IMG/VR virus record: IMGVR_UViG_3300045256_000050
Location: 180,987-244,986 of that record
Length of the DNA: 64,000 bases
Strand: one strand, 5' to 3'
Part shown: piece by piece, positions 1-64,000 of the stretch
Position numbering within the stretch: position 1 is the stretch's first letter
How the letters are laid out: every line of letters begins with the position of its first letter
Made by a program: the position numbers and the translations under genes
The notes under the pieces: model-generated
What the model saw: the letters and a program-made list of their open reading frames with translations, nothing else
The model's database searches: none
Told to the model about the DNA's origin: nothing

Positions 1-149
1 TTGCCCTCGTTCCACCAGTAGGTGTTTTTCTGGTCGTCTTCGGTCTTGGCGTTCGTTGTCTTCACCAACTTGTTCAGACAGAGACAGCCGACGATGACGG
101 TTCCCAGAATCCCGCAGACGATCCCCATCCAGAAGTCCGGCGAGTTCAT
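1..149 (-). CDS. Small membrane protein, partial (runs off window start)
   Basis: Read manually: ATG at 149, MNSPDFWMGIVCGILGTVIVGCLCLNK..., one hydrophobic helix, follows the thg1 stop. Confidence 0.4.
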   Translation of the reverse strand, partial: MNSPDFWMGIVCGILGTVIVGCLCLNKLVKTTNAKTEDDQKNTYWWNEG

Positions 150-183
150 GACCCCGCCGGACCCGTAGGTTGCGAACAGCATC

Positions 184-791
184 TCACTCCTCCTGAGTAA
201 CTGGTTCCGACTCCGTTTTGAGAACCGGGGTGGCCCCCTCGAACATTACCTCTTCCCGGTTGGCGATCCGCTTGAGCGGCGGGATGTCCAACGCCACCAC
301 TTCCTGACGGGTGATGGTGAGGTTCGGGTTCTTCCGGGCGGCGTGCATCGGCGGGAGCTTGTCCAACTCCTCGGTGCTGAACGGCCGCTCGGTCTTCCGT
401 CGAGCGAGGTAGGTGCCCCGCTTGAAGAAGTCCGGGTAGTTGTTCCAGTTGACCCCGTGGGTCTGGAACATCATCTCCTGCATCATGCTGCTCGACTTGT
501 TCTGCAACTCCTTGTGCGAGAACATCGACTGAGCCGCCATGCTGACGCTGTTCCGGGTGGCATCCATCTCCCGCCAGATCAGGTAGTTGGTCGCCTCCCA
601 ATCCGTCGGCACGTTGTACACCCGTGCGTCGAACAGGGGCATCCGGTCGGCCTTCTCTGGGAGGTAGTCCTTCAGGTTGCGGTTGAAAAACGCCGTGGTC
701 ATCGACGCCAACACGGAAGTCATCTTCAACAACTTGGCGTCGAAGAAGTGTTCGGCGTCGATCTCGTCGGAGTACCACACGAGCGAGATTT
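184..791 (-). CDS. thg1: Thg1-like tRNA(His) guanylyltransferase, exon 2
   Basis: EISLVWY...KMTSVLAS...FDARVYNVP...NYLIWREMDATRNSVS...GVNWNNYPDFFKRGT are Thg1/TLP motifs; frame joins exon 1 across the intron (G|AA = Glu). Confidence 0.92.
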
Positions 792-3150
792 GTCGGGTAA
801 GGGCGGAACATCGCTGCCCGCCCTCCCCTAAGAACCGTGCGTGTAAGTTTCCCTTCACACGGCTCAAGCAATCGGCTTAGCCACCAATCACGCCTTCTTC
901 CCGTGCTTTGCCAGATGGCAGTACAAGTGAAGAATGCGGAGGTTTGCGAGGCTGTCGTCCCCACCTTCCGAACGAGGCTTCACATGATGCTCATGTAACT
1001 CCTCGCCGTTGTTGAGGCTTTCGCCGCACTCAGGACACAAGAAGTTCTGTTGTTTGGCGACCTGACGCTTCTTGACAGTCAAGAGGTCGGACGCCTTTTC
1101 AGCGTCCCGCTCCTCCCAATACTGTTCAAGGGCGGGGTCGTCCCAGCAGGCGAACCGCTGGACAACAACGTGCCTCTTGATGAGAACCCAAGAAGGTTTC
1201 ATCATGTAGCATTCGGACGTGCCGAACACCCATTTTGCACCCTTCCGGTAGTTCCCCCAATACCGCTTCAGCCACCCCCAACTCTTGTTGGCGTGACGCC
1301 GCCTGACCCAACGGTATTGCAGTTGGACCAGATAGTTGTCGAGGCCGTCAAAAGTTCGGGACGCCACCGAGCATCGGAAGTAGTTGCACCACCCACGGAT
1401 GATCGGGTTCACTCTGGAGATCAGTTCTTCCAAAGGTCGCCCGTCATACTTGCGGAAGGTTTCCTTCAGCTTCTGCTTGATGGCCTTCACGGACTTCTTG
1501 CTGGGCTTGATGAAGAGCTTGTCGCCCTTCTTCGAGGTCAGCGTCTTGTACCTCCTGATGTTGAACCCAAGGAAGTCGAAACCTTCGTCCAGATGGGTGA
1601 TACGGGTCTTTTCCTCAGAGAGTTCCAGACCACGTTCCTTCAACCAGACAACTAGCTTCGCCCGAATTGCTTCGGCTTCCTCCTTGGAGTGACACAACAC
1701 CACGAAGTCGTCGGCGTACCTGACCAGCCCAACCGAGTTCGGAGCCAGTTCGTAGGTGGTCTTCCCGGTCCCCTTGCGGGTGTTTTTCCGGTACTTGACG
1801 CCCAGAACCTCCTCCATTCCGTGAAGAGCGATATTCGCCAACAAGGGACTAATCACTCCACCTTGCGGCGTACCCGCATGGGTGTCGTGGTAGCTGCCGT
1901 CGAATTCGACGTAACCCGCCTTCAGCCATTGCCGGATCAATTCCCTTGCGGGAAAATTCCCGATCAACTGCATCAGCTTGTCGTGGTCGATGTTGTCGAA
2001 GGCTCCCTTGATGTCAGCGTCCAGCACCCACAATTTCCCACCTTGGCTGGTGAGTTTGAAGATGCGAGCGATGGCATCTTGGCAAGAGCGTTTCGGTCGG
2101 AAACCGTAGGACGAGTCCTCGAACTTCGCTTCCCAGAACGGTTCCAGTGCGTTAAGCACCATCGCCTGAACAGCACGGTTCGTGATGTCAGGGATGCCCA
2201 AAGGACGGAGCTTGCCGTTGGCTTTCGGTATATAAATCCGTCGTGCGGGACACTTCTTGGCGAGTTGGTATTCAGCCAACTCGTCCACGAGGCGTCCCCT
2301 TGCTTCGGGGGTTTTGACAACGATCTTGTCCACCCCCGGCGTCGTCCTCCCTTTGTTCAACTGCGTCACCCGTCGAACCGCCAGACAGCGGTTCTCGTAG
2401 CTCCGCAGCATAACATGCTGAAGACTTCGCACCCTCTTGAGGTTTCCCTCTTTGGCGGCACGGAAAATCTCTTGGCGAAGGCGGCGTACAAAAGTGACGA
2501 CGTGGGACCAGTCAATGCTGTTCCAGTCGCACTTTTGCTGGGAACTTACGCTTTGCTTTTCGTTCTCCATTTATCCCTCCTTCCCTTGAAATCTTCCGTC
2601 CGATCACCTGTCGGAATTCAGCACCCTTTCGGGTCGGGCATTACCCTATCCAGCCGGTTATGGATTCCCGTTGCCTTTCGGCTGCTGGCATTCGCTTGAT
2701 CCGACATCCTTTACCTGCTGGGGAGTCCAGTGTTGCTCACGCTTCACTTGCTTTCGGGCCGAAACCTTCAAGACCCCAACAGGCTTAACACGTTCCGCAG
2801 AACCGAAGGTACGACTGCCGTAGGTAGTTCCTATACGCCGGGGATCGGAGGGGTGTTACTGGCCGTTGCCAGACGAAGACAGCCAGCCCTTCTGTGATCC
2901 CAGATAACCCGGCGTCAATTGCATTGCCGAGCCTACTCATCACGACGCTTCAAATGGAACTTCGCTTTCGCTTACCGTAGCAGTCTTTCCCCCGCCCCGG
3001 CTTTCTCCCGCAATTTGGGTACTCGCCGTTGGGCATTCTTGCTCCCAGCTTCACACGCCTCCGTTGCCAGAGACGCATGTGGGATGGGGAAAAGGTTTAA
3101 CACAAACCTTGGAGTTACCTCCACTTCAGTTCAGCGACCTCGTGTCGCAC
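792..3150 (-). mobile_element. Group II intron (IIB-like), 2359 nt, inserted in thg1
   Basis: 5' end GTGCG at 3150; domain V/VI GAGCCGTGTGAAGGGAAACTTACACGCACGGTTC...CCCTTACCCGAC with terminal AC at 792; encodes an RT ORF; removal restores an uninterrupted 279-aa Thg1 frame. Confidence 0.95.
888..2570 (-). CDS. Group II intron reverse transcriptase/maturase with C-terminal HNH endonuclease
   Basis: RPLGIP, SYGFRPKRS, DADIKGAFD, GTPQGGVISPLLANI, RYADD, FDFLGF, maturase X (NPIIRGWCNYF), CPECG...HEHHVKPRSEGGDDSLANLRILH. Confidence 0.97.
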   Translation of the reverse strand: MENEKQSVSSQQKCDWNSIDWSHVVTFVRRLRQEIFRAAKEGNLKRVRSLQHVMLRSYENRCLAVRRVTQLNKGRTTPGVDKIVVKTPEARGRLVDELAEYQLAKKCPARRIYIPKANGKLRPLGIPDITNRAVQAMVLNALEPFWEAKFEDSSYGFRPKRSCQDAIARIFKLTSQGGKLWVLDADIKGAFDNIDHDKLMQLIGNFPARELIRQWLKAGYVEFDGSYHDTHAGTPQGGVISPLLANIALHGMEEVLGVKYRKNTRKGTGKTTYELAPNSVGLVRYADDFVVLCHSKEEAEAIRAKLVVWLKERGLELSEEKTRITHLDEGFDFLGFNIRRYKTLTSKKGDKLFIKPSKKSVKAIKQKLKETFRKYDGRPLEELISRVNPIIRGWCNYFRCSVASRTFDGLDNYLVQLQYRWVRRRHANKSWGWLKRYWGNYRKGAKWVFGTSECYMMKPSWVLIKRHVVVQRFACWDDPALEQYWEERDAEKASDLLTVKKRQVAKQQNFLCPECGESLNNGEELHEHHVKPRSEGGDDSLANLRILHLYCHLAKHGKKA

Positions 3151-3382
3151 CGTCGCTCTGGGTGTAACCGACCCGTGCGTTCGTCTCTTGGACGAGGAAC
3201 TTGGTGGTCGCCACCATGAGCCGGGACAGCCGCTCGTCGAACGGCCGCTTCAGACCCGCAGTGAAGGTGTGGAACGCCTTGCCGTCCATCCGGGCCACGA
3301 TGGGAATGAGCGGAAGGAGTTGTTGGCCTGAGTATTGGAACTCGTAGCCCTTCATGCGGTCGCCGAGACTGTCCTTCTTCAT
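3151..3382 (-). CDS. thg1: Thg1-like tRNA(His) guanylyltransferase, exon 1
   Basis: LGDRMKGYE...IVARMDGKAFHTFT...PFD...GYTQSD is the conserved Thg1 N-terminus with both metal-binding Asp. Confidence 0.92.
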
Positions 3383-3495
3383 GTCTTCTCCCTGTTTCAG
3401 TTCGATCAGTCTACCTCGGAGTTTTCCCGCTGTAAACCACTTCTGTCCTAAAATTGCGTCCGAAATGCCAGTACATACGGGTGGAGGAACTACCC

Positions 3496-3792
3496 ATGAT
3501 TATTTGTATTCTGGCACCCAACGACAAGGTTGAAGTGGTGCGGGAGCGGGCTAAGCAAATCCCCAAGTTTGCCAACCACACCGCCCTGTCGGTCCCCGTT
3601 TCGGCAACCGGCGATCTCCCGGCGACTCATTGGTTCTGCACTTTCAGCACAGACGAGGAGTTGTACGCACAGATCAAAGCCCTACAGGAATTCAGTGAGG
3701 TTGTCGAGGCCGACCCGAAGGCGTTCCTCGAAGGCAAGAAGCTTAAGCCAATTCCGCTACGCAAGGTCATCGCCGCTGGAAAGGTACAGTAA
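3496..3792 (+). CDS. Hypothetical protein
   Basis: ORF with GGAGG SD before ATG 3496; TAATG coupling to next gene. Confidence 0.7.
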   Translation: MIICILAPNDKVEVVRERAKQIPKFANHTALSVPVSATGDLPATHWFCTFSTDEELYAQIKALQEFSEVVEADPKAFLEGKKLKPIPLRKVIAAGKVQ

Positions 3793-4409
3793 TGAAGTTT
3801 GTCGTGCAGCCCGACTTCATCACGCAAGATGAAGTCGGGATCATCAAGTCGTATGAGAAGCCGCAGATCGGCGAAATCCAGAACTACCACATCAAGTCTG
3901 TGAACGATGCGGCTCGGGGCTGGACGATCATGAAGGACTTCAGCCGGACCGACGCCTCGAAGGAAGTCACCCGCTTCCAGGGCGACGGCACGCTCGTCGA
4001 AGAAGTGCCGGTCTACTTCAAAGACCTGGGCCACAGGATCGCTCGGGCCGTTGGCGTGAGCGACGAACACATGTTCTTCCAGTACATCGTGATTGGTCCC
4101 GGCGGCGAGATTCGCAAACACTACGACGCCGGGAAACCGGGTTACATCACTTACAAGTGCAACGTGTGCGTCGAAGGCCCAGCCGACGACTTCATCTACG
4201 TCGGCGACGACGTGCTGTCGGCCAAGCCACTCGGCCTGTACTGCTTCGAGGCCAACCTGTATAAGCACTGGATGGACACGAGCGACGTGACCCGCATCGT
4301 CTTAAGCTACGGGTTCCTCGTCCCCTACGACTCCCTGGGATGGGCCGAGGACAGCCCCCGCATCCGGTTGAGCAACCGCATCTGGCAGGCTTACATCGGT
4401 CGGGGCTAA
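3792..4409 (+). CDS. 2OG-Fe(II) oxygenase superfamily protein
   Basis: HxD (KHYD), distal His (KHWM) and Arg (RIVLS) in jelly-roll order. Confidence 0.7.
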   Translation: MKFVVQPDFITQDEVGIIKSYEKPQIGEIQNYHIKSVNDAARGWTIMKDFSRTDASKEVTRFQGDGTLVEEVPVYFKDLGHRIARAVGVSDEHMFFQYIVIGPGGEIRKHYDAGKPGYITYKCNVCVEGPADDFIYVGDDVLSAKPLGLYCFEANLYKHWMDTSDVTRIVLSYGFLVPYDSLGWAEDSPRIRLSNRIWQAYIGRG

Positions 4410-4712
4410 GAACTTGGTCTTGAACTCGTGGTAAGCAAGGATGGCGGGGTTGAGGATGGCACAGTCCGCCCCCGTCAGGTACTTGCAGGTCATGAACGTC
4501 GGGTAGTCCTTGACCTTGTGCCTAGACGCCTTGTCGATGTACTCGTACATGCACCAAACGTCTTCTGGCAGCTTCTCTCCCGCCTGCTTGAATGCCAGGG
4601 GCAGGAAGATCACCGCCAGGAGACGCTTGTCGTCTTCGGGAATCATCCAACTCCCGAAGACCTTGCCGTCTACGACATCAACCGCCAGTTGTTTGAGTTC
4701 CGCTTCGGTCAT
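4302..4712 (-). CDS. Hypothetical protein
   Basis: ORF from MTEAELKQLAV with AGGA SD; 3' end overlaps the oxygenase tail-to-tail. Confidence 0.6.
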   Translation of the reverse strand: MTEAELKQLAVDVVDGKVFGSWMIPEDDKRLLAVIFLPLAFKQAGEKLPEDVWCMYEYIDKASRHKVKDYPTFMTCKYLTGADCAILNPAILAYHEFKTKFLAPTDVSLPDAVAQPDAGAVLGPSQGVVGDEEPVA

Positions 4713-4956
4713 CCGATTCCTTCGGTAGTGGCGGGCACGGGTTGCCGTCCTCGTCCACGAATCCTGTCTTGTAAAAGTCGTACTCGATGTAGCCGCAGAA
4801 GCCAAGTCCGCAGAACTTCCAGTCGTCCTTGAACTGCTGGGGCACGTCCACCTTCACCCCATTCTCGTACAACTCAACCTCATGGACATTGAGGTTCTGC
4901 ATCTCCCGGTACTTCTGGATCAGTGCCCGGACTTCTTCTACGTCTACTCGGATCAT
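4678..4956 (-). CDS. Hypothetical protein
   Basis: Start MIRVDV overlaps the Nudix stop (ATGA). Confidence 0.6.
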   Translation of the reverse strand: MIRVDVEEVRALIQKYREMQNLNVHEVELYENGVKVDVPQQFKDDWKFCGLGFCGYIEYDFYKTGFVDEDGNPCPPLPKESDDRSGTQTTGG

Positions 4957-5606
4957 GTGGGTGGCAACATGTAAGAGGTTGAGATACGGCCCATCTGCCG
5001 GATCATGTACAGCATGGGCCACGCCTTCGCAGCGATCACCACGCCCTCGAACTCGTCGGTCCGGTCGCAGAGCCGCTTGACGCCCTCGTAGTCGAGTAGC
5101 ATCGGCTCGATGATTTCTTCTTCTTCGTGGCCTTCCACGTCGAGCTTGCCGCTCGCCAGACAGAAGACCATCTGCACCGACTCGTCGCTCAGCCCGGCGG
5201 ACGACACGATGGGCGGGCTGACTTGCAGCACACGCTCCAGCGTCAGCCCGGCCTCTTCTTTCAGTTCACGACGGGCGGCTTCGACCGGACCCTCGTCGCC
5301 GTCGATCAGTCCCGCAACGAACCCATACTCGAAGTTCTGGATCGGGTGCCGCCACTCCTTCGTGACGAGCAGCTTGAGTTCGTCCTGGCCTTCGACTGCG
5401 ACGAAGGCCATGCAGATCACGGCGTCCGGTTGGATGTTCTGGAAGCTCTTGGAGAGGGCCGGGAGCTTCTTGCGGGAAGCCATCAGCCACGAACCCTTCT
5501 TCAACGTCCCGTTGCCTTCATCCCCGGTCTGGTAGTCCATCCGGTAGACGTTGAGCCAGGGGGTGTTGAGCAGGGTTTCCATCCCGGTGAGGGTCGTCGG
5601 CTTCAT
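4953..5606 (-). CDS. Nudix hydrolase (ADP-ribose pyrophosphatase-like)
   Basis: Nudix box GLIDGDEGPVEAARRELKEEAG; SAGLSDE downstream. Confidence 0.9.
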   Translation of the reverse strand: MKPTTLTGMETLLNTPWLNVYRMDYQTGDEGNGTLKKGSWLMASRKKLPALSKSFQNIQPDAVICMAFVAVEGQDELKLLVTKEWRHPIQNFEYGFVAGLIDGDEGPVEAARRELKEEAGLTLERVLQVSPPIVSSAGLSDESVQMVFCLASGKLDVEGHEEEEIIEPMLLDYEGVKRLCDRTDEFEGVVIAAKAWPMLYMIRQMGRISTSYMLPPT

Positions 5607-5607
5607 C

Positions 5608-5835
5608 TCAGTCGTCTCCGAAAAGTTTGCGGGCATTAGCGATGGCGGGCACGAGGAGATCGAAAGCCTTCTTCTGGCTCTCGATCTCACGCTCGTGCCC
5701 GTCAGTGACGACCCCCGTCGGCGTCAGTACGCCGACGGTGCCGTAGGTATCAAGGTGCTTGTAAGCGTGTTCCGCCGCCTCCAGCAGCTTCAGGAACACA
5801 ACGTCGTCACCCACGTTCTTCTGTTGCTTAGGCAT
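5608..5835 (-). CDS. Hypothetical protein
   Basis: ORF in same-strand operon with SD. Confidence 0.55.
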   Translation of the reverse strand: MPKQQKNVGDDVVFLKLLEAAEHAYKHLDTYGTVGVLTPTGVVTDGHEREIESQKKAFDLLVPAIANARKLFGDD

Positions 5836-5850
5836 CCTTGCCGCTCCTTC

Positions 5851-6948
5851 TTAGTGGAACTCGGTCCCACCCTTCCGCTCGTGGTAGTCCACCGAGATCG
5901 ACTTCAGGATAACACGCCCGAAGTTCGGCAGCAACTCGGAATACCGTTCCTTAACAGGCGTGACCACCACGCCCTCCCGGCCCTTGAACTTACTGGTGTT
6001 CTCCTCGGCCGAGCAGACGGTCGTCGTGCCGTCCGTGTGCTGCGTCAGCACGTCCATACTGAACGGCCCACGGTACAGGATCGGCACCATGTCGATCCCG
6101 TGCTTCTTGAACAACTCCACTTTCACGTCGAAATCCAGGTACTTGCCGTTCACGGCGATGTCGAACGCCCGGTAGGCGGCGGTCTTCACCCCGTAGGCCA
6201 TGTCCTGAATGCCCGGTCCGTAGATTTCTCCGTACACCACCACGTTGTTCTGGTGGGCACAGAGTTCCACGAGCAGGTTCTTCATGTTGTCGGTCATCGG
6301 CAGCCAGTAGAGCGACTTCACGCCCTTGTCGTTCTGCGGCTTCCGACGGGTGCCGTGCGAACCGGCGACGAACGTCCACTCCATGCTGCCGTCCGTGTCG
6401 TTCGGCTGCTGGACGATCCCGACCCGGCTGTTGGTGCCGTGCAGCTTCTCCGTGAAGATCACTTCCTCGCCGTCCACCAGCACGCCGGGGAAGTTCCCGA
6501 TGTTCTCGATGTCGGTGTAGGCGTGGAACGTCCCGATGGGCGGGGCGGCATCGCCGTCCATCGCCTTGACCGGCGGCTCGTACTTCTTCACGCCCCAGGC
6601 TTCGACCATGCTCGTCCCGACGGGGAGGCTCTGGTCGTCGAGCGGGGCGAGGAACCCCTGCGACCGCTCACCCCGGAGGCGGGCCGCACGGATACGCTGG
6701 CCCGGTGGCCGGGTGCCGTCGATCTGCTTGGCGAGCGGGGCGGTGTACTTCGTGATGCCCCACTTGTCCGTCAGAGCTTCACTGACGACAGAATCGGGCG
6801 GCAGGTACACGCCTTTCTGGCCGACCTGCCAGTTGCCGGTCCCGCTGATGACCCACCAGTTTTTGACCCGAACGAGTTCGAGTCGGTCGGCACCGGGGTG
6901 CTTCTTGACTTCTTCGACCTGAACTACGTCAACGATCAGGGTACTCAT
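5851..6948 (-). CDS. ATP-dependent RNA ligase (DRB0094/Rnl2-like family)
   Basis: N-terminal KHPGADRLELV domain; nucleotidyltransferase motifs TEKLHGTN, YGEIYG, YRAFDI, REGVVV, LKSIS. Confidence 0.88.
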   Translation of the reverse strand: MSTLIVDVVQVEEVKKHPGADRLELVRVKNWWVISGTGNWQVGQKGVYLPPDSVVSEALTDKWGITKYTAPLAKQIDGTRPPGQRIRAARLRGERSQGFLAPLDDQSLPVGTSMVEAWGVKKYEPPVKAMDGDAAPPIGTFHAYTDIENIGNFPGVLVDGEEVIFTEKLHGTNSRVGIVQQPNDTDGSMEWTFVAGSHGTRRKPQNDKGVKSLYWLPMTDNMKNLLVELCAHQNNVVVYGEIYGPGIQDMAYGVKTAAYRAFDIAVNGKYLDFDVKVELFKKHGIDMVPILYRGPFSMDVLTQHTDGTTTVCSAEENTSKFKGREGVVVTPVKERYSELLPNFGRVILKSISVDYHERKGGTEFH

Positions 6949-6992
6949 CGTGCCCTCCTTTCGGCAGTAAGACACTGCCCAGGAGGGCAGGT

Positions 6993-7202
6993 TCACATCT
7001 TGAAGGAATCGCCCTTGTGGCGGATTTCAAAGTCAGTGGCTTCTCTCACCAGCACTGACTCAAAATACCCTGGATATGCGTGTTGTAAAGCGTCAGAGAT
7101 GGATTCTGCGTAACGGAGGATGGGGAACTGGTCCCCATCCTCTTTCTCCAGCATGATGTACCACCACCGCCAGCGACCGACACGCCCTAGCATGCTGGTC
7201 AT
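6993..7202 (-). CDS. Hypothetical protein
   Basis: Short ORF with ATGA coupling to the upstream gene. Confidence 0.4.
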   Translation of the reverse strand: MTSMLGRVGRWRWWYIMLEKEDGDQFPILRYAESISDALQHAYPGYFESVLVREATDFEIRHKGDSFKM

Positions 7203-7735
7203 TGGCCCTCCAGCTTCTCCCCAAGCGACTTGAAGAACCCGCCCAGCACCTTTCCGGCCCGCTGGCCCAAGTCCTTCGTCCGCTCGACGGCCTGCTCGCC
7301 ACCGGCCTTGATGTTGGCGGCGACCTGCTCGGCCCCGGACTGCACCTTGCCGGTGAACTCGGCCAGTTGCTCGTCGGTGACGCCGAGACGCTTGAGGGCT
7401 TCGGCGACGGTTTCTTTCACAACCCGGACGCCCTCATCGAACCCCTCACGGACTTCGTTGAGCAGGTCGTCCTCGGCGGTGACGTAGCCCGGACGGACGC
7501 CGGTGCCGCACGACCCGCCGCAGCAGGTCGGGCCAGCCTCGGGCACGTTTTGGGCAGAAACCTGGGGCTGCTCGCCCTTCAGGTGCTTCTCCAGGTCGCA
7601 GAGCGACTGGACGGAGAGGAGGGTGGAACCCTCGTGTTGCGTGAATGCGAAAGCCGCAACGGGGCGGTCCTTACCGAAGTGTAAGACCGCCCCATCACGG
7701 ACGACTGCGTACCACAGACTCATGTTATTCCTCAC
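7199..7735 (-). CDS. Hypothetical protein with C-terminal amphipathic helices
   Basis: ORF coupled to the AAA gene; helical low-complexity C-terminus. Confidence 0.6.
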   Translation of the reverse strand: MRNNMSLWYAVVRDGAVLHFGKDRPVAAFAFTQHEGSTLLSVQSLCDLEKHLKGEQPQVSAQNVPEAGPTCCGGSCGTGVRPGYVTAEDDLLNEVREGFDEGVRVVKETVAEALKRLGVTDEQLAEFTGKVQSGAEQVAANIKAGGEQAVERTKDLGQRAGKVLGGFFKSLGEKLEGQ

Positions 7736-8999
7736 TGGTTTCGACCGGCTCTTTCTTAAGGTCTTCCTTCTCCAGCCGGTGAATCGTAAGGATATCCTCT
7801 TTGTACTTGTCGGTCAAGAGACGTTCCCCGCCGTCGAGGTACGCCAGCACGATGCGGGGGTCGTTGGTCCCCACTTCGTCGGCGATCTCCAGCGCCTTGT
7901 CCGCCCACAGCGGGTTTCCGCCGTAAAGCTTGATGTCACGCAGGAGAATCCGCCGCATCGTGTCCCGGCTCGGCCGGGGGACGTACAGGGGCTTGGTGAA
8001 CCGGCTCGACAGCGCACCGGGGTGGCCGGGACGCCCGCCCATCAACCTGTCGAACAGCACCTTGTCGTTCGCCGTGGCGAAGCACAGCACACGGGTTTCG
8101 GCCCGGCTCGCCTCGTTGTTCGTCACCTTGCGAACTTCCGCCCGCTCGTCCATCATGGAGAGCCAGACGGTCAGGATCGTCTCCAGCGTCTTCTCGATTT
8201 CCTCGATGAAGACGACGGGCGGCACGCCGGTCTGCTTGAGCCGCCGCAGGAAGATCGCCTCGATGCCCGCACGGGTTGCGGAGTTTGCATTCAGTGCGAG
8301 GTAGCCGCCGTGGCCCAGCACCGTCTGCACGCCCTTGAACAGCGACGACTTCGCACAGCCCGGCAACCCGTGCAGCAGGACGTGGTTACGCCGCATCCCG
8401 CCGGTGTCCTTCATCGTCTTGATGGAGGAGAACATGACCCGGATGTGCGCCGCCCGGCCGTAGATGCCCTGGAACGCCGGGTGCTTCTCGATGTCGGCGT
8501 CGGTGCCGTTAATCAGCACGTCCGGGATTTCGATGTCTTCGAGGGACAGTGCCCGGTCGAAGTCCACCAGTTCACTGAGATCAACGTTGTCGCCGCCCCC
8601 GCCGTCCGGCACGTCGGCCTTCGGGTTCTCGACGGCCTTCCAGCCGTGGGTCTTCGCCGGACCGCCGAGCGTCCAGGGGTAGTCCCCGAACCGGCCGCTC
8701 TGGCCGGACTCCTGAAGGACGCCGAGGATGGCGTTCATCTCGTTGGTGAGCCGGTTGGCGTCGGCGTTGCGGTTCGTCCGCCGCTCGTAGGTGAGGCTGG
8801 TCTTGTAGAGGTAGAGTCCGTCGCCTTCGGGAGCTACCGGGGCGATCACCTTGCACGGCTTGACCGTCCAGTTGCTCCGGGTTCCCGATGTACTGCGGTT
8901 GATGATCGGGGTAAGATTGTTCTGGATGACCCCCGTGTCCACCCGCTTGCCGTTCTTCCGCTGGAGGGTCACGGTGAAGCTGGGCATGCCGTCCGCCAT
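7725..8999 (-). CDS. AAA+ ATPase
   Basis: Walker A GLPGCAKSS, Walker B VVFIEE, sensor FATAN, ALSSRF arginine finger; GGAGA SD before ATG 8999. Confidence 0.88.
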   Translation of the reverse strand: MADGMPSFTVTLQRKNGKRVDTGVIQNNLTPIINRSTSGTRSNWTVKPCKVIAPVAPEGDGLYLYKTSLTYERRTNRNADANRLTNEMNAILGVLQESGQSGRFGDYPWTLGGPAKTHGWKAVENPKADVPDGGGGDNVDLSELVDFDRALSLEDIEIPDVLINGTDADIEKHPAFQGIYGRAAHIRVMFSSIKTMKDTGGMRRNHVLLHGLPGCAKSSLFKGVQTVLGHGGYLALNANSATRAGIEAIFLRRLKQTGVPPVVFIEEIEKTLETILTVWLSMMDERAEVRKVTNNEASRAETRVLCFATANDKVLFDRLMGGRPGHPGALSSRFTKPLYVPRPSRDTMRRILLRDIKLYGGNPLWADKALEIADEVGTNDPRIVLAYLDGGERLLTDKYKEDILTIHRLEKEDLKKEPVETSEE

Positions 9000-9163
9000 G
9001 TCGATCTCCCCTTGAGTACCCGGCTCCTGCCACAGAGCCGGTCTGCCTGAGAAACTACCACGAGACGCACCCCTATTATAACCGCTGCATTCTTTGTGTA
9101 AAGGGGAAAATTTATGAGAATTCGGTGTACATCCGTACACAAAAGAGAAATGTTGGAGAAAAA

Positions 9164-9187
9164 TAGGCCCGGTGTTAACCGGGCCTA
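9164..9187 (-). terminator. Rho-independent terminator
   Basis: TAGGCCCGGT-gtta-ACCGGGCCTA hairpin followed by a T-run on the minus strand, just after stop 9192. Confidence 0.75.
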
Positions 9188-9191
9188 AGAG

Positions 9192-9761
9192 TTACTTCAG
9201 AACGACGAAACCGTCATCGCTCGGCGACTCGTTGAGCAACACAGGTTCTTGGGGCTGGTTGCCAGTCTCGTTAAGCTTGACCTTGCCGGTAGCCTTGTCA
9301 ACGACGTGTTCGGTCTTGCCCTTCGTCGTGACTCGTTCCGGTTGATCCAGCAACAACTTCTGCTCGGACATGGTATTCTCCTTTTGGGACTTGGGTTTCT
9401 TCTTCGGCTGCGGGGCCACGGCCTCGCTCAACACTTCTTCTTCCTTAACTTCGCATACCGCCGTGCAACACGGTTGTGGGGCGGCTTCCACGACCGGCTC
9501 GGGCTTGGCCTGACCGTCGTCGATCACCTTGACGAGAATCAGGTCGCCGGACCGGACCATTTGGATGTAGTAATCGTCGCCCTGGAACTCTTTCTCCGGG
9601 CCGACCACCCGGACGCCGCTCGCCGTCGGGCGGGGCAGGGTGAGAGTGGCGTTCTTCGACTTGTTCTTGAAGAGGAAAACACCCTTACCGGACAAGGCGT
9701 TTTTCACCTTCGTCTGGTTGATTTCCTTCTTCTGGAACTTGTTGAACTTGGCGTATTTCAT
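9192..9761 (-). CDS. Hypothetical protein
   Basis: 189-aa ORF with SD; palindromic TATATA upstream at 9815. Confidence 0.7.
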   Translation of the reverse strand: MKYAKFNKFQKKEINQTKVKNALSGKGVFLFKNKSKNATLTLPRPTASGVRVVGPEKEFQGDDYYIQMVRSGDLILVKVIDDGQAKPEPVVEAAPQPCCTAVCEVKEEEVLSEAVAPQPKKKPKSQKENTMSEQKLLLDQPERVTTKGKTEHVVDKATGKVKLNETGNQPQEPVLLNESPSDDGFVVLK

Positions 9762-9849
9762 GGGACTCCTGTTACCTAGTTACGTCTTGCAAAATGACGT
9801 GGCTTTCGCTACCATATATAAGCAACCGCCTAATAATCTTGGAGCAGTC

Positions 9850-10236
9850 ATGAAAAAGTTGAAGAAGTGGTCTGAGGTTTACCCCCAGGGCACAAAGGAG
9901 GGGAACGAGGAGCAGAAGTTTTTCATCGCCCTCGCCCGTAACCCGAAGTTCGAATGGCGTTCTACCGGAATGATCGCCAAAGAGTCTGGCCTGACCCGTG
10001 AGCGGGTCGAAGAGATCATCCAGAAGTACGTTCAAATGGGACTCGTCATTCCTTCACCGAGTAAAGAGGAACATTGGGCCTATTGGGAGCGTGTTCCGAA
10101 CATGGTTAAGGACGACAGCAAGTCCCTCACCCAGAAGGATCAGAAGAAGCGGATCGAAAAGCAGATTCAGGGTTCGCCCGACATGTGGGAAGACGACGAC
10201 AAGGACGACACGGACCTTCTCGACGACGTGCAGTAA
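9850..10236 (+). CDS. Winged-helix/HTH-like protein with acidic tail
   Basis: WRSTGMIAKESGLTRERVEEIIQKYVQMGLV resembles a wHTH; GGAG SD. Confidence 0.55.
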   Translation: MKKLKKWSEVYPQGTKEGNEEQKFFIALARNPKFEWRSTGMIAKESGLTRERVEEIIQKYVQMGLVIPSPSKEEHWAYWERVPNMVKDDSKSLTQKDQKKRIEKQIQGSPDMWEDDDKDDTDLLDDVQ

Positions 10237-10241
10237 AGCAA

Positions 10242-10271
10242 AAAACCCTGGGGTGCGCACCCCAGGGTTTT
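10242..10271. terminator. Bidirectional terminator
   Basis: Perfect palindrome AAAACCCTGGGGTGCGCACCCCAGGGTTTT between convergent genes. Confidence 0.85.
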
Positions 10272-10293
10272 CGTATGAATGTGAAGTATGATA

Positions 10294-10521
10294 TTACTTC
10301 AACGGCGAATCGCCGGTCTTGTCCTTGACGGTCTTGACGCCCTTAGCGTTCTTCAAGTCAAGGTAGGCCGAAGCCGAAGTCGGTGCAAAGTATGCGTCCG
10401 GGTACTGGCTGCGAACGTAGCCGTCCGGGTACTGACCACGGATACCAGAGCGGTGCGTGTTTTCCACGGTCGCAGGCAAGGTCAGGTTGTTGGCATCGCA
10501 CCATTGGTGGAAATCTAGCAT
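10294..10521 (-). CDS. Small putative internal virion protein (CTS-like N-terminus)
   Basis: Starts MLDFHQWCDAN; GAGGGAG SD; TATATA upstream at 10557. Confidence 0.6.
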   Translation of the reverse strand: MLDFHQWCDANNLTLPATVENTHRSGIRGQYPDGYVRSQYPDAYFAPTSASAYLDLKNAKGVKTVKDKTGDSPLK

Positions 10522-10587
10522 GCTACTCCCTCATTGGTTTGTGTAAGCTTACCTTTTATATACGGCTCTCAGGAATTTTTTTCGACC

Positions 10588-11532
10588 ATGACCAATAATC
10601 CATCCGTTGAAATCGAGGAAATCAACGAGGAGACTCCGATCACTACGGGCTGCGTGTTCTGCGAGAAAACCGTCTCGATTTTCAAGGAAGAATACGATCA
10701 GAACCGGGCGGTCGGTCACGGCAACTTCTACTGTGCCTTCTGCATCCGTAACGGGCACCACCACGCCGACGCCCTGAAACACAAGCTGATCCTGTCCTTC
10801 CGAGGCGTCATCGGGTTTTACTACTGGCAGTTGTACCAGAACCCGAACCGCACTATCTATCTCTCTGAGATCGAATCTTGCGTGAGAGATCATGCGAACG
10901 TTGGATTACAGCACCCGGCCTTCGCCTACGACCCGGAGACGCTGAACTGGTACATCGATTTCCGCCTCGTCGGCAACACCCGGCACAAGTTCCCGATCAA
11001 AACCGTCCACGACAACATCGACTTCATTATGGAATGCTTCCAGTTGCAAAAGCGTGTCCCGCACCTGCACGTCAAGACGTTCCACGAGAAGTTCACCCAG
11101 GCCATCGACCTGTACCACCAGCAGCGACAGCGGCCGAAGGGCAAGAAGGTTCTCTGCCCGACCTTCGTCAACTGCGGCTCCTTTCGAGCCGATATGGATT
11201 TCGAAAGCACAAAGACCCTTCCCACTTTTTTTTTTAGTACAGACGTAGCGGGCGAGAACGCCGTCAACCTCACCGCCGTCAACGCCCACGAAGAGGGCGT
11301 GAAAGAGAAAGAGGCGGGCCAGCCCCGGATCGTCATCAACGTCAAAGAGAAGGACGGCTGTTTCGAGGCTCTTGTGGAACTACCCGGCCTGAAGGCTACC
11401 AAGCTCGTCCGGTCGGACGGCAACACCGTGTACCCGAACAAGGCGTCCCTGACCAGCGGCATCCGTGCCCTGGAACGCAAGATGGGGATGAAGTTGGAAG
11501 TCAGCTACCCGAAGCGGGTAGCTGCGAAGTGA
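10588..11532 (+). CDS. Hypothetical protein with CxxC pairs; internal T10 tract
   Basis: CVFC and CAFC near the N-terminus; homopolymer at 11226-11235. Confidence 0.6.
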   Translation: MTNNPSVEIEEINEETPITTGCVFCEKTVSIFKEEYDQNRAVGHGNFYCAFCIRNGHHHADALKHKLILSFRGVIGFYYWQLYQNPNRTIYLSEIESCVRDHANVGLQHPAFAYDPETLNWYIDFRLVGNTRHKFPIKTVHDNIDFIMECFQLQKRVPHLHVKTFHEKFTQAIDLYHQQRQRPKGKKVLCPTFVNCGSFRADMDFESTKTLPTFFFSTDVAGENAVNLTAVNAHEEGVKEKEAGQPRIVINVKEKDGCFEALVELPGLKATKLVRSDGNTVYPNKASLTSGIRALERKMGMKLEVSYPKRVAAK

Positions 11533-12363
11533 TTACTTGTACGCCGTCATTTCCTTGATCGCCTGAGCCATCCGCAACCGTTCCCAGCCCTTACGGCTGC
11601 CGAGGATCGCCTTGCCTTCCGGCCCCATCGTCTTCTCGAACTCTTGGATCAGGTACTCAATCGCCCAATCCTCCATCATCAACATGTTCGCCTGACCGGA
11701 GAAGGTCATGTCCAGGTGACAGGCGGCTCCCGGAATCGGCACGATCAAACTCCGACTCTTCTCCCTCAACTCGGTGAAGATTTCGTGGTCGTGCGGGTGG
11801 TCGCCGCTCGTCCACTTCTTCCAGATGTCGATGTCCTCCAGCAGCGTCTTAACCTTCACCCCGAACGTCATGCAAGTGCTGATCGTGTACCGCCAGTGAC
11901 CCAGGGCCGTGCGTAACACCCTGGACGACTCGCCGCCGCCGTAAGCCTTCGTGTACTTGTCTGGGTGGTCGTAAAGCGTAACGTAGTCGGACATCTTCAA
12001 GCCTTCTTCGATCAGCTTGACCGCCCGGCCTTGATGCAGGTAGTCGTCTTCACTGAAGTAAACGATGTCGTCGTAGTCCAGGTTGTCCACAGCGAGTTCG
12101 ATGGCGTGGAAGGCCGACCCGGCGTTGCCGAGTTGCGTTTCCTCAATCGGAAGGCCCGTCTCGTTCACCATCTTGAACGTCTCACGGGTGCAGTTGTCGG
12201 CTATGATCGTGATGGGAGGGGTTTTGCCCTTCTCCATCACGTCCTCGGTGAAGATCAGGTCGGCGAAGCATGAGAGGAAGTTCTTTAAGCAGACTTCCTT
12301 CGTGGCCCCTGGCATCTTCGGCTTGACGTAGCTCTTATCGCTTATTCTGTAAAACAAGTGCAT
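11533..12363 (-). CDS. GT-A fold glycosyltransferase (GT2-like)
   Basis: ITIIADN, GNAGS, YFSEDDYLH (DxD-like), VTLYDHPD. Confidence 0.75.
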   Translation of the reverse strand: MHLFYRISDKSYVKPKMPGATKEVCLKNFLSCFADLIFTEDVMEKGKTPPITIIADNCTRETFKMVNETGLPIEETQLGNAGSAFHAIELAVDNLDYDDIVYFSEDDYLHQGRAVKLIEEGLKMSDYVTLYDHPDKYTKAYGGGESSRVLRTALGHWRYTISTCMTFGVKVKTLLEDIDIWKKWTSGDHPHDHEIFTELREKSRSLIVPIPGAACHLDMTFSGQANMLMMEDWAIEYLIQEFEKTMGPEGKAILGSRKGWERLRMAQAIKEMTAYK

Positions 12364-13849
12364 TGAGTTCTCCTGCGATTTCTTCGGCCACACTCTTCCA
12401 GTCGCCCGGAGATGGCTGGCGGAATAGACGAACATCCTTATACCATTCCGTCTTGCTTCCTTCAAGCTGCCATCTCCAGTCCGGGTTGTAAGGGATCATC
12501 ACCCAGGTCGGGATGCCCATCGCACCGGCCAAGTGGACCGGGGCCGTGTCACAGGAGATTAACAGATCGAGGCCGGACAGGATCGTCGCCGTGTCCTCGA
12601 AGTTCTTCATGAGCGGCGTCATGTCCACCATCTTCACGTTCTCGCCACCGGCCGAGAAGTCCACGACCTTCTTACCCTTTGCGTAGATTCGGGTCGGCGG
12701 GGCGATCTGCAAGCTGAACAGCTTGACGTTAGGCACGTTGTAGATCGACTCGAAGAACCCCAGCGGGATCGAACGGTTCACGTCGTTCGGGTGGGCCGGG
12801 CTGCCCGCCCAGCAGACGCCCACGTTGAACGTGCCCCGGTACTTCTCCGGCAACTCGAACTTCACCTTCGGCGTGATGTACAGGTCGTTCGGGATGTACT
12901 TCAATGCCAGCAGGTGCGGCAGGCTCATGAGGGAACACTGGTAGTCGTACTGAGGGAACTCGTCGCCGGTGTTGTTGATGATGTCACGGACGACCACGGC
13001 GTCCACGCCTTGCACCCGCCGCACCAGATCGGCCAGGATGTCGGCACAATGTACCACAACGGTTGCCCCGTACTCCTTCAGGTAACGGCAGTAGCGGACG
13101 AACTGGATCACGTCGCCGTGGCCCTGCTCGCCGTAAAGCAAGATGGTCTTGCCCTCCAGCCGGTCGCAGCCGTTCCACCGCTTCTTCTGGTCGTAGGCCC
13201 GGAGGTAGTGCTTCAGTTGCTTGTAGTAAAGGAATCGGTGTTCGTACTCCTCGAAGCCACGACGCCAGTCGCCCATCAGGTGATAGGTGAAGGCGAGATC
13301 GACGTGGGCCGGGACGAAGCCGGGGTCCAGCACGAGGGCTTGCCGGAAACACTTCTCGGTCTTCTCCAGGTCTTTCAGGTCGCCGTAGATGCCGCCCAGG
13401 TTGCTCCACAGTTCGGGCGACGGGCTGATCTCCAGAGCCTTCTTGCAGTATTCGATGGCCTTATCGTGCCGCTTCATGTGACGGAACTGGAGGGCGAGGT
13501 TGTTCAGGAACAAGAAGTTGTTCGGGCTGAGTTCCAGGGCTTTCTCCAGGTACTCCTGGGCCTTGTCGAACTCGTCCAGCCCGGCGTGCGACAGGGCTAG
13601 GTTGTTGTAGTTGTCGGCACTGTTCGGCTCGATTGCCAGTGCCTTCAGGGCGAACTCCTTCGCCTTGTCGTACTGCTCAAGCTGCTGCTGGCAGATGGAC
13701 ATCAGTTGCAGGGCACTGTGATGCTCAGGGAAACACTTCAGGGCTTGATTCAGAATGACTTCCGCTACGACCGGGTTCGTGACAAGGGTGTCCTTAGCCT
13801 TGTCCAGAGCCTTGTTCATGATTTCATCGACGTTGATTTCCAAACTCAT
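12335..13849 (-). CDS. TPR-repeat protein with C-terminal GT9 (heptosyltransferase-like) domain
   Basis: About 6 TPR units (YNNLA, LNNLA, WSNLG, HVDLA); EQGHGDVIQF and LDLLISCDTAPVHLAGAMG motifs; GGAGGT SD. Confidence 0.88.
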   Translation of the reverse strand: MSLEINVDEIMNKALDKAKDTLVTNPVVAEVILNQALKCFPEHHSALQLMSICQQQLEQYDKAKEFALKALAIEPNSADNYNNLALSHAGLDEFDKAQEYLEKALELSPNNFLFLNNLALQFRHMKRHDKAIEYCKKALEISPSPELWSNLGGIYGDLKDLEKTEKCFRQALVLDPGFVPAHVDLAFTYHLMGDWRRGFEEYEHRFLYYKQLKHYLRAYDQKKRWNGCDRLEGKTILLYGEQGHGDVIQFVRYCRYLKEYGATVVVHCADILADLVRRVQGVDAVVVRDIINNTGDEFPQYDYQCSLMSLPHLLALKYIPNDLYITPKVKFELPEKYRGTFNVGVCWAGSPAHPNDVNRSIPLGFFESIYNVPNVKLFSLQIAPPTRIYAKGKKVVDFSAGGENVKMVDMTPLMKNFEDTATILSGLDLLISCDTAPVHLAGAMGIPTWVMIPYNPDWRWQLEGSKTEWYKDVRLFRQPSPGDWKSVAEEIAGELNALVLQNKR

Positions 13850-13901
13850 GTTACCTCCACTAAATACAGTAGTGATTTCCACTATGAATCGGAGGTAACA
13901 T

Positions 13902-14144
13902 ATGGGTTGTGGTTGCAGTGGCGGTCGTCGGACCGGCCCGTCGAGAACGCCTGCTCTCCGTCCGGCGGCGGCAACGCCCCGTCCGGTGAACACTGGTCTT
14001 ACGTCAGCGGCCAGCCCGGCTGAGATTCGGGCGTTGGGCCTTCAGCAGAACACCGCTCCGAAGTCGGCCGTCCGCATGGACGCCGAGCGTCGTCGCATCG
14101 AGAAGTTGAAGCGGGACGCCATCCGGGCGAAGTTGCAAAAGTAA
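13902..14144 (+). CDS. Small basic protein with MGCGC N-terminus
   Basis: GGAGGT SD; TAAATA at 13861; first gene of a virion-type operon. Confidence 0.7.
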   Translation: MGCGCSGGRRTGPSRTPALRPAAATPRPVNTGLTSAASPAEIRALGLQQNTAPKSAVRMDAERRRIEKLKRDAIRAKLQK

Positions 14145-14151
14145 GGTGAAC

Positions 14152-14466
14152 ATGAGCGAAGGACAACAAAAAGGCTTCCGGCCCCGGCCGGACAGCGTAC
14201 CGAGATATTTCCCCCGTGGGCTGCGGACGAAAGAAGTACAACCCACGGCTTTGCAGAAGACCACCGTCCTCAAGGGGCACAGCACCGGCGTGGTCGCATC
14301 CGCACGGCAGGAAGGTCACGTCGCCCCGAACGGCAACACCTACGCCGAGAGGATGCAGCAACGTCTCCAGGTGTGGAATAACAAGCACAGCAATGCAGAC
14401 AAGGTGAGACGGCGGGCGTTACCGCCGAGAAAGTTGAGCAACACCAACCGCTACTACATGCCTTAA
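14152..14466 (+). CDS. Hypothetical basic protein
   Basis: ORF in operon with AAGGTG SD. Confidence 0.55.
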   Translation: MSEGQQKGFRPRPDSVPRYFPRGLRTKEVQPTALQKTTVLKGHSTGVVASARQEGHVAPNGNTYAERMQQRLQVWNNKHSNADKVRRRALPPRKLSNTNRYYMP

Positions 14467-14476
14467 GTGAGGAGAC

Positions 14477-15565
14477 ATGGCCCTACTATTCATCGAAGGC
14501 TTCGACACAATGAATTCCCCGTCTACCGACCCGGCTAACCACACCGGGTTGAAGTGGGACTTCACGCAGATCAACGTCAGCACCAGCAACCGATTCACAG
14601 GTAGCGGCAATTGCATCGCCGACGGCTCTCGTGGCAACTTCGTCGCACGCAACATCGGCCAGAACCTCTCCGCAGGCGTGATTGGCTTTGCTTACAATCC
14701 GGGCATGTCCCTGAGCAACCTGTACAAAGCCAACATGGTCGTGTTCATGGACGGCGACCTGACTTCGACCGTACAGTTCGGCCTGTACATTGACAACAAC
14801 CGTAAGTTGAACTTGTTCCGGGGCGACCACAGCAACACGCTGGGTACGACCACTTATGTCTTGACTCAGAACCAGTGGCACTTCATCGAGTTGAAGTTTG
14901 CGATCAACAACAGCATCTCGACGGGAGACGTGATTCTTTACGTCAACGGGTCGAACGTCCTCCAGTTGGCGAACGGCACCAACACCCGTGCTACCGCCAA
15001 CAACTACGTCACCGGCTATCGCTTCAACGGTGCGGTGCCCGCTTTCGGCAGTGCAGGTGATTCGGTTTGGGCTATCGACGACCACTACCTCTTAGACTTG
15101 ACCGGATCGACAAACAACGCTCCGCTCGGCAACTGTCGTGTGATTACCCTTCGGCCGAACGGGAACGGGAACAGCAGTCAATGGGTCGGCAGTGACGGCA
15201 ACTCGGTTAACAACTACCAACAGGTAGACGACCCGACCGGCCCCTTCGACTTCGATTCGACTTATAATGAGTCGGGCAATGTGGGCGATAAGGACACCTA
15301 TTCGTTCGACGACCTGCCCGCCACAACCAACACAGTGTTCGGGGTTCAGTCCAACATCTTTGCTAAGAAGACCGATACAGGAACGAGGACGATCAATCAC
15401 GTCACCCGCATCGGCGGTACGGACTACGACGCCACGGCGACGGGAGATTTAACTTCGGGTTACTTGGACTACCGCACGGTCATGGACGTGAAACCTTCCG
15501 ACGGTACAGCGTGGACTGTATCTGATATCAACAATGCTGAGTTCGGAGTTAAGGTAAATAGCTAA
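14477..15565 (+). CDS. Virion protein with ConA/LamG-like beta-sandwich
   Basis: MALLFIEGFD start, QWHFIELKF, LYVNG, IDDHYLLD; N/T/G-rich composition typical of phage tail lectins. Confidence 0.7.
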   Translation: MALLFIEGFDTMNSPSTDPANHTGLKWDFTQINVSTSNRFTGSGNCIADGSRGNFVARNIGQNLSAGVIGFAYNPGMSLSNLYKANMVVFMDGDLTSTVQFGLYIDNNRKLNLFRGDHSNTLGTTTYVLTQNQWHFIELKFAINNSISTGDVILYVNGSNVLQLANGTNTRATANNYVTGYRFNGAVPAFGSAGDSVWAIDDHYLLDLTGSTNNAPLGNCRVITLRPNGNGNSSQWVGSDGNSVNNYQQVDDPTGPFDFDSTYNESGNVGDKDTYSFDDLPATTNTVFGVQSNIFAKKTDTGTRTINHVTRIGGTDYDATATGDLTSGYLDYRTVMDVKPSDGTAWTVSDINNAEFGVKVNS

Positions 15566-15567
15566 AC

Positions 15568-17340
15568 ATGACCGCCAGGATAACAGAAACTACGGTCGAA
15601 GTCCTGGCGGCTGGTGACGCTAAGGCCAGGACGACAGACGTTGCGGTCGAGATTTTGGCCGCTGGCGATGCGAAGGCACGCACCACCGAAATCACGGTGG
15701 AGGCTCTTACTGCTGGCGATGCGAAGGCACGCACCACCGAACTCTCTGTAGAAGTTCTCCTCATTTCGGAAACCCGTGCCCGTGTTACCGAGGCTACGGT
15801 CGAAGTTCTAGCCGTTACGATTAACGAATACAGCGACACTGGCTCGGGCGGTGCCGCTGTTGGCGGCGTGGCACTCCTGCCGACCCGTTGGTTCAACACG
15901 GCGTCCGGTGGTGCTGTCGTAGCCGGTGCCGCCAACGCAGAGTTCATTCTGACTGCATCTGGCGGCGTGGTCGCAAGTAGTTCGGCAACGAACACTGTTA
16001 TCCTCACGAGAACCGCTTCCGGCGGTGTCGTTGGCGGGGCTACCACTACTGTTCGACTCATCCGCCCGACGATCATTGCTTCGGGTGGTGTGGTTGGTGC
16101 GGGCGTTGCTTTCGTTAGAACCTACATCCCAGGCCGGGGCGGTGCGGTTGGCGGGGGTACGGCTCTTGTTCAATCCGCAGTTGCTTACATTAGTGCATTC
16201 GGCGGTGCCCGTCCGGGCGGGCGTGCCCTGAATGCTCAAGTCTACGGCCCCTACCGTCCCACCGGCGGTGCCCGGTTGGGTGGTACGGGCGTGCCACTTA
16301 TCTTCATCTTGGCACAGGGCGGGGCTGTCGGTGCCGGTGTTGCAAGAGTTGGCTGGTACGTCAAGCTCCGAGGCAGTGGCGGCATAGTCGCTGCCGGTTC
16401 GGCCGACAACAACATCTACGACTCTGCCCGTGGTGGAGCAGTCCTCGGCGGCACAGGTCGGGTCGCCTACCGTGCCAACGTTCAATTCGCTGCCGACGGG
16501 ATCAAAGGCGGCGGTACAGCCCGTGTTTACAAATGGGGCGATGATATCGGTCAAGGCGGTGCCCGCCCCGGTGGTTCGGCACGGGTCACTCACTTCCTTT
16601 ACCGAGTCGGCAGCGGCGGTGCCCGACCGGGTGGGGCCGCACGCTTGCTGTCTCGGACCTTCGATGTCGGGACTGGCGGTGCCGTGTGTGCGGGTCAGGC
16701 ACGAGTGGGTAAACTTTACGTCAACGTTGCCACCGGCGGTGGCGTGTGTGGCGGTATTGCGATCCAGGCTCTTACATCCGACAACGGCGTCATCAGCGGC
16801 TCGGGCGGTGTGCGTGGCGGTGGGATTAGTCGAAATACTGAGTACATGTACCGGACCGCCTCTGGCGGGGCGGTCAGCGGCAGCACGGCCACGATCCGAA
16901 AGATTACGAGACTCACGGCGACTGGCGGCGTAGTCGTTAGCGGTTTCAGTCTGTCTGAAGTAAGAATCTACGGTAAGGGCGGGGCGGTCCTGGGCGGGTC
17001 GAACGTCAACAACCACTTCATGTATGTAACGGCGAGCGGCGGGGCTGGTGTTCTGAGCGGTCAGAACATTAACACCGACATCGACTTCACCCCGAAGGCA
17101 TGCCGTCCGCCTCAGAACGAGGCTGGCATGTGTTGCAAGAAGGACAAGCGTGTATCGACACGGGTGTCGAAGCTGGAAGTGACGAATGGTCTGGCAGACG
17201 GCGTGGTGGCAGCTTCCGTCAACTGCGTCCTGCGTCGGCGGTTCAAGCTCGCCAACTCGATCTACAGTAACTCGGATAAGTTCCAGAAACGGAAGCGGCC
17301 TCCGCAGCGGTTGAGAAATACAATGACTTATTCGTCTTAA
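15568..17340 (+). CDS. Gly-rich repeat virion/fibre protein
   Basis: Five 17-aa ARxTExxVEVL repeats, then about 21 (S/T)GGAVxGG units of 18-23 aa, then a Cys-containing C-terminal domain. Confidence 0.8.
   Translation: MTARITETTVEVLAAGDAKARTTDVAVEILAAGDAKARTTEITVEALTAGDAKARTTELSVEVLLISETRARVTEATVEVLAVTINEYSDTGSGGAAVGGVALLPTRWFNTASGGAVVAGAANAEFILTASGGVVASSSATNTVILTRTASGGVVGGATTTVRLIRPTIIASGGVVGAGVAFVRTYIPGRGGAVGGGTALVQSAVAYISAFGGARPGGRALNAQVYGPYRPTGGARLGGTGVPLIFILAQGGAVGAGVARVGWYVKLRGSGGIVAAGSADNNIYDSARGGAVLGGTGRVAYRANVQFAADGIKGGGTARVYKWGDDIGQGGARPGGSARVTHFLYRVGSGGARPGGAARLLSRTFDVGTGGAVCAGQARVGKLYVNVATGGGVCGGIAIQALTSDNGVISGSGGVRGGGISRNTEYMYRTASGGAVSGSTATIRKITRLTATGGVVVSGFSLSEVRIYGKGGAVLGGSNVNNHFMYVTASGGAGVLSGQNINTDIDFTPKACRPPQNEAGMCCKKDKRVSTRVSKLEVTNGLADGVVAASVNCVLRRRFKLANSIYSNSDKFQKRKRPPQRLRNTMTYSS
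15661..15741 (+). repeat. Intragenic direct repeat, 30 nt x2, 51-nt period
   Basis: GCTGGCGATGCGAAGGCACGCACCACCGAA at 15661 and 15712. Confidence 0.9.
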
Positions 17341-18170
17341 TCCTTGCCCATGTCAACTTGGGGTTGGATGTTCGGCCTGTTGAACAGCGACGGGTCGATG
17401 GGCACATTCGTCTTTGGGTTCTTCAAGTCCATCAACATACTCAGGTTCTCTTCGGCCCAAACGTAGAGAATCTGTTTCGGCAGCCCGTCCTTGTATTCAG
17501 TAACTTCACCCGAGGCGATCACACTCCCGGCCTCGTTGCAGATGGTGAACCCGTCGATGAGCTTCGTCTTCTTGTTGATGAAGGTCATCCGTGAGATCGG
17601 CTGGCCGATGGAGTTCTTCCCCGGCTCGACCCAGATGTAGCTCTTGTTAGTCTCGACGATCTTTCCCGTGTCCACGTTGAGGTTGCTCATCCCGAGCGAG
17701 TCCATCAACAGGAACGGGCTGAACGGGGTTCGCATCCGGCTCTTGGCAAAATCTTCGTGCTTGGCGAAGTACAGTGAGGACGGGTTCATCCTTTTCGACC
17801 AGAACCAGAACTCCTTGTCGTTCGAGCCAACGTCTACCTCCTGGCCGACGATGCTCGTCACGGTGTACCGGAACTTCCGATCCTTCTCGTAGTACAAGCG
17901 GCCATTCAGACGCAGCTTGATCCCTTTCTGAAGGAAACGGATACTCACGTCTTCGCAAACAAAGGATTTGATCTGAGCGTTTCGCTCGTTAACTTCAGCA
18001 ATGACTGGTGGCGGGGCGGGCAGCGTGATCGCCGTCCGCATGTCTTCTTCGACGGCCTCGGTGGTCAGGTTGGAGTCCGGCAGGTCGCCGAACTTAGTGA
18101 AATACAAGAACCCGCCGATGAGGGGTGTCAGGATCAAGGCGAGCATTAAGAATCGCTTCGTCCATTTCAT
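17337..18170 (-). CDS. Membrane-anchored exported protein, LolA-like beta fold
   Basis: N-terminal TM helix (FLMLALILTPLIGGFLYF), beta-rich body with VGSNDKEFWFW. Confidence 0.6.
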   Translation of the reverse strand: MKWTKRFLMLALILTPLIGGFLYFTKFGDLPDSNLTTEAVEEDMRTAITLPAPPPVIAEVNERNAQIKSFVCEDVSIRFLQKGIKLRLNGRLYYEKDRKFRYTVTSIVGQEVDVGSNDKEFWFWSKRMNPSSLYFAKHEDFAKSRMRTPFSPFLLMDSLGMSNLNVDTGKIVETNKSYIWVEPGKNSIGQPISRMTFINKKTKLIDGFTICNEAGSVIASGEVTEYKDGLPKQILYVWAEENLSMLMDLKNPKTNVPIDPSLFNRPNIQPQVDMGKD

Positions 18171-18255
18171 AGTGCCTCCTTCGGGACGTAAAAAATCCCC
18201 ACGGCATAGAGAGGAGTATACCGTGGGGATTCCGAAACTACAAGCCAGTAACGAC

Positions 18256-18675
18256 TTAGTTTTCGCTGTTCAGCGTGAACTTCGGCGTCAGGTTAAGAAC
18301 GTCACCGTTAGCCAGAACACGGCTCACGGAGAAGAGTTCGGCCCACAGAGCCACACCCGACGTAGCACCGATGATCCAGTAACCGAAAATGGTCTGGCCG
18401 GTGCCCGTACACGTCCACGACTGCGGTGCGGTGCCGTAAGACGATTCGGCCTTGTTGGATACCGTAACAGCGGTGTTCCAGTTGGCACGAGAGAGGGTCT
18501 TGGCAGCGTAACCCGTGAACGTCGCTTCGACGAACGAGTTGGCACCGGAGTTCTGGTCCGGGGTGTAGTTGTTGGTGTACAACTTAAGGATGTAGTTTTC
18601 ATCGACGGACAGGGCGTCGGACAACATCTTGTCCAGAAGCTCAAGTTCGCCGAGGTTCGGTACGACTAATGGCAT
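18256..18675 (-). CDS. Phage virion/minor tail-like protein
   Basis: LKLYTNNYTP...EATFTGYAAKTL...IFGYWI...VLANGDVLNLTP pattern of small tail beta proteins. Confidence 0.65.
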   Translation of the reverse strand: MPLVVPNLGELELLDKMLSDALSVDENYILKLYTNNYTPDQNSGANSFVEATFTGYAAKTLSRANWNTAVTVSNKAESSYGTAPQSWTCTGTGQTIFGYWIIGATSGVALWAELFSVSRVLANGDVLNLTPKFTLNSEN

Positions 18676-18738
18676 ATGCAATTCTCCCAAACGAGGTTTG
18701 TAGGAATAGATATGCCTCGCTTTAATACTTTCGAAGCG

Positions 18739-18772
18739 TTTTGTAACTTGACACGCATTTTGTAACTTGACA
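18739..18772 (+). promoter_or_regulatory. Tandem 15-bp direct repeat containing TTGACA, candidate operator
   Basis: TTTTGTAACTTGACA at 18739-18753 and 18758-18772; the second copy ends on the A of the HTH gene ATG. Confidence 0.65.
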
Positions 18773-19092
18773 TGCCCAGCCCAGAAGACTTGAAGCCGTT
18801 CGTGAATGACATTGCCAATGCGGCGGTGCATTTCGGGGTTTCGGAACGGACGGTGCGTCGGTGGCTCCACGCCAGCGGGTTGACCGAGAAGAAGAGTGGC
18901 TGGGGGCCGAAGCTAAACAAGTCTCAGGTGAACGAGGTTCACCGGCTCGACCGGGAGGGCGTCAGGATCGTCGATATCGCCAAGATCATGAACGTGTCCC
19001 ACGTTGCCATCAGTAAAATCCTCAACGGCCGGACCCACACCCCGAAGGGCACGGACACGGCCATCGTTTCTGTTATCTACAACACGAATTAA
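18772..19092 (+). CDS. Double HTH DNA-binding protein
   Basis: AAVHFGVSERTVRRWL and IVDIAKIMNVSHVAISKILNG. Confidence 0.8.
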   Translation: MPSPEDLKPFVNDIANAAVHFGVSERTVRRWLHASGLTEKKSGWGPKLNKSQVNEVHRLDREGVRIVDIAKIMNVSHVAISKILNGRTHTPKGTDTAIVSVIYNTN

Positions 19093-19580
19093 CGGCCCGG
19101 CGGCTGGTACGGACCCTTGCGGGCGTCCTGTTCCGACTGCGGCGGCAGGTAGAGGTATTGGACGCAGGCGGTGATGGCCGGTAGGTACGCCCCCGTGCTG
19201 GCGAACGACTTCGGGAAGATGTTGCGCTTCGGGGCGGTGTAAAACCCGGCCTCGAAGCACTGTTGGTATTTGTTCGGGAAGCTGATCTTGCAGCCGAACC
19301 GCTTGGGGTGGCCGGTGCGTTCGCACTGGCGGTCTTTGTATACCCGGCGGACGATGGCCGTCCCGGAGATGTCGAGGACGCCGCCGTCTGTGGTGGCCGT
19401 CTTGTTGGCCGAGATCACGTTCACTTCGGCTGTGCCGCTCATATTCGCTCCCCCATCACCGTAAAAGTAGCCGTGACCGGCAAGCGAAGCGATGAGGGTC
19501 GTCCGTTGCTGTTGGGTTTGGCTCGCTGCCAAGAGGACGAGCAATTGAAGAATCGTTGCGTATTCGCTTGCGGTGGGCAT
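19089..19580 (-). CDS. Short member of the Gly-repeat virion protein family
   Basis: Two GG-repeat units plus Cys-rich C-terminus with GAYLPAITAC; TAACTA 4 nt before ATG. Confidence 0.6.
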   Translation of the reverse strand: MPTASEYATILQLLVLLAASQTQQQRTTLIASLAGHGYFYGDGGANMSGTAEVNVISANKTATTDGGVLDISGTAIVRRVYKDRQCERTGHPKRFGCKISFPNKYQQCFEAGFYTAPKRNIFPKSFASTGAYLPAITACVQYLYLPPQSEQDARKGPYQPPGR

Positions 19581-19678
19581 ACTTTAGTTACTCGGAAAAG
19601 GCAGAAATTCGGGTTGAGCGGATAAATAAACTGTCAAGCGGTATATAGAAACAGCGTCCGATGAAGGAGACACAATCT

Positions 19679-20926
19679 ATGATGAGTTACAAAGCATGGC
19701 GGACCATCAACCAGAAGTTGATGAATGAGTCTGCTCTTGGTACTTCGACCCTGGGCCTCAAGACGCCTGCTTCGTTGGGCATCACTGGAAGCAAGCTTGC
19801 TGAGATGGGTTTCCCACCACCCGAGGGCGAAGACGATGATGACCTGATGGGTCATGATGACGGCACCGAGTCGGACATCGACCCGGATGGCGACGGCGAC
19901 GTGGATGTTCCGGGTGCTGGCCCGGACCTAGACCCGGATCAAGATGCCGATGAGCTTCACGGCATGGACGACCCGGCGATGCTCGCTCTCTTGGGTGACG
20001 ACGACGGCGAACAGGGCGATGATGAAGTTGCACCGGAAGGTGACGACGCATCGGCTCTCGGCGGCGACGACGGCATGATGGGCGGCGACGAGGACGAGTT
20101 CTCGTTCGACCCGGCCGACCTGGGTGACGACGCTCACGCAGTTCCCGACATGGGCAAGTCGGCCGACCTGAGCAACCTGCTCGGCGGCATGGGCGTGTCC
20201 CCGCATGACCAAGCCCCGGACATGGGCTTCGGCGACGAAGGCGATGAGGGTGCTGACATCAGCAGCCTGTTCGGTGGTGCTGGCGACGAAGGCGATGAGG
20301 GTGGCGAAGACGCCGCTCCGGCTAAGGGTGCCAACCCGTTCGGCGGCGAAGACGAGGGCGACGATGACTCCGCTCCTCAAGGCGAAGCCGACGATGACAA
20401 CATCGAAGACGAACTCGACAGCGACATGGACGACGACGATTCCGACGACGCAGAGTCCGACGAGGGCGGCGACAAGGAGTCGGAGTCCGATGACGACAAG
20501 AAGTTCATGGGCAAGGGCTGGTGCAACAAGATGATGAAGAAGGAAGGGAAGGAGTTCCCGGCTTTCTTGAAGAAGGGTAAGGACAAGGACGACAAGAAGG
20601 GCGGTAAGAAGGCTCCCCCGTTCGCCAAGAAGGGTGAGAAGAAGAAGGACGACAAGGGTCCGAAGCCGTTCGAGTTGTTCAAGAAGGGTGGCAAGAAGAA
20701 GGAAGAGAAGGTTGACGAAACCTCGTTCTTCCGCAGCCTCACCAAGCAGGCCGCTGGCGACGTTCGCAAGCTGAAGGAAGACTCCCTGGTGGCGTCCCCG
20801 AAGCAAGCCAAGCGTGAGCCGGGTCCGGGCGAAGTGGGCTACGCCCCGAGCGGTCGGGTTGGTCAACTCCCGAGCGTTGCGTCCTACAACGAGTGGAAGG
20901 CCAAGAACTTCCCGAAGAAGAAGTAA
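19679..20926 (+). CDS. Acidic disordered protein with Lys-rich tail; putative prohead core/internal protein
   Basis: MMSYKAWRTINQKLMNES leader, long D/E/G tract, K-rich block; AAGGAGA SD; TAAATA 19623 and TATATA 19642. Confidence 0.7.
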   Translation: MMSYKAWRTINQKLMNESALGTSTLGLKTPASLGITGSKLAEMGFPPPEGEDDDDLMGHDDGTESDIDPDGDGDVDVPGAGPDLDPDQDADELHGMDDPAMLALLGDDDGEQGDDEVAPEGDDASALGGDDGMMGGDEDEFSFDPADLGDDAHAVPDMGKSADLSNLLGGMGVSPHDQAPDMGFGDEGDEGADISSLFGGAGDEGDEGGEDAAPAKGANPFGGEDEGDDDSAPQGEADDDNIEDELDSDMDDDDSDDAESDEGGDKESESDDDKKFMGKGWCNKMMKKEGKEFPAFLKKGKDKDDKKGGKKAPPFAKKGEKKKDDKGPKPFELFKKGGKKKEEKVDETSFFRSLTKQAAGDVRKLKEDSLVASPKQAKREPGPGEVGYAPSGRVGQLPSVASYNEWKAKNFPKKK

Positions 20927-20942
20927 CCTTCACCAAATGAAG

Positions 20943-20968
20943 AAGCCCGGCGAAAGCCGGGCTTTTTT
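20943..20968 (+). terminator. Rho-independent terminator
   Basis: AAGCCCGGC-GAAA-GCCGGGCTT followed by TTTT, 17 nt after the stop. Confidence 0.9.
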
Positions 20969-20992
20969 CGTTTACAGTTCTTCGGAGCCGAA

Positions 20993-21080
20993 AGCCCCTA
21001 CAGTGAAACTGCTACCCCCACAAGCGAGCGACCGAAGGGAGCGAGACGTGGGGGTAGCCCTTTAGGGTAGGGGATGAAGG
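20993..21080 (+). mobile_element. IS200/IS605-type subterminal hairpin region (candidate left end)
   Basis: Nested stems CCCCTAC/GTAGGGG and CTACCCCCAC/GTGGGGGTAG plus CCC-TTTA-GGG...GGGGATGAAG; the TTTA loop also occurs in the right end at 24161. Confidence 0.45.
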
Positions 21081-21174
21081 CGATGGGCTAAAGATGGGCT
21101 TAAAAGTTTCTATCCCTCAAAGCACAAACACAACACAGTACCACAGGACACAATCAGGACTACGACCACCCCGC

Positions 21175-21420
21175 TCAAGAGTTCCTACATTTTTCCTGAC
21201 CTTCCAGTTCGTACAACTGGAACAATACCTCCTGATACTTCCCCTCGTCCGTATCAGGGTACACGTCCTTGAAGTGCTTCATCCCCACGTCGGACTGGAC
21301 GTACTCCAACAGCCGCATCCGGGCTTCGTTCTCGTCCCTGCCAGCAGGACCGTAGAACTCACCGATAGTACCGACTACCAATTTAGGTTTTCCGACGTAA
21401 ACCGGGCAAAACTCAACCAT
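21175..21420 (-). CDS. Hypothetical protein
   Basis: GGAGG SD, lies just downstream of tnpA. Confidence 0.55.
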   Translation of the reverse strand: MVEFCPVYVGKPKLVVGTIGEFYGPAGRDENEARMRLLEYVQSDVGMKHFKDVYPDTDEGKYQEVLFQLYELEGQEKCRNS

Positions 21421-21447
21421 ATCTTCCTCCACCTTATCTTAGTGTAC

Positions 21448-21861
21448 TCAACCCTGTTCTTCGATGTACTTCTTGATCGTCTCCGTACTGGCGTCTCCAG
21501 TGGTACACACGAAGTACCCGTCACTCCAGAAGGTCTTCTCCTTCCAGAAGTGATACGCCAAGAAGTTACCAAACTTCTTCCAGATGTGGAAGGTCGATTG
21601 GCTCTTGAGCCGGGTGGCGATACTGGTCGGGGACAGGGTGGGTGGAGCGTCTACGAGAACGTGGATGTGGTCGATGTCCACTTCCATCACGTCAATGGCG
21701 AAACCGCTTTTGTAGGCGATGTCGGTGAACAGCGTCTTGATCTCGTCAGCGATGTTCTGCTTGGCGAGCAGCTTCTTCCTGTACTTGCAGGCGAAGACGA
21801 AGTGGTACTTGAGCAGGTACTTGCTGTGGCTGGCGTGGTGGTACTTATCTTCCTTCGGCAT
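21448..21861 (-). CDS. tnpA: IS200/IS605 Y1 (HUH) transposase
   Basis: YHFVFACKYRKK, DHIHVL (HUH), LKSQS, FWSDGYF, IKKYIEEQ (catalytic Tyr). Confidence 0.95.
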   Translation of the reverse strand: MPKEDKYHHASHSKYLLKYHFVFACKYRKKLLAKQNIADEIKTLFTDIAYKSGFAIDVMEVDIDHIHVLVDAPPTLSPTSIATRLKSQSTFHIWKKFGNFLAYHFWKEKTFWSDGYFVCTTGDASTETIKKYIEEQG

Positions 21862-21877
21862 GACACTCTCCAGAAGT

Positions 21878-21908
21878 GAGACAAGCCCGGCAGAGCCGGG
21901 CTTGTCTC
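21878..21908. repeat. Perfect 14-bp hairpin upstream of tnpA (IS end or terminator)
   Basis: GAGACAAGCCCGGC-AGA-GCCGGGCTTGTCTC. Confidence 0.8.
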
Positions 21909-21923
21909 TGTTCGAGAGCCAGA

Positions 21924-22304
21924 TCAGACCCGAACCGGCTTGCAGTTCAGCGGACCCATCAGACCGGCTGGCTGCGGGAAGTACCCCCACGGCTTGCTAC
22001 CCCAGATGCTCGCCCCAGCGTCCCCGTCCTTCCAGCGGATGACCACGAACTCCTCCTCCCGCTCCACCGAGAGGTAGGTGATCCTGCCCGTCATCTGGTC
22101 GTCCGAGAACTTGTCTACGAGCGACTTGGCGTTGTCCCACGACCCCTTGATCCTGAGCATGTTACACCCGGCGTCCGGGTCCGTGGCATCAGTCGCCGTC
22201 CGGCTGATGTGAATGTGGCTCTGACCCGCCACCAGTCCTGCCGCTGGAATGGCGATCCCAAAACTTGTTCCCGCCATCGCTTTCAGTGCGTTCCGTCTGT
22301 TCAT
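21924..22304 (-). CDS. Putative Tat-exported protein
   Basis: MNRRNALKAMAGTSFGIAIPAAGLVAG twin-arginine leader. Confidence 0.6.
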   Translation of the reverse strand: MNRRNALKAMAGTSFGIAIPAAGLVAGQSHIHISRTATDATDPDAGCNMLRIKGSWDNAKSLVDKFSDDQMTGRITYLSVEREEEFVVIRWKDGDAGASIWGSKPWGYFPQPAGLMGPLNCKPVRV

Positions 22305-22391
22305 CTTCTTGCTCCTGTTTCTCGCCGTATCTGAACCGGATGCCGAACACCAGTCCGAGGGGCGGTTTCAACGGCTCCACCCTGATAAGAG

Positions 22392-22877
22392 TTAACTCAA
22401 ACACTTCATGTTCTCCCAAACGTGGTACTCGTCGTCGTCTTGCACCACGCCTACCTTCCTCATCCCCGCCTTTCCGAACAACCTGTCGTAGATCGCCGCC
22501 CTCTGGTTCGTTGGCTCCTTCTCCACCCCATCCACCGTCTTTCGCTTCTCCGGGGTGTACACCATCCTCAAGCCCGCCTTCGACAACTCCCCTCCGAACT
22601 CTTGCAACTTCCGCATGAGCGGCATGGTACTCGGCTGAACCGACTTCGACACGGTACTCAGGTCTGCACCCAAATCGTCAGTGTTAAAGAACGCCACGAT
22701 GACGTAGGGGATGTTGCTGGCGTTGTCCGGTCCTCGGAGTTGGGCGTAGATGGTTTTGTCGAGGAACGGTATCCAGTACACGTCGTTTTCGGGCTGGATG
22801 TTGCCGAACACCTTCTGGACGACGGCGTGGAGTCGGTCTTGCTGCTCCTCGTTTTCGAGCCATGTCTTGAAACGCAT
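22392..22877 (-). CDS. Putative internal virion protein (CTS-like N-terminus)
   Basis: Starts MRFKTWLENEE; TAGATA 4 nt before ATG. Confidence 0.7.
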   Translation of the reverse strand: MRFKTWLENEEQQDRLHAVVQKVFGNIQPENDVYWIPFLDKTIYAQLRGPDNASNIPYVIVAFFNTDDLGADLSTVSKSVQPSTMPLMRKLQEFGGELSKAGLRMVYTPEKRKTVDGVEKEPTNQRAAIYDRLFGKAGMRKVGVVQDDDEYHVWENMKCLS

Positions 22878-22972
22878 ATCGTATCTATCCGGTCGGGTCT
22901 GTCAATCCCCGGCGAATAAAAATTTCCGGTTTTCCGTCCGAAAACAGAACCCAGCCGACTAACTAATACCAG

Positions 22973-24136
22973 ATGGCAAACCGGCATAACTACTCGTACC
23001 GTTTTCGGCTAATGCCGAACCAAGAACAACGAGTGCTTCTCGCAAAGCACTTCGGGGCGATCCGGTACGCCTACAACCACTTCCTCGCCGCCCGCAAGGA
23101 CAAGTACCTCACGGCGAAGAAGTCCAGCAACTACTACGGCGACTGCAAGGACTTGACCGAGTTGAAGAAGACCCTGCCGTGGATGAAGGAAGTGTACTCG
23201 CAGTCCTTGCAGTTCTCGCTCAAGTGCTTGGATGCTGCCTACAACAACTTCTTCGCTGGCAGAGGCAAGTTCCCGGTCTTCAAGGCGAAGCACGCCCACC
23301 AGTCCTTCCGTGTCCCACAGAACGTCAGGGTGGTCGAGAACAAGTTGGTTATCCCGAAGTTCCTTGAGGGGATCAGGATGGTCAAGCATCGGGAAGTCGA
23401 GGGCGAAATCAAGTTCTGTACTATCAGCAGGAATAAGGCGGGGCAGTACCACGTCTCGATCACCGTCGAGCGAGACATACCGCAGTTGCCGGTGGTCGAT
23501 ACGGAAGTCGGTGTCGATCTCGGCATCAAGACGCTGGCAACGTGCAGCGACGGCAAGGTGTACGAGAACAAGAAACCGTACCGGAGGTTGAGCCGCAGGA
23601 TCAAGATGGTACAGCGGCGGTTGAGCAAGAAGAAGAAGGGAAGCAAGAACAGGCAGCGAGCGAAGTGTCGGCTCGCCAAGATGCACCTGAAAGTCAAGAA
23701 CATTAGGAACGACCACTTGCACAAGACGACGACCAAGATCATCCGTGAGAACCAAACGGTGTACTTGGAGACGTTGAATGTGCAAGGCATGATGAAGAAC
23801 CGCTGCCTTGCCGGGGCTATCGCTGACGCTGCGTTCTACGAGACACGCAGGCAGTTAGAGTACAAGGCGGGCTGGTACGGGAGGGTGGTCAAGTATCTTG
23901 ACCGTTGGTTCCCGTCCAGTAAAACGTGCAGTGGTTGTGGCTTCATCAAGCAAGACCTTCGGCTGTCGGATCGAGAGTGGTCGTGTCCTCGTTGTGGCGA
24001 GGTACATGACCGTGATTTGAATGCGGCGAAGACGATCTTGCAGCAGGGTAAAATTGAGAGTAAACTACCGTTGGAACGACGGGAAGTAAAGCGTGTGGAC
24101 TCAGGAAGAACTCCGACTGAACTTTTGGTCGGCTGA
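22973..24136 (+). CDS. tnpB: TnpB RNA-guided endonuclease (IS605/IS1341 type)
   Basis: N-terminal HTH (YRFRLMPNQEQ...FGAIRYAYN), RuvC I VGVDLG, II YLETLNV, III DRDLNAA, Zn finger CSGC/CPRC. Confidence 0.96.
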   Translation: MANRHNYSYRFRLMPNQEQRVLLAKHFGAIRYAYNHFLAARKDKYLTAKKSSNYYGDCKDLTELKKTLPWMKEVYSQSLQFSLKCLDAAYNNFFAGRGKFPVFKAKHAHQSFRVPQNVRVVENKLVIPKFLEGIRMVKHREVEGEIKFCTISRNKAGQYHVSITVERDIPQLPVVDTEVGVDLGIKTLATCSDGKVYENKKPYRRLSRRIKMVQRRLSKKKKGSKNRQRAKCRLAKMHLKVKNIRNDHLHKTTTKIIRENQTVYLETLNVQGMMKNRCLAGAIADAAFYETRRQLEYKAGWYGRVVKYLDRWFPSSKTCSGCGFIKQDLRLSDREWSCPRCGEVHDRDLNAAKTILQQGKIESKLPLERREVKRVDSGRTPTELLVG

Positions 24137-24148
24137 GGTTGATACACG

Positions 24149-24181
24149 AAGCCGCTCCCCTTTAGGGGAGCGGTAGTTCAC
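24149..24181 (+). mobile_element. IS200/IS605 right end (3' end of the omega/reRNA scaffold)
   Basis: AAGCCGCTCCCC-TTTA-GGGGAGCGG-TAGTTCAC, the hairpin plus TCAC terminus typical of tnpB right ends. Confidence 0.85.
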
Positions 24182-24474
24182 CAACCCCAGCCGAAGCCGA
24201 AGCCGAAGCGATACTGGTACTGATATTGGAATCCGTAGTTGAAGCCGTAGTTGTTGTAGAGGTACGGGTTGTAGTACGGGTTGACGTATGGGGTGTACGG
24301 GTTGTACGCTGGGAACGCCGGGCGGTAGAGGTACGGGTTGACGTAGTTCGGCTGGAAGAAGTAGTTGTTCACTACGGGCCGAACTTGGGGCTGCGGGTGG
24401 ACGCCGGGACGGGGCTGGGCAGAGGCCACGAGGCCGAAGCACAGAACGGCCGCAAGAGCTACGAGATAACGCAT
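24178..24474 (-). CDS. Secreted Tyr/Asn/Pro-rich low-complexity protein
   Basis: Sec signal MRYLVALAAVLCFGLVASA; YNPY repeats; ends FGFGFGWGW; AGGAGAA SD. Confidence 0.7.
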   Translation of the reverse strand: MRYLVALAAVLCFGLVASAQPRPGVHPQPQVRPVVNNYFFQPNYVNPYLYRPAFPAYNPYTPYVNPYYNPYLYNNYGFNYGFQYQYQYRFGFGFGWGW

Positions 24475-24567
24475 TTGTTCTCCTTCTTTCTAAACGAAAC
24501 TGGCTTCCGGCCAGTCCTTCTGGTATAGTAGTACCACTCCGACCGAAGCCCTTTACAGGATAACTGC

Positions 24568-25272
24568 ATGAGCATTCTTCAGCAATACGACATCTACTGC
24601 GAACACGGGTTCAAGGTCATCCCTCTGATCGAGGGGCTGAAGCGTCCCATGTGCAAGGACTGGACGAAGTACGATGCCGACTTCAACCGGATGATGGTCA
24701 GGAAGCACCCCAAGTGCAACCTGGGCCTTTTACTCGGTGAAGTCATGGACGTGGAGGGCGACACCAAACATGCTAACGATCTAATCGATCAACTCGTTGG
24801 CGACTATCCGCACCCCGTCTACAGAAGCGCCAAATCCCGCCACCACTTGTTCGTAAATCCGGTGCCGGGTTTCCGAATCCTCAAGTTCGAGGGCGTCGAG
24901 TTCCGTGCCGAGCGGCACCAGTCGGTCATGCCACCCAGCACGGTGAAGGCCGTCCAGTACACCTGGGAGAACAGTCTGTGGCTCGACGGCATCCCCAGGA
25001 TGCCGGAACGACTGCTCGCTTTCTTTATGAAAGTGAAGAACAAGAAGCACGTCGTCAAGCCCGGCCACATGCGGCTGTACTGCGGGGCTTGTGGCGAACC
25101 GTGCTTCATCCACAAGAAACGGTTCGACCTGGAACTGGAATTGTTCAAGCAGGTCAAGCAGAAGTGGCAGTGTCAGGACTGCCGGGAGTTCGACCTGCGG
25201 GACGCCTGCCGGTCACTCCGTAAGCAGCGACGGCACGATAGCCCGTTCGTCAGTCGTCTGGCGGTTGGTTAA
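24568..25272 (+). CDS. Bifunctional DNA primase/polymerase (Prim-Pol) domain with C-terminal Zn finger
   Basis: GFKVIPL...KRP...W, NLGLLLG, MDVEGD, HHLF, EFR...QSVMPPS; CGAC...CQDC. Confidence 0.8.
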   Translation: MSILQQYDIYCEHGFKVIPLIEGLKRPMCKDWTKYDADFNRMMVRKHPKCNLGLLLGEVMDVEGDTKHANDLIDQLVGDYPHPVYRSAKSRHHLFVNPVPGFRILKFEGVEFRAERHQSVMPPSTVKAVQYTWENSLWLDGIPRMPERLLAFFMKVKNKKHVVKPGHMRLYCGACGEPCFIHKKRFDLELELFKQVKQKWQCQDCREFDLRDACRSLRKQRRHDSPFVSRLAVG

Positions 25273-25923
25273 GAAGCCCATAGACTTCAGGAACATCTCG
25301 ATCTGCTCGATGTCCTCGACGTACATCGAGTGCCCGCCGTCGTCGATCAACTCGAAGGTGTTGTAGTTCTTCAACAACAACGCCTTCTTCATCGGCACGA
25401 ACCGCTCCTCCCACTCGAAGCAGTCGTCGTTGGTGTTGTGGAACAGGATGACCGGCGTCCTGTTCCTCGCCTCGGGCACGTTCCACGGCTGGAACACGGC
25501 CCCGGAGTGGGCGACCACGGCGGCGAGCCGCTTCTGCGTCTCGAAGAGGTACTGGAGGGCCATGACGGCACCTGCCGAGAACCCGATGATCGCCACGTTG
25601 TCGTCCATGATCCCGTACTCTTGCTGGATGTCGGCCAGTTCCTCCTGAATGGAGAACACGGCCGCAGGCTGGCCGTTCACCGCAGCGTCCTGGTCTTGGG
25701 CGTTGCGGGGGAGCGGATACCAAGCGTAACCGTGCGGGGTGAAGGACACCAGCATGGTATTCTCAAACTGGCAGTGGGTGAGTAACCCCTGCATGAACTG
25801 CGTGCCGCTCTGTCCCCGGCCCGGCAGACAGAGGATGGCGTGTGTCGGGTGGTCTGGGGTAACGATCTCGATGTGATTGACGACCCCTCGGCCCCGCTTC
25901 GTGTACGTTCTCAGACTACTCAA
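25213..25923 (-). CDS. Alpha/beta hydrolase (phospholipase/carboxylesterase family)
   Basis: LPGRG oxyanion motif, GFSAG nucleophile, DDC and GGHS catalytic Asp/His; TTG start. Confidence 0.85.
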   Translation of the reverse strand: MSSLRTYTKRGRGVVNHIEIVTPDHPTHAILCLPGRGQSGTQFMQGLLTHCQFENTMLVSFTPHGYAWYPLPRNAQDQDAAVNGQPAAVFSIQEELADIQQEYGIMDDNVAIIGFSAGAVMALQYLFETQKRLAAVVAHSGAVFQPWNVPEARNRTPVILFHNTNDDCFEWEERFVPMKKALLLKNYNTFELIDDGGHSMYVEDIEQIEMFLKSMGFLTNRQTTDERAIVPSLLTE

Positions 25924-26854
25924 TTCCCCACTCCTTGTAGAAATCGTATTGCTTGTTGCTCATGGCCTTGCAGAACTTCGACCACAGTTGTCCCGGATAG
26001 CTGGACTTGATGATCGGCATGAACCGCTTGGCCGCTTCCTTGTCACACTTGTCCAACGTGTTCCTCAACACCTTCACGTCGTAGCCGTGACACTTGTACG
26101 CTTTCTGCAACTGCGTCGTCGTCCAGTACAATTCCTCGTCGAACGACCACAGCGTCTCCCACCGCTTGTCCTCCACGAACCCCACGGCGAAGTCGCACAT
26201 CTCGAAGATCAGCTTCGCCAGCGTGGGCGAGGCCAGCCAGAAGTTGCCGAGCGAGCGGTACTCCATGCCGTAAGACTTCGGCCGGTAGCGTCCGGCCTGC
26301 CCGTACACGACCCGGCGTCGGGCGGATGTCGGGTCGTGATCCATAAACAGACTCGGAATCCCCACGAACAGGTCGAGCATGTAGACGACGATCCACGACT
26401 CCCAGGTGGTTTCCTTCAGTACGCTGTCGCCGCTGGCACCCAGGTGGATGTGCCCGCCGCCGGTCCGCAGACTGGTCTTCTGGATGATGTTACCGGGCGG
26501 CTTCTTACTCTTGCCGGTGTAGACGCAATAGTCCTTCGCACACCCGGCGATGCGTGACCGCTCGTCGAGCAGTTCGCTCTCCGGGTACTCGCACGACGCC
26601 TGGGGCGTGAGCCGACACGGGGCGACGATCTCGGCGTAGGTCTTGAAGCACGACCGGAAGTTCTCGATGGCCTCGTCGTGCCCCTTGCCGGGGGCGATGG
26701 CACACTCGGCCAGCACGTTGTCCCAATAGAAGCTGTGACCGTTTTTAGTGTAACGCTCCTCGGCGGTGCCGGGGACTCGGGGAATGGCACTGACGTGCTG
26801 CCCGTTCAGCAGCAGCATGAACTCAGGGTCAGAGCCGTAGGTTTCGATTGGCAT
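25916..26854 (-). CDS. phiEco32-like COOH-NH2 (amido)ligase type 2
   Basis: GSDPEF, DNVLAE, GGHIHLG, RRVVYGQAGRYRPKSYGMEYRSLGNFW. Confidence 0.85.
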   Translation of the reverse strand: MPIETYGSDPEFMLLLNGQHVSAIPRVPGTAEERYTKNGHSFYWDNVLAECAIAPGKGHDEAIENFRSCFKTYAEIVAPCRLTPQASCEYPESELLDERSRIAGCAKDYCVYTGKSKKPPGNIIQKTSLRTGGGHIHLGASGDSVLKETTWESWIVVYMLDLFVGIPSLFMDHDPTSARRRVVYGQAGRYRPKSYGMEYRSLGNFWLASPTLAKLIFEMCDFAVGFVEDKRWETLWSFDEELYWTTTQLQKAYKCHGYDVKVLRNTLDKCDKEAAKRFMPIIKSSYPGQLWSKFCKAMSNKQYDFYKEWGIE

Positions 26855-27621
26855 GGTTCTCCCATCTTGTACCAAGTTGGCATTTCGTACTTCGGCGATC
26901 CTTCACTAAAGCCAACGATCCCGAAGCGGTTGTGCATGTCGCCAATCGGAATTTTGGCCGGGTAGTTGTCTTTGATGTTGCCGCCGAACAGCTTCCGGTC
27001 GCCAAACTTCATGATGTGGTTGATCCCAGGCATCGCATCCGAAAGCTGTTTCTTGTCGTAGATTTGGTAGGGGTTGACCCGTTCTTCAAGGATGTCCTCG
27101 ACGGTCTTCCGCCACGGCGTTCCCCGCTGGTGCATCAGCCCGGTGCGGAGGAGCAGCGTGTACATCGAGATCAGCGGGGCGGATTGCATCCACCGCTTGC
27201 TGCCCTGGAACAGCCAGATACCGGCCTTCCGGTAGATGGCCGGGGCGTCCAACCCCTCGAACACTTCCGTCTTCTTCATCTTCAGTGAAGTCTCGACTTG
27301 GTTGATGAACTCCACCGCCGCCGGGATTTTGGTTCTAAACGTCTTGTCCTTGTAATTGGATAAGATGATCCTCGTCGTGTCCATGCACAACGGAAGGTCG
27401 TTGATCGGCGAATAGATAAAGTTGTAGATTTCGACGTACTTGTTGTTCAACAAGGCGTAGATGGCGTCCTGCAAGAAGTCCTTGCAGTAGACCATCTGGT
27501 GAATCTGTTTGTTATCCTTCGTGACGAAGGCGTATTCAAGACCCTCGGAATACACCTGGGAAATGCGGGACTTCTTCGGCTTCCACTCGATCTTGATCTT
27601 ACGGATTTGGCCCTCTGGCAT
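26806..27621 (-). CDS. Hypothetical protein co-transcribed with the amidoligase
   Basis: 271-aa ORF, GAGGT SD. Confidence 0.65.
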   Translation of the reverse strand: MPEGQIRKIKIEWKPKKSRISQVYSEGLEYAFVTKDNKQIHQMVYCKDFLQDAIYALLNNKYVEIYNFIYSPINDLPLCMDTTRIILSNYKDKTFRTKIPAAVEFINQVETSLKMKKTEVFEGLDAPAIYRKAGIWLFQGSKRWMQSAPLISMYTLLLRTGLMHQRGTPWRKTVEDILEERVNPYQIYDKKQLSDAMPGINHIMKFGDRKLFGGNIKDNYPAKIPIGDMHNRFGIVGFSEGSPKYEMPTWYKMGEPCQSKPTALTLSSCCC

Positions 27622-27676
27622 CGTTACCTCTTGGGAAATCTTACTTAACTACAATAGAAGCGTCAAGGTGATTTGA

Positions 27677-28522
27677 ATGACAATAATTCCATCCGACTTG
27701 TCCCTGGTGTACTCCGGCGGCACGAACAACAACGACCCGAACGCCTCCCTGGGAGGCGAGCCGTCGTCGTTCCGTGTGGCGACGAACGTCATCAACAACC
27801 TGTTCGACGACGTGCAGCCGGAGGAGTCCACCGAGGGGGCCGAGGACTACCGCTGCGTGTACCTGTTCAACGACTCCGGGGAGACGTGTTACGACATCAC
27901 CCTTTGGATCGCCGAGGAGCAGGCTGGCGGCTCGACCATCGAAGTCGGGATCAACGGCACCGACGAGTTCCAGCGGCTCATCGTATCCGGCGGTTCTGTA
28001 ACAGGCGGGTCCGTTCGCCTCTCGTTTGCCGGGGTTGAATTTGATTCAAACTACAACCCGGACCTTGCCGTCTGGGCCACCGCTTTGCAAACTAGCCTCC
28101 GGGCCGTCGAAGTGGACGGGGCGACTGTACTGAGTGATGTCACCGTGACCGCTCAGAACTCTGGCGGTGGTACGACCATTTTCGACATCGGGTTCGGTGG
28201 CGAGGACGGCAAGCGTGCCCAGCCCCAGATCATTGTCGTCAGTAACGACCTAGAACCGCTCGGGACGATTGAGGCCACGGTCACAACCCTCCAGGGCGGC
28301 TCGCCGGTCAACACCGTGGCCCCGCAGATTGAAGTAGAGGGCAGCCAACCGCCAGACGTGGGGTTCTTCGTACCGACCCAAATCTCTCCCATTACGATTC
28401 CGAGACTTGACCCGAACGACGGGTTTCCGTTATGGTTTAAGAGAGTAACACCGGCGGGCACGGCTGCCCTCGCCAACGATTTCATCACCTTGAGAATTAG
28501 GGTAACATCCTTTGGCTCCTGA
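27677..28522 (+). CDS. Phage virion structural protein
   Basis: LVYSGG...NASLGG, NNLFDDV...EDYRCVY, LWFKR pattern; TAACTA upstream at 27646. Confidence 0.65.
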   Translation: MTIIPSDLSLVYSGGTNNNDPNASLGGEPSSFRVATNVINNLFDDVQPEESTEGAEDYRCVYLFNDSGETCYDITLWIAEEQAGGSTIEVGINGTDEFQRLIVSGGSVTGGSVRLSFAGVEFDSNYNPDLAVWATALQTSLRAVEVDGATVLSDVTVTAQNSGGGTTIFDIGFGGEDGKRAQPQIIVVSNDLEPLGTIEATVTTLQGGSPVNTVAPQIEVEGSQPPDVGFFVPTQISPITIPRLDPNDGFPLWFKRVTPAGTAALANDFITLRIRVTSFGS

Positions 28523-29282
28523 TAACATTCCTCTCTGCCCGATGACTGGAAAGCCGTGTTTCCATCAGAAAACACTGCAAGTCACCGAAGTGAAAGATAA
28601 CCAGTCCCAGGTGGTACACAACATGTGCCAGGGGTGTGCCCCGACGTACATGCAACTGTCCCAGATCGGCCAAGAGCCGATGCTGTTCTCTCCCCAAGCC
28701 CCGGTCGAACAACCGCCTCCTCCGCAAAAGAAGCAGGTGGTGGTGAAGGACAACGACAAGCCCACGTCCGTCCCGGTCAAGAAGGGGAAGAAGAACCCGA
28801 AGTACATCGAGACGGCCGAGGAGTTGTTCGAACTCTTCATGATGAAGCCGAAGAAGAAGGAAGTGGCGTGCCCGAGTTGCGGCATGACCCCGACCGACTT
28901 CCAGAAGAAGGGCAAGATGGGCTGCCCGGAGTGCTACAACTTCTACAAGGACGACGTTCCCGACGTGCTGGCCGGGTGCCAGGAGGGCGGGACGAAGCAC
29001 GTCGGGAAGAAGCCGAAGATGCCCGTCGGCAACCCGGTCGAAGTCCTCAAGATGTTGAAGCTGAAGAAGGCTCACGCCATCGAACAGCAGAAGTACGAGG
29101 AAGCCGCCGAACTGAAGAAGCAGATCGCCGCCATCGAAGAGAAACTGCCGAAGGAGAACACCGATGAGACTCAGGAAGATAATCAGCGGGGGACAGACGG
29201 GGGCGGACCAGGGGGGACTGTGGGCGGGACGGATCACGGGGATGGAGACGGGCGGGACGGCCCCGAAGGGGTGGATGACTGA
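28512..29282 (+). CDS. mcsA: McsA-like protein (CxxC motifs + UvrB/C domain)
   Basis: CPSCGMT..DF.K.GKMGCPECY, KHVGKKP, AIEQQKYEEAAELKKQI. Confidence 0.8.
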   Translation: MAPDNIPLCPMTGKPCFHQKTLQVTEVKDNQSQVVHNMCQGCAPTYMQLSQIGQEPMLFSPQAPVEQPPPPQKKQVVVKDNDKPTSVPVKKGKKNPKYIETAEELFELFMMKPKKKEVACPSCGMTPTDFQKKGKMGCPECYNFYKDDVPDVLAGCQEGGTKHVGKKPKMPVGNPVEVLKMLKLKKAHAIEQQKYEEAAELKKQIAAIEEKLPKENTDETQEDNQRGTDGGGPGGTVGGTDHGDGDGRDGPEGVDD

Positions 29283-29736
29283 AGACGGGCCGCAGAAGGA
29301 ACTCCTCCAGTCGTTCGGCCTTGTTGAACACCCGGTCCCCGGCTACCCGCCGAGGACGGAGAAGAACGTTACCGACGGCACGGCCACCATCCGCTTCGCA
29401 GTTGACTTCGGCACGGCGGGCGAGCGATGCACGCTGAACTTCTGCAAGAAGCACGACCGGCATGTACTGAGTATCAACGTCCTCGAACCCGAGCCGGTTG
29501 AGGAAGTCGTCGAGTGGCTGGAGCGCCACGACGTAGAAGTCCTCAACGTGGCGGGGAACCGGGAAAAGACCTGCCCTGGGTTGTGTAAGTTTGTCGCCGG
29601 GTATCTGGCGACGGTCATCTGGAAAATGAAAGGGATCGAGAAAGGCTTCTCGATCCCCGAATTGACTGCTCACATCAAGGCGTTAGCCGAAGGCCCGTCC
29701 GTTACTGAATCCCATTCTTCTCCTGAGACTCCATGA
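29164..29736 (+). CDS. SLOG-family nucleotide-binding protein (MoCo-carrier/cpYpsA-like)
   Basis: KIISGGQTGADQGGL, GGTAPKGW, RTEKNV, LNVAGNRE. Confidence 0.85.
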   Translation: MRLRKIISGGQTGADQGGLWAGRITGMETGGTAPKGWMTEDGPQKELLQSFGLVEHPVPGYPPRTEKNVTDGTATIRFAVDFGTAGERCTLNFCKKHDRHVLSINVLEPEPVEEVVEWLERHDVEVLNVAGNREKTCPGLCKFVAGYLATVIWKMKGIEKGFSIPELTAHIKALAEGPSVTESHSSPETP

Positions 29737-30679
29737 ACTTCCGTGGGTCGATGATCCCGAACCCGTAGTAGAACTTCGGGTCTTGGTAGTTCCCGTTCAC
29801 GACCGGAGTCGTATATTGGCGGAACAGCGTCCGATAATCTTCGGCCGTGTCCAGCTTCAACGTGTTCCCGTGAGCCTTATTGTAACTCTTCACCAGGGCG
29901 GCTACGCCGCAGGCGAACGGGCCAGCCATGCTGGTGCCCGAGAGCTTGGCGTACCAGTCGTCCGGCACGGTGGACAGGATGTCCACGCCCGGTGCCATGA
30001 AGTCCAACCGATTGCCGGTGTTACTGAACTTCGCCCGGCGCATCGACTCGTCGATGGCCCCGATGCTGATGCACTCGGGGTATGCAGCCGGGTAGAACAC
30101 TTCCTTCGTGTTACCGGCGTTGCCCGCTGCGACGAAGGCGATGCAGCCCTTCGAGGCGGCGTAGTCGATGGCATCCCGGACCTGTTGTACAGGAACCGGA
30201 GCGCCCAGCGACATCTGGATGAAGTCGCAGCCGTCGTCGGCAGCCTTGCGGACTGCGGCGGCTACGTTCTTCAAGTTGCCGTTGCCCTTGTCGTCTAGGG
30301 CTTTGTACGGCCGGACCTTCGCACCGGGGCACACGCCCACCACGCCGATGTCGTTGTTCTCGGCCACCAGGATGCCGGTGACGTGCGTGCCGTGGCCGTT
30401 CCCGTCCATCGGGTCGTTGCTGTTCTTGACGAAGTTCCAGCCCGGTAGCAGGTTGTCTACCAAGTCCGGGTGGTCGGTGTCGCAGCCGGTGTCGATGACG
30501 CCGATGACGACGCCCTCGCCCTGGCTGAACTTCCAGGCGTCGGGCAGGTTGAATGCACTGATGTGCCAACCCGACTGTTGTGTTACTTCTTGGATCGAGA
30601 AGACATCTTCCCGCTCGTAGGGGAACAACGAGCAAACGATGTCGCAGTCCCCGACTGTTCTTTTGAAACGCTTAGCCAT
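29702..30679 (-). CDS. Subtilisin-like S8 serine protease, no signal peptide
   Basis: VIDTG (Asp), GHGTHVTG (His), AAGN, SGTSMA (Ser); GAGGAGG SD; TAGATA upstream. Confidence 0.95.
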   Translation of the reverse strand: MAKRFKRTVGDCDIVCSLFPYEREDVFSIQEVTQQSGWHISAFNLPDAWKFSQGEGVVIGVIDTGCDTDHPDLVDNLLPGWNFVKNSNDPMDGNGHGTHVTGILVAENNDIGVVGVCPGAKVRPYKALDDKGNGNLKNVAAAVRKAADDGCDFIQMSLGAPVPVQQVRDAIDYAASKGCIAFVAAGNAGNTKEVFYPAAYPECISIGAIDESMRRAKFSNTGNRLDFMAPGVDILSTVPDDWYAKLSGTSMAGPFACGVAALVKSYNKAHGNTLKLDTAEDYRTLFRQYTTPVVNGNYQDPKFYYGFGIIDPRKFMESQEKNGIQ

Positions 30680-30726
30680 AGTCTTCCTCCTCACGTTAGA
30701 CTTGTCCAGCGTGTTATCTATGGCTA

Positions 30727-31857
30727 TTAACGTAGGCCCAGAGCCTCCTCGAACGAATCGGCGGCGTCCAGGTCGTAATAGACGTGGAAGGTGCGGTTAG
30801 AAACCAGGGCTTCGTCAGTGACGATACGGTCCAGTCCGACCCCTTCCAGTTCCTCCGGCTTGTCTGTGAAGAAGATGACCGACGTGTCCTTCGACTTGAG
30901 GCGGGAGGCCGCTTCCCCGGCCAAACGCACCCGGTCGTTGAGCTTCTTTACTAAGATGCGTTTCGGCCGGGTGCCGGTGAGCTTGCCGCTGGCGATCCAC
31001 TTGTTGTAGTATCTGGTCAGGTCGATGCCGTCGCACAGGCGGTAGGGCTTGCACACCGTCACGATGGCCTCCGGGTTGATGGCGATGTCCCGATTGGTGG
31101 TGTAGTCGGACAGCATGCCGCCCACGGTTTCATAACTCGTGTCCAGCCGATTCAAGTCCTCGGTGCGGAGGGTCAGGCCGTTCCAGTCCACCAGGGTGTG
31201 TTGACTCAGTGAACGGTACTCGCCGGGAAGGTTACGGATATCGTGCGGCTTGGGCATGAGCATGCCGTTCCAGAACTCCCGCCCGATGTGGACGAACTTG
31301 TTGTTGTGCCAGTCCACCCCGGCCGAGTAGACGCACTGGTCGAACACCCGGTCACGCCAGACGAGGAGCGGGGCGGACGGCTGCTTCTTCATCAACGCCA
31401 CGAGCCAATACTGGTCCGGGAGGGCTTCCGGGTGGAGGAAGGAGACGAGTTCGCTGGCGACGTTGGAGGCGACGGAGCGGATGTTCGAGCCGAAGTGGGT
31501 GATCTTGAAGATACGACCGACGGGCTTCTTGGGCTTCCGTCGCTCCCAGGTCTTCAGGACTTGGATGGCTACTTCGTCGCTAGTGACGAGGTAGTGGACG
31601 GCCACGCTGGGCTTGGGGCGTACCGGGGTCATGTCGATGGATTTCGACACGGCGGGGTTGAATTCAGTAACGGGAACGATGACGGAAATGTCACACCCGC
31701 CGCTGTGTGTAAACCAAGCCGGAGTAGGATACTCCTGGCAGGGTAAATCAACAGCGGCGGGTGTACTGAGGAGTTTGTCCAGACCCATGTCTGGTTGGCT
31801 TCTACGGTCTACCTTGAGGGCTTTCTGGGGTTGGGATCGGGTGACAGGCTTACGCAT
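30727..31857 (-). CDS. Degenerate glycosyltransferase-like protein
   Basis: DISVIVPV start of a GT-A-like domain, FLHPEA, YSAGVDW; weak similarity only. Confidence 0.45.
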   Translation of the reverse strand: MRKPVTRSQPQKALKVDRRSQPDMGLDKLLSTPAAVDLPCQEYPTPAWFTHSGGCDISVIVPVTEFNPAVSKSIDMTPVRPKPSVAVHYLVTSDEVAIQVLKTWERRKPKKPVGRIFKITHFGSNIRSVASNVASELVSFLHPEALPDQYWLVALMKKQPSAPLLVWRDRVFDQCVYSAGVDWHNNKFVHIGREFWNGMLMPKPHDIRNLPGEYRSLSQHTLVDWNGLTLRTEDLNRLDTSYETVGGMLSDYTTNRDIAINPEAIVTVCKPYRLCDGIDLTRYYNKWIASGKLTGTRPKRILVKKLNDRVRLAGEAASRLKSKDTSVIFFTDKPEELEGVGLDRIVTDEALVSNRTFHVYYDLDAADSFEEALGLR

Positions 31858-31863
31858 GCCATA

Positions 31864-32070
31864 TTAGATCAACCCCGTCTTGCTTCTTTCCTGCTTGTGA
31901 GTCAGTTTCTTGCGTAGCTTCGGGCTGAACCGCATGTTGCCGAAATACTTGTTGGCCGTGAAGTCGTCGCCCACGCCGCAGGCGGCACACGGGGCAGCCT
32001 GCGCCATCATGGCGTTCTCACGGAGGTTTTGTTGCAGAACCTTGTTTCTGTATGTGTTGAAGTCTTCCAT
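31864..32070 (-). CDS. Small protein, CTS-like N-terminus
   Basis: MEDFNTYRNKVLQQNLREN. Confidence 0.55.
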   Translation of the reverse strand: MEDFNTYRNKVLQQNLRENAMMAQAAPCAACGVGDDFTANKYFGNMRFSPKLRKKLTHKQERSKTGLI

Positions 32071-32447
32071 TATCGCCCCTTCTTTCCAAATGGACCCATG
32101 TTAGCCGTCGTGACCGCTCCGGTATCCCCGGTCGGAAGCATTTCCTGCTTTTCTTCGTTCTCCCCGTCCGGGGTCTTGTTGTGACGGTCCAGATCGCTCT
32201 GTGCGGCCCGAATCTTCTTCGGCCACGATGTCACCTGCTCCCGCCGCACCCCGAGGAGTTCGGCGAGGCCGTCGCTGTTGGCACACAACTGGATGAAGTC
32301 GTCCCAAAAGGACGGACCTTCATCCCCACGGAGGTTGTCCCCGGCACGGACCGCCTGGACAGCCTTTGTTTCCAAACCGCTGTCCATAAGGGGCGATCCT
32401 GCCGCCTCTTTATCGAGTTGTTCCCATAGCTGACAGAAAGAAACCAT
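32070..32447 (-). CDS. Hypothetical protein, CTS-like N-terminus
   Basis: MVSFCQLWEQLDKE; acidic. Confidence 0.6.
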   Translation of the reverse strand: MVSFCQLWEQLDKEAAGSPLMDSGLETKAVQAVRAGDNLRGDEGPSFWDDFIQLCANSDGLAELLGVRREQVTSWPKKIRAAQSDLDRHNKTPDGENEEKQEMLPTGDTGAVTTANMGPFGKKGR

Positions 32448-32451
32448 TATG

Positions 32452-32754
32452 TTACTCGGAAGCGTAGGTTTCCTCGACGATGGTCAGGTAGCCCAGCTTG
32501 GTGACGTATTCCGCCTTCAAGTGGTGGGCACGCAGACCGTAAGCCGTGAACTGGCCGCTCTGCTTTAGCTTAACGTTCTCGGCTGCCGTCAGACCCGGAA
32601 GCCATACGGACTTCAGGTTGTCGTGTGCGGCGGCTTGCGTAACTGCCAAGTCCTGATCCGTCTGGTGACGGTCCGGGTGCAGAAGGGTGATCTTGTCGGC
32701 CGGTACATTCACGGCGAACGTGATGATCGGGTGTTTGATGTTGGCACTGCCCAT
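32452..32754 (-). CDS. Hypothetical (late) protein
   Basis: AGGAGG SD; TAAATA at 32777-32782 on the minus strand. Confidence 0.65.
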   Translation of the reverse strand: MGSANIKHPIITFAVNVPADKITLLHPDRHQTDQDLAVTQAAAHDNLKSVWLPGLTAAENVKLKQSGQFTAYGLRAHHLKAEYVTKLGYLTIVEETYASE

Positions 32755-32802
32755 GAGTATTCCTCCTAAGATACGTTATTTATCCTCAACCGGCTCAATC
32801 TT

Positions 32803-33528
32803 CTAAGTGTATACCGCAGGTCTTTCGATTGGTTTTTCCATATCGTCCTGCACCGGGCTGGGAATCGCTTCGATCTTTTTCCACCGTCTCTTCTTCTTGC
32901 CGATGAAGTCAGCCGTTTTGATGTGCTGCTTCTGCTGGTTCTCTTCAGTCTCGTCCGGCCCCAGGAGGCGGCTCGGGATGCCCATCTTGTCGTTGGCGAA
33001 GTTCCGGGTGCCCGGCCCGAACACCTGATACGGCGTGATGTTCTCGTTGTGAACCCACGGCTCGTCGAAGTTGTCCGGCAGGGTCGGGTACTTCGGCTTG
33101 AACTCCCCGAACAACTGGTTCAACTTCTCCTTCATGTCGAGCAGGTGGTTGCAGACCGTCAGTTTGTTAATGTGGCGACTGTGGTTGCCGTAGCCCCGGA
33201 GTTCCAGGTCGGCGTCCGTGTCGATGGTCAGGTTCGGGCGGTTGTCCGGCCGGTGCTTCCAGCCCTCGCCGTGGGCGGCGGGCATCGTCTCTGAGTGGAC
33301 GGCGGTGAATTTCGTCTTCAGTACGCTGTCCAGGTCGAGGTTGTGGAACTTACGGCCCTCGTCCCGCTCCCGGTCCCACCGGCTCTGGAGGAATTTGAAG
33401 TCGGCCGGGTGTGGCTGTGCGTATGCCCAATCGAAAGCGTCCGACGGCAGCAGCATGTTGCCGTAAAACCAGTCGCTACCGGCGTCGGAGAACCCGTCTT
33501 CGAGTAAGAGCCATTCCTTGAAACCCAT
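32803..33528 (-). CDS. Putative internal virion protein (CTS-like N-terminus)
   Basis: MGFKEWLLLED; TAGATA 5 nt before ATG. Confidence 0.7.
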   Translation of the reverse strand: MGFKEWLLLEDGFSDAGSDWFYGNMLLPSDAFDWAYAQPHPADFKFLQSRWDRERDEGRKFHNLDLDSVLKTKFTAVHSETMPAAHGEGWKHRPDNRPNLTIDTDADLELRGYGNHSRHINKLTVCNHLLDMKEKLNQLFGEFKPKYPTLPDNFDEPWVHNENITPYQVFGPGTRNFANDKMGIPSRLLGPDETEENQQKQHIKTADFIGKKKRRWKKIEAIPSPVQDDMEKPIERPAVYT

Positions 33529-33541
33529 GAGGGTATCTACG

Positions 33542-34354
33542 TTAGTAGTTCATCCAAATGCACTCGATCCGGCGAGCTTTTTTCTTCCCCTGGCCCGAAT
33601 GGTTCGCCATGTCCTTCTTGGACATCCGCCACCCCTTGAAGAACTTGTTGTACAACGGGGACGGGTAGCCGCTGACGATCACCTTCGCCCGTGCGTCCTT
33701 CACCAAGTTCAACAAGTCCAGGTGGTCTTCCTCGGACATCTCGAAGTCGTAGGCGGACGTGGCGGTGCGGGTTTCCGGCAGGTACGGCGGGTCGATGTAG
33801 ATCAGGACGCCCTCCTCGTTCCACATCTTGATGGCCTTACGGAAGTCGGCGTGCAGGATGGAGACGTTCTTGATCCGCTCGGCCAACATCGGCAGGTGCT
33901 TAATCATCGTCTCCCAGGCGTTCACGTCGCCGGGCTTCCCGCCCCGCATTCGGTCGCTCCAGGCGAAGGCTTTCTTCAGCCCGCCCCGGCTCATCCGACG
34001 AAGGGTGTATTCATTAACAGCTTGATCTACATAGTCGTCAAACTTGTGTTCGGCCTTCTCCAGAGCCTTCTCGAACGACGCCTCGCTGTACTTGATCTTC
34101 TTGAGCCGGTCGATGAACTCCTGTGGCTCGTCCCGGACCGCCTTGAAGATGCACAGGAGGTTCTTGTCGATGTCTGAGATCACTTCTTCGCTGGCCGACT
34201 CCTTGTTGAACAGCACGCTCGCCGCCCCGCAACAGGGTTCGAGGTACTTGAGTTCGGTGTAGTTCTTGGGGAAGTGTTCGATAACCCACGAACTGAGATA
34301 AGCTTTGCCTCCGTGCAGCTTCACAATCGGTCTGAGTTTATTCTTGTTCGTCAT
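33542..34354 (-). CDS. dam: DNA adenine methyltransferase (Dam/D12 class)
   Basis: GGKAYL, YLEPCCGAASV, ISDID, YIDPPY, VIVSGY. Confidence 0.92.
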   Translation of the reverse strand: MTNKNKLRPIVKLHGGKAYLSSWVIEHFPKNYTELKYLEPCCGAASVLFNKESASEEVISDIDKNLLCIFKAVRDEPQEFIDRLKKIKYSEASFEKALEKAEHKFDDYVDQAVNEYTLRRMSRGGLKKAFAWSDRMRGGKPGDVNAWETMIKHLPMLAERIKNVSILHADFRKAIKMWNEEGVLIYIDPPYLPETRTATSAYDFEMSEEDHLDLLNLVKDARAKVIVSGYPSPLYNKFFKGWRMSKKDMANHSGQGKKKARRIECIWMNY

Positions 34355-34565
34355 GTTCCTCTTGAGGGCTGTGGAGAACTTTCCGACAGCTATGGCATAG
34401 ATACTGGTAGGGACCGTAGCCCTGCTCGGACCCTTCGTAGAACCAACCGGCGTCCGGGTAATGCTGATCGTGGCATTCCACGCACAGGCACCGGATCACA
34501 CGGTCTTCTTCGTTCACAACTTCCATGTCCATATCCACGAAGAAGTAACAATCCAAATCGTTCAT
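34338..34565 (-). CDS. Small Zn-finger-like protein
   Basis: CLCVEC...CHSC; AGGAG SD before ATG 34565. Confidence 0.55.
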   Translation of the reverse strand: MNDLDCYFFVDMDMEVVNEEDRVIRCLCVECHDQHYPDAGWFYEGSEQGYGPYQYLCHSCRKVLHSPQEEHDEQE

Positions 34566-34619
34566 CTTGACTCCTTGACTACCTATATTAGTCAGATTCT
34601 TACTAAATGAGAGGCCGAT

Positions 34620-35006
34620 ATGCCCCAACGATCCCGCTGTTCCGTCTTTGAAAGACTGTCCAAAAAGACCCTTCTGGCCCTGGTCAAAGCCCCGTCCGTC
34701 ATCCCCGTCACCGTCGGGGAGCGGGTCCAGTACACCGACGCCAACGGGCGGACCGGCCGCTACCGGGTTGCGGCCGTCGGGTCGGGCGGGATCACACTGG
34801 AGGTTAACGGGGATTTGCTGGTCGTGCAGCGGTCACAGATTAAGACCAACGACCCGCCGTTCCTGTTGGACAACATCCCCGAGGAGAACTGGCACATCAC
34901 GAGCTTTGATTCGAAGACGAGAGTTGCTTGCGTTACCATTCAAGACGAAGCGGGCACCAGAACTCTGTCGATCACGGTGCCCGCAGTTAGACCTACCAAT
35001 CCTTAA
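34620..35006 (+). CDS. Hypothetical protein
   Basis: ORF with GAGAGG SD. Confidence 0.55.
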   Translation: MPQRSRCSVFERLSKKTLLALVKAPSVIPVTVGERVQYTDANGRTGRYRVAAVGSGGITLEVNGDLLVVQRSQIKTNDPPFLLDNIPEENWHITSFDSKTRVACVTIQDEAGTRTLSITVPAVRPTNP

Positions 35007-35038
35007 CCAGTAAACTACTGGAGAATGACGATGCCCGG

Positions 35039-35743
35039 TCAGCAGTTGCCCGGCGGCTGCTGGCGGCGGAACGGCTGACGCCGGTCCGGTTGGGTGGGCT
35101 GCGTCGGTTGCGTCGGCGGTTGAGGTTGGGTCGGCTGTGCCTTCGGCTGGTTGTACAGACTCGGGTTGTTCAGCCAGTTCACGAACGTCCGTGCGTCCAT
35201 GTACTTGCCCTCAAACTTCAGCTTCTCTTCTTTGCTGTTCGTGATGAGGAAGCTCGGCAGGCCGGTCACGCCGAACTTGCGAACGGCGTTCTTCTCCTGA
35301 TCTGCGTCGATCATCGTGAACAGGTAGTTCTGGCAGGCTGCCTTGACACTCGGGTCAACCAGCACTTCCTTCTTGAACTTCGTACACCAGTTACACCAGG
35401 ATGCGGTGAACATCACCAGCACCGGCTTGCCTTCCTCGGCGGACTTCTTGATCGCCTCGTTGTACCCCATCAGGGTGATCTCAGCGGGCGGCGTCGGTGC
35501 CGGAGGTTGGACTTCTGGCTTGACCCGAACACCGTTCGGGCCAATGGGTTTCGATACGTCCGGGCGGGAGCCGTCGTCGAACGTCGGACCCGTCGGGTTG
35601 CTCCAGTCGTTGCTCCACTGCCAGTTGGTAGACGGGGCAGATGGGCGAACGCCCGGTAGCGCAATGTGGTTCTTCTTCGCATACCAGACTAAGCCGGTAA
35701 GGATAGCCATGACAACCATCATGGCCCCAAGAATCTTTTTCAT
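35039..35743 (-). CDS. Membrane-anchored thioredoxin-family protein
   Basis: N-terminal TM, FTASWCNWC active site, GVTGLPS cis-Pro; Pro/Gln-rich tails. Confidence 0.88.
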   Translation of the reverse strand: MKKILGAMMVVMAILTGLVWYAKKNHIALPGVRPSAPSTNWQWSNDWSNPTGPTFDDGSRPDVSKPIGPNGVRVKPEVQPPAPTPPAEITLMGYNEAIKKSAEEGKPVLVMFTASWCNWCTKFKKEVLVDPSVKAACQNYLFTMIDADQEKNAVRKFGVTGLPSFLITNSKEEKLKFEGKYMDARTFVNWLNNPSLYNQPKAQPTQPQPPTQPTQPTQPDRRQPFRRQQPPGNC

Positions 35744-35784
35744 AAGGTGCCTCCTCCTCCCGAGAAAAGACACCTTATCTATGC

Positions 35785-36282
35785 TTATCTACCGGCAATC
35801 TTCCCGAACACCTGGGTGTAGTACGGTTCGCCCTCTTCGTTAAGGGAGCAAGCCACCCCAATATGCGTGTAATTCCCGAGGATATTGCGGCGGTGGCCGC
35901 TGGAGTTCATCCACCCCTCGACGACGGCGGACGGCGGGTAATTCCAGGCGATGTTCTCGGCGATGCCGCTCCACGGGAAGCCAGTCTTGTTGACACGTTC
36001 CGTGACGGTACGCTCGCCGGGCACGTTCAGTTCGTGCGACAGCTTGCTCAGCCGGGCCATGTTGAACGACTGGATACCAGCCGCTTCCATCAGACGTGGG
36101 TCGATCTCAAGCGGTGGGAGGCCGTGGTGTGCCCGGTTCTGGTTGGTTTCACTGACGCAAGCCTCCACACTGAAGGCGGCGTTAGTCGTAACCTTGTTTT
36201 CTTTGCTTTTGCAGCCGGGGAGGACGGCCAGTGAAGTTCCCGCTGCGATCACAGCGAGAACGAGGAAGAGTTTCTTCATCAT
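35785..36282 (-). CDS. CAP/SCP-domain lipoprotein
   Basis: Lipobox-like LPGC; NQNRAHHGLPPL, AENIA, WMNSSGHRRNIL. Confidence 0.92.
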   Translation of the reverse strand: MMKKLFLVLAVIAAGTSLAVLPGCKSKENKVTTNAAFSVEACVSETNQNRAHHGLPPLEIDPRLMEAAGIQSFNMARLSKLSHELNVPGERTVTERVNKTGFPWSGIAENIAWNYPPSAVVEGWMNSSGHRRNILGNYTHIGVACSLNEEGEPYYTQVFGKIAGR

Positions 36283-36320
36283 AGAGATACCTCTTGCTAG
36301 AGTCGAGGTATCTACGCTTG

Positions 36321-36659
36321 TTAAGCGTTGAAGCTGGAACCGCACCCGCAACATCCCTTGCTGTTCGGGTTGTTGAACTTGAAGCCACGACCGTTGATGT
36401 CGTCCTTCCAGTCAACCTCGGTGCCGTTGAGGTACAGGTCGCTTCGGCCGTCCACCGTCACGGTCAGCCCGTCGATTTCGGTTGACCAGTCGTTCAGCCG
36501 GTCGATCTCCGACTTGTTCACGAACTCCATGTGGTACTGGAACCCGCTACAACCGCCGCCACGCACACGGACGGCGATGGCTTGTTCTTCCAGCTTCATC
36601 CCCTGGTCGGCGATGACGCTCTTGATTTCGGCGACAGCCTTCGGTGTTAGTGTAATCAT
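36321..36659 (-). CDS. HesB/IscA-family Fe-S cluster carrier
   Basis: GGGCSG, GFKFNNPN, CCGCGSSF. Confidence 0.93.
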   Translation of the reverse strand: MITLTPKAVAEIKSVIADQGMKLEEQAIAVRVRGGGCSGFQYHMEFVNKSEIDRLNDWSTEIDGLTVTVDGRSDLYLNGTEVDWKDDINGRGFKFNNPNSKGCCGCGSSFNA

Positions 36660-36913
36660 TGTTTCTCCTTGATGATAATGCCCGTGCGGCCGTTGGCCGA
36701 GACGCCCAGGACTTCGATGTTCACTACGCCCGTTTCATCAATGACAAGAAGGCCGCTGACGGGTTTGGCGTAGAAAATGTCGTCGGTGAAGTTAAAGGAC
36801 AGCTTGTTCTCGTTGTTGATCTGAAATCGAAGGGCGTACTTGTCCCGGTCCAGTCCGGCCTGCCGCATAGCCTCGAAGATCATGCCTGTGGCGGTTGGGT
36901 CGAATTCAATCAT
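36656..36913 (-). CDS. Degenerate HesB-like paralogue lacking Cys
   Basis: IEFDPTA...LRFQI...GLLVID echoes the IscA N-terminal fold; ATGA coupled. Confidence 0.45.
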   Translation of the reverse strand: MIEFDPTATGMIFEAMRQAGLDRDKYALRFQINNENKLSFNFTDDIFYAKPVSGLLVIDETGVVNIEVLGVSANGRTGIIIKEKQ

Positions 36914-37094
36914 GTTTTACTGGAGTATCTTTCTTCTCATTGTGCAGTGCGAGCCAGCCTCCGAGAACGAATCCCAAGACCGCTCCGCAGAACACGCACC
37001 ACCCCAGGGCGTCGAACAGGACGGCCATGCACAGCATGCCGCCCGCTCCGGTTCCGAAAACGTGCATCACTTTACAGCAGTTGCAGCTTTGCAT
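36906..37094 (-). CDS. Small membrane protein
   Basis: Two short hydrophobic segments; coupled to neighbours. Confidence 0.4.
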   Translation of the reverse strand: MQSCNCCKVMHVFGTGAGGMLCMAVLFDALGWCVFCGAVLGFVLGGWLALHNEKKDTPVKHD

Positions 37095-37357
37095 TTCTTC
37101 CTCTTCTTCACTTTGACCCAGCAGTATTCCTCGCCTGGGAACAGGCCGATGGAGTGGTACTCCCAGCGGCCTCGGCGGAAAAACTTGCAACTGAACCAGG
37201 GGAACCCGTCCACGATGCGGCTGATCCTCAGTGAACGCCGCCGCTCGATCAACTTCTTGAACACCCACTTGGTATCCCGGTGGATGTAGTAGCCCTCGAT
37301 GCCCTCGCCGGGGATGCCGACGATTCGCACACGGTCCCCGATCTTCAGCTTGCCCAT
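37067..37357 (-). CDS. Hypothetical protein
   Basis: MGKLKIGDRVRIV (KOW/SH3-like start); AAGGAG SD. Confidence 0.6.
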   Translation of the reverse strand: MGKLKIGDRVRIVGIPGEGIEGYYIHRDTKWVFKKLIERRRSLRISRIVDGFPWFSCKFFRRGRWEYHSIGLFPGEEYCWVKVKKRKKCKAATAVK

Positions 37358-38409
37358 ACCAGTTCTCCTTTCGCTCGGGAGGCCGACGTGTAGGCCCACC
37401 GCTTGTGGTCCCACAGGTCGCACTTCTGCTCGATGACCAGCACCCGCTCGAACTCGTCGCCCTGTGCTTTGTGTGCAGTAATACAGTAAGCGAAGTCGAA
37501 AGGGATCGGGTGGTCTTTACCGAAGTAGTCGAACACCGGCTTCTCGACGCCGAACCACCGCTGGTCGTACATGATGTCCGGGTACACCTGCCCGTCGAAC
37601 TCGAAGTCCAGCCGGGGGATGCCGTTCATGTCGTAGCCGACGTTCTTCACCACGCCCTGCATGCCGTTGAACAGGCCGAGCGTCTTGTTGTTCTTCAGGC
37701 AGATGATCCGCTCGCCGACGTTGGGTGCCTTGCCCTCGTACCCCAGGGCGGACCGCACCCGGTTGTTCATCTCAACACGGGTCTTGTTGAAGGCACAGAT
37801 GATCTGGTCGGTGTTCACTAAGTCATCGTCCGAGAGCCGTTTCCCCTTGAACTTCACGATGTCCGACTGGCCCCGGAACGAGGACGCCTTGTAGCCGTGC
37901 CGGAGGCGTTCGGCGAACACGGCGATGTCGCCTGCGTTTCGGTGAATCTCTTCGAGGGTGATGTCGGGCTTCTGCATCAGGTTGAAGTCGGTGCCGATGG
38001 GTTCTAGCTGCCCGTGGTCGCCGACGAAGATGCACGGGTAGTTGTAGGACAGCAGGTCGTGGTAGATTTCACTCGATACCATCGACGCCTCGTCCACGAT
38101 GAACCCCTCGCAGCCGAGTTCGGTCGGGCAGGCAAGGTCGAAGCCGACGAGCTTGCCCCACTCCATGACCGGCTTGTAGATGCGGCTGTGGATCGTGGTT
38201 GCGGAACCCAGACCTTTCTTACGCAAAACGTTCGCCGCTTTGCCGGTGTAGGCACAGACGCCGTAGTTTGGGAAGAACTTGGCGAGGTAGGTTACGAGAA
38301 CGGACTTGCCCGTCCCGGCGTACCCGCCGAGGGTCTGGCGGATGGTTCCGGCCCGGACTTTCGCCACAATCGTCCCCAGGGCCACCTTTTGTGTCTCTGT
38401 CAGTTCCAT
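37345..38409 (-). CDS. SF1B DNA helicase (Dda/RecD2-like)
   Basis: GYAGTGKS, YTGKAA, TIHS, VDEASM, GDHGQL, EIHR, YCITAHKAQG, YTSASRA. Confidence 0.93.
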   Translation of the reverse strand: MELTETQKVALGTIVAKVRAGTIRQTLGGYAGTGKSVLVTYLAKFFPNYGVCAYTGKAANVLRKKGLGSATTIHSRIYKPVMEWGKLVGFDLACPTELGCEGFIVDEASMVSSEIYHDLLSYNYPCIFVGDHGQLEPIGTDFNLMQKPDITLEEIHRNAGDIAVFAERLRHGYKASSFRGQSDIVKFKGKRLSDDDLVNTDQIICAFNKTRVEMNNRVRSALGYEGKAPNVGERIICLKNNKTLGLFNGMQGVVKNVGYDMNGIPRLDFEFDGQVYPDIMYDQRWFGVEKPVFDYFGKDHPIPFDFAYCITAHKAQGDEFERVLVIEQKCDLWDHKRWAYTSASRAKGELVWAS

Positions 38410-38506
38410 GACAAGTTATCGCCTTTTCCGTAAGGAATCTTGAGTTTGCGTCGAAAAGCTCCCCAGCAAAGTAAATAGAGTACACAGAGTTTGGAGGAGA
38501 AGCAAT

Positions 38507-39268
38507 ATGACTCGTGACGTTGCTTTGAAAATCATCGCCGCAACGACCTTACTCGTGGGGTTTGCATTTCTGGCGGTGGTCGCTGCGAAGCAGCAGTGGA
38601 AGATTAACAAGCCTTGCGAAGTATACAGCGTAACGGCTATCGAGGAAAGACCTTCACCGGCGGCGGGATCGACCGAGAATGCTGCCTTGAAAGACGACAA
38701 TCACTTTGTTATCATTTTTGCTTACGACGCCAAAGGCGTAGTGCGGAAGCCCGCCAAGTCTCACGTCTTCGCCTTGTTTTACGAAACAAGCGACGGCGGA
38801 CTCCGCAAGGACTTTGGCATCAGTTGGGGACAGGCCAGCGGACAGTTCAAGCCGGGCATTTGTAAAGGAAAGAACTTCACGGTAAAAGAAACCCTGGAGT
38901 ACGCCTCGAAGAACGACCTGGAAGTCCAGATGTGGGGGCCGTATGCAATCGACGAGAAGTTCTATAAGAACGCCGTCCTTCGGTACAACGACCTGGAGGC
39001 GGGGAAGTACGCCTACCGCACCTGGGACGCCTCGAACCGGACCGACCCCGGCTATCCCGCAGTGAACAACATCCACGCCGTCAGCGACATCGCCGGGTGC
39101 ATCGACACTGAAGGTCGGTACGGGCGGGACGCCGCACAGAAGATCGTGGAGAAGTTTGAGAACCACTCCATCGTGAGCCAGCAGAACAACGGTCGTGACA
39201 CATGCCACGACGAGATCGTTCAGAAGCTCGGGATGACGGTCAAGCCGATGAGCGCCCGGAGGCGGTAA
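38507..39268 (+). CDS. Exported/membrane-anchored hypothetical protein
   Basis: N-terminal TM; GGAGG SD; TAAATA at 38472. Confidence 0.7.
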   Translation: MTRDVALKIIAATTLLVGFAFLAVVAAKQQWKINKPCEVYSVTAIEERPSPAAGSTENAALKDDNHFVIIFAYDAKGVVRKPAKSHVFALFYETSDGGLRKDFGISWGQASGQFKPGICKGKNFTVKETLEYASKNDLEVQMWGPYAIDEKFYKNAVLRYNDLEAGKYAYRTWDASNRTDPGYPAVNNIHAVSDIAGCIDTEGRYGRDAAQKIVEKFENHSIVSQQNNGRDTCHDEIVQKLGMTVKPMSARRR

Positions 39269-39591
39269 TGCAGGGAATCCCGTTCTTCTCTCTGAAAAAC
39301 GACACGACGGTTCAAGTCGTGACTTGTAATTCAACCTACCAGATTCGCCGGGAGAACGCCGAGTTCACCTGGATGCTGGGCGGGACGAGAAAGGACGGGA
39401 GTACCCGTTACCCGATTTGGTCGCCGATCATGCTCATGGGTTCCACCTGGGGTGGGAGCGATCTGAAGATCGGTTACATCGGCAAGGCGATGCTGTTGGA
39501 CTTCTACGACATCGAGCGGGATCGGACCATCACCACGAGTCCGATCCGCCAGATTGCCTTAATCTACCCGACGGGTCCGCTCTACCTTTAG
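39268..39591 (+). CDS. Hypothetical protein
   Basis: TAATG coupling to the upstream gene. Confidence 0.55.
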   Translation: MQGIPFFSLKNDTTVQVVTCNSTYQIRRENAEFTWMLGGTRKDGSTRYPIWSPIMLMGSTWGGSDLKIGYIGKAMLLDFYDIERDRTITTSPIRQIALIYPTGPLYL

Positions 39592-40016
39592 AAGCCAGCG
39601 TTCCAGTTGCTCCGCTCACGGTCCTCGGCGATCTGGGCACCGATGTGGCGTTCGTGTTCCTGAATCAACGCCCTCTTTTCCGGCGTGATCTTCGGTTTGC
39701 CCACATCCTTCTCGGCATCGTAGTGGTAGAACTCGGTCTTATTGGCGAATCCGCCGAACTCGCCGATGGTGTTCAAATGCTCCGGCGGCAGGTAGTCCGG
39801 GTCGAACCCCCACTTCTTCGAGAACGCACGCAAGTCCTTCAACTCACGTTCCGTCACCGGCTGGTTGATCGTTTTGAAGTTGGACTCCATCTCTCGCAAC
39901 TTCTGGACGTGTTCGCCGGTGAGAACCTTTGCACTGTTCTCGACCTGCGTCCATTCCTGGGCGTGGGCACCGTCGTTGTGGAAGATGACCCACCCTTTCT
40001 CTCTTTTTTCTGACAT
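39588..40016 (-). CDS. Hypothetical protein
   Basis: ORF with GAGGT SD. Confidence 0.6.
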   Translation of the reverse strand: MSEKREKGWVIFHNDGAHAQEWTQVENSAKVLTGEHVQKLREMESNFKTINQPVTERELKDLRAFSKKWGFDPDYLPPEHLNTIGEFGGFANKTEFYHYDAEKDVGKPKITPEKRALIQEHERHIGAQIAEDRERSNWNAGF

Positions 40017-40146
40017 GGGACTTTACCTCTGTTACCTGTTGTGTTATAAAGTAGTGCAAGCAGGGACGCCTGTTCCTGCACTAATGACGCATGTTGCTAT
40101 GGTTCGGGCGCACAAGGGGGTGACACCAAATGCCTGACCGCCAGCG

Positions 40147-41034
40147 TTAAACCCTGCCCAGGTACTCGACGTACTCTGGAATAGCAGTTTCCACAAACCG
40201 CTTGGGAGTGTAACCCAGGCGGTTTGTTATTTTATCTAGGCCGCAGCAGGTAAAGCTCTGATACTTATCTGCGAATGGACATTCGACCCATTCCACTTCA
40301 TTCCCGATCAATTCCGCCAGTCTTCCGAAACTCACCGGGCTTCCGCTGCCCAAGTTGAACACGTCGTTGTGATCGTAGGTCATCGCCAGGATGTTCGCAT
40401 CCACCACGTCCTGAACGTGGACCCAATCCCGCCGCTGCGTGCCATCAGTGAACAATTTCACCTTTCGACCCATCAGCTTGTGCCGGATCATCTGGTGGAT
40501 CATGCTTGCCCGCCGACCCTTGTACTCCTCGCCCGGCCCGTACACGTTGCAGTAACGGAAGCCGATGAACGTGGCCTCCGGGTAAGTGTGTCCGGCCGCA
40601 GCCATCTCGACTTCCATCTGGGCTTTCGACTCGCCGTAGACGTTCAGCGGGTTGATCGCCGTCTGCCCCTCGACGTAAGGTGCGGGTTCCGCCCCGTAGA
40701 TGGCGGTGGAACTGGCGTAAACGAAGTGGCGGCACTCGTACTCGTCGTGCAGTTTCTTCACAACCCGCATCGGCTCGTAGACGTTGGTCTGGAACATCTG
40801 GTCACGGTCGTGACAGAGCGTGTCGTTGTTCGCCCCCTGGTAGAAGACGCAATCAATCCGGCTGGGGAGGACGTTCCAGTTGAGGCCGAAGTTGGATCGG
40901 TACACGACCCGGCAGCCCTTCAGGTCGTTGCCGCCGCCCGAGGACGTGGCCCACACCTGATGACCCAACTCAACGAGACGTGCAGCAAGGTTGCTGCCCA
41001 CGAATCCCGATCCGCCAAGTACCAGTACGTTCAT
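40147..41034 (-). CDS. NAD-dependent epimerase (extended SDR; HldD/RfaD-like)
   Basis: GGSGFVGS, YASSTAIYG, PLNVYGESK (YxxxK), FRYCNVYGPGE.YKG. Confidence 0.88.
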   Translation of the reverse strand: MNVLVLGGSGFVGSNLAARLVELGHQVWATSSGGGNDLKGCRVVYRSNFGLNWNVLPSRIDCVFYQGANNDTLCHDRDQMFQTNVYEPMRVVKKLHDEYECRHFVYASSTAIYGAEPAPYVEGQTAINPLNVYGESKAQMEVEMAAAGHTYPEATFIGFRYCNVYGPGEEYKGRRASMIHQMIRHKLMGRKVKLFTDGTQRRDWVHVQDVVDANILAMTYDHNDVFNLGSGSPVSFGRLAELIGNEVEWVECPFADKYQSFTCCGLDKITNRLGYTPKRFVETAIPEYVEYLGRV

Positions 41035-41035
41035 G

Positions 41036-41683
41036 TTACATCTTTCTGAAAGCGTAAGCGTAGATGCTTTCACGTCCCGCCAGGGTTTCGTTGTCGCTCA
41101 TCGCTTCCAGCTTGAAGCCGGAGTCGGTCATGAACCGGATGAACCCTGCGGAGGTAAAGTAGTAATAGTGTTCGTTCGGCTTGTAGTGTTTGCTCTGCCG
41201 CACGGCCAGGATGTTTTCGAAGATCGGCAGCGAGATGAAGAGGTACTGGCCCGGCCGGACGTGGACGAACATCTCCTGTGGTTCCGGGACGTGTTCCAGC
41301 GTGTCCCACAGCGTCCAGCCTTCGATGTCGTCGGGCTGGGAGACGTAGGGATCGACGTACATGTTCCGGGCCTTCAGCCACTCGACGGCCACCGGGTTGA
41401 TGTCGAAGCCGTACATCTTGGCGTGCGAACTCTCGATGAACTCACCCGACCCGATACCCACGTCGAGCAAAACCTTACAGAACTGGTGCGAGAACGCAAC
41501 CCGGCCTTTGTTCAGCTTGATTGCGATGTCGGAACCCTTCCGGTGAATGTAGTTGTCGAAGTATGACTGGTCGTAATCGACCGAGACGTTCATGTCGGCT
41601 TGGTACATGATGCCCTGCTGCGGGCAGTAGCGAAGATCGGAGCCATAGGGAACGCTCCAATACGATTTAACGACGTTTTGCAT
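41036..41683 (-). CDS. SAM-dependent methyltransferase (glycan-associated type)
   Basis: LLDVGIGSG, GFDIN, WDTLEHV. Confidence 0.85.
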   Translation of the reverse strand: MQNVVKSYWSVPYGSDLRYCPQQGIMYQADMNVSVDYDQSYFDNYIHRKGSDIAIKLNKGRVAFSHQFCKVLLDVGIGSGEFIESSHAKMYGFDINPVAVEWLKARNMYVDPYVSQPDDIEGWTLWDTLEHVPEPQEMFVHVRPGQYLFISLPIFENILAVRQSKHYKPNEHYYYFTSAGFIRFMTDSGFKLEAMSDNETLAGRESIYAYAFRKM

Positions 41684-41712
41684 GATACCCCTTTTGTGTA
41701 GAGGTATATAGC

Positions 41713-42651
41713 TCAACCCGTCGTTTCGTGTGCCCTCAGCCGTTGATAATCTACGCTCCGAGAGATGAACGAAAAGTCCGTTTGCGGGGCGTAGTAGATG
41801 TCCTGGTTGCTGTAACAGTGGGCGTTCCTGCTCCGAACCGCAAGTCTGTCTTTGGTGAAGACTTTAGCGGCGATCACGCTCACCGACGAGTCGATTCCCA
41901 CATACCCGCACCCCTTCTTAAGCACTTCCAGGGCTTGCACTACGGACGTTTTACCGCTCAGGTCCGTAACGAGCGGATCGGTCGGAACCTTCTCCTGCTT
42001 GTCGTTCAGGACGACGAGCGGGAGGCCGTGCAACCGAGCATAACGTAACAAGTCGTTCCAGTCGGCTTCCTTGAAGTCCCGCTCGCTGTTCCTCTTGTCA
42101 GAGGAGTAAGGGGCAACGGTCAGGTATCGGCCGGGGAGTGCAAGGTGGCTGATATCGGCGAGGGTGTGGTTCACGAAGGACGACCCGTTGTAGGCCAAAT
42201 CCCCTTTGCGGATACGAGGGAACACCACGTTGATGCTGTAGTCCTGGGCCATGTAAAACTCGACAGGTGCCCGCTTGGGGCCGAGTTTGGCCTGGACTTC
42301 CGCCTTGTTGTAGAAGCACCAGAAGTTTGTGAAGTCGGACCAGACGACGAGCGGCACTGCCTTGTAGGTCGGGACGGCCTTGAAGCAGGTCTGGATCAGG
42401 TTCGACTTGTGGGTTGCGTAACAGATCGTTTGGAGTTTGTTACGCAACCCGTCGGAGAAGAAAGCCTCGATGGCGAGAACGTCGCCGAGTCCACCTGTAA
42501 GGAGAATCGAAGTTGAAGAAGTCTTGGTTTCGTCGAAGACGACGTTCTGCCGTCGAACACGCTGCGGCCGGACGTTCGGGTTACGAACTACGGTCGCCCG
42601 CTTGGCCTCCTTCATCTGAAGGAGTCGTTGCTTGTAACGCTCGCTTTGCAT
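41713..42651 (-). CDS. GT9-like (GT-B) glycosyltransferase
   Basis: GGLGDVL, YLTVAP, DLSGKTS, YVGIDSSVSVIA. Confidence 0.7.
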   Translation of the reverse strand: MQSERYKQRLLQMKEAKRATVVRNPNVRPQRVRRQNVVFDETKTSSTSILLTGGLGDVLAIEAFFSDGLRNKLQTICYATHKSNLIQTCFKAVPTYKAVPLVVWSDFTNFWCFYNKAEVQAKLGPKRAPVEFYMAQDYSINVVFPRIRKGDLAYNGSSFVNHTLADISHLALPGRYLTVAPYSSDKRNSERDFKEADWNDLLRYARLHGLPLVVLNDKQEKVPTDPLVTDLSGKTSVVQALEVLKKGCGYVGIDSSVSVIAAKVFTKDRLAVRSRNAHCYSNQDIYYAPQTDFSFISRSVDYQRLRAHETTG

Positions 42652-42654
42652 CCA

Positions 42655-43050
42655 TTATTTAGCAGCGGCTTTGGCGGGTTTGGCTTCTTCGAGGATCGCA
42701 TTGACGTTGTGAATCTCGATCAGGGCCAGCTTCTTGTCGGTGAACTGCTTGGCTTCCTGCAAGAGCTTCGGACGGACGCCGAGGAGAACACGGTCGCCGA
42801 CGTTGAGCTTCACGTCTTCCTGCTTGACGCACGGGCCGAAGGCCACGATGTAAGCCTGCTCGCTGCCGACCTTAGCGTCTTCCTTCAGGTAGAGCTTGGT
42901 CGCCAGTACGGCTTCCGGGTTAATGAGTTCTACGAGAATCGTAGAGCCAGCCGGGCGGATGCCGGTGATCGCCGGGACGCTTGCTACGCTCGTCTCTTCC
43001 TTGTCATTCTTGCCGGGGAGGAAGACGCCACCATCTGTTTTTTTAACCAT
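42655..43050 (-). CDS. groES: GroES/Cpn10-like co-chaperonin with N-terminal extension
   Basis: IRPAGSTILVE, AYIVAFGP, LNVGDRVL, VNAILE match the Cpn10 strand order. Confidence 0.7.
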   Translation of the reverse strand: MVKKTDGGVFLPGKNDKEETSVASVPAITGIRPAGSTILVELINPEAVLATKLYLKEDAKVGSEQAYIVAFGPCVKQEDVKLNVGDRVLLGVRPKLLQEAKQFTDKKLALIEIHNVNAILEEAKPAKAAAK

Positions 43051-43118
43051 GTTGCATTCCTTTCTTTAGGGTCGGACGTAACTAATATAAGTAAGGCGAA
43101 CAGCATTTAGGAGACGGC

Positions 43119-43991
43119 ATGCCATTTTATCTGAATCCATTTTCCTCGGACTTCACCGGAGCTTGGGTGTTGTCCGACAGGAAATACAGCATCGACTTCA
43201 AGGTTCCACGGAACTCCGGGCGGGGCGACGAGTACGTTGTTTCGTATGCCGGTCCCGGCCCGTTCGATCTGAACGGCAACGACCGGGACGGCAACAGCAA
43301 GGACGTTCTGGTCGTCGTGTTCGCCCTGAACGACCCGAAAAACTGGACCGAACATTCGGTCACGATCTCGGCTACCGACCTGAGTGCCGTCACCGCAACC
43401 GAGGTTGTTTCTTCACTGAACACCGACCCGCTGTTCTCCGACTTCTTCACCGCCTCTCTGAAGGACGACCAGGGGAACGGGGTCTTCCGTGTTGTGATTC
43501 GCCAGAAGAAGCCGATCCAACAGTTCCGGTTCTACATCAAGCCGGGCCGGGCTGAGGAGACGCTGAAGTTCAACAAGTTCGTAGGCGTGAGTGAGATTCC
43601 GTCGTTCTTCGCCCGCCACACGATTGCCAACCGCTTTACTTACGCTGACAGCCAGAACATGTTGATCGAACTCGTGCCGGGTTCGTCCGACGTGGACGCC
43701 GATGTCATCACCAACGCCGTTGACGCTTACGGCGTCAGCAAGGGCTACGACAGCGGCACGGTTCAGGCCGACTGGCAGTTGCTCCGTGGTCGGGCCGGTT
43801 TGTTCAACTTCCAGAAGATTACTGTTGACGGAAGCGACCGAATCACGCAAATTATTGAATACCCGGCAGGTGCAGTGGCCGGTGACATGGCTCGGTTGAT
43901 CGGTTACACCTACACGGGTGGTAACACCAAGCCGGATACTATTACGGAAATCCCGTACACGCTGCAAACTGGTGATCTCGTAACGCCGTAA
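43119..43991 (+). CDS. Putative virion protein
   Basis: beta/Thr/Gly-rich; AT-rich TAATATAAGTA upstream; AGGAGA SD. Confidence 0.6.
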   Translation: MPFYLNPFSSDFTGAWVLSDRKYSIDFKVPRNSGRGDEYVVSYAGPGPFDLNGNDRDGNSKDVLVVVFALNDPKNWTEHSVTISATDLSAVTATEVVSSLNTDPLFSDFFTASLKDDQGNGVFRVVIRQKKPIQQFRFYIKPGRAEETLKFNKFVGVSEIPSFFARHTIANRFTYADSQNMLIELVPGSSDVDADVITNAVDAYGVSKGYDSGTVQADWQLLRGRAGLFNFQKITVDGSDRITQIIEYPAGAVAGDMARLIGYTYTGGNTKPDTITEIPYTLQTGDLVTP

Positions 43992-44001
43992 GGAGTTTAA
44001 C

Positions 44002-44196
44002 ATGAAGAAGGTATTGTTCGCTGCCCTGTTCCTCGTCGTCGGTTTCGTCGTCGGGGCACACGCCGGGAAGTGCCCGGTGATGAAGGGTCTGTGTCCGTTC
44101 GCTAAGGCCGCTTGTTGCGACAAGGCTGGCTGTTGCGTTGGGAATTGTAGCTGCGGCGACCAGTGCTGCTGCTGCGAAGCCTGCTGCAAGAAGTAA
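44002..44196 (+). CDS. Secreted Cys-rich (metallothionein-like) peptide
   Basis: 21-aa Sec signal ending AHA; 14 Cys in the 43-aa mature part; AAGGAG SD. Confidence 0.75.
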   Translation: MKKVLFAALFLVVGFVVGAHAGKCPVMKGLCPFAKAACCDKAGCCVGNCSCGDQCCCCEACCKK

Positions 44197-44238
44197 TAAC
44201 GCCTGACCTAGATAGTCTAGGTAACAAAAGGCGTTCAA

Positions 44239-44985
44239 ATGGATTACTACACAACATTGGGTGTGGCGAGAACCGCCACACCCGAAGAGATTCACAAAGC
44301 ATATCGCAAGCTCGCCATGAAGTACCACCCGGACCGCAATCCGGGTGATGACGAGGCCGTCGAAAAGTTCAAGGAAGTCGCCAACGCATACGAAGTCCTC
44401 GGGGACGACGTGAAGCGTTCGACCTACGACCGTCAGGGCTACTACGGGCGGCGTCCGCCCTCTCCCCCGCCCCCTCCCAAGAAAGACAACAAAAAGAAAG
44501 AACCTCCTCCGAAGACGCACGTCCACGTCAACCCGGATGAGATTCAGTGCAGCTACTTCGGGGGTACGACCACGGGGCGGAACGTGATGACGCACCTGTA
44601 TCTGACCAAAGAGCAGATGAAGATGGGCGGCAAGCACGAAGTCCACGTCAAGAAGCGGGAGATGTGTTCGAACTGCAACGGCGACGGGAACAGCAACCGT
44701 GTCTGTCAAATCTGCCGGGGTAGCGGTCGGCTCACGCACTTGGTCTACGGCGGGTTTCGGGAGATGGCTCCCGAGTGCCAGATGTGCAAGGGCGAGGGTA
44801 TCATCTACGTCCCATGCCGTCAGTGCAGGGGCGATGGGGTGAACCTCTGGGGCATTCGTTCTGTTACCGTATCCGTGCCGTCGAACTGTCAGAGCGGGCA
44901 ACAGATCACGGTCGCCGGAGAAGGGGAGCTTGCCCCGCTGAAGTCACCGGGCTACCTGAGAGTTGTTGTTTTAGAGAAGCCATGA
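44239..44985 (+). CDS. dnaJ: DnaJ-family co-chaperone (J domain + Zn finger)
   Basis: [21 protein letters not shown]; four CxxCxGxG repeats. Confidence 0.93.
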
Positions 44986-45015
44986 AAAAACAGTTCCGTA
45001 TTACTGTTATATCAC

Positions 45016-45486
45016 ATGGAAAACAAACGCTGCTCCAAGTGTGAAAAAACACTTGCACTGAATGACGAGAACTTCGTGCCGAGGAAGATCGGGAAGATTG
45101 GCTGGTATGCCGAGTGTCGAGCTTGTCGTAACAAGAACATGGCTCGTTACATGAAGAAGAAAAGACAACAAGAACCCGGCATTTGGGCTGAGTCCGACAG
45201 AAAAACCAAAGAGAAGCTTAAGGCCGAAGTGTTCGAGCATTACTGCCCGGACGGAATTAAGTGTGCCAAGTGCCCATTCACTGATCTCAGGGCTTTAACC
45301 ATAGATCACATCAACGGCGATGGTTACAAGCATACCTTCCCAAGTGGCAAGCGAATGACGGGGGCACCACTGTATCGATGGATTAAGAAGCACAACTACC
45401 CTAAAGACCTACAAGTGTTGTGCATGAACTGTCAGTGGATCAAGCGTCACGAAAACCAAGAACACAATCACAAACAGCGGACATAA
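45016..45486 (+). CDS. HNH-type homing endonuclease
   Basis: CSKC/CRAC N-terminal Zn site; LTIDHING...LQVLCMNC; lower GC than flanks. Confidence 0.8.
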   Translation: MENKRCSKCEKTLALNDENFVPRKIGKIGWYAECRACRNKNMARYMKKKRQQEPGIWAESDRKTKEKLKAEVFEHYCPDGIKCAKCPFTDLRALTIDHINGDGYKHTFPSGKRMTGAPLYRWIKKHNYPKDLQVLCMNCQWIKRHENQEHNHKQRT

Positions 45487-45490
45487 AAAA

Positions 45491-45520
45491 TCATAGCCGC
45501 ACCTTGCGGTACGGCTATGA
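45491..45520. terminator. Hairpin between convergent genes
   Basis: TCATAGCCG...CGGCTATGA stem with flanking A-run. Confidence 0.65.
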
Positions 45521-45599
45521 AATAGGTAACAGTGGTATCAGGCGTCTATGATACACCGCCACTTGGGGCGTCCGACCCCAGGTGATTTGGAAAAAGGGC

Positions 45600-45932
45600 T
45601 TAGAGAGCCAGACCCTTCTTGACGATAGCGTACTGGATCACGTCGCTGGACGTACCTGCGAAGGTGATCGTGGTGTCGTTTGCATTGAAGGTCAACACGG
45701 CCTTGACGGCTGCGGCAGCGGTCTTGTCGGTTGCGACTACGATGTAGTCACCAACAACGCCGGACAGAAGCGGAAGCTTGACGGTAGCAGCGCCACCCGA
45801 CAGCGTAACTTCATCAGCAACCATAACACGAGGACCGAGCAGGCGACCAACGCCAACCGTCCAGTGCTTCGAACCCATGTTCGAGCCTTCGACAGAACCC
45901 TGGCCTACGCCAGTTACAGAAGTAGCACCCAT
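45600..45932 (-). CDS. Small virion protein (head decoration-like)
   Basis: G/T/V/A-rich beta composition; AGGAGA SD. Confidence 0.55.
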   Translation of the reverse strand: MGATSVTGVGQGSVEGSNMGSKHWTVGVGRLLGPRVMVADEVTLSGGAATVKLPLLSGVVGDYIVVATDKTAAAAVKAVLTFNANDTTITFAGTSSDVIQYAIVKKGLAL

Positions 45933-46057
45933 TGTATTCTCCTATGTGGAAGTTGGGTTAAGTTTCACAATTCTCGCCTTGCTACAATTAGATACGCACC
46001 ACTTCTAATTCTGTTCTTGTCCTGGGATAATCCCTCGCTCCCTGGATAACTACCTCT

Positions 46058-46918
46058 ATGAGAGCTTTCCGGTTGATTTTCTTTCGCTGCTCCGTCACAA
46101 AACAATACTTCGTACACCTTTGTGAAGACAGGTCGAGCGGCGTTGAAGAAGTGAAGAGATTCTGTCCCACGCCGCTCGACGTGTTGGGCGACGTGTGCCC
46201 GGCCTCGTCGATGGACTACATGAAGATATGTGAGATTTGCGAGAGCCAGCACGGCTGGTTCTTACCCAACGACATAGCGACGGCCTGGGTGGACGGGCTG
46301 ATCTCAGGCGAGCGGACGCTGGACGAGATGTACAGCGGTGGGTCCAACCCGCACGTCAAGGGCATGACTAATGCGACGAGTCAGCAGTGGCAGATCATCA
46401 CGGGAAGCCTGATGGGAGCGGGATACATACAGGAGGTTGGTTCTGGTCACTGTTTCGGAATGACCGAGAGTAAGGACAAGGACTGGCTCGGGTATAAAGT
46501 AGCAGAGCTTTGTGAGTTGGGGAATCCGACGTTCTTCGAGGACGGCGGGAGATTCCGCTGGCGGACCAGGGTGGACGCAATCTCGTTCGACCTGTTCCGG
46601 CAGAACCACTATACGAAGCGTCAAAAAACCATCAGGCCGGTCGTACTTGAGCAAATCATGGACACCGGCTTGATGGTGTGGTACATGGACAAGGGGTTCT
46701 GGCGAACCCCAACGACCATCGCATTTCGCACCAGCTATCTCGACGACAAGGGCAACCGTGCCATCGTGAACTTCCTGAACTCCGTTGACATCAACGCCGA
46801 GTTCAAGAAGTACGAGCGGTCCAAGCAGATTGTGTTAGACAAAGAGGGGACGGAGACGTTCCTGGCGACCATCTCCGGGCGGGTGCCGCACTTCATGGAG
46901 TACCGGCTAGAGTCTTAG
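46058..46918 (+). CDS. LAGLIDADG-fold protein lacking both catalytic acids, N-terminal Cys domain
   Basis: ITGSLMGAG and LMVWYMDKG replace GxLLGDG and LAIWFMDDG; TAACTA 5 nt before ATG. Confidence 0.75.
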   Translation: MRAFRLIFFRCSVTKQYFVHLCEDRSSGVEEVKRFCPTPLDVLGDVCPASSMDYMKICEICESQHGWFLPNDIATAWVDGLISGERTLDEMYSGGSNPHVKGMTNATSQQWQIITGSLMGAGYIQEVGSGHCFGMTESKDKDWLGYKVAELCELGNPTFFEDGGRFRWRTRVDAISFDLFRQNHYTKRQKTIRPVVLEQIMDTGLMVWYMDKGFWRTPTTIAFRTSYLDDKGNRAIVNFLNSVDINAEFKKYERSKQIVLDKEGTETFLATISGRVPHFMEYRLES

Positions 46919-47435
46919 CACAGTAGTCGTACATGGCGATGCTGGAAGCACAGCCTACGTTCAGTGAACGCACGCTGCCGTACTGACGGATGTAAAGAAT
47001 CCGCTCGCACAAGTTCCGCAACTCCGGCACGAGGCCGATGTCCTCCTGGCCGAACACCATGACGACGTGCTTGTCCTTCGGCCACTGGAAAGTCTCCACC
47101 GGCACGGCGTCGTCGCCGGTGTCGAAGCCGACGACGCAGCAGTCCTTCAGGTCGAGTTCTTCAGTGAACTTCACGAACTTCAGGTTCTCGTACAGGTGCG
47201 TGCCGACGGTGCCCCGCCGGTCGAACTGCTTGCGGCCGTAGACGATCACTTCCTTCGCCAAGAAGGCGTTGGCGTTGCGGATGACCGTGCCGATGTTGAA
47301 GTCCTTGAACTGGTTGGAGATCAGGACGCTGAAGTTGTGACGCTTCGTGTCCAGGTTGCCCTTGATCGCCTCCGTCGTCCAATACTTGTAGACATCAATC
47401 ACATTCCGGTGATCGGTCGTTTCGAACTTTGTCAT
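46893..47435 (-). CDS. SpoU/TrmH-family RNA 2'-O-methyltransferase
   Basis: NIGTVIRNANAF, VFGQEDIGL, SLNVGCASSIAMY. Confidence 0.9.
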   Translation of the reverse strand: MTKFETTDHRNVIDVYKYWTTEAIKGNLDTKRHNFSVLISNQFKDFNIGTVIRNANAFLAKEVIVYGRKQFDRRGTVGTHLYENLKFVKFTEELDLKDCCVVGFDTGDDAVPVETFQWPKDKHVVMVFGQEDIGLVPELRNLCERILYIRQYGSVRSLNVGCASSIAMYDYCAKTLAGTP

Positions 47436-47607
47436 AGACCCAGACTTCCCGGTTGGTGGCCGAGTGCCGCTGGAGTTTCCAGCCCAAACACTTCAACTGC
47501 ACCCGATCCTCGATGCTGATCCTTTTACTTGCTTTGACGATCCAGTAAAGGTCGTATTCTTCTGCCTCGGCTTGGTGGCCGAGCATTCTGTACCCAGGGG
47601 GTAACAT
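47395..47607 (-). CDS. Hypothetical protein
   Basis: Short ORF upstream of the SpoU gene. Confidence 0.45.
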   Translation of the reverse strand: MLPPGYRMLGHQAEAEEYDLYWIVKASKRISIEDRVQLKCLGWKLQRHSATNREVWVYDKVRNDRSPECD

Positions 47608-47680
47608 AGAGCCTCACTTTGCTCCAAAATCATAGCACAAGAGCGATATAACTTCAACTCTTATAGATGAAAGGAAACAC

Positions 47681-48052
47681 ATGGCAGTACCAGTCCATCA
47701 CCACCTAATCGTTCGGGCAGAAGTGAAGAAACCCCTGTCCGATGTTGAGCTTACGAAAACTTGGCTGGACGAATTAGTTACGAAAATCGGGATGAAAAAG
47801 GTCAGCGGCCCGCACGCCGCCTACGTCGAGAAGGAAGGAAACAAGGGCGTCACGGGCTGCGTGATTATTGAAACCAGCCACATCGCCCTGCACGTCTGGG
47901 ACGAAACTAACCCGGCCCTCGTCCAACTCGATGTGTACACCTGCTCGTGCCTGCCGCTCGAAGCGGTCTTCGAACACCTGGACGTGATGCAACCTCGGAA
48001 GATCGAGTACAAGTTCCTCGACCGGGAACACGGCCTCAAGTTTGTAAAATGA
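47681..48052 (+). CDS. speD: S-adenosylmethionine decarboxylase proenzyme family
   Basis: GVTG..IIETSHIALHVW (pyruvoyl cleavage site), QLDVYTC. Confidence 0.9.
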   Translation: MAVPVHHHLIVRAEVKKPLSDVELTKTWLDELVTKIGMKKVSGPHAAYVEKEGNKGVTGCVIIETSHIALHVWDETNPALVQLDVYTCSCLPLEAVFEHLDVMQPRKIEYKFLDREHGLKFVK

Positions 48053-48759
48053 TCCACGTCCTCGTCACGTTGTTCAACACCGGCCACGTTTTCGGTCGGT
48101 GCTACGCCTCCCTGACAGCCCAGAAGTCCAAGTTCAAATGCTACGTCGTTGACGACTGCTCCACCGACGACTCGGCACAGGTCGCCGAGTCGTTGACCTG
48201 TTTCGACACCCGGTTCATCGTCATCCGCAACCAGAAGAAGTTGTACCAGTCCGGCTGTTACGACTTCCTGATGAACGAGATGGAAATCCGGGACGAGGAC
48301 GTGTGCGTGGCCGTCGATTCCGACGACTACCTGCTTGGGACCGATGTGTTTGACTTAGTGAAGGAACAGTACGACCGGGGGTGTGTACTCACCCACGGCA
48401 CCTTCGTTCGCACGAGTGGCGGGATCGCCACGCAGCTAGTTCCGCCCTACGACCTGACCCGACTCCGGCGTTACCCTGACGTGCCGTCACACCTGCGGAC
48501 CTGGAAGGCGTGGTTGTGGCGGAAGATGCCCGCCGACGTACTGAAAGCACCCAACGGCTACTACTGGCGTGCGGCGGGCGACTTGGCGTTCATGTACACG
48601 ATGATGGAGATGTCGGGAGGCAGGATCGGATTCATCTCGAAGCCAGTCTACTGTTACGACGACACGTTGCCGACCTGCAACCACAACAGGAACCCAGGCA
48701 TTCAGAAACACAACGACCACATCATCCGCAGTCGGTGTTCCTTGCCCAAGTTATACTAA
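48049..48759 (+). CDS. GT2-family glycosyltransferase
   Basis: VVDDCSTD, VDSDDYL, AAGDLA. Confidence 0.88.
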   Translation: MIHVLVTLFNTGHVFGRCYASLTAQKSKFKCYVVDDCSTDDSAQVAESLTCFDTRFIVIRNQKKLYQSGCYDFLMNEMEIRDEDVCVAVDSDDYLLGTDVFDLVKEQYDRGCVLTHGTFVRTSGGIATQLVPPYDLTRLRRYPDVPSHLRTWKAWLWRKMPADVLKAPNGYYWRAAGDLAFMYTMMEMSGGRIGFISKPVYCYDDTLPTCNHNRNPGIQKHNDHIIRSRCSLPKLY

Positions 48760-49707
48760 ACCACAGATCGGGGCGGACACGTTGGAGAACCAGTCGAATG
48801 CTTCGTCGGGCTTCGGGTTGGCCCACGCCCGGTAGCGGTTGTAAGCGAGGTTGCTCGGTTCGGCGTAGCTTTTCTCCAGTCCCTTGAGAATCCAGGGCAG
48901 GAGCATGAGGCCGGGCTTATTGAACACGTCGGCCAGGATGCCAATGCCGCTGGGGAAGTAGAACCCGTAGTCGATGTCCTGCATGCAGTACAGGGCGGTG
49001 CTGAGCTTTTCGCCGATCACCTTACGGCACGGTGCCCGTTGTTCCATCACGTTCGCCACCGCTTCCGTTTTGTCCCGGTCGTACTCCGCACCGAGGAACA
49101 TGAAGCTGCCTTTGCCTAAGAACCCGTAGACCTTCGTCAAGAAATCGATCCACTGCTGCTCTGACCACAGACTCCATCCGCCCGCTTTCTGTCTGTCCTT
49201 GTCCCGGTTGGAGATGTAGACGGCGATAATCGGCTTGGGCAGGTTTGCCATTAGTTTCGATCTGGCGTCGGCGTCCACGCCGGTGAACTTCAGCCCGTAG
49301 TGATAGCTGATCGGGAATGGCTTGAGCCAGTCGGCGAGGGGTCGGCCGGATTCAAGGTGTACGTTGGCTGAGAGGTTCTGGACCCACGGCTTGTCAACGA
49401 ACCCGAGTCCGCCGATGGTCATGGGCCAATCGGCGGGGAGGCACTGGCTGATGACCTGCCATGCGTTCCGGTCCTCCATGTACCCGCCCCAATGGACGTT
49501 GGGGAGCATCTTAACGAACTCGCCGCCCCGGTTCATTTCGCCCCGTGAGGCGACCGAGACGATGATCTCTTTGCCCAGCTTCTCTTTGAAGTGCATCAGT
49601 TTGGTGTAGACCCAACTGATGTCCCCGATGCCGCACGGGAGGCAGTAGTGACAGCACTTCTCGGGTCCGCCGAAGTCGGCGGGGGTGTAGATTTTGTCTT
49701 CGCTCAT
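48751..49707 (-). CDS. GT9-like (GT-B) glycosyltransferase
   Basis: CGIGDISW, FLGAEYD, FPSGIGILAD. Confidence 0.6.
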   Translation of the reverse strand: MSEDKIYTPADFGGPEKCCHYCLPCGIGDISWVYTKLMHFKEKLGKEIIVSVASRGEMNRGGEFVKMLPNVHWGGYMEDRNAWQVISQCLPADWPMTIGGLGFVDKPWVQNLSANVHLESGRPLADWLKPFPISYHYGLKFTGVDADARSKLMANLPKPIIAVYISNRDKDRQKAGGWSLWSEQQWIDFLTKVYGFLGKGSFMFLGAEYDRDKTEAVANVMEQRAPCRKVIGEKLSTALYCMQDIDYGFYFPSGIGILADVFNKPGLMLLPWILKGLEKSYAEPSNLAYNRYRAWANPKPDEAFDWFSNVSAPICGLV

Positions 49708-50723
49708 TACTTCAGGAACGGGGTTAGATCGAACTTCTTCACGACGGACTCTGGGCTGCTGCTGAACAGGTCGGCGAAGAACTTGGTTTCGATGTTCTCT
49801 TTTTTGCACCATGTATAGGTCATCGGCTTGAGGTAATCGTAATACAACATCACTTGCGGTACATCCAGGTTGTCGGCGATGATGTTCAGGCCGGACTGGT
49901 AGCCGATGAAGAGGCTGCTGTTGTTGATGATGTGACAGACCTTAGCCGGAGCCTCGTTCATGTAGGAAACCGTCTCGATCCGACGCTGGGCGAGTCCCAG
50001 GGACACTTCCTCAATCGCCTCTTTGTCGAATTTCGCTCCGATGACGACGATGGGCAGGTCCGGGTTGTACTTCGAGTAGAGCAGGTCAACGTACTCAAGC
50101 CACTGGTCGATGCTCCAACACGGCAGGTTGCGGTTCTTGGCACTCCCAGAGACGTACAAGGTCATGTAGTTCTCGAACGGCACCTTGATGGGTTCCATCT
50201 TAAGCGGCACGTCGGTCATGACCGTCAGGTCGTCGATCTCGTCCAGGCGGGTGCCGTCTTCGAGCCATTTGTTGACGGCGTAGGGCACGGAATCCAGGTT
50301 GTACGACCCCTGCCAGTTTTTGATAGTAGCGGACAGGTCGTACTTGGTCGCCGCCATTTCGTTGTACAAGTTGCCCTTCACTAAGCGAAGTTTCACTTCG
50401 CCGACCTGCGGCAGCAGTGACATCCAGGGCAGGGAGCGGTTCTGAACGTGGTCGAGGACGACCACGCAAATGTTCAGGTTGATGGTCTTAAAGTGCGGGG
50501 CAACCTTCTGGTAGACCCAGAAGATGTCGCCGAGTCCTTGCACCACGTCGAGGGTGATGTAGTCCTTCGGCGGCGGCGGTGTTGTTTTAACCCGCTTCGG
50601 CGTTACTTTTTGCTGTCTCACAGCGACCGGCTTGCGACTTACCACTTTTCGCCCCATTTGTTGTTCCTTAAGTTTTGCAACACGTCTGTGAAACAAATCT
50701 TGCCTGACCTGATTGTTGCTCAT
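49707..50723 (-). CDS. GT9-like (GT-B) glycosyltransferase, paralogue of the adjacent gene
   Basis: QGLGDIFW, VIGAKFD, FIGYQSGLNIIAD. Confidence 0.62.
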   Translation of the reverse strand: MSNNQVRQDLFHRRVAKLKEQQMGRKVVSRKPVAVRQQKVTPKRVKTTPPPPKDYITLDVVQGLGDIFWVYQKVAPHFKTINLNICVVVLDHVQNRSLPWMSLLPQVGEVKLRLVKGNLYNEMAATKYDLSATIKNWQGSYNLDSVPYAVNKWLEDGTRLDEIDDLTVMTDVPLKMEPIKVPFENYMTLYVSGSAKNRNLPCWSIDQWLEYVDLLYSKYNPDLPIVVIGAKFDKEAIEEVSLGLAQRRIETVSYMNEAPAKVCHIINNSSLFIGYQSGLNIIADNLDVPQVMLYYDYLKPMTYTWCKKENIETKFFADLFSSSPESVVKKFDLTPFLK

Positions 50724-51799
50724 ATCATCATCTTGCTGTTGAATTCCTTCACATTCTCCCGCTTGGATTGCCAGAAGTGCAGGAGTTTACGGCCGACGAC
50801 GAAGTAGCGATTCATTTTCAGTTCAGAGTCGAGGCCCATGTCCCTCAGCAGATCACGGATATGATCGTAGTCCGATGCCGGAACATTATTCGGGACGACA
50901 TAGATTAGCACTTTTCCGCCAGCTTCCTCCTGCAAAAACTGTAGGTTCATGTACGACCCCTTCAGGTCGTTCATCAGACCCGGCATGTAGAACGGCTCGC
51001 CGTGGCTGTTCCGAATCGCCTTTCGGACGTGCGGCAGGAAGTTCAGTTCGCAGGCCGTCGCCCCGCACGGACACTTGAAGAAGTTCTTCATCTCGAACAG
51101 GTCGGACCCGTCGGCGATCTCCCGGTGGAGGTTCAACATGTTGCGGTACTTGCCGCCCTCCAGGCAGGCGAAGGTCGGCAGGACGTGCTTGTTCCCGAAC
51201 CGGCAGGTACGGAAGTTCAGGCCACTCTTCCAGTCGATCATCTGGTCGTTGTGCAGGATCGACCGACGCATCAGCGGTTCCGTGTCGTAGGTCGTCAGGT
51301 ACTTGATCTTGTCGGCGTTGGCTTTGATGTAGTCGGCCAGCTTCGGGTCGGTGGTCGGGAAGATGAAGTCGGCGGGACGGCCGCTCAGCCACACCGAGCC
51401 TGGGGCGGACTCGATGGTGTCGATCAGTGAACCCGGCTTCACGCTCTCCAGGTTGATTTCCGTCTGGGCGTTCTCCGGGTTACGCAACTGGTTGGTGACG
51501 TTCTCACGCCAGTAGTTGTAGTTGCCATCGAAGGCGTATGCGGTCGGCGTCCCGCTGATCGAGCCGTTGGACATCATCATGAAGGCCGGGGCTTGTGTGT
51601 CCACCGCCGTCTTGTTCAACTCCAGGGTGCGGACCGTGGGTTCGAACAGCGGGTTGGCCTCGGCCAGTTCCCGGAGTTTTTCGATGTCCTCGTCGAACGT
51701 GGTGTAGTCGTAGTTCGTGACTTCGGCCAGCAGCTTGTCGGCGGTTTCCGGGTTGGGGTCGCCGTGGTAGTTTTCGTAAGCTTGCGTGAGATTGGACAT
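50720..51799 (-). CDS. Putative AMP-forming ligase-like (PaaK/CapK-like) protein
   Basis: SNGSISGTP resembles the P-loop SSGTTGxP; C-terminal LQFLQE...LIYVV. Confidence 0.4.
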   Translation of the reverse strand: MSNLTQAYENYHGDPNPETADKLLAEVTNYDYTTFDEDIEKLRELAEANPLFEPTVRTLELNKTAVDTQAPAFMMMSNGSISGTPTAYAFDGNYNYWRENVTNQLRNPENAQTEINLESVKPGSLIDTIESAPGSVWLSGRPADFIFPTTDPKLADYIKANADKIKYLTTYDTEPLMRRSILHNDQMIDWKSGLNFRTCRFGNKHVLPTFACLEGGKYRNMLNLHREIADGSDLFEMKNFFKCPCGATACELNFLPHVRKAIRNSHGEPFYMPGLMNDLKGSYMNLQFLQEEAGGKVLIYVVPNNVPASDYDHIRDLLRDMGLDSELKMNRYFVVGRKLLHFWQSKRENVKEFNSKMMI

Positions 51800-52023
51800 T
51801 ACTGTATTACCGCCATGTTTGGCTCGGGCCAGTAAACGGTCCCGTAGCATAAGATGTGATATTTAGTCACGCCGGGTGCTACTTCTTCCGTGATCGTCTC
51901 GCAAGGAATGCGAATGCTGATGTGGTGCGCCAGGGACTCCTGGTTGTTAATAAGTAAACGCCACTTCCGGCCCTGGGGGTCGTCGGAGTGCTTGGTGTTG
52001 AAGCGAATGAGGATTCTGTCCAT
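51799..52023 (-). CDS. Hypothetical protein
   Basis: TAATG coupling. Confidence 0.55.
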   Translation of the reverse strand: MDRILIRFNTKHSDDPQGRKWRLLINNQESLAHHISIRIPCETITEEVAPGVTKYHILCYGTVYWPEPNMAVIQ

Positions 52024-52059
52024 AAAAAAAGGAGGCCGGTTGGCCTCCTTCTCCTTTCT

Positions 52060-52281
52060 TTAGTACCAGGGCTTGCAGCAGTTCTCCATTTTCCGCTCGA
52101 TGTCCTTGAGTTTGTCAAGGATGGCGAGCAGTCCGGCCACTACGAGAACATCCGTCGAGTGCAACGGATGTTCTTTGATGAACTCCCCGACCTGTACGAC
52201 GTATTTCGCTAAGTCCTCTGCTGAGGTTGGCTCACGCAGGTGCTTGCAGCAGGGTTCGTCGCACTGGTCGTGTTCACTCAT
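52060..52281 (-). CDS. Hypothetical small protein
   Basis: MSEHDQCDEPCC; coupled to the upstream gene. Confidence 0.5.
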   Translation of the reverse strand: MSEHDQCDEPCCKHLREPTSAEDLAKYVVQVGEFIKEHPLHSTDVLVVAGLLAILDKLKDIERKMENCCKPWY

Positions 52282-53197
52282 CGCTATCCTCTTGTCGATT
52301 GAAGAAATACTGGTTGATATCGGCGTGCATCCCCGGCTTGTCGGTGGCCCATTCCCACACGTTGTTGACAAGCTTGATGTCCTCAGCAGGATTGTAATCG
52401 TACTTGAGGATGATGTCGTGCCGGTCCATGTACGCACGGTTCTTCAGGCTGCCGTGCCACAGGTGGTAGATATCAATAGGTAGATAGTCAAGAACGAGCG
52501 GTTTCTTCTGGAACTCGTCCCGCCATGCACCCATGTGCTTCTTCATGTGTTCATTAAACTTCTGAGCGTAGCCGTGGATGTCCCAGGAGTTCAGGCAGCA
52601 GTCCACCATGTAGGTGTCGCCGCTTCCGATGATGTTCCGGTCATACACGCCACCCAAGTCCTCGAAGAACTTCCGGTTCGCACCCCAGGCGAAGCCCGGC
52701 GACGAGAACGGCAAGTCCTTCTTCTTCCGGCGCTCCAGCCAGTTCTTGTGGATCAAATACTGCCAAATCACGCCCTGGAACATGAGTTCCTTCGTGCCCT
52801 GCCAAGACCGATGGCCCCGAGGGAGGTAGTTGATCCGCTTGAAAAGCTGGATGATGTGCGCCTTCTTGAACTTCTCGACCGCCTGCTCGACCCAATCGTC
52901 AGCCGAGAACAGAACATCGCAGTCCAGCCAGCCGAAATACTCACAGCTACTCGGCAGTTGGGACAGCCCGTAGTTAATCAACCGCTCTTTTTGCCACATC
53001 ACGCTGTTGCCACGCAGCCGGGCTACGTTGTGGGTGGTCGGAATCTCGAAATCGTTGTCGCCGAACGCCATCTCCACCGTCAGCAAGTTCACACCCTGCC
53101 GCTTCAGGTTTTCTGCAAACGTGAAGTAGTTTTTCAGGATGTTCTTGTACCCCGCCGGGTTGAAGAACGTAGTGATGGCCCAGAATTTGTTGTTCAT
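52274..53197 (-). CDS. GT-A fold glycosyltransferase-like protein
   Basis: ITTFFNP, WQKERLINYG, WLDCDVLF (DxD), PGFAWG, GSGD, HLWH; GAGGAGG SD; TAGATA upstream. Confidence 0.75.
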   Translation of the reverse strand: MNNKFWAITTFFNPAGYKNILKNYFTFAENLKRQGVNLLTVEMAFGDNDFEIPTTHNVARLRGNSVMWQKERLINYGLSQLPSSCEYFGWLDCDVLFSADDWVEQAVEKFKKAHIIQLFKRINYLPRGHRSWQGTKELMFQGVIWQYLIHKNWLERRKKKDLPFSSPGFAWGANRKFFEDLGGVYDRNIIGSGDTYMVDCCLNSWDIHGYAQKFNEHMKKHMGAWRDEFQKKPLVLDYLPIDIYHLWHGSLKNRAYMDRHDIILKYDYNPAEDIKLVNNVWEWATDKPGMHADINQYFFNRQEDSDE

Positions 53198-53294
53198 AGC
53201 TCCTCCTCTGTAAACAACTGCGTTATCTAAGCTTATTACGGAAACAAAATCGGAGGACGCTGACCCCTATATACCTGAACAAGAGAGGGCTTCA

Positions 53295-53720
53295 ATGAGC
53301 GTAATTCAACAACTTTTCAGTGACCCGATTTCGGTGCCGATCCCCCTGGAGTTTCAACCGACGGGTACGTTCACCGAGTCGGCTGTGGTTGACAACACGA
53401 CGGACCGATTTATTTCGGCCGACATCCAGCTTTCCGTTCAGCCGGACAACGGCAGTCCGGGCGGCGACGGATTCATTAAGGTCTACCTGATGCGGTCGCT
53501 GGACAACGTGGAGTGGGACGACCCGACGGAAGACTGCACCCTGTTGGCCGTGTGGACGGCGAACCAGGGCGGGGTGAACTTCACGCACAGCATTGACACA
53601 GACGTGGTGGGCAACCTGCCGCCGTATTGGAAGATTCTGGTCGAGAACCGGACCGGGACGGCTTTCGATGGGACTGGCAACTCGCTGAGTTTCGTCGGAA
53701 AGAAGTTCGAAACCGTCTAA
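53295..53720 (+). CDS. Putative virion beta-sandwich protein
   Basis: TATATA at 53268; beta-rich; heads a virion-type operon. Confidence 0.6.
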   Translation: MSVIQQLFSDPISVPIPLEFQPTGTFTESAVVDNTTDRFISADIQLSVQPDNGSPGGDGFIKVYLMRSLDNVEWDDPTEDCTLLAVWTANQGGVNFTHSIDTDVVGNLPPYWKILVENRTGTAFDGTGNSLSFVGKKFETV

Positions 53721-53732
53721 CCTGGAGATTCC

Positions 53733-55232
53733 GTGCGTTACCACATTCGACCACAGCACCATTACATGCCGAGCTTGGCAAACTACGGTCATTCGTGGGG
53801 CCGGAGCAACGTTGCGTCTGCTGTCCCGGACAGCATCCAGACCGGGCCGTATGAGAATCAGGCCAGATCATTCCGACCGAGAGGCGCACCCGGCAAGGCG
53901 TACTTCCTCTACGATCCGGGAGACAACGGACAACCGGAACACCGCTGGCTCGCCAAGTGGAGTATGTTACCCAGCATGTACGAAGGGACGGGTGCGACCG
54001 TCTCTTTCGGCTTCAAGTGGAGCGGGCAGCAGGGCCACGTCATGTGGTTCGGCGACGTGACTAATGAGTTTCCCCAGGGGATCGAGGCGAAGATCACCTT
54101 CGAATCGGAAATCTCTCAATTCTTCCTACGCTTCGGCATCTTTGTCAATGCTACGGAGTCTGTGGGCACTGTCACGGCTCCGCTGATCTCGGGCGAGGAT
54201 TACCACTTCACGGCTGTGTTTCTGCCGGAGATTGTAAACCTCGGCGAGTTTAGCGGCATCGGGCGGTGGAGGATATACCGAAATGGTCTGCTCGTTGACA
54301 GCAGTTCCACCACTGGCTTCAACAACATCGACATCAGCATCACGACGCCTAGCTCCTTCTACGTCGGGACTGATTACCTGGGCGACCGGCTGTTCAACAG
54401 CCCGATCTACGATTTGAAGATGTTCTACCGGCCTCTCAGCCACAACGAGGTATGGAACAGTTACTTCTACGATTACATCAAGGAACAGAAACAAGTCCCG
54501 CTGACCGCCCTGGCTGTTGAATCAGACGGCCCAGACCGGACAGCTTCCGGCGGGGCAAGGGTTGGCGGTAACGGTGACGTAACGGCCGACTATGACATCG
54601 TTGCTGACGGCGGTGCTGTACTTGCTGGTATGGCCGACGAATTCTACGTCCACAACGGCAGCGTTGTGTATGATGAGTTCGCATCGGGCGGTGCCGTACT
54701 GGCCGGTTCGGCAGTTGTAAGAAAGATCGTCCCGTTCAGTGTAACGGGTGGTGCCGTACTGGCCGGTTCGGCAGTTGTAAGAAAGACGTTCAGACACACC
54801 GCAACGGGCGGGGCGGTGGTAGCCGGGTTCGCACTGAGAACGGCCAACTACTTCGTCCAAACGACCGGCGGCATCGAGGCAGGCGGGTCGCTGACAACCA
54901 TCGCTACCGAATACGCTTCTGGCGGCGTGTCGTGCGGCGGCAGCTTTGTACTGAAGAGAGGCACGGTACGTCCGAAGCGGCAGAGCGAGTGCTTTGACGC
55001 AAAGGTGTGCAAGCTACGGATTCAACAGATTGGTTCACTCAGTCGTCGAGTTTACATTGAAGACCAATGTCGTCGGCCGTTCCGTCTGTGGGATGGTTAT
55101 GTGCCGGGTGCGGCGTCGTGCCCAGGCGAAATACAGTTCACCCGCATTCTGAAGGTTCAGACGGCAGTCGGGTACAAGAACCCGAGGGATAGAGGCAAAT
55201 TGCCTAACAGTAACTTCGGCGACGTGAGATAA
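53733..55232 (+). CDS. Virion protein: LamG/ConA-like domain + Gly repeats + Cys C-terminus
   Basis: DYHFTAVF...IYRNG...FYVG...IYDLKMFYRPLS..EV LamG pattern; TGGAVLAG repeats; GTG start. Confidence 0.75.
   Translation: MRYHIRPQHHYMPSLANYGHSWGRSNVASAVPDSIQTGPYENQARSFRPRGAPGKAYFLYDPGDNGQPEHRWLAKWSMLPSMYEGTGATVSFGFKWSGQQGHVMWFGDVTNEFPQGIEAKITFESEISQFFLRFGIFVNATESVGTVTAPLISGEDYHFTAVFLPEIVNLGEFSGIGRWRIYRNGLLVDSSSTTGFNNIDISITTPSSFYVGTDYLGDRLFNSPIYDLKMFYRPLSHNEVWNSYFYDYIKEQKQVPLTALAVESDGPDRTASGGARVGGNGDVTADYDIVADGGAVLAGMADEFYVHNGSVVYDEFASGGAVLAGSAVVRKIVPFSVTGGAVLAGSAVVRKTFRHTATGGAVVAGFALRTANYFVQTTGGIEAGGSLTTIATEYASGGVSCGGSFVLKRGTVRPKRQSECFDAKVCKLRIQQIGSLSRRVYIEDQCRRPFRLWDGYVPGAASCPGEIQFTRILKVQTAVGYKNPRDRGKLPNSNFGDVR
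54690..54786 (+). repeat. Intragenic direct repeat, 37 nt x2, 60-nt period
   Basis: GGTGCCGTACTGGCCGGTTCGGCAGTTGTAAGAAAGA at 54690 and 54750. Confidence 0.9.
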
Positions 55233-57151
55233 TGAGCGAAGAAGCCCCACTACTCGGATCGGACTCGGCCGTCTTAGGCACGATGTCCATTGGTGAAACG
55301 GATGCCCAGACGGCGTACACCGCCGCCCTGGGTACGTCCGACTCCACGTTCGGGTACATGGTGATGGGCGTCCCGCCGACCACCGACGACAACTTCACTT
55401 CGATCCTCGGTATCGAAGCGTCCCGGCCCGCCAACATTGAACCCGCAGCAGTCGAAGACGCCGCCCGTTATGACGAAGTGGCGTCCGGTGGTGTGGTCGT
55501 CGGCGGTGGCAACCGGATTTACAACGAAGTCGGTTCTGGTGGTGTTCTCGGCGGCGGTACGGCTCGCTTCGGCCGGATCATTAACTCGGCCAACATCGTT
55601 AACGCATCCGGTGTGCGTGGCGGCGGCACGGCCCGCTTCAACTGGTTCGTCTACCGCACGGCGAGCGGCGGTGCCGTCGTCGGCGGGTTCAGCCCGGCCG
55701 AACACGGCATCATTCCGAGCGGCGGGGCCAAAGTCGGTGGCAGCTTCATCAACCAGCACATTCTGGCTCGTACTGCAACCGGCGGTGCCCGACCGGGTGG
55801 TTTGTGCATTAACACCGTTCGTTTGGTGTACACCGCTACGGGTGGTGCTAAGGGTGGCGGTATCGGTGATCCGACTTACACCCCAGGCGTGTTCGTCGGT
55901 GGTACGGCCACGAACACCCAGATCATGCCCCGTGTGGCATCGGGTGGTGGTCGTGTTGGCGGTACGGCCGTTCTCGGCGGTAACACAACCTTCGTGGCGG
56001 CGGGCGGTGCCCGTCCGGGTGGTACGGCTCGGTTCAACACCATCAAACCTGCTTTCGTTGCGAGCGGCGGTGCGGTTGTATCTGGTAGCGGTAACGATAC
56101 TGAAGATCATCCGGGGTTGTTCGGCGATGGCGGCGTGGTCGTCGGTGGTTCCGCAACTCGCCAGTTCTATGCGATGTGGGTCGCTACAGGCGGGGCACGG
56201 GTCGGCGGCTCGGTGCCCACCATTGAGTACATCTCCCAGGTCGCCACCGGCGGCGTGGTGTGTGCAGGTATTGCGGTTGTGGAGGCCGGGACGTTCACCT
56301 TCGGCGGGGCCGACGTGGGCGGATCGGCTACCATCCAGATCACGTCAAACAAGACGGGGACCGGCGGGGCTGTCTGTGCTGGTGTGTCTCTTACCCGACA
56401 CTTGTTACGGTATATCTCTACGGGCGGCGGCGTGTGCAGCGGCCATGCGAATCCGTTCGGCACGGCCCGAGACTACACGGCCACGGGCGGGTTCCGGGCT
56501 GGCGGACCGCTGGTTCTGTTCTCGATCTTCAACATCCGCCCGCAAGGTGGGGCACGGCCCGGCGGCACCGCCATCCCAAACACGACCATCAGAACTTCTG
56601 GTGGAGCGGTGTGTGCAGGTACGGCCCGAGTTGTTAAAGTCCAAGTTGCCCAGACATCGGGCGGCGTGGTCTGCGGCGGTGCTACGCAGCCGATCAGTTA
56701 CATTGGCACCTACGGCGGGGCTGTGGTCAGCGGCCAAGCCACCATCAACAACTTCATGTATCGGACGGCCTCGGGCGGTGCGGTGTGTGGGGGCACGGCT
56801 GTCGCCAGCTTGGTCACTGTTTCTTATGTCGCCTCGGGTGGTGCGGTGGCTGGCGGTTCGGGCGAATTCAAACGAGACACGTCGGGTCGAATCCGGTGTG
56901 AGCCGCCTGCCCTGGCCTGCCCGATCATCAAGGTGAAGCCGCCGGGTCGCCCGTGCGTCAAGGAGAAGGTGCTGCGTGGCGGCATCGTTCTGGCGGCGAC
57001 GGTGTGCAAGTACAACAAGAAGGTCGGGAAGCTGTTGAAAGACCCGGCCAACACCCAGACCATCACCCAAACGGCCATCGGCTTCAGTTCGGGCAACAGG
57101 TCTACACCGTACCAGCCGCCGGGCACCCCGAAACCGGGACAGCCGCTCTGA
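55232..57151 (+). CDS. Gly-rich repeat virion/fibre protein
   Basis: More than 20 (S/T)GGAVxGG units; Cys-containing C-terminus; paralogue of 15568-17340. Confidence 0.8.
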   Translation: MSEEAPLLGSDSAVLGTMSIGETDAQTAYTAALGTSDSTFGYMVMGVPPTTDDNFTSILGIEASRPANIEPAAVEDAARYDEVASGGVVVGGGNRIYNEVGSGGVLGGGTARFGRIINSANIVNASGVRGGGTARFNWFVYRTASGGAVVGGFSPAEHGIIPSGGAKVGGSFINQHILARTATGGARPGGLCINTVRLVYTATGGAKGGGIGDPTYTPGVFVGGTATNTQIMPRVASGGGRVGGTAVLGGNTTFVAAGGARPGGTARFNTIKPAFVASGGAVVSGSGNDTEDHPGLFGDGGVVVGGSATRQFYAMWVATGGARVGGSVPTIEYISQVATGGVVCAGIAVVEAGTFTFGGADVGGSATIQITSNKTGTGGAVCAGVSLTRHLLRYISTGGGVCSGHANPFGTARDYTATGGFRAGGPLVLFSIFNIRPQGGARPGGTAIPNTTIRTSGGAVCAGTARVVKVQVAQTSGGVVCGGATQPISYIGTYGGAVVSGQATINNFMYRTASGGAVCGGTAVASLVTVSYVASGGAVAGGSGEFKRDTSGRIRCEPPALACPIIKVKPPGRPCVKEKVLRGGIVLAATVCKYNKKVGKLLKDPANTQTITQTAIGFSSGNRSTPYQPPGTPKPGQPL

Positions 57152-57208
57152 TTTTCCTTTACTGAGGGCAGATCGAGGGTACAATCCTCCTTAACTGGAG
57201 GGCAAGCG

Positions 57209-58267
57209 ATGCAGTTCCGCATGTACCACACGAGCTACGATTTCGCCAAGATCGTCGGCGACGTTGCCGGGCAGAAGATGCCCGCCGTGGACAACTTCTA
57301 CAAGTTCGCCATCAACTCCGAGTGGCAGCGGCGGGCCGCTCAGCAGTCGCTTCACTCCTTCCTCTCGCCCAACAACCAGAACGCCCGAGCGGCTGAAATC
57401 AATCAGTTGATCGCCGAGTCGTCCTGGTACGAGAACGGCAAGCCGTACTACAACCTGCACCCTCGCATGATCGACGTGTTCGGCCGTGCCAAGCTGAACT
57501 TCCCCAGCAAGTACATCGAGTTCCCGTTCCAGACCGTCGCCGTCAACTTCGCCCTCGAAGACGACACGTTCAAGCTCGACGAGACGCACCGTCTCCAGTC
57601 GTGCCTCGTCTTCCGTGGCAAGGTCCGTGATCCGCTCAAGCCGATCCCGGAACACGAGCCGAACTGCATCATGATCTACATGGACTGGAACGAGCGGCAC
57701 AAGTCGGAGGTTTACAGCGAACACAAGCGGCGCACGTTCACGCTGGGCGAGCCGATCATGACGTGGCGGCGGTGGACGTGGGACGCCGACGAGACGGTGG
57801 ACGACGCCCTGAACCGGCTGCCGATGGATTTGTCGATGGCGAAGGGCATCCGCATTCCCGACGCCATGATCGAGAAGGCGATCAAGCTCGTCGTCTCGGT
57901 GGCTTTCTTGCACAAAGACGAAAGCCCCATCGTCGTCCCGCACCTGCTCAACCGGGACGCCAAGCAGTTGCGTCTGCGTGAGGCGGCGGACCGGACAATT
58001 AAAGAACTCCACGACAAGGCGGCGAAGGAGCGTGGGGCACGGGGTTGGCTGGTCGGGTCGGAGGAAATGTTCGACCACGGGCACATCGGCCCGGCCCCGG
58101 AGCAAGAGGAACACAAGGTCACGGGCCGGGAGCTACAGTTCGCCCACATCGTCTCGGGTTACTGGAAGCTCTGCCGGTACGGCCCTAAGATGGAGTCCGG
58201 CCGGGTGCGGTGGATCATGCCTCACGTCCGTGGCTGGGGCAAACCCTTCAAACACGAAGAGGAATAA
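57209..58267 (+). CDS. Hypothetical phage protein
   Basis: 352 aa; C-terminal H.V.G.W...GP....RWI.PH.RG motif; GGAGG SD. Confidence 0.7.
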   Translation: MQFRMYHTSYDFAKIVGDVAGQKMPAVDNFYKFAINSEWQRRAAQQSLHSFLSPNNQNARAAEINQLIAESSWYENGKPYYNLHPRMIDVFGRAKLNFPSKYIEFPFQTVAVNFALEDDTFKLDETHRLQSCLVFRGKVRDPLKPIPEHEPNCIMIYMDWNERHKSEVYSEHKRRTFTLGEPIMTWRRWTWDADETVDDALNRLPMDLSMAKGIRIPDAMIEKAIKLVVSVAFLHKDESPIVVPHLLNRDAKQLRLREAADRTIKELHDKAAKERGARGWLVGSEEMFDHGHIGPAPEQEEHKVTGRELQFAHIVSGYWKLCRYGPKMESGRVRWIMPHVRGWGKPFKHEEE

Positions 58268-58268
58268 C

Positions 58269-58775
58269 ATGGGGGTCAGCATGCACACCTACGTCGGGCC
58301 TTACGTCGAGTGTCACACGAGCGAAGTCGAAGTGGATGCGAAGATGCGGGCCTGCACTCGTGGGCCGACTTGTTCGCAGCACGAGCGGGAAGTCCACGAC
58401 CGGCAACGGAAGTTCTGCCCTCAGTGCGGCAGCCCGATTGGTGAAGTGACGTACAAGACGAAGCAGAAGAACGTCGTGGCGAACTGGCTGCGGGAGGAGA
58501 TCAACGAAGACCTGTCGAACGTCAGCAACGACACGTTCTTCAACCAGCGGTCACGAGACAACGGCATCGACACCTGGATCGCCAACAAGAAGTTCACCGG
58601 CCGGAACTGCTGGCTGGACGAGGCGTCGTATGTCGGCGAGATCACGATTGACAACATCGTCCGGGAGACGGAAGAGTTCCGGGTCAAGTTCGCCGACGCC
58701 CTCCGGGTGTTCCGTGAGAAGTACGGCGACGGCAAGTGCATCGTGAAGTGGGGTATCGTCCACTACTGGAGTTAA
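58269..58775 (+). CDS. Zn-ribbon-containing hypothetical protein
   Basis: KFCPQCGSPI; GAGGA SD. Confidence 0.65.
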   Translation: MGVSMHTYVGPYVECHTSEVEVDAKMRACTRGPTCSQHEREVHDRQRKFCPQCGSPIGEVTYKTKQKNVVANWLREEINEDLSNVSNDTFFNQRSRDNGIDTWIANKKFTGRNCWLDEASYVGEITIDNIVRETEEFRVKFADALRVFREKYGDGKCIVKWGIVHYWS

Positions 58776-58780
58776 ACGAA

Positions 58781-58816
58781 AAAGCCCGGCCGCTCGGAGG
58801 AGAGCGGCCGGGCTTT
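58781..58816. terminator. Bidirectional terminator
   Basis: AAAGCCCGGCCGCTC...GAGCGGCCGGGCTTT between convergent genes. Confidence 0.85.
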
Positions 58817-58826
58817 CGTAGCGAAG

Positions 58827-59726
58827 TTACTTCGTCTTGGCAGGAGCGGTGACGCCCGTGTCCACGACTCGTTGCAACGCCACTGCAACATCTCGGCCGG
58901 AGGCCGACTGCAACGCTTGGGAGGCAACTTCCTTCGCATCGCTTCTTGCCTGGGCCAGTTGGGCTTGCAGGTCTTTGATCTGGTCTTGTAGGGACGTGAT
59001 CGTCTCGTCCATCGCCGATACCCGAATCTGGTGCAGGTTCTTCTCGGCGTCGAAGTCCTTCTTGAGCAGTGCCATCTCGTGATCGTACTGCTTCTTCAGG
59101 GTGTTGCTGAGGACCGCTTCGGCCTTCGCCACTTCCGTCTTCAACCGCTGATCGAAGCCAGCGACCTGTGCCTGGAGGTTGGTGAACTCCTGCTCCTTAG
59201 CCTTGATGGCGGCATCCCGCTCCTTCCAGCTACGCTCCAGGGTTTCACTGCGTAGAGCCTCGTCCCGCTTCTTCTTGTTCATCTCGGCGTCGAACTCGTC
59301 GTACTGCTTCTTCTTCAGTTGCTCGAAGTTGTAACGGTACTCGTCCTCGGCCCGCTGGAGACGGCGGTTCCGCTCGTTTTCCTCTTCGTCCCACTCCTGC
59401 TCACGCTCGTTACGCTGAGCGTTCCACTCCTGCTGCTCTGCCTCACGCTGGGCCTTCATGTCGTCCAGGGTGACGGCTTCGCTCTCGATGTTGTGGAGTT
59501 CCTTGAGCCGCTGGTTCTTGAGGGCGATTGCCGTCTCAAGGTTCTGCATCTCTTGAATCTTGCTCGACAGGGCACCGCTCAGGTTAGCCAGCGATTCTTG
59601 AACAGAAACCTGCAAGGTGCCGACTTCTGCGATCACGGACTGAAGGTTAAGACCCTTCACTGAATCAAGCACAGCCTGTGCTTCGGTTGCTTCGATCTTT
59701 TTGTTCTTGTTGCCTTTGGTAGCCAT
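58827..59726 (-). CDS. Long coiled-coil protein
   Basis: E/K/Q/R-rich heptads over most of 299 aa; GAAAGGA SD. Confidence 0.8.
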   Translation of the reverse strand: MATKGNKNKKIEATEAQAVLDSVKGLNLQSVIAEVGTLQVSVQESLANLSGALSSKIQEMQNLETAIALKNQRLKELHNIESEAVTLDDMKAQREAEQQEWNAQRNEREQEWDEEENERNRRLQRAEDEYRYNFEQLKKKQYDEFDAEMNKKKRDEALRSETLERSWKERDAAIKAKEQEFTNLQAQVAGFDQRLKTEVAKAEAVLSNTLKKQYDHEMALLKKDFDAEKNLHQIRVSAMDETITSLQDQIKDLQAQLAQARSDAKEVASQALQSASGRDVAVALQRVVDTGVTAPAKTK

Positions 59727-59800
59727 TGTAGTTTCCTTTCGGTTGTTGACAGTTGTAGGTTGTTTTCGTAACATGCGATCAGAAACTTGAGCGGGGGTTG

Positions 59801-59806
59801 TAAATA
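59801..59806 (+). promoter_or_regulatory. T4-like late promoter core (representative of about 20 copies)
   Basis: TAAATA; variants TAGATA, TATATA and TAACTA recur in intergenic gaps upstream of virion-type genes. Confidence 0.6.
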
Positions 59807-59810
59807 AAAC

Positions 59811-60443
59811 ATGACTAGCTTCAAAGAGTTCTTCGAGGCCAACGACCCGATGACGGGCATCCCGCACACCGTCAAGACGGCGACCGTGCCCGCCCCCGCA
59901 ACACCGCCCGCTCCTCGCAACACGATGACGCAACAGATGGATCAGCGTGTCCAGACGGGCAAAGGCTACGAGGCCAAGATTATTCAGAAGCTCATCTCGG
60001 GCGGGCTGAAGATCACGCCCGTGACCGGCCGACAGGACATGTTCGATAAGATCGACGGCATCTGGGAGAACGGCCCGGCCGGGTCCGGCGGGATGCAGAT
60101 CAAGTACCGTGACAGCGGCTACGACATCCTGATGGAAGTTCGGAAGGGTAGCAACCCAGGCCGGGACATGGTGGGCAAGAGCGTGTACTACACGGTCGTC
60201 CCGAAGGACGGTGAGTTCGCCTACATCTTCAAGACGGTGGACTTGAAGAAGCTGGTGCAGGACGCATTGAATGAGCTACAGCAGGACGGCGGCTTCGGCG
60301 GGAAGCGGGAGTTTCATTCGAGCGATCAGGTCGAACTGCGGCAGACCCGTGACCCGGCCGACAACACGCCGAAAATCATGGCCTTCATCCCGATTGACGT
60401 GCCTGTTCCGATTCGCCGCCAGCGAGTCAACCTGTTCAAATAA
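59811..60443 (+). CDS. CTS-like leader + PD-(D/E)xK nuclease-like fold protein
   Basis: MTSFKEFFEAN leader; GYEAKI...DKIDG...MQIKYR; TAAATA 4 nt before ATG. Confidence 0.6.
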   Translation: MTSFKEFFEANDPMTGIPHTVKTATVPAPATPPAPRNTMTQQMDQRVQTGKGYEAKIIQKLISGGLKITPVTGRQDMFDKIDGIWENGPAGSGGMQIKYRDSGYDILMEVRKGSNPGRDMVGKSVYYTVVPKDGEFAYIFKTVDLKKLVQDALNELQQDGGFGGKREFHSSDQVELRQTRDPADNTPKIMAFIPIDVPVPIRRQRVNLFK

Positions 60444-60470
60444 AAAACGCCGGGTTCAGCCCGGCGTTTT
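60444..60470. terminator. Bidirectional terminator
   Basis: AAAACGCCGGG-TTCAG-CCCGGCGTTTT. Confidence 0.85.
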
Positions 60471-60574
60471 CGTTATCATCCAGAGGATGAACAGGCTCAC
60501 CATCCAGAAGATCATTAAGCCCAAGTCCTGTTTCCACGACAGCATTCGGTACAACTCTCGGTCGAGCCAATCCA

Positions 60575-60907
60575 TCATAGCTCCGGCCACTTTTGCCGCA
60601 CGAGAGGGATGTCTATCTTTTTCCATCCTGCCTCCTGGTTGAGTGCCCTGGCTCTTGCTTTCTCCAGCCGCTCGTCTTCGATCTTCGGGACCAACTCGGC
60701 CCACAGGGCGTCCAGGTTCATCTCCTGCCAGTTCTCCACCGACACTTTGAGTAAGCGTGCGGCGTCAACGGCCCGGATGTACCTATTCCCCTTTCGCAGC
60801 ACCATTCCCCAGAGGGAGTCGTGCCACTCGGTCCAGTTCTCTGCGAGGTACTTGTCTTGCTCCTCGGGAGATAGCTTTCTGAAGTCTTCCGGGGTCATCA
60901 TCACCAA
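60575..60907 (-). CDS. Hypothetical protein
   Basis: GGAGG SD; operon context. Confidence 0.55.
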   Translation of the reverse strand: MVMMTPEDFRKLSPEEQDKYLAENWTEWHDSLWGMVLRKGNRYIRAVDAARLLKVSVENWQEMNLDALWAELVPKIEDERLEKARARALNQEAGWKKIDIPLVRQKWPEL

Positions 60908-61320
60908 CCTCCAACATGCGAGTCGTAGTATTCCACCACGACGTTGTACACCTTCTGGTGTCCTTTTAGCTCCGGGAAGCCGCTCACGTCGAACGTGGCC
61001 CGAATGAGGTAGCTCCGGTGCGGGTAGGTCATTCGCTGGTCACGCTGGATGGTGCAGTGCGGTTCGAGGAGTTTTTCCAGCCCGTCCCAATCGTCGTACT
61101 GGCAGCGACTCGTGAAGAGTTCGTAGTTGATGTGGAAGGGTGAAATGGGTGGGACGTGTCCCACGCCCCACTGGCCGTAGCCCTCGTACCTTTCACTAAA
61201 AGCAACGCCGCTAAGCTCCTTCAGCTTAGCGGCGGCTCTAATCGCCCACGCATGGTCGGCGAGTCGTTCGTGTTTCATCTGCTCGTAGGCAGCTTCCAGT
61301 TCTTGTTGCGTAAACATCAC
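60901..61320 (-). CDS. Hypothetical protein
   Basis: Coupled ORF in operon. Confidence 0.55.
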   Translation of the reverse strand: MMFTQQELEAAYEQMKHERLADHAWAIRAAAKLKELSGVAFSERYEGYGQWGVGHVPPISPFHINYELFTSRCQYDDWDGLEKLLEPHCTIQRDQRMTYPHRSYLIRATFDVSGFPELKGHQKVYNVVVEYYDSHVGGW

Positions 61321-61736
61321 TTCAAATGGCGAGCCATTGCCTTTCCAAAAGATTCGTCGCTGTACCAGCCGGTTTCACCCTTGTCGTAGTTGTGGCAGCC
61401 GAAATACTTGTCGGGGTCGCCCTCGACGGTGTACCGGGCCACCCAGCCGGATTCTTCATCCTTGTAGTCCACGTTCGGGTTGTCCCATGTCTCGTAAACC
61501 ACTTCGAGCTTGGCGATCAGGATTTCTTTGCCGTTCCGTTTCTTGAACAGCTTGTCGCCCCGCCGCTTGATCCCCTTCACGCCGTCGAACTCGGACAGAG
61601 CCTTGTCTACGGTTTCTTGGAGCGTCTTGCGACGTGCCTCTTCGTACTTGCGTGAGGCTTCTTCTCTCTCCTCACGCTTCTTCTGCTCGGCCTTCTGCTT
61701 CTTGATCTCTTCTTTGGCGAAGTCCAGTGCGCTCAT
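61317..61736 (-). CDS. Hypothetical protein
   Basis: From MSALDFAKEE; GAGG SD. Confidence 0.6.
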   Translation of the reverse strand: MSALDFAKEEIKKQKAEQKKREEREEASRKYEEARRKTLQETVDKALSEFDGVKGIKRRGDKLFKKRNGKEILIAKLEVVYETWDNPNVDYKDEESGWVARYTVEGDPDKYFGCHNYDKGETGWYSDESFGKAMARHLK

Positions 61737-61990
61737 ACGGCCCTCTTCTTTCCCAGCACTTCGCTGGTGTAGTCGAGCTTGTTGGAGTGCCCGCCGTCGC
61801 TGTGATAGAGCGACAGGAAGTTCCCCTTGATCTCGACTTCGATGTCCTCGGCGGCGAGGCGGTAGTCGGTGAACTCCGACCTGTCCGCCTCGTTGTAGAC
61901 CCGGAAGAAGTATTCCTTGCTGAAGGGGTTGTAGAGTAAGAACCCCGTCACGCCTTCGGCCGACACTTCTTGGAGAGGAATGTTGTTCAT
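61733..61990 (-). CDS. Hypothetical protein
   Basis: From MNNIPLQ; AGGAG SD. Confidence 0.55.
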   Translation of the reverse strand: MNNIPLQEVSAEGVTGFLLYNPFSKEYFFRVYNEADRSEFTDYRLAAEDIEVEIKGNFLSLYHSDGGHSNKLDYTSEVLGKKRAV

Positions 61991-62407
61991 CGTGTACTCC
62001 TGGCCCGCCCGTTTTCGACGAGCCATGCCCAGATTTCGTAGGAATCAACGCCGTTCATCCAACCCGGCACCCAATCCTCGGCAGAGCCGCCACCGGGCGT
62101 CGGGAAGTACCATAGCTGGGCGTTCTCGCCGCAGCCGCAGTATTCGTCGCAGTAGTTAAGGCCGGTTATCGCCGAGATGCTGCATTTCCAATACCGGGGC
62201 AGCACGTCCTTCCGTAAGCTGGAAGAACGCTTCGACGCCGACCTTTTCGATTTCTTGACGGACTTTTTCTTGCCAACCTTTGCGTTGGCGTTCTTTGAGA
62301 TGGTGGAGGAGTTCTTCGGCGGGGATTTCGTACTCGAAGACGACTTCATCGGGGTCCATCCCTTGCAGTGCGTCAAGCAAATCCTTTGCTTGTACTTGAA
62401 CTTTCAT
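61987..62407 (-). pseudogene. Apparently frameshifted hypothetical gene
   Basis: N-half in frame 62156-62407 and start-less C-half in frame 61987-62376; deleting one base near 62219 joins them. Confidence 0.4.
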
Positions 62408-62409
62408 AG

Positions 62410-62483
62410 TGCCGTCGGCGAGAGTTGAACTCGCAACATTCAGATTCTAAGTCTGACGACTCTGCCAGTTGGTCTACGACGGC
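62410..62483 (-). tRNA. tRNA-Leu(TAG) with short variable loop, no encoded CCA
   Basis: GCCGTCG/CGACGGC acceptor, GAC/GTC D-stem with TGG, TCAGA-CTTAGAA-TCTGA, 5-nt variable ATGTT, GCGAG-TTCAACT-CTCGC, A73; 74 nt. Confidence 0.92.
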
Positions 62484-62649
62484 AAGGGCGGCAGTTTTTG
62501 TAACCATCCGGGGCTGAACCCGGCAAGGACGTATGGGGCTTGTCTCCATCTGCCGCCTGTTCTCCCATTATCGGGTCGAGAAAAACTCGATGTTGAACAT
62601 CATTCGGAGTATAGCCGCCTACGTCAATGGCGTACCTTATATTAGCGTA

Positions 62650-62994
62650 TTAGCCGCAGATTGCAACTACAAATACGTCAGCTTCGCCTCGGTGTACTCG
62701 TCCACCAGCAGGCACCACTCCTCCAGTTCCCGCTGGACCGTTTTCTCCCACAAAGTCTGCTCGTCCTGCGACGGCATCTTCTTCTTGCGGTACTCGGCCC
62801 GGACCTGACGCATCGCCACCTTGCCCGCCAACGATGTCTCTTTGATACCGAAAATAGCCGGTCGGGAACTTGGTGCGTGCGGCCTCGCACAACCCGAGAA
62901 TCACCCGTTTGATCTCGGGTTGCTTCTCAAGCCACTCGACTCCTCGACGGAGTTCCTTGTCCAGTGAAGTGTGTTTACCTTTCTTATCACTCAT
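62650..62994 (-). CDS. Hypothetical protein
   Basis: From MSDKKGKH. Confidence 0.45.
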   Translation of the reverse strand: MSDKKGKHTSLDKELRRGVEWLEKQPEIKRVILGLCEAARTKFPTGYFRYQRDIVGGQGGDASGPGRVPQEEDAVAGRADFVGENGPAGTGGVVPAGGRVHRGEADVFVVAICG

Positions 62995-63237
62995 GGCGGC
63001 ACCAGGATGTATTGTAGGAGAAAAACCCGAAATCACAACGCTTCCTTCACCCATTCTACACGATGTTATCGTATAACATCGGCGTCGAACTTACAAAAAG
63101 GAGAGATGTTATGAAAAGGAAGGGTTAGCGAACAGTTGAACCGAAATCTGGGTAAATCTACGGAAACCTCAAGGAAAATCTTTCCAAATTCGTGATTTCC
63201 AGACCAGAAATTCAGGGTTAGCCCTCTAAATAACATC

Positions 63238-64000
63238 ATGCTCGTAGTGGAACGACACCACATTGCCGGAAATGACACGATCATCCGGCTCTGCTCAAAC
63301 TCAAAGGAATTGTACAACCAGTGCAATTTCCTCATGAGACACGCTTGGTTCGGCGGCAACCCACTACCCGACATCAACATCCTTGTCACCGCCGTCAAGG
63401 ACACCGACTGCTTCAAGAACCTCCACAATACCAAGACGGCGAAGCAGACAGTACGCAAGTGCCTGACCGATTGGAAGAACTTTAGGAAGACACTCAACGC
63501 CTACACGAAAGACCCGACCAAGTTCGTCAAGCGACCGAAACCACCATACTACAAGGAGAAGCTGGCTCAGGTCATCTTCTACAACGAAACCATCAAGGGA
63601 GGGCAAAACAAGAAGAAGGCGAAACCCAACACGATCACGCCCACCAATGACTGTTTCGGGATTCAGAGCCAGAGGCAGTACAAGCAGGTGATCCTGACGC
63701 CCAAGAGGTTCGGGTTCGTCGTGGACGTTCAGTATGAACAACCTGCACAACCGAGAAGCAAGGCAAAAGGCATAGCGTGCGTTGACATCGGGTTGAACAA
63801 CTTGTGTGCGATAACATCAGACCAGACAACGACTTCCATACTGGTCAACGGTCGCATCTGCAAGAGCATCAACCAGAAGTTCAACAAGCACAACACCAAG
63901 CGAGAAAGCAAGAAACGGTACTTTAGGTTGGAGAACTACTTTCACCACGTCAGCAAGTTCCTGATCCAATTTTGCCTGAAGCATGGTATCGGGACAATCA
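63238..64000 (+). CDS. tnpB: Second TnpB (IS605 OrfB type), truncated by window end
   Basis: Manual translation MLVVERHHI...SKELYNQCN...RPKPPYYK...ACVDIGLNNL (RuvC I)...NYFHHVSKFLIQFC; absent from the ORF track because it has no stop; TAAATA 5 nt before ATG. Confidence 0.9.
   Translation, partial: MLVVERHHIAGNDTIIRLCSNSKELYNQCNFLMRHAWFGGNPLPDINILVTAVKDTDCFKNLHNTKTAKQTVRKCLTDWKNFRKTLNAYTKDPTKFVKRPKPPYYKEKLAQVIFYNETIKGGQNKKKAKPNTITPTNDCFGIQSQRQYKQVILTPKRFGFVVDVQYEQPAQPRSKAKGIACVDIGLNNLCAITSDQTTTSILVNGRICKSINQKFNKHNTKRESKKRYFRLENYFHHVSKFLIQFCLKHGIGTI

What the first reader, a model, noticed from the sequence alone, without database searches (positions are those of the whole stretch)
184..3382. 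Intact group II intron inserted in the catalytic QSD|E motif of a phage Thg1-like gene
Seen: exon 1 ends ...CAG AGC GAC G, the intron runs GTGCG (3150) to ...CCCGAC (792), and exon 2 starts AA ATC TCG. Splicing rebuilds GYTQSDEISLVW and a 279-aa Thg1. The RT has YADD plus HNH, so it looks mobile. Candidate pairings: TCTGGG (2904-2899) with exon CCCAGA, and a partial CGTC (2875-2872) with exon GACG. Known: group II introns are uncommon in phages, and conserved active-site codons are favoured homing sites. Inference: production of this tRNA-repair enzyme depends on maturase-assisted splicing.
Basis: partly seen in the sequence, partly recalled or inferred. Interest (0 to 1): 0.75.

Follow-up and report, generated by a model that had tools for sequence, protein, structure and literature searches.

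The report
Mobile group II intron splitting phage Thg1
A complete, apparently mobile group II intron sits between the codons for two active-site residues of a tRNA-repair (Thg1-like) gene in a huge hot-spring phage; it is a clear new example of a kind of phage intron first catalogued in 2025.

Summary
On the minus strand, Thg1 exon 1 is 3382-3151, a 2,359-nt group II intron is 3150-792, and exon 2 is 791-184. The intron has GUGCG at its 5' end, a 34-nt D5, a D6 with a bulged A, and a 560-aa RT-X-D-HNH protein. Joining the exons gives a 279-aa Thg1-like protein reading GYTQSD|EISLVW. The D and E flanking the intron are the conserved carboxylates D75/E76 of Bacillus thuringiensis TLP. A syntenic relative with no intron aligns at DNA level up to both boundaries, and its Thg1 is 81-86% identical in protein.

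The same intron occupies the same site in at least four much more diverged Thg1 alleles, and a further allele in one run carries a 99%-identical copy between unrelated flanks. The intron tree therefore disagrees with the host-gene tree, which indicates retrohoming. The ribozyme fold shows 61 compensatory pairs, and the intron protein has dN/dS of about 0.09.

The record is a tailed phage (portal, tape measure, baseplate). Splicing itself was not observed. EBS1 is correctly placed but forms only 4 bp. Group II introns in phages, including jumbo phages and IMG/VR contigs, were described by Merk, Jones and Eddy (2025), so this is a new member of a known kind.

The parts
3151..3382 (-). Thg1-like gene, exon 1. 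It has 77 codons plus the first base of the Glu78 codon, and contains the metal-binding Asp33 and Asp77.
   Evidence: Pfam Thg1 positions 2-71, E = 1.5e-16. It aligns to B. thuringiensis TLP 4KGK residues 2-75 and ends on D75. D30 and D75 are the metal ligands (PMC3701042).
792..3150 (-). Group II intron, 2,359 nt, running GUGCG...CCCGAC. It is IIB-like and encodes a chloroplast-like-type protein.
   Evidence: Rfam RF00029 and RF02012. Consensus fold with 61 compensatory pairs. It is a clean 2,359-nt insertion relative to the intron-less syntenic contig L111. It is present as a single copy in the 245-kb record.
2610..3150 (-). Ribozyme domains D1 (about 3150-2789), D2 (about 2784-2713) and D3 (about 2705-2610).
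   Evidence: RNAalifold consensus on six related introns, alignment A2. Coordinates were converted from alignment columns.
3048..3051 (-). Four-nucleotide bulge AAGC in D1 (epsilon'/lambda region), matching the IIB consensus AARC.
   Evidence: Unpaired columns 106-109 lie between two covarying helices. The classification criterion is quoted from Merk et al. 2025.
2860..2885 (-). D1 d3 hairpin. Its terminal loop carries EBS1: CGTC at 2875-2872 pairs with the exon's last four bases, GACG.
   Evidence: Hairpin columns 272-278/291-297. The same loop gives 6 bp in L015 (CGTCTG/CGGATG), 5 bp in L011, and 6 bp in L019, which has a different target (CAGAGC/GCTCTG).
2899..2904 (-). It is doubtful.
   Evidence: It is complementary to exon positions -12 to -7. 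Its GGG forms part of the helix at columns 256-261/312-317, which covaries in L011, L014 and L015. The complementarity is absent in those three alleles. A 6-mer match is expected by chance.
888..2570 (-). Intron-encoded protein in D4, 560 aa, with RT (YADD at 285-288), X/maturase, D and HNH endonuclease domains. AAGGAGG lies 7 nt upstream of the ATG.
   Evidence: Pfam RVT_N, RVT_1, GIIM and HNH; TIGR04416 at 378 bits. It aligns end to end with the Thermosynechococcus T.el4h RT, PDB 6ME0, at 396 bits. dN/dS is 0.086 against L022. Upstream sequence.
832..865 (-). Domain 5, 34 nt, with the AGC catalytic triad and a GAAA loop.
   Evidence: RF00029 alignment. RNA fold z = -4.55.
795..828 (-). Domain 6 with a bulged adenosine at 798, seven nt from the 3' splice site. 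This is the presumed branch point.
   Evidence: MFE fold. RF00029 alignment.
184..791 (-). Thg1-like gene, exon 2. It holds the last two bases of the Glu78 codon, 201 further codons and the stop codon.
   Evidence: Pfam Thg1 positions 80-130 plus Thg1C. It aligns to 4KGK residues 81-205. Exon 2 is 81-86% identical to the intron-less proteins P0122-P0124.

Best explanation
This is a bona fide, structurally complete group II intron. It is IIB-type and encodes an RT-maturase-HNH protein of the chloroplast-like lineage. It has retrohomed into the Thg1-like 3'-5' RNA polymerase gene of a huge tailed phage, between the first and second base of the Glu78 codon, immediately after the metal-binding Asp77.

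The gene is transcribed through the intron. The intron protein is translated from D4 and binds the ribozyme. The bulged A798 of D6 attacks the 5' splice site, and exon ligation recreates ...QSDE... and a 279-aa enzyme. That enzyme lies in a cluster with RNA ligase and Nudix genes.

The excised lariat-protein particle can reverse-splice into intron-less Thg1 alleles of related phages during co-infection. This explains why the intron is shared by very diverged alleles and is missing from the closest ones.

Shown: the anatomy, the precise boundaries, the presence/absence polymorphism, and selection on both the ribozyme and the protein. Inferred: that splicing occurs, that it uses a branching mechanism, that it needs the maturase, and that mobility is ongoing.
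For: **Anatomy**
- Rfam D5/D6 at 55 bits and D1 at 40.6 bits.
- A 34-nt D5 and a bulged A in D6.
- An AAGC bulge of IIB type.
- 160 consensus pairs, 61 with compensatory changes.
- A full-length intron protein, TIGR04416 at 378 bits, closest to the IIB1/CL1 T.el4h RT (class from PMC8643678).

**Boundaries and restored gene**
- A 279-aa product.
- D33, D77 and E78 correspond to BtTLP D30, D75 and E76.
- The intron-less proteins P0122-P0124 (279-281 aa, 81-86% identical over exon 2) read GYTQSDEISLVWY.
- blastn against the syntenic contig L111 breaks exactly at the two boundaries.

**Mobility**
- The same site is occupied in L022, L011, L014 and L015.
- Against L022 the intron is 89% identical in nt, while exon 2 is 66% in nt and 52% in aa.
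- Against L022 the intron protein has dS of 0.46, while Thg1 exon 2 has dN of 0.52.
- At four-fold sites the intron protein is 48-53% identical against 32-37% for Thg1.
- Run X5 holds contigs 98.8-99.2% identical over 781-3167. Their flanks are then unlike the window and translate to a different Thg1 allele.
- GC3 of the intron protein is 0.72, against 0.88 for Thg1 and RNA ligase.

**Constraint**
- Intron protein dN/dS is 0.086. Thg1 dN/dS is 0.09-0.16 against intron-less relatives.

**Phage identity**
- Portal, tape measure and baseplate wedge in the same record.
Against: - No RNA evidence exists. The four runs laid showed no 3151/791 joint, and they were contigs that are largely DNA-like.
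- No exact spliced junction or intron-less allele identical to the window across the junction was found in two collections.
- Exon recognition looks weak in this allele. EBS1-IBS1 is only 4 bp, and at the canonical EBS2 position only GGG/CCC can pair.
- A close relative, L113, carries a deletion that removes exon 1 and about 2.15 kb of the intron, so decay of this locus does happen.
- Only 48% of the genome is in hand, so a second, uninterrupted Thg1 copy cannot be excluded.
Confidence: 0.85

Rival explanations
1. The intron is a dead insertion and Thg1 is a pseudogene in this phage. The element no longer splices, and the enzyme is not made.
For: - EBS1 forms only 4 bp, and the canonical EBS2 is poor.
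- A related contig, L113, shows a deletion derivative lacking exon 1.
- No spliced RNA was seen.
Against: - Both exons are open, with all three catalytic carboxylates.
- Thg1 dN/dS is 0.09-0.16.
- The ribozyme helices are kept by compensatory changes.
- Intron protein dN/dS is 0.086, with RT, X and HNH motifs intact.
- An identical copy occurs in an independently catalogued IMG/VR contig, and 99% copies occur in other samples.
Confidence: 0.07
2. The intron is more than a neutral passenger and gives the carrier phage an advantage in mixed infections. Its RNP and HNH endonuclease cut intron-less Thg1 alleles of competitors and convert them, as described for some phage group I intron endonucleases (from my own knowledge). 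Alternatively, it gates Thg1 production after transcription.
For: - The intron is spread across very diverged alleles at one site, while the closest alleles lack it.
- The En domain is retained under purifying selection.
- A second group II intron lies in the neighbouring RNA ligase gene of a relative.
Against: There is no direct evidence. The same pattern is expected from ordinary selfish retrohoming.
Confidence: 0.07
3. This is an assembly chimera in which a bacterial group II intron was mis-joined into a phage contig.
For: Group II introns are repeats that often break or confuse metagenome assemblies. Many relatives lie on 2-2.6-kb contigs.
Against: - The junctions fall to the base inside one codon and restore a conserved motif.
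- The same arrangement occurs in another IMG/VR contig (L010) and in contigs from separate assemblies with diverged sequence (L011, L014, L015, L022).
- Four DNA runs hold 98-100% of the sampled words of the stretch, though these may be the source sample filed more than once.
Confidence: 0.01

Closest known systems
Phage group II introns catalogued by Merk, Jones and Eddy (NAR 2025, PMC12350094)
   Same: - Same kind of element: Rfam-detectable group II introns interrupting conserved phage genes, including in jumbo phages.
- That study reports hits in 9,229 IMG/VR contigs, about 0.06-0.07% of genomes.
- Here, 36 of 50,697 deposited phage records matched the intron protein.
- That study uses the same validation logic: an intron-less homologue, EBS/IBS pairings and intron-protein domains.
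   Different: - Thg1 was not found in that paper's two held supplementary files, and a full-text search for group II intron + phage + Thg1 returned only unrelated papers. The main text read does not name the host genes of its 20 curated introns.
- Most of its 20 introns lack a full RT-X-D-En protein: seven encode RTs.
- Here there is also a set of orthologous introns at one site, with direct evidence of intron/host-gene discordance.
Thermosynechococcus elongatus Th.e.I3 / T.el4h (IIB1 ribozyme, CL1 reverse transcriptase; PDB 6ME0/6MEC) and E. coli EcI5
   Same: - The intron protein aligns end to end (residues 6-558 against 13-549, 396 bits) with the same RT-X-D-En layout.
- IIB features are shared: a 34-nt D5, an AARC-type bulge, and EBS1 in the d3 terminal loop.
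   Different: - No phylogeny was run, so CL1 against CL2 is not settled.
- The nearest named cellular relatives of the intron protein are only 50-55% identical: Microcoleus, Nostoc, Chloroflexi, Binatia and Planctomycetota.
- In this allele EBS1 forms 4 bp, against the 6-bp pairing seen in relatives L015 and L019, and the canonical EBS2 is not evident.
Bacterial Thg1-like protein BtTLP (PDB 4KGK) and phage Thg1 homologues such as 201phi2-1 gp319
   Same: - Best solved relative for both exons.
- The three conserved carboxylates are present.
- 160 phage records carry Thg1 homologues, many of them jumbo phages.
   Different: - The gene here is split by an intron.
- The four intron-less homologues examined (L003-L006) and the listed phage records with annotation show it as one reading frame.
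- No enzymatic activity was tested.
Group I introns and homing endonucleases in conserved phage genes (for example T4 td and nrd genes; from my own knowledge)
   Same: These are selfish self-splicing elements inserted at highly conserved, functionally critical codons, with patchy distribution among related phages.
   Different: The ribozyme class and mobility mechanism differ: reverse splicing plus target-primed reverse transcription, instead of double-strand-break repair.

Membership tests
Group II intron | Conserved 5' end GUGYG and 3' end AY | tested here: met
   GUGCG at 3150-3146 and ...GAC at 794-792. The same ends occur in all orthologues.
Group II intron | Domain 5: a 34-nt hairpin with an AGC triad and a bulge. 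Domain 6: a bulged branch-point A. | tested here: met
   RF00029 at 55 bits against a cut-off of 40. The fold has a bulged A at 798, z = -4.55.
Group II intron | Multi-domain D1-D3 fold conserved by covariation | tested here: met
   160 consensus pairs, 61 with both-sided changes, across six introns. RF02012 matches only the first D1 hairpins.
Group II intron | EBS1-IBS1 and EBS2-IBS2 pairing with the 5' exon | tested here: inconclusive
EBS1 lies in the d3 loop. It forms 4 bp here and 5-6 bp in L011, L015 and L019. EBS2 at the canonical place covaries between L011 (TGTG/CACA) and L015 (TGCG/CGCA), but in the window only GGG/CCC can pair.
Group II intron | Intron-encoded RT with maturase (X) domain in D4 | tested here: met
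   RVT_N, RVT_1, GIIM and HNH; TIGR04416 at 378 bits against a cut-off of 300.
Group II intron | Self-splicing or protein-assisted splicing with lariat formation | not testable with these tools
   No joint was seen in the four runs laid.
Subgroup IIB1 with CL1-lineage RT | IIB-type epsilon'/lambda 4-nt bulge AARC | tested here: met
   AAGC at 3051-3048 is unpaired between covarying helices. Criterion.
Subgroup IIB1 with CL1-lineage RT | Intron protein groups with CL1 RTs in a phylogeny | tested here: inconclusive
   The best solved relative is the CL1 T.el4h RT at 396 bits, against LtrA at 177 and IIC RTs at 124-161. No tree with classified references was built.
Subgroup IIB1 with CL1-lineage RT | EBS2 three nt downstream of the 5' strand of ID(iv), with EBS2a-IBS2a at -14; EBS3-IBS3 | tested here: inconclusive
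   The layout fits L011 and L015 but not clearly the window (rule from PMC8643678). EBS3 was not located.
Thg1/TLP 3'-5' nucleotidyltransferase | Thg1 catalytic domain plus Thg1 C-terminal domain | tested here: met
   PF04446 is split across the exons (positions 2-71 and 80-130), with PF14413 in exon 2.
Thg1/TLP 3'-5' nucleotidyltransferase | Three conserved carboxylates (BtTLP D30, D75, E76) | tested here: met
   D33, D77 and E78 in the joined product.
Thg1/TLP 3'-5' nucleotidyltransferase | 3'-5' nucleotide addition / tRNA 5'-end repair activity | not testable with these tools
   Requires an enzyme assay.
Tailed bacteriophage (Caudoviricetes) | Virion hallmark genes on the same contig | tested here: met
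   Portal (phrog_213, 1.3e-67), tape measure and baseplate wedge in G000. Pfam terminase 6C and HK97 capsid models found nothing in this half-genome.

The most novel reading that the evidence does not exclude
The intron, together with a second one found in the adjacent RNA ligase gene of a relative, is part of an intron-mediated contest between co-infecting huge phages. Its RNP/HNH machinery attacks intron-less alleles of the tRNA-repair cluster and drives that genomic region into progeny. Alternatively, splicing acts as a timed gate on tRNA-repair enzyme production.
Probability: 0.08. Interest if true: 0.6.

Novelty: new member of a known kind. Interest (0 to 1): 0.35.

Why it matters
This is a particularly clean, fully equipped example of a group II intron in a huge phage. 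The ribozyme carries an RT-maturase-endonuclease protein, and the intron sits at the catalytic carboxylates of an unusual enzyme, a reverse-direction RNA polymerase used for tRNA 5'-end repair.

The set of alleles found here forms a natural series for studying group II retrohoming between phages. It includes intron-plus, intron-minus and deletion-derivative alleles, plus a near-identical intron in a diverged allele.

The existence of such introns in phages was published in 2025, and the mechanism is the standard one. The value is therefore in the example and the comparative data, not in a new principle.

Tried and rejected
- **RNA evidence.** It gave only contigs covering the intron and no 3151/791 joint, so splicing could not be assessed.
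- **Exact spliced-junction 26-mer.** No match in viral contigs or metagenome contigs.
- **Degenerate 5'-junction pattern.** Only the twin contig in viral contigs and nothing in metagenome contigs. JGI contigs known to carry the junction (L016, L018) were not returned either, so these zeros say nothing about rarity.
- **megablast of 8 kb against deposited phages.** No match.
- **A 639-aa neighbouring protein.** No phage match.
- **Pfam terminase 6C and HK97 capsid models on the whole record.** Nothing found. Phage identity was settled instead with PHROGs on large ORFs.
- **Permissive Rfam search of the intron.** No further D1-D4 model matched, so subclass could not be read from Rfam.
Rejected as the best assignment.
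- **Host inference from relatives of the intron protein.** The nearest named genomes are only 50-55% identical and span several phyla.
- **Pair-count control on the 593-column structure.** Not run, to avoid typing a long structure string.
Full report
**Observation**

Coordinates in this section are on the minus strand. The sequence is exactly as described.
- Exon 1 runs 3382-3151 and ends ...CAG AGC GAC G.
- The next bases are GTGCG, at 3150.
- The intervening sequence ends ...CCCGAC at 792.
- Exon 2 begins AA ATC TCG at 791 and runs to the stop at 184.

The exons are 232 and 608 nt. Joined, they give a 279-aa protein reading ...VGYTQSD|EISLVWY....

Rfam places the D5/D6 model RF00029 at 867-792 (55 bits, cut-off 40), with its 3' end on base 792. 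It places a D1 model, RF02012, at 3111-3033 (40.6 bits, cut-off 34).

The 560-aa ORF at 2570-888 carries RVT_N, RVT_1, GIIM and HNH domains. It passes the NCBIfam group II RT/maturase equivalog model (378 bits, cut-off 300). YADD is at residues 285-288, and a strong AAGGAGG lies before the ATG.

Pfam Thg1 is split across the exons, with profile positions 2-71 in exon 1 and 80-130 in exon 2. Thg1C follows in exon 2.

**Host gene**

The best solved relative of both exons is the Bacillus thuringiensis Thg1-like protein 4KGK. That alignment ends exon 1 on BtTLP D75.

The structure paper states that D30, D75 and E76 are the three conserved carboxylates. D30 and D75 bind the two metals, and D75A greatly reduces activity (PMC3701042). 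Here these residues are D33, D77 and E78. The intron therefore lies after the first base of the E78 codon, directly behind the metal ligand D77.

**Genome context**

The window is the last 64 kb of a 245-kb IMG/VR record that CheckV rates 48% complete. The record has 58% G+C.

Large ORFs elsewhere in the record match PHROGs for portal (1.3e-67), tape measure and baseplate wedge. It is therefore a tailed phage, probably around 0.5 Mb in size.

Upstream of Thg1 lie a NUDIX gene (4953-5690) and an RNA ligase gene (5851-6996). Sequencing-run metadata point to hot-spring and microbial-mat metagenomes as the source.

**Intron anatomy**

D5 is 34 nt (865-832), with the AGC triad and a GAAA loop. D6 (828-795) has a bulged A at 798, seven nt from the 3' splice site. 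The fold z-score is -4.55.

I aligned the 5' 560-580 nt of six related introns. The consensus fold has 160 pairs, and 61 of them keep pairing through changes on both sides. A 4-nt unpaired AAGC (3051-3048) sits between two covarying helices. Merk et al. use this AARC bulge as the IIB signature.

The intron protein aligns end to end with the RT of the Thermosynechococcus T.el4h intron, 6ME0, at 396 bits. LtrA scores 177 bits and the IIC RTs score 124-161 bits. T.el4h is a IIB1 intron with a chloroplast-like 1 RT (PMC8643678). The element is therefore IIB-like with a CL-type protein. No tree was built to fix the sublineage.

**Exon-binding sites**

In relatives the same loop pairs with each one's own exon:
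- L015: CGTCTG with CGGATG, 6 bp.
- L011: CGTCG with CGATG, 5 bp.
- L019, which sits in an unrelated target: CAGAGC with GCTCTG, 6 bp.

EBS1 is therefore correctly placed, but in this allele it forms only 4 bp.

Four points count against it:
- Perfect 6-mers are expected by chance: three observed, shuffle mean 1.6, P(at least one) 0.72.
- Its GGG belongs to the helix at columns 256-261/312-317, which covaries: GGGATC/GATCCC, AGGATC/GATCCT, AGGCTC/GAGCCT and AGGTTC/GAACCT.
- The complementarity is absent in L011, L014 and L015.
- In IIB1/IIB2 introns EBS2 lies three nt downstream of the 5' strand of the ID(iv) helix, which I take to be this helix, and pairs with about -13 to -9.

At that canonical place L011 has TGTG against CACA, and L015 has TGCG against CGCA. 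That is a compensatory pair. The window can form only GGG/CCC.

**Intron-less homologues**

Huge-phage records LR745206, LR745208 and LR756511, and Pseudomonas phage 201phi2-1 gp319, read GYTQSDEI(T/S)L in one frame.

Much closer alleles also exist. P0122, P0123 and P0124 (279-281 aa) are 81-86% identical over exon 2 and read GYTQSDEISLVWY.

P0124 lies on contig L111 in the same gene order: RNA ligase, NUDIX, two small ORFs, Thg1, then UDG. blastn of the window against L111 stops two bases before the 5' splice site and resumes on the first base of exon 2, and the L111 sequence is continuous across the gap. The 2,359 nt are therefore a clean insertion.

**Mobility**

The same site is occupied by related introns in L022, L011/L012, L014 and L015-L018. 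One of these families reaches a 608-kb contig.

| Comparison with the window | Intron or intron protein | Thg1 |
|---|---|---|
| L011, L014, L015: overall identity | about 77% nt; intron protein 72-81% aa | 54-65% aa |
| L011, L014, L015: identity at four-fold sites | 48-53% | 32-37% |
| L022 | 89% nt; intron protein dS 0.46 | exon 2 66% nt, 52% aa; dN 0.52 |

The closest Thg1 alleles therefore lack the intron, while distant alleles share it.

In run X5 (wastewater), contigs are 98.8-99.2% identical to the window from 781 to 3167. Beyond those points they become unlike it. The loose ends translate to a different Thg1 allele...EETNCCMAYTQSD|EISLCWLADDF....

GC3 of the intron protein is 0.72, against 0.88 for Thg1 and RNA ligase. 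The intron protein is under purifying selection, with dN/dS of 0.086 against L022. Together these results indicate repeated retrohoming among phage Thg1 alleles.

**What is not shown**

No spliced RNA was observed. The laid runs were assembled contigs, largely DNA-like, with no 3151/791 joint. Exact junction searches found nothing. Dependence on the maturase follows from general knowledge of group II introns and was not tested here. Half the genome is missing, so a second Thg1 copy cannot be excluded.

**Prior knowledge and verdict**

Merk, Jones and Eddy (NAR 2025, PMC12350094) showed that group II introns occur in diverse phages, including jumbo phages. They reported hits in 9,229 IMG/VR contigs, about 0.06-0.07% of genomes. 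This matches the 36 of 50,697 deposited records found here with the intron protein.

I found no description of a Thg1-borne intron. The finding is real and well formed, but it is a new member of a known kind. Its added value is the allele series documenting homing.

Noticed in passing
L014:1-1524 (related metagenome contig, Logan SRR24210337): A second group II intron interrupts the RNA ligase gene of a related phage. An RVT_N/RVT_1/GIIM ORF runs to 1505, and D5/D6 lies at 1447-1524 (RF00029 at 38.6 bits, just under the cut-off; E = 1.8e-5). The downstream exon reads IRNFPGVLVDGEEVVIDEKIHGSN, about 20 codons before the KxHGxN motif. The window's RNA ligase (5851-6996) is uninterrupted.
   Followed up: partly
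L113:1-2780 (JGI 3300078835), junction at about 1599: A close relative, with exon 2 80% identical in aa, keeps only the last ~200 nt of the intron plus exon 2. The sequence equivalent to window 3567-995 (exon 1 and about 2.15 kb of intron) is missing. This is either a deletion derivative that makes Thg1 a pseudogene or a misassembly.
   Followed up: partly
L014:7096-7098: The Thg1 of L014 has an in-frame TGA (QEML*QKGINWNDYP) at a position where L011 has Trp. Similarity continues in the same frame beyond it. This could be a nonsense mutation, a sequencing error or TGA recoding.
   Followed up: no
L015:6773-7444: The Thg1 of L015 carries an extra stretch of about 40 residues, rich in Gly, Cys and Pro, after ...LKEKVG. 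The stretch is absent from all other alleles.
   Followed up: no
window 22973-24136 (+): A TnpB-like gene (HTH_OrfB_IS605, OrfB_IS605 and the Cas12f1-like TNB domain; phrog_506 at 419 bits). It is a second kind of mobile element in the same phage window.
   Followed up: partly
L024:580-600 (Microcoleus asticus contig): A related intron (intron protein 54% identical) is inserted right after ...TATGCGGATGACATGGTAA. That sequence codes YADDMV, so the intron sits inside the YADD motif of another reverse transcriptase. This is a twintron-like arrangement.
   Followed up: no
L019 (JGI 3300029179 contig, 13.8 kb): A relative with a 64%-identical intron protein lies in a phage-like contig with at least eight tRNA genes and many small ORFs. 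It occupies an unrelated target (...GTGGCTCTG|) and has a perfectly matching 6-nt EBS1.
   Followed up: partly
window 978-2970, runs X10/X11 (plant/moss metatranscriptome libraries): Contigs about 98.8% identical to the intron's ORF region appear in RNA-labelled libraries from moss and plant samples, with adapter at their ends and no exon sequence. A near-identical intron therefore occurs well outside hot springs. Whether these contigs derive from RNA or DNA cannot be told.
   Followed up: no
window 62409-62483 (-): A single tRNA-Leu gene (anticodon TAG by ARAGORN; Rfam 60.5 bits).
   Followed up: no

What the first reader, a model, noticed from the sequence alone, without database searches (positions are those of the whole stretch)
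9815..63232. Recurrent late-promoter-like motif TA(A/G/T)ATA / TAACTA, often 4-7 nt before a start codon with no SD
Seen in a GC-rich background. TAAATA: 13861, 19623, 32777(-), 38472, 59801, 63227. TAGATA, all (-): 22882, 30715, 33534, 35776, 35786, 36309, 53224. TATATA: 9815, 10557, 19642, 41705, 53268. TAACTA: 19585(-), 22960, 27646, 46047. At 19585, 22882, 22960, 33534, 46047, 59801 and 63227 the motif is only 4-7 nt from the ATG. Known: T4 late promoters are TATAAATA with no -35. Inference: a degenerate gp55-type late regulon with near-leaderless mRNAs, which marks late and virion genes among the unknowns.
Basis: partly seen in the sequence, partly recalled or inferred. Interest (0 to 1): 0.7.

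Follow-up and report, generated by a model that had tools for sequence, protein, structure and literature searches.

The report
Single-element phage promoter, often leaderless
The recurring TA-N-ATA hexamer is very probably the promoter of the non-early (likely late) genes of a huge T4-related phage from a hot-spring mat. In about a fifth of cases it sits 4-5 bases from the start codon, so those mRNAs would have no leader. The TAACTA variant is not supported.

Summary
The coordinates are exact and the core observation holds. TA[AGT]ATA occurs 38 times in the window against 11.0 ± 3.2 in dinucleotide shuffles. In oriented upstream windows across the 245-kb contig, TATATA and TAGATA are the two most enriched of all hexamers, above the Shine-Dalgarno words. 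The sites behave like promoters. They point towards the downstream gene 26:4, are dense in divergent gaps, and are absent from convergent gaps. They are kept upstream of orthologous genes in dozens of related phages. TAACTA is not enriched, and two of its four sites precede mobile-element genes.

There are two architectures. In one, the motif lies 15-42 nt upstream with an SD in between. In the other, the motif is followed by N4-5 and then ATG, with no SD and a pyrimidine at -1. The second type recurs in a 595-kb relative (56 genes) but not in T4. It is enriched for proteins whose N-termini resemble the T4 capsid targeting sequence.

The contig encodes a 189-aa sigma with domain 2 only, so a gp55-like mechanism is plausible. 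However, gp33 and a gp45-type clamp were not found, and homology to gp55 is marginal. "Late" timing is inferred, not shown, because no RNA data exist. I class this as a new variant of a known kind.

The parts
9815..9820 (.). Palindromic TATATA in a divergent gap. It lies 29 nt before the ATG of 9850-10236(+) and 53 nt before 9192-9761(-).
10557..10562 (.). Palindromic TATATA in a divergent gap. It lies 25 nt before 10588-11532(+) and 35 nt before 10294-10521(-).
13861..13866 (+). TAAATA 35 nt before the ATG of 13902-14144(+), with an SD between. The gap is divergent.
15555..15560 (+). TAAATA followed by N7 and the ATG of 15568-17340 (590 aa, no SD).
19623..19647 (+). Tandem TAAATA (19623) and TATATA (19642), 50 and 31 nt before the SD-led gene 19679-20926.
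22882..22887 (-). TAGATA followed by N4 and the ATG of 22392-22877 (161 aa, no SD). The N-terminus MRFKTWLENE resembles the T4 capsid targeting sequence.
30715..30720 (-). TAGATA 35 nt before the SD-led protease gene 29702-30679.
32777..32782 (-). TAAATA 22 nt before the SD-led gene 32452-32754.
33534..33539 (-). TAGATA followed by N5 and the ATG of 32803-33528 (241 aa, no SD). The N-terminus MGFKEWLLLE is CTS-like.
35776..35791 (-). Two TAGATA copies 10 nt apart, 32 and 42 nt before the SD-led gene 35039-35743 (thioredoxin-like).
36309..36314 (-). TAGATA 26 nt before gene 35785-36282.
38472..38477 (+). TAAATA 29 nt before the SD-led gene 38507-39268.
41705..41710 (-). TATATA 21 nt before the methyltransferase gene 41036-41683.
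42656..42661 (-). TAAATA followed by N4 and the ATG of 41713-42651 (312 aa, no SD).
53224..53229 (-). TAGATA 26 nt before the SD-led gene 52274-53197.
53268..53273 (+). TATATA 21 nt before gene 53295-53720, in the same divergent gap as 53224.
59801..59806 (+). TAAATA followed by N4 and the ATG of 59811-60443 (210 aa, no SD). The N-terminus MTSFKEFFEA is CTS-like.
63227..63232 (+). TAAATA followed by N5 and an ATG at 63238. That ATG opens a frame of at least 254 codons that runs off the contig end.
19585..19590 (-). TAACTA followed by N4 and the ATG of ORF 19089-19580. It may be a one-mismatch variant, but the word itself is not enriched.
22960..22965 (+). TAACTA followed by N7 and the ATG of an IS605-type transposase (22973-24136). 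I do not assign it to the promoter family.
46047..46052 (+). TAACTA followed by N5 and the ATG of a LAGLIDADG homing endonuclease (46058-46918). I do not assign it to the promoter family.

Best explanation
TA-N-ATA (TATATA and TAGATA most often, then TAAATA; TACATA is also used in relatives) is the single-element, -10-type promoter of this phage's non-early transcription programme.

Context. The phage is a huge member of the T4 superfamily. Its major capsid protein is gp23-like, and the 245-kb contig is about half of the genome.

Proposed mechanism (inferred). Host core RNA polymerase is redirected by a phage-encoded minimal sigma of 189 aa. This protein has sigma regions 1.2 and 2 and no region 4. 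It is encoded outside the window, at contig 151027-151596(-). A sigma of this kind can read only a downstream element, which would explain why no -35 box is seen.

Two architectures use the same hexamer:
(a) The hexamer lies 15-42 nt before the ATG, giving a short 5' UTR that carries a Shine-Dalgarno sequence.
(b) The hexamer is followed by 4-5 nt and then the ATG. The transcript would begin at, or within a base of, the A of the AUG. That makes it a leaderless mRNA with no SD.

The programme is probably late. It heads the head, tail and tail-fibre operons. Class (b) is rich in proteins whose N-termini resemble the T4 capsid targeting sequence, which suggests packaged internal proteins.

What is shown: the enrichment, the orientation bias, the fixed spacing, conservation in relatives, the absence of SD in class (b), and the presence of the sigma. 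What is inferred: which factor reads the motif, the exact transcription start site, and the timing.
For: - Enrichment.
- Orientation: in co-directional gaps 26 motifs point towards the gene and 4 point away (p=6e-5). Density is 4.9 per kb in divergent gaps, 1.8 per kb in co-directional gaps, and 0 in 4.6 kb of convergent gaps.
- Distance: the distribution has two peaks, at 4-5 nt and at 18-35 nt.
- No -35 partner: there is no information upstream of the hexamer beyond weak AT-richness. Canonical sigma-70 sites in 29-49 kb number 4 against 6.6 ± 2.7 expected. TATAAT is depleted upstream (1 vs 3.1).
- Conservation: the motif is kept upstream of the gp15-like sheath stabilizer in 19/21 relatives (34/38 with looser start matching) and of a 133-aa gene in 23/23, while the flanks vary. 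Two control genes have it in 0/42 and 2/25.
- Replication: in the complete 595-kb relative LR756511, TATATA has z=10.3, and density is 9.0 per kb in divergent against 2.4 per kb in convergent gaps.
- Class (b), own contig: TANATA-N4/5-ATG occurs 21 times, and nearly all of these ATGs open long ORFs. All 12 called genes of this class lack an SD.
- Class (b), LR756511: 56 genes at N4/5. Of the 85 at N3-8, 84 start with ATG and 82 lack an SD.
- Start-site context: the base before the ATG is a pyrimidine in 17/19 and 62/73 cases, against about 50-55% of all genes. This is the Y-1/R+1 start-site preference of RNA polymerase.
- Orthologous genes switch between the SD-led and the adjacent-promoter form in different relatives.
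- Controls: T4 shows no such spacing peak, and this contig has no TATAAATA at all.
- The sigma: Pfam Sigma70_r2 only (31.9-33.3 bits). It hits phrog_351 at 1.4e-8 and phrog_234, the family of T4 gp55, at 7.6e-6. More than 1100 homologues of 175-190 aa exist on contigs up to 690 kb. In the AF2 model, residues 1-144 match sigma-A/B domain 2 at Z 10-11.4, and the C-terminal tail is disordered.
- Late or virion genes behind the motif: two tail fibres, the tail sheath stabilizer and operon starts. CTS-like N-termini occur in 7/19 and at least 30/73 class (b) genes (T4 CTS is MKTYQEFIAE, PMC8442874). A gp21-type prohead protease is present.
- Geometry: the T4 late box spans -13 to -6 (PMC2988020). 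An N5 spacer therefore puts +1 on the A of the ATG.
Against: - There are no transcript 5' ends. No RNA run holds this phage.
- The link between this sigma and this motif is circumstantial. The complete relative has three region-2-containing ORFs, and half of this genome is missing.
- gp33 (phrog_254) was not found here or in LR756511, although the T4 positive control scored 1.6e-33. No gp45-type or beta-type clamp was found.
- A profile of this sigma family does not find T4 gp55. hhalign against gp55 gives E=0.02 and probability 2%.
- The motif also precedes non-structural genes: a protease, a methyltransferase, a thioredoxin-like gene and an RNA-ligase-like gene.
- In many relatives it precedes the sigma gene itself (27/44).
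- The baseplate-hub gene lacks the motif and carries a different conserved upstream motif.
- With T4 geometry, an N4 spacer would put +1 on the T of the ATG unless the start shifts by one base.
- The TAGATA upstream of the sheath gene lies in codons of a small conserved ORF, so that site is ambiguous.
- Gene starts come from my own crude gene caller.
Confidence: 0.6

Rival explanations
1. The motif is a real promoter, but it is read by a different factor: another phage sigma or a polymerase encoded in the missing half of the genome, or a modified host holoenzyme. Alternatively it drives a general 'everything but early' programme rather than a strictly late one.
For: - The complete relative carries three Sigma70_r2 ORFs.
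- The contig is about 48% complete.
- The motif precedes many non-structural genes, and in relatives the sigma gene itself.
- The baseplate hub uses another conserved upstream motif.
Against: - A promoter without a -35 element fits a sigma that lacks region 4.
- No phage RNA polymerase domains were found, although the T7-type search had no working control.
- The minimal sigma is the most conserved transcription protein of the clade, at 55-65% identity over more than 1100 homologues.
- The motif is kept across the same clade.
Confidence: 0.22
2. The hexamers are ordinary -10 boxes of the host's primary sigma (TATAAT-like), so these are host-type promoters rather than phage-specific ones.
For: - The hexamer is AT-rich and TA-initial, and it sits at promoter-like positions.
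- The phage sigma's domain 2 resembles cellular sigma-A domain 2.
Against: - The last base is A in every enriched form, whereas T at -7 is the most conserved base of sigma-A boxes (established knowledge).
- TATAAT itself is depleted upstream (1 vs 3.1).
- No -35 partner is seen, and -35/-10 pairs are not enriched.
- With sigma-70 geometry (start about 7 nt after the hexamer), the N4-5 class would start inside or beyond the ATG.
- The motif is conserved across relatives with GC from 31% to 58%, which presumably have different hosts.
Confidence: 0.08
3. In the close-spaced class the hexamer is not a promoter. It is an A/U-rich, SD-independent ribosome-loading element that occupies the usual SD position.
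For: - It sits exactly where an SD would sit (4-5 nt before the ATG), and these genes lack an SD.
- Several of these genes follow another gene on the same strand with a gap of 20 nt or less.
Against: - The same hexamer recurs 15-42 nt upstream of genes that have their own SD.
- It is concentrated in divergent gaps and absent from convergent ones.
- Palindromic TATATA serves both sides of divergent gene pairs.
- The pyrimidine at -1 before the A is a transcription-start signature, not a ribosome signature.
Confidence: 0.06
4. The pattern is a by-product of AT-rich intergenic composition, or of the reader selecting sites.
For:
- Intergenic GC is a little lower than genomic GC (53.6% vs 58%).
Against: - Shuffles that preserve the dinucleotide content of the same intergenic or upstream segments never approach the observed counts.
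- There is strand bias and fixed spacing.
- The motif is conserved at orthologous sites.
Confidence: 0.02

Closest known systems
Bacteriophage T4 late promoters (TATAAATA at -13 to -6) read by gp55 with gp33 and the gp45 sliding clamp (PMC2988020, PMC7892883)
   Same: - Recognition is of a single downstream element with no -35 box.
- TA-N-ATA equals the 3' six bases of the T4 box (TAAATA) with a free third base.
- The specificity factor is a small protein of about 185-189 aa carrying only a sigma domain-2-like module.
- The phage has a T4-type head module: a gp23-like MCP and a gp21-type protease.
- The motif heads virion operons.
   Different: - The upstream TA of the 8-bp box is not conserved, and the contig has no TATAAATA at all.
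- gp33 and a gp45-type clamp were not detected here or in a complete relative.
- The sigma is closer to cellular sigma-A domain 2 than to gp55.
- T4 has no class of promoters abutting start codons.
Rak2-like jumbo phages CBB and GAP32: a gp55-like sigma with a predicted late motif ATAAATA before structural genes, and no gp33 or gp45 (PMC5259590)
   Same: - They are jumbo myoviruses with a minimal gp55-like sigma.
- They have an in-silico late motif of the T4 type upstream of virion genes.
- The clamp and co-activator partners are not detectable.
   Different: - The consensus differs (ATAAATA vs TA-N-ATA with T or G favoured at position 3).
- No leaderless class is reported there.
- The host and clade differ. 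This sigma family has no close homologue in cultured phages: a tblastn search finds only LR756511.
Minimal sigma factors of 'group 2' jumbo phages, which have a gp23-type capsid (Iyer et al. 2021, PMC7824862)
   Same: The phage has a gp23-type MCP, no RNA polymerase of its own, and a phage-encoded minimal sigma that is assumed to recruit host core polymerase.
   Different: - That survey reports a gp33 orthologue in group 2 phages; none was found here with the gp33 PHROG.
- No promoter was assigned to the minimal sigmas there.
Leaderless genes of Deinococcus-Thermus, where a -10 box (TANNNT) sits next to the ORF (PMC12340547, PMC4007540)
   Same: - A -10-type hexamer sits at a fixed short distance from an AUG.
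- There is no SD.
- An SD-led class coexists in the same genome.
   Different: - There the box is the host sigma-A TANNNT.
- Here the last base is A, the spacer is shorter (4-5 nt), and the arrangement belongs to a phage clade with its own sigma.
- The host of this phage is unknown.
T4 internal proteins carrying the capsid targeting sequence MKTYQEFIAE (PMC8442874, PMC3012670)
   Same: - Diverse, otherwise unrelated small proteins share only an N-terminal decapeptide of the form M-x-x-F/Y-x-E-F/W-hydrophobic-x-E.
- A gp21-type prohead protease is encoded nearby.
   Different: - The similarity is a pattern match only. Packaging and cleavage are untested.
- The numbers are much larger: about 10 in this half genome and dozens in LR756511.
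- Most are expressed from the adjacent-promoter (leaderless) arrangement.

Membership tests
T4 gp55/gp33/gp45 late transcription system | The specificity factor is a small protein with only a sigma domain-2-like module and no region 3 or 4. | tested here: met
   The protein has 189 aa. Pfam finds Sigma70_r2 only, at residues 86-142. In the AF2 model, residues 1-144 match sigma region 1.2 plus 2, and the tail is disordered.
T4 gp55/gp33/gp45 late transcription system | The factor belongs by sequence to the gp55 family. | tested here: inconclusive
   phrog_234 scores E=7.6e-6, against 2.9e-69 for T4 gp55 itself. The generic sigma family phrog_351 scores better. phrog_234 also matches bacterial control genomes. 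hhalign gives E=0.02 and probability 2%. A family profile does not find gp55 in T4.
T4 gp55/gp33/gp45 late transcription system | The promoter is an 8-bp TATAAATA box at -13 to -6 with no -35 element. | tested here: inconclusive
   No -35 element is seen. The core TA-N-ATA matches the last six bases of the T4 box. The first TA is not conserved, and TATAAATA occurs 0 times in the contig.
T4 gp55/gp33/gp45 late transcription system | A gp33 co-activator is present. | tested here: not met
   phrog_254 has no match at E<=1 in the contig or in the complete relative LR756511, while the T4 control scores 1.6e-33. Caveats: gp33 is poorly conserved, and half of this genome is missing.
T4 gp55/gp33/gp45 late transcription system | A gp45-type sliding clamp acts as activator. 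| tested here: not met
   phrog_223, PF09116 and the beta-clamp family PF02768 have no match in the contig or in LR756511. No positive control in a phage genome was run for these searches.
T4 gp55/gp33/gp45 late transcription system | Transcription is late and coupled to replication. | not testable with these tools
   No RNA data set holds the phage.
Leaderless mRNAs | The promoter element lies at a fixed short distance from the start codon, with no SD. | tested here: met
   The spacing peaks at N4 and N5. SD is absent in 12/12 genes here and 82/85 in LR756511.
Leaderless mRNAs | The start codon is AUG. | tested here: met
   84 of 85 genes in LR756511 start with ATG, against 93.5% of all genes. 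The own-genome set was searched with ATG only.
Leaderless mRNAs | The transcript 5' end lies at the A of the AUG. | not testable with these tools
   Support is indirect only: a pyrimidine at -1 in 17/19 and 62/73 cases.
T4-type CTS-bearing internal head proteins | The N-terminal decapeptide resembles MKTYQEFIAE. | tested here: met
   Examples are MTSFKEFFEA, MGFKEWLLLE, MRFKTWLENE and MLTFKKFMMAE. The T4 CTS sequence is taken from PMC8442874.
T4-type CTS-bearing internal head proteins | A gp21-type prohead protease is present. | tested here: met
   PF03420 scores E=7e-27 at contig 123561-123974.
T4-type CTS-bearing internal head proteins | The proteins are packaged into the head and the CTS is cleaved off. 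| not testable with these tools
   This needs virion proteomics.

The most novel reading that the evidence does not exclude
A whole clade of huge T4-superfamily phages (more than 1000 contigs carry the same minimal sigma) may run a late programme in which dozens of genes are transcribed as leaderless mRNAs from promoters that abut the start codon. These genes include a large and diverse set of capsid-targeted, probably ejected, proteins. Because they have no SD, and often sit directly behind another gene, they would be translated only from their own promoter-proximal transcript and would stay silent on read-through RNA. Promoter choice would then act as a combined transcriptional and translational timing switch.
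Probability: 0.3. Interest if true: 0.65.

Novelty: new variant of a known kind. Interest (0 to 1): 0.5.

Why it matters
Huge phages are known almost only from metagenomes, and their gene-expression programmes are uncharted. This motif gives a simple sequence rule, TA-N-ATA oriented towards a start codon, either with an SD 15-40 nt downstream or 4-5 nt from an ATG. The rule can be used in several ways.

- It corrects start-codon calls.
- It delimits operons.
- It flags likely late and virion genes among ORFans. In particular it flags a large set of proteins with T4 CTS-like N-termini, which are candidates for injected anti-defence proteins.
- It nominates a conserved minimal sigma as a testable specificity factor.

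If the leaderless class is confirmed, it would be the first systematic use of leaderless mRNAs described for a jumbo phage in the literature I searched. phiKZ and AR9 show none (PMC8244752, PMC5312081).

Tried and rejected
- RNA evidence: two run searches found only DNA runs (hot-spring and microbial-mat metagenomes) and unrelated wastewater RNA at 5-9% of words. No TSS mapping was possible.
- Host inference from the IS605-type transposase: the best matches in reference genomes are 45% identity or less and come from scattered phyla, which is uninformative.
- Megablast of 20 kb of the window against cultured and deposited phages: no match.
- Phage RNA polymerases: no RpoC domain was found. The T7-type search had no working control, so it shows little.
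- TAACTA as a family member: rejected on statistics.
- The sheath-upstream TAGATA as a footprint: set aside, because it lies in the codons Thr-Arg-Tyr of a small conserved ORF that my gene caller missed. The use of the rare AGA codon (5% of Arg codons) hints at a dual constraint but proves nothing.
- A conserved purine at the fifth base after the motif in the SD-led class: no clear signal.
- The 115-aa HTH protein as a gp33 orthologue: no similarity to T4 gp33.
- Two 376-aa ORFs suspected to be duplicates: unrelated.
- Pfam and PHROG searches left most motif-bearing window genes unannotated.
- I did not run complex prediction on the sigma with DNA, because the tool gives no verdict for DNA partners.

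Full report
**What the window is.** The window is the last 64 kb of a single 244,986-bp IMG/VR virus contig. The contig is linear, CheckV rates it about 48% complete, and its GC content is 58%. The DNA is held by hot-spring and microbial-mat metagenomes. Nothing similar at the DNA level exists among deposited phages.

The contig encodes a T4-type virion module:
- a gp23-like major capsid protein, which matches 2,610 phage records at about 30% identity;
- a gp21-type prohead protease;
- a large terminase;
- a tail sheath, a sheath stabilizer and four tail-tube paralogues;
- a baseplate wedge and hub, and a tape-measure-like protein.

The nearest deposited genome is the 595-kb uncultured phage LR756511, with 75% identity in the capsid protein. 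The object is therefore about half of a huge T4-superfamily phage. Gene coordinates below come from my own codon-usage gene caller (332 genes, 90% coding) and should be treated as approximate.

TA[AGT]ATA is strongly enriched:
- It occurs 38 times in the window (palindromes counted twice) against 11.0 ± 3.2 in dinucleotide-preserving shuffles.
- In all intergenic DNA of the contig it occurs 66 times against 17.7 ± 4.5.
- I tested all 4,096 hexamers in oriented windows of up to 75 nt upstream of non-early genes, each window shuffled with its own dinucleotide content. TATATA (21 vs 2.7, z=11.4) and TAGATA (19 vs 3.1, z=9.0) rank first and second, above every Shine-Dalgarno word. TAAATA has z=3.7. 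The canonical TATAAT is depleted (1 vs 3.1).

TAACTA is not enriched. The window has 10 against 7.0 ± 2.5, upstream windows give z=1.5, and relatives show nothing. Two of its four listed sites precede an IS605-type transposase and a LAGLIDADG endonuclease.

**Does it behave like a promoter?** Four lines of evidence say yes.
- Orientation. In gaps between co-directional genes, the non-palindromic forms point towards the downstream gene 26 times and away 4 times (p=6e-5).
- Gap type. Motif density is 4.9 per kb in divergent gaps, 1.8 per kb in co-directional gaps, and zero in 35 convergent gaps totalling 4.6 kb.
- Distance. The distance to the start codon has two peaks, one at 4-5 nt and one at 18-35 nt.
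- No second element. Aligning 45 sites shows no upstream box, only weak AT-richness 15-20 nt upstream. Sigma-70-type -35/-10 pairs are not enriched in 29-49 kb (4 vs 6.6 ± 2.7).

About 49 of 330 genes carry the motif within 45 nt of the start. These are spread over the whole contig except the first 17 kb.

**Conservation in relatives.** I fetched 80 loci around homologues of the phage sigma described below.
- The gp15-like sheath stabilizer has TA-N-ATA upstream in 19 of 21 non-redundant relatives with comparable starts (34 of 38 with a looser criterion).
- A neighbouring 133-aa gene has it in 23 of 23.
- In both cases the flanking sequence varies freely.
- Two control genes from the same loci have it in 0 of 42 and 2 of 25.

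For the same orthologous gene, some relatives have the motif 14-22 nt upstream with an SD, and others have it 4-8 nt from the ATG with no SD.

One apparent footprint, upstream of the sheath gene, had to be set aside. There the TAGATA is the codon string Thr-Arg-Tyr of a small conserved ORF that my caller had missed.

In the complete genome LR756511 (GC 42%) the picture repeats. TATATA has z=10.3. Density is 9.0 per kb in divergent against 2.4 per kb in convergent gaps. Orientation is 108 to 62.

**The close-spaced class.** Across the contig, TA-N-ATA followed by 4 or 5 bases and an ATG occurs 21 times, or 23 including the two TAACTA cases. Almost all of these ATGs open long ORFs. Other spacings are rare. 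All 12 called genes of this class lack an SD.

In the window these sites are 22882(-), 33534(-), 42656(-), 59801(+) and 63227(+), plus 15555(+) at N7.

LR756511 has 56 such genes at N4/N5. Of the 85 genes at N3-8, 84 start with ATG and 82 lack an SD.

The base just before the ATG is a pyrimidine in 17/19 and 62/73 cases, against about 55% and 49% of all genes (p=0.0015 and 9e-11). This fits the general preference of RNA polymerase to start at a purine that follows a pyrimidine, which is established knowledge.

A scan free of gene calls shows the N4/N5 peak here and in LR756511, a small N5/N6 peak in Xanthomonas phage XacN1, and none in T4.

The T4 late box occupies -13 to -6 (PMC2988020). If TA-N-ATA corresponds to -11 to -6, an N5 spacer puts +1 exactly on the A of the ATG, and an N4 spacer is one base short. 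Together this argues for leaderless or nearly leaderless mRNAs, but no 5' end has been seen.

**What the close-spaced genes encode.** Two are tail-fibre-like. Many others are ORFans with no Pfam or PHROG match whose N-termini are alike:
- MTSFKEFFEA (59811);
- MRFKTWLENE (22877);
- MGFKEWLLLE (33528);
- MLTFKKFMMAE, MRFRDFIEQD, MLSFRAWFEV and MLTFRSFMER elsewhere on the contig.

A loose pattern match finds 7 of 19 such N-termini here and at least 30 of 73 in LR756511, against 7-8% of all genes. A stricter pattern finds 14 ORFs in the contig, of which I judge about ten to be real gene starts. Nine of those ten have the motif, eight of them within 8 nt.

The pattern resembles the T4 capsid targeting sequence MKTYQEFIAE. 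That decapeptide is the only feature shared by the diverse T4 internal proteins, and it is removed by the prohead protease (PMC8442874, PMC3012670). A gp21-type protease is encoded here.

This has two consequences. First, it fixes the start codon, because the conserved peptide begins at that Met. Second, it makes these genes good candidates for packaged, late-expressed proteins. Packaging itself is untested.

**Who reads the motif?** The contig encodes a 189-aa protein at 151027-151596(-), outside the window.
- Its only Pfam domain is Sigma70_r2.
- It hits a generic sigma PHROG at 1.4e-8 and the PHROG that contains T4 gp55 at 7.6e-6.
- It has more than 1,100 homologues of 175-190 aa at 55-65% identity, on contigs up to about 690 kb. 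A nearly invariant stretch covers regions 2.1-2.4.
- In the AlphaFold model (pLDDT 82.6), residues 1-144 superpose on domain 2 of sigma-A and sigma-B at Z 10-11.4. All 50 listed matches are RNA polymerase-sigma or sigma domain-2 entries, aligned to the sigma-factor chain. The last 19 residues are disordered.

A sigma without region 4 can read only a downstream element. This fits a promoter without a -35 box and parallels gp55.

The parallel stops there:
- The gp33 PHROG finds nothing here or in LR756511, while it finds T4 gp33 at 1.6e-33.
- No gp45-type or beta-type clamp was found.
- A profile of this sigma family does not detect gp55 in T4, and hhalign is marginal.
- LR756511 has three region-2 ORFs, so other sigmas may sit in the missing half of this genome.

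The sigma-motif link is therefore an inference from architecture and co-conservation.

**Is it late?**

For:
- The motif heads the long structural operon starting at 62.1 kb, the head-gene operon (a 610-aa gene, the prohead protease and the capsid gene) at 121.5 kb, the tail cluster at 143-146 kb and two tail-fibre genes.
- It is absent from the first 17 kb. That region has about 50 copies of a different long motif in front of small same-strand genes and looks like an early region.

Against:
- The motif also precedes a protease, a methyltransferase, a thioredoxin-like gene and an RNA-ligase-like gene.
- It precedes the sigma gene itself in 27 of 44 relatives, which would mean autoregulation.
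- The baseplate-hub gene uses another conserved upstream motif.

'Non-early, probably late' is as far as the evidence goes.

**Comparison with what is known.**
- T4-type late promoters and gp55 are textbook material.
- Predicted ATAAATA late motifs with a gp55-like sigma and no gp33 or gp45 have been reported for the jumbo phages CBB and GAP32 (PMC5259590).
- Minimal sigmas are a noted feature of jumbo phages with a gp23-type capsid (PMC7824862).
- Promoter-adjacent leaderless genes are well known in Deinococcus-Thermus (PMC12340547, PMC4007540).

What appears new is the combination. The consensus is different (TA-N-ATA, with no TATAAATA in the contig). It occurs in a very large uncultured clade. 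And it includes a sizeable leaderless class tied to CTS-like proteins. TSS maps of the jumbo phages phiKZ and AR9 show no leaderless transcripts (PMC8244752, PMC5312081). I found no paper in the searched library describing this for huge phages.

**Verdict.** The motif is real and very probably a promoter (about 0.85). It is probably read by the minimal sigma, and probably late (each about 0.55). The close-spaced class is probably leaderless (about 0.6). TAACTA should be dropped. This is a new variant of a known kind and is of moderate interest.

Noticed in passing
outside the window: contig (G000:C1) 302-16867, + strand; locus L001: About 50 copies of a long motif, (C/G)TGACACCGGCTG-N5-7-GYGTAAC, lie one in front of almost every small same-strand gene. 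The TGA is often the stop codon of the preceding gene, and some copies are followed by a GC hairpin. It looks like an early-region promoter or processing array. It is absent from the window and distinct from TA-N-ATA.
   Followed up: partly
LR756511 (loci L148-L177), mostly 0-50 kb: The 595-kb relative has an analogous array: AGCTGTAC occurs 134 times, 64 of them in the first 25 kb, usually right after a stop codon and 30-50 nt before the next start. It shares a GCTGT core with this contig's array.
   Followed up: partly
window 22392-22877(-), 32803-33528(-), 59811-60443(+); also contig 29344, 48652, 108136, 129031, 133081, 161061, 169556: This is a set of otherwise unrelated ORFan proteins whose first ten residues resemble the T4 capsid targeting sequence MKTYQEFIAE. 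There are dozens more in LR756511. They are candidate packaged or ejected proteins.
   Followed up: partly
window 888-2570 (-): A 560-aa reverse transcriptase with a C-terminal HNH domain (phrog_1423, 9e-103). This is the architecture of a group II intron protein.
   Followed up: no
window 22973-24136 (+) and 46058-46918 (+): An IS605-type transposase (phrog_506, 4.5e-125) and a LAGLIDADG homing endonuclease. Both are preceded by TAACTA. The best cellular relatives of the transposase have 45% identity or less, so it gives no clue to the host.
   Followed up: partly
window 62409-62483 (-): tRNA-Leu (anticodon TAG), the only tRNA in the window.
   Followed up: no
outside the window: contig 155423-156601 (+) and orthologues in loci L016-L092: The baseplate-hub gene lacks TA-N-ATA. 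Across about 25 relatives it carries another conserved upstream pattern, CATACTCT[TA]ATA about 45 nt upstream and CATAGTA just before the SD. This may be a second promoter class or a 5' UTR element.
   Followed up: partly
outside the window: contig 142628-142975 (-): A 115-aa helix-turn-helix protein lies divergent from a conserved palindromic TATATA. It has weak hits to sigma region 4 and 'late transcriptional activator' PHROGs and is not similar to T4 gp33.
   Followed up: partly
outside the window: contig about 145460-145685 (+): A small conserved ORF (about 70 aa, ending ...GLISTRYIPNNEVEKGE) just upstream of the sheath gene was missed by my gene caller. Its Thr-Arg-Tyr codons spell TAGATA, using the rare AGA codon.
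   Followed up: partly
outside the window: contig 148144-150705 (+): Four tandem tail-tube paralogues lie directly after the sheath gene.
   Followed up: no
outside the window: contig 152736-153539 (-): A 267-aa protein with PAS domains is encoded about 1 kb from the sigma gene, with one gene between them, and has TAAATA 26 nt upstream.
   Followed up: no
alignment A1 (sigma family), C-terminus: After a disordered linker, most homologues end in an acidic stretch followed by a terminal Trp (for example ...IDRDxxxW). This recalls the short C-terminal partner-binding epitopes of gp55 and gp33, but the partner here is unknown.
   Followed up: no
Xanthomonas phage XacN1, first 220 kb (loci L189-L199): XacN1 shows a small peak of TA-N-ATA followed by N5-6 and an ATG (7 and 4 cases), although it has no detectable homologue of this sigma. 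The adjacent-promoter arrangement may extend beyond the clade.
   Followed up: no
contig 129899(-)/130714(+) and other upstream regions: AAAGTAA / TTTACTT words are enriched upstream of genes that lack TA-N-ATA. At one divergent gene pair they accompany CTA(C/T)AATA followed by N4 and an ATG. This may be a further promoter or activator element.
   Followed up: no

Follow-up and report, generated by a model that had tools for sequence, protein, structure and literature searches.

What does it mean that genes with unrelated products, at one end of a huge-phage contig, begin with nearly the same few residues? A known precedent is the capsid targeting sequence (CTS) of bacteriophage T4, MKTYQEFIAE (PMC8442874), which is carried by the T4 internal proteins IPI, IPII, IPIII and Alt (Mullaney & Black 1996; reviewed in PMC3012670, PMC5694885 and PMC8442874). 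The proteins that huge phages bring into the cell alongside their DNA are largely unknown, and almost none of these phages has been cultured. A leader peptide that could be recognized in genomes of uncultivated phages would be of obvious use here.

The window analysed is the terminal 64 kb of a 245-kb contig from an uncultivated huge phage. A first-pass annotation had listed seven ORFs in it that share a leader resembling the T4 CTS, had placed all of them behind a late promoter motif, directly or in an operon, and had read them as a putative packaged set of effectors. We examined the leader and its carriers in the window, in relatives of the contig and in T4. Genes are named below by the coordinate at which they start.

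Results

Three N-termini stand apart from the background

All seven ORFs are present with the N-termini that had been described, and their protein bodies are indeed mutually dissimilar, every E-value in an all-against-all BLASTP exceeding 0.4. Searches of the seven proteins against Pfam and PHROGs gave no family match. The leader has the consensus M-x-x-F-K-E-W-L-E..E, or in its fuller form M-(K)-(T/S)-F-K-E-W-L-E-x-x-E. A position matrix trained on 45 leaders, all from outside the window, was scored on the 2911 possible starts within it, and the top three were 22877 (23.2 bits), 33528 (21.3) and 59811 (17.7). The fourth-best score, 12.6, came from a non-gene frame, which leaves a wide gap below these three. 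Genes 10521 (rank 19, 3.8 bits) and 19679 (rank 84, -0.5 bits) carry weaker variants, and 32447 and 32070 rank only 240th and 809th; a leader common to all seven is therefore found in full in three, weakly in two and is not supported in the last two. The strict pattern that had been suggested for a scan, M.{0,2}[FY][KQ].[WF], was run on all six frames of the window, across 742 ORFs that begin with ATG and reach 40 aa or more; it retrieved 19679, 22877, 33528 and 59811 and nothing else, missing the other three of the seven.

Such resemblances could arise by chance, or because translation initiation constrains the first codons, and would then imply no shared function. A looser pattern, M.{1,2}[FY]..[WFY], is common: it matches 21 times in the window, often in non-coding frames, and two of the seven ORFs score as background. 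The first of these, ORF 32447 (32070..32447, minus strand; 125 aa, MVSFCQLWE...), shares its N-terminus exactly with its counterpart in the relative L211; with 85% identity over the protein as a whole, however, this match is uninformative. The counterpart of the second, ORF 32070 (31864..32070, minus strand; 68 aa, MEDFNTY...), reads MEDFTTFRNK..LKE in the same relative, its N-terminus being conserved like the remaining protein (71%). Neither is supported as leader-bearing: both N-termini are indistinguishable from chance, and chance is the best reading for both.

As an account of the shared N-termini in general, chance is very improbable, and for 22877, 33528 and 59811 it is already refuted. 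Against it stand the top three places among 2911 starts, the gap below them, and the behaviour of the leader in independent genomes. In the complete genome LR756511.1 the leader occurs at the N-terminus of 28 of 1004 genes versus 4 of 2862 internal methionines (P = 4e-13), and in 1.97 Mb of sequence surrounding the capsid genes in about 190 relatives at 60 of 4330 N-termini versus 12 of 12898 internal methionines (P = 4e-25). N-terminal enrichment over internal methionines in related huge phages is thus 15-20-fold. The leader is also kept within three unrelated protein families, those of 33528, 22877 and 10521. Its synonymous codons track genome GC, which argues for selection on the peptide and not on the RNA.

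The canonical leader genes and their bodies

Two of the three canonical genes have bodies to which sequence assigns no function. Gene 22877 (22392..22877, minus strand) encodes 161 aa beginning MRFKTWLENEE..., and F3, W6, L7 and E8 are invariant among its five homologues (63-100% identity). Its only glutamate contexts are WLE8 and LENE10, with no clean (L/I)-x-E, a point that counts against packaging of the protein with removal of the leader. A sigma-70-like promoter at 22905-22878 was considered for this conserved ORF and rejected, its -10 box abutting the ATG, so that it cannot drive the ORF as drawn. Gene 33528 (32803..33528, minus strand) encodes 241 aa beginning MGFKEWLLLE/DG..., where the slash follows the candidate glutamate. 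The form M[RG]FKE[FW]L.LE is kept in 25 homologues, with conservation of E10 at 90% or more. A structure model of this protein was poor (pLDDT 52) and too low in confidence for a fold search; it places a helix at residues 3-9.

The third gene, 59811 (59811..60443, plus strand; 210 aa, MTSFKEFFEA...), is predicted to consist of a leader helix, a disordered linker and a nuclease-like domain. Its AF2 model (pLDDT 91) has a helix at residues 4-10, a low-confidence linker at 11-37 and a folded domain at 43-205. The best fold matches are PD-(D/E)xK enzymes, I-Ssp6803I (2ost, E 2e-3) and the Hjc resolvase (2wj0), and residues D82, K98, R100, D119 and K188 are invariant. The model thus gives a fold-level hint that the body is PD-(D/E)xK nuclease-like. 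The body (residues about 40-195) has 131 representative homologues, of which 35 match a loose leader pattern at the N-terminus; others begin directly at the body, and the linker between leader and body is variable. Judged from these alignments, the leader is a module that can be present or absent before the nuclease-like body of this family. A PGAFG linker motif found in 59811 homologues is absent from the real genes of the window.

The leader precedes a wide range of proteins in related phages. Between 28 and 34 genes carry it in LR756511.1, about 3% of the total, and nine lie within one 20-kb stretch of another relative (L005); the set varies from one related contig to another. The bodies in relatives include ParB_N, C39-like peptidase, 2H phosphodiesterase-like and nuclease-like domains. 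Cargo of the ParB_N or nuclease-like kind could equally act inside the infected cell, an observation that counts against packaging. The position of the glutamate after the leader helix also varies among leaders, and this too counts against the packaging reading.

A T4-type head module on the same contig

Outside the window, the contig encodes a T4-type head module (locus L191, contig positions 114326-128854), identified by Pfam and by tblastn against T4, which comprises a gp20 portal, an S77 prohead protease, a scaffold-like protein and a gp23 capsid protein. Pfam E-values were 6.6e-26 for Peptidase_S77, 7.5e-84 for Gp23 and 5.7e-70 for Portal_T4, Terminase_6N being found as well, and T4 gp17, gp20, gp21 and gp23 as tblastn queries matched the contig with E-values of 2e-20 to 8e-44. 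The capsid gene was located through a GC-biased DNA pattern for the invariant peptide YKGDSYMD. The scaffold-like ORF (L191:9828-10751), which is acidic, sits between the protease and capsid genes and carries MIAE/A and KIE/A motifs; portal, a 620-aa protein, protease, scaffold and capsid protein are encoded within L191:4164-12234. In the capsid protein, a WLMNE/A stretch falls within the segment that the alignment pairs with the N-terminal FLTEAEIGGD stretch of T4 gp23, the place of the maturation cut in T4. An S8 subtilase encoded in the window (29702-30694) was considered as the processing enzyme and set aside: homologues of 33528 occur without a subtilase, and an S77 protease is present.

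The capsid protein is common to about 390 IMG/VR contigs, from genomes of up to about 690 kb with a GC content of 33-58%. In two scans with capsid proteins for related loci, the best 80 of each were closer relatives, and the contig itself was not among them. With the region, 33528 and 59811 as queries, megablast and tblastn searches of GenBank phages found no match; the sole GenBank phage match was LR756511.1, reached through 10521. In contigs from the RNA libraries of four wastewater runs, coverage of positions 18600-23000 was low, patchy and possibly DNA-derived, and is uninformative on expression.

Likeness to T4 extends to the leader itself. T4 ipI begins MKTFKEF (NC_000866), the same seven residues with which an LR756511.1 gene, starting MKTFKEFAALKES, begins, and the window gene 59811 begins MTSFKEF. 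In relatives, the positions before the aromatic residue, which lie outside the matrix, favour M-K-T as in T4. When the matrix was applied to T4, gp22, inh, ipI, ipII and ipIII fell within the top 21 of 1055 starts (P = 8e-7); the scores of the internal proteins are modest, 2-3 bits, which counts against the packaging reading. The comparison with the T4 CTS that had been drawn at the outset holds, given a T4-type head module on the same contig, a conserved and modular leader, and the MKTFKEF of ipI. We read the leader as the counterpart of the T4 CTS, and probably as its homologue.

Conserved variant-leader genes and the late promoter motif

The two genes with variant leaders differ from the canonical ones in being conserved across the clade. 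Gene 10521 (10294..10521, minus strand) encodes a small conserved protein of 75 aa beginning MLDFHQWC..., a probable head-core or internal protein. It has 132 homologous clusters, on contigs of up to 652 kb, with 59-87% identity among the 120 listed. An N-terminal M..F..W[CA] motif is found in nearly all of them, its commonest form being M[IL]DF.xWC. Gene 19679 (19679..20926, plus strand), which has an AAGGAG Shine-Dalgarno sequence 9 nt before its ATG, encodes a 415-aa protein of pI 4.2 that starts MMSYKAWRTINQKLMNE, followed by S, and is a candidate prohead core or scaffold-type protein. Its middle is very acidic and its tail Lys-rich, a composition that resembles T4 gp67 (acidic) plus gp68 (basic). 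Residues 13-16, LMNE, are the same letters as in the WLMNE/A stretch of the phage's own capsid protein. The LR756511.1 homologue starts MISYKQWKILSENL, with MxSYKxW conserved, and lies about 0.7 kb from the homologue of 10521, two small ORFs standing between them. A Pfam search near these two homologues found no head genes.

A GTATATA late-promoter-like motif lies directly upstream of both genes, at 10557..10563 on the minus strand (36 nt upstream of 10521) and at 19641..19647 on the plus strand, and of no other among the seven. The same motif, as ccGTATATAAG at position 7158 of L191, precedes the operon of a 620-aa gene and the protease, scaffold and capsid protein genes. LR756511.1 has TATATA upstream of its head operon, of terL and of the 10521 homologue, and within 70 nt upstream of 11 of 28 leader genes versus 69 of 976 others (P = 3e-6). 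In the window, the statement that all seven genes lie behind a late motif is borne out directly for 10521 and 19679; 22877 and 59811 have TTGACA-type boxes upstream instead, and 33528 comes after dam, which it adjoins downstream with a gap of 13 nt. GTATATA is absent upstream of 22877, 33528 and 59811, and this weighs against packaging of their products. As to the motifs themselves, the TATATA core at 10557..10563 is palindromic and also faces a plus-strand gene beginning near 10588; a comparison of this neighbouring ORF (10588-11532) with the ESM Atlas gave sub-threshold leads only. Another candidate motif, CCAGGTAAC, was dropped: it occurs upstream of terL and the portal gene, yet is not enriched in the window.

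These observations bear on a reading in which the leader does target the prohead core and its carriers serve assembly or structure, as scaffold-like, size-determining or DNA-condensing internal proteins that are degraded or retained, not injected as anti-defence effectors. In keeping with it are two core genes that the clade conserves and that follow the head-gene promoter motif, one of them with a gp67/gp68-like charge pattern and a capsid-like LMNE site; T4 gp22, gp67 and gp68, too, are core-targeted and then degraded (PMC5694885). The canonical leader, however, is carried by variable proteins; these have enzyme-like bodies and lack conservation across the clade, and homologues of one such body occur with and without the leader. 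For the leader genes as a whole we consider this reading unlikely. For 10521 and 19679 themselves, head-core or internal structural proteins are more likely than variable effectors. The proposal of a seven-member effector set accordingly shrinks, these two looking like conserved head-core components.

Discussion

We think it fairly probable that, in a phage with T4-type head machinery, the CTS-like leader of the three canonical genes and the two variants serves for core docking, glutamate cleavage, packaging and entry with the DNA. This reading is well supported by inference, because the leader resembles the T4 CTS and the same contig has a T4-type head module. During prohead assembly, the N-terminal amphipathic helix would dock its carrier protein onto the scaffolding core; the prohead protease would then clip the leader after a nearby glutamate; and the mature protein would stay in the head and enter the host with the DNA, where some of the carriers may act as effectors, in the manner of the mature T4 proteins IPI* and Alt with their anti-restriction or host-modifying activity. 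Glutamate contexts compatible with (L/I)-x-E cleavage are LLE10 in 33528, LMNE16 in 19679 and FFE9/A in 59811, the last being the candidate cleavage glutamate of that protein.

The leader might instead dock to some phage-encoded hub other than the prohead core: a chaperone or an intracellular compartment, for instance, or an adaptor serving secretion, the membrane, a protease or degradation. Its carriers would then act in the infected cell without being packaged. The size of the set in LR756511.1 and L005, the enzyme-like bodies, which may work in the cell, and the missing late motif before the three canonical window genes would all agree with such a hub. We nevertheless judge it improbable: the peptide is near-identical to the T4 CTS, up to the identical MKTFKEF, T4-type core genes are encoded on the same contig, leader genes in LR756511.1 follow the head-gene promoter motif more often than other genes do, the matrix also retrieves T4 core proteins, and no alternative hub was found.

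Taken as a packaging signal, the leader shares with the T4 CTS its position and length (about 10-20 N-terminal residues, M-K-T-[FY]-[KQ]-E-[FW]-[IL]..E), its presence on otherwise unrelated proteins whose bodies vary between relatives, the glutamate after the leader helix, and the company of a gp21-type S77 protease, a gp22-like scaffold, a gp23 capsid protein and a gp20 portal. It differs in that the huge-phage consensus favours W-L-E after K-E. The set is also about ten times larger than in T4, with some 30 genes per genome in LR756511.1, which counts against the packaging reading, and the bodies are enzyme-like (PD-(D/E)xK, ParB_N, C39 peptidase, 2H phosphoesterase), unlike the small basic internal proteins of T4. 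The huge-phage genomes, of 245-690 kb, come from uncultivated phages.

Other ways of filling a shell offer partial parallels. Giant phages of the phiKZ/SPN3US type load many proteins into the head, and their N-terminal propeptides are cut by the prohead protease after glutamate and thought to target the prohead (PMC5694885, PMC7411985). Most of those propeptides exceed 100 residues and they share no short motif, and a counterpart of the gp22 scaffold is not confirmed in these phages (PMC5694885). Here, by comparison, long protein-specific propeptides are absent, a shared helix of about 10 residues and a short linker precede unrelated proteins, and direct matches to T4 Pfam families are seen for the protease and the capsid protein. 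The Dar anti-restriction proteins of P1 are packaged into the head (PMC9024508). These anti-defence proteins enter a myovirus head by way of N-terminal targeting information and are then injected; P1 has a different head assembly system and is not known to have a short consensus leader shared by unrelated proteins. Shell genes of the encapsulin or microcompartment kind were not seen here. The cargo-loading peptides of encapsulins and the encapsulation peptides of bacterial microcompartments also use a short amphipathic helix and a flexible linker to bring unrelated enzymes to a protein shell; these shells are cellular, not a virus prohead, and there is no proteolytic removal.

If the leader works like the T4 CTS, an N-terminal profile would yield a catalogue of packaged proteins from sequence only, across a widespread clade and with about 30 entries per genome in the complete relative. 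It would single out candidate proteins for anti-defence and host takeover, a large pool of which may be delivered as a first strike, and the leader could be put to use as an address tag that brings foreign proteins into large capsids. We give even odds to the broadest form of this idea, namely that the T4 CTS is an ancient portable address label, kept across a large huge-phage clade on dozens of unrelated enzymes per genome, so that the whole injected proteome could be listed with a 10-residue profile. The T4 core-targeting mechanism would then be much older, and in much wider use, than one would suppose from the few internal proteins known in T-even phages.

A shared leader on unrelated proteins

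The seven ORFs to which the first-pass annotation had assigned a common leader, likened to the T4 capsid-targeting sequence (CTS), translate exactly as it gave them; their bodies, as it had also claimed, show no pairwise similarity, and none matches a Pfam or PHROG family. The scan it had proposed, with M.{0,2}[FY][KQ].[WF], matched only four genes among the window's 742 ATG-ORFs in six frames and left three of the seven unmatched, and a looser leader pattern is frequent in the window, in non-coding frames too. To avoid circularity, a position matrix was trained on 45 leaders from outside the window and every possible start (2911) was scored. The top three ranks went to 22392-22877 (minus strand, 23.2 bits), 32803-33528 (minus, 21.3 bits) and 59811-60443 (plus, 17.7 bits), in that order, with the next best start at 12.6; chance is excluded as the source of the N-termini shared by this core set. 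The leader, whose consensus is M-x-x-F-K-E-W-L-E..E, is weaker in 10294-10521 (minus, rank 19) and 19679-20926 (plus, rank 84), the ATG at 19679 being favoured as start over that at 19661 by an AAGGAG 9 nt upstream. Two members, 32070-32447 and 31864-32070 (both minus), were dropped from the leader set: they rank 240 and 809, and in the relative L211 their N-termini are conserved no better than the remainder of each protein.

Conservation and modularity

Homologues of 32803-33528 (25, at 47-90% identity) keep M[RG]FKE[FW]L.LE, with E10 present in at least 90%, and F3, W6, L7 and E8 are retained in the family of 22392-22877. An exhaustive HMMER search with 59811-60443 yielded 131 representative homologues of its body (residues about 40-195), 35 of which bear a loose leader pattern at their N-terminus (for instance MNFKSWLQNE, MENFKKWLEANE, MKTFKEFLEM and MRTFEQYIAEQ); many others have no leader and begin with the body itself. 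Where both parts are present, they are joined by a variable linker. A leader that comes and goes before one domain matches the behaviour expected of an address tag. In the AF2 model of 59811-60443 (pLDDT 91), residues 4-10 form a helix and residues 11-37 a linker modelled with low confidence, followed by a compact domain; the closest folds to this domain are I-Ssp6803I and Hjc, both PD-(D/E)xK enzymes. The linker of many leader-bearing homologues (P0032, P0034, P0036, P0048, P0062, P0063, P0065, P0119 and others) contains another conserved motif, RRGPVPGAFG[KR], which is absent from real genes in the window.

The product of 10294-10521 is a very conserved small core protein, with 132 homologous clusters on contigs of up to 652 kb, and nearly all its homologues open with a short M..F..W[CA], most commonly M[IL]DF.xWC. 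In the related uncultured 595-kb phage LR756511.1, its homologue lies about 0.7 kb from that of 19679-20926, which begins MISYKQWKILSENL.

The leader across the clade

Further unrelated leader genes occur on related contigs: L002 carries MGAFKNWLERKE, MGTSFKNWFLEQE and MLPDFMKWLTEK, L005 has nine within 20 kb, a ParB_N-domain gene among them, and L006 has two. With a crude gene call on the complete genome of LR756511.1, a matrix score of at least 10 is reached by 28 of 1004 genes, against 4 of 2862 internal Met (p 4e-13). A C39-like peptidase and a 2H phosphodiesterase-like protein are among the leader proteins of this genome, as are two that exceed 1000 aa. Across 1.97 Mb of capsid-gene surroundings from about 190 relatives, first ATGs carry the leader at 15x the rate of internal ATGs (p 4e-25). 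Leader codons track genome GC, with TTC, AAG and CTG/CTC in GC-rich phages and more TTT, GAA and TTA in AT-rich ones, and the constraint therefore acts on the peptide.

Among some 350-390 related viral contigs (L022-L210), amino acid identity of the gp23-type capsid protein is at least 78% in the 80 closest. Their GC spans about 33% to 58% and contigs reach 533 kb, which indicates a very large, compositionally diverse clade.

Head machinery and late motif

LR756511.1 encodes homologues of gp17, gp20, gp21 and gp23 in the T4 order. The capsid gene of the window's own contig was missed by two protein-based scans; it was retrieved, in stretch L191 (contig 114,326-128,854), with a nucleotide pattern encoding YKGDSYMD, an invariant peptide of the capsid protein. 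This stretch encodes a T4-type large terminase, a gp20 portal of 858 aa (L191:4164-6740, contig 118489-121065; Portal_T4, 5.7e-70) with an intein (Intein_splicing, residues 156-333), a 620-aa protein, a prohead protease (Peptidase_S77, 6.6e-26; 34% identity to T4 gp21), an acidic scaffold-like protein with motifs MIAE|A and KIE|A, and the gp23 capsid protein (7.5e-84). Between terminase and portal lies an ORF (L191:3133-3690) with matches to the 2'-5' RNA ligase / 2H phosphoesterase superfamily and to Acb1, an anti-CBASS family (2.6e-11 and 2.1e-07). When the capsid protein is aligned to T4 gp23, WLMNE|A falls opposite the N-terminal region containing FLTEAEIGGD, after whose Glu we take the T4 maturation cut to occur; LMNE recurs at residues 13-16 of 19679-20926.

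The motif GTATATAAG stands upstream of the operon that encodes the 620-aa protein, the protease, the scaffold and the capsid protein. The first-pass claim that every leader gene lies behind the late motif, directly or in an operon, holds directly for 10294-10521 and 19679-20926, which follow GTATATA; the canonical 22392-22877, 32803-33528 and 59811-60443 are not directly behind it. In LR756511.1, TATATA lies ahead of the head operon, terL and the 10294-10521 homologue; of the 28 leader genes, 11 have it in the upstream 70 nt, versus 69 of 976 others (p 3e-6). In the window, intergenic TATATA also occurs at 9815, 41705 and 53268, each time with a gene start 27-55 nt downstream; one of these sites precedes a tail-fibre-like operon (53295-58267) that includes a Laminin_G_3 protein. 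Such positions fit a late-promoter role.

Genomic surroundings

The window is the final 64 kb of IMGVR_UViG_3300045256_000050 (244,986 bp; contig position = window position + 180,986), has a GC of ~57% and carries genes on both strands. Sequence searches found no close relative among GenBank phages. Phage-type genes encode an RNA ligase, Dda-like helicase, Dam methylase, phiEco32-type COOH-NH2 ligase and S8 subtilase, alongside tail-related proteins, TnpB and a group II intron. The intron interrupts a Thg1-like gene (tRNA-His guanylyltransferase family; 184-3382, minus) between exon 1 (3382-3131) and exon 2 (about 780-184); Rfam places D1-D4 at 3033-3111 and domain V/VI at 792-867, and an RT/maturase/HNH ORF occupies 888-2570, all on the minus strand. 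A tRNA-Leu (anticodon TAG; 62409-62483, minus) sits in the lower-GC end.

Back-to-back with 22392-22877 is a TnpB / IS605 OrfB-type gene (22973-24136, plus) with HTH_OrfB_IS605, OrfB_IS605 and Cas12f1-like TNB domains; in the 95-nt region between them, a match to TTGACA-N16-TACGAT directly adjoins the ATG. The operon 29702-34354 (minus) comprises the dam methylase, 32803-33528, a 100-aa ORF, 32070-32447, 31864-32070, a 376-aa ORF and the S8 subtilase, an order preserved in L211 (49.5% GC) at 62-91% protein identity. Short pieces of 18600-23000, some exact, occur at low, patchy depth in wastewater RNA-library runs, indicating that the phage or close relatives are present in wastewater.

Relation to the T4 core-targeting system

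The T4 CTS is MKTYQEFIAE (PMC8442874). In the T4 record, ipI begins MKTFKEFTST, and ipII and ipIII begin MKTYQEFIAEA; comparable starts are MKTFKEFAALKES in LR756511.1 and MTSFKEFFEA in 59811-60443. Residues before the first aromatic, which lie outside the matrix, favour M-K-T/S in clade leaders, as in T4. Applied as a control to 100 kb of T4, the matrix ranked gp22, inh, ipI, ipII and ipIII among the 21 best of 1055 starts (p 8e-7), but with scores of just 2-5 bits.

On the best-supported reading of these sequence comparisons, a distantly related and much larger phage uses the core-targeting system of T4. The leader helix would attach its protein to the scaffolding core and then be trimmed off by the S77 protease, cutting after a nearby Glu; the mature protein would end up packaged in the head. 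Weighing against this reading are the varying Glu position among leader proteins, the position of the three canonical genes, not directly behind the late motif, and a leader set far larger than in T4. That the leader is a docking helix for some hub other than the prohead core seems improbable. Under core targeting, 22392-22877, 32803-33528 and 59811-60443 are candidate cargo or effector proteins, whereas 10294-10521 and 19679-20926 are conserved late genes and more likely head-core components, the charge pattern of 19679-20926 resembling T4 gp67 plus gp68. These two genes also speak for leader proteins in general being core-targeted assembly factors and not injected effectors, which we nevertheless consider unlikely.

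The CTS concept goes back to 1996; in T-even phages a conserved CTS is known to head internal proteins that vary (PMC3012670), and phiKZ-type giant phages have long, protein-specific propeptides instead of this leader (PMC5694885). The literature searched, which omits most subscription journals, held no report of it in huge T4-type phages. We regard the leader as a fresh instance of the known T4 CTS concept, in a set far larger than that of T4; its interest lies in the scale of leader use and in the enzyme-like character of the putative cargo.
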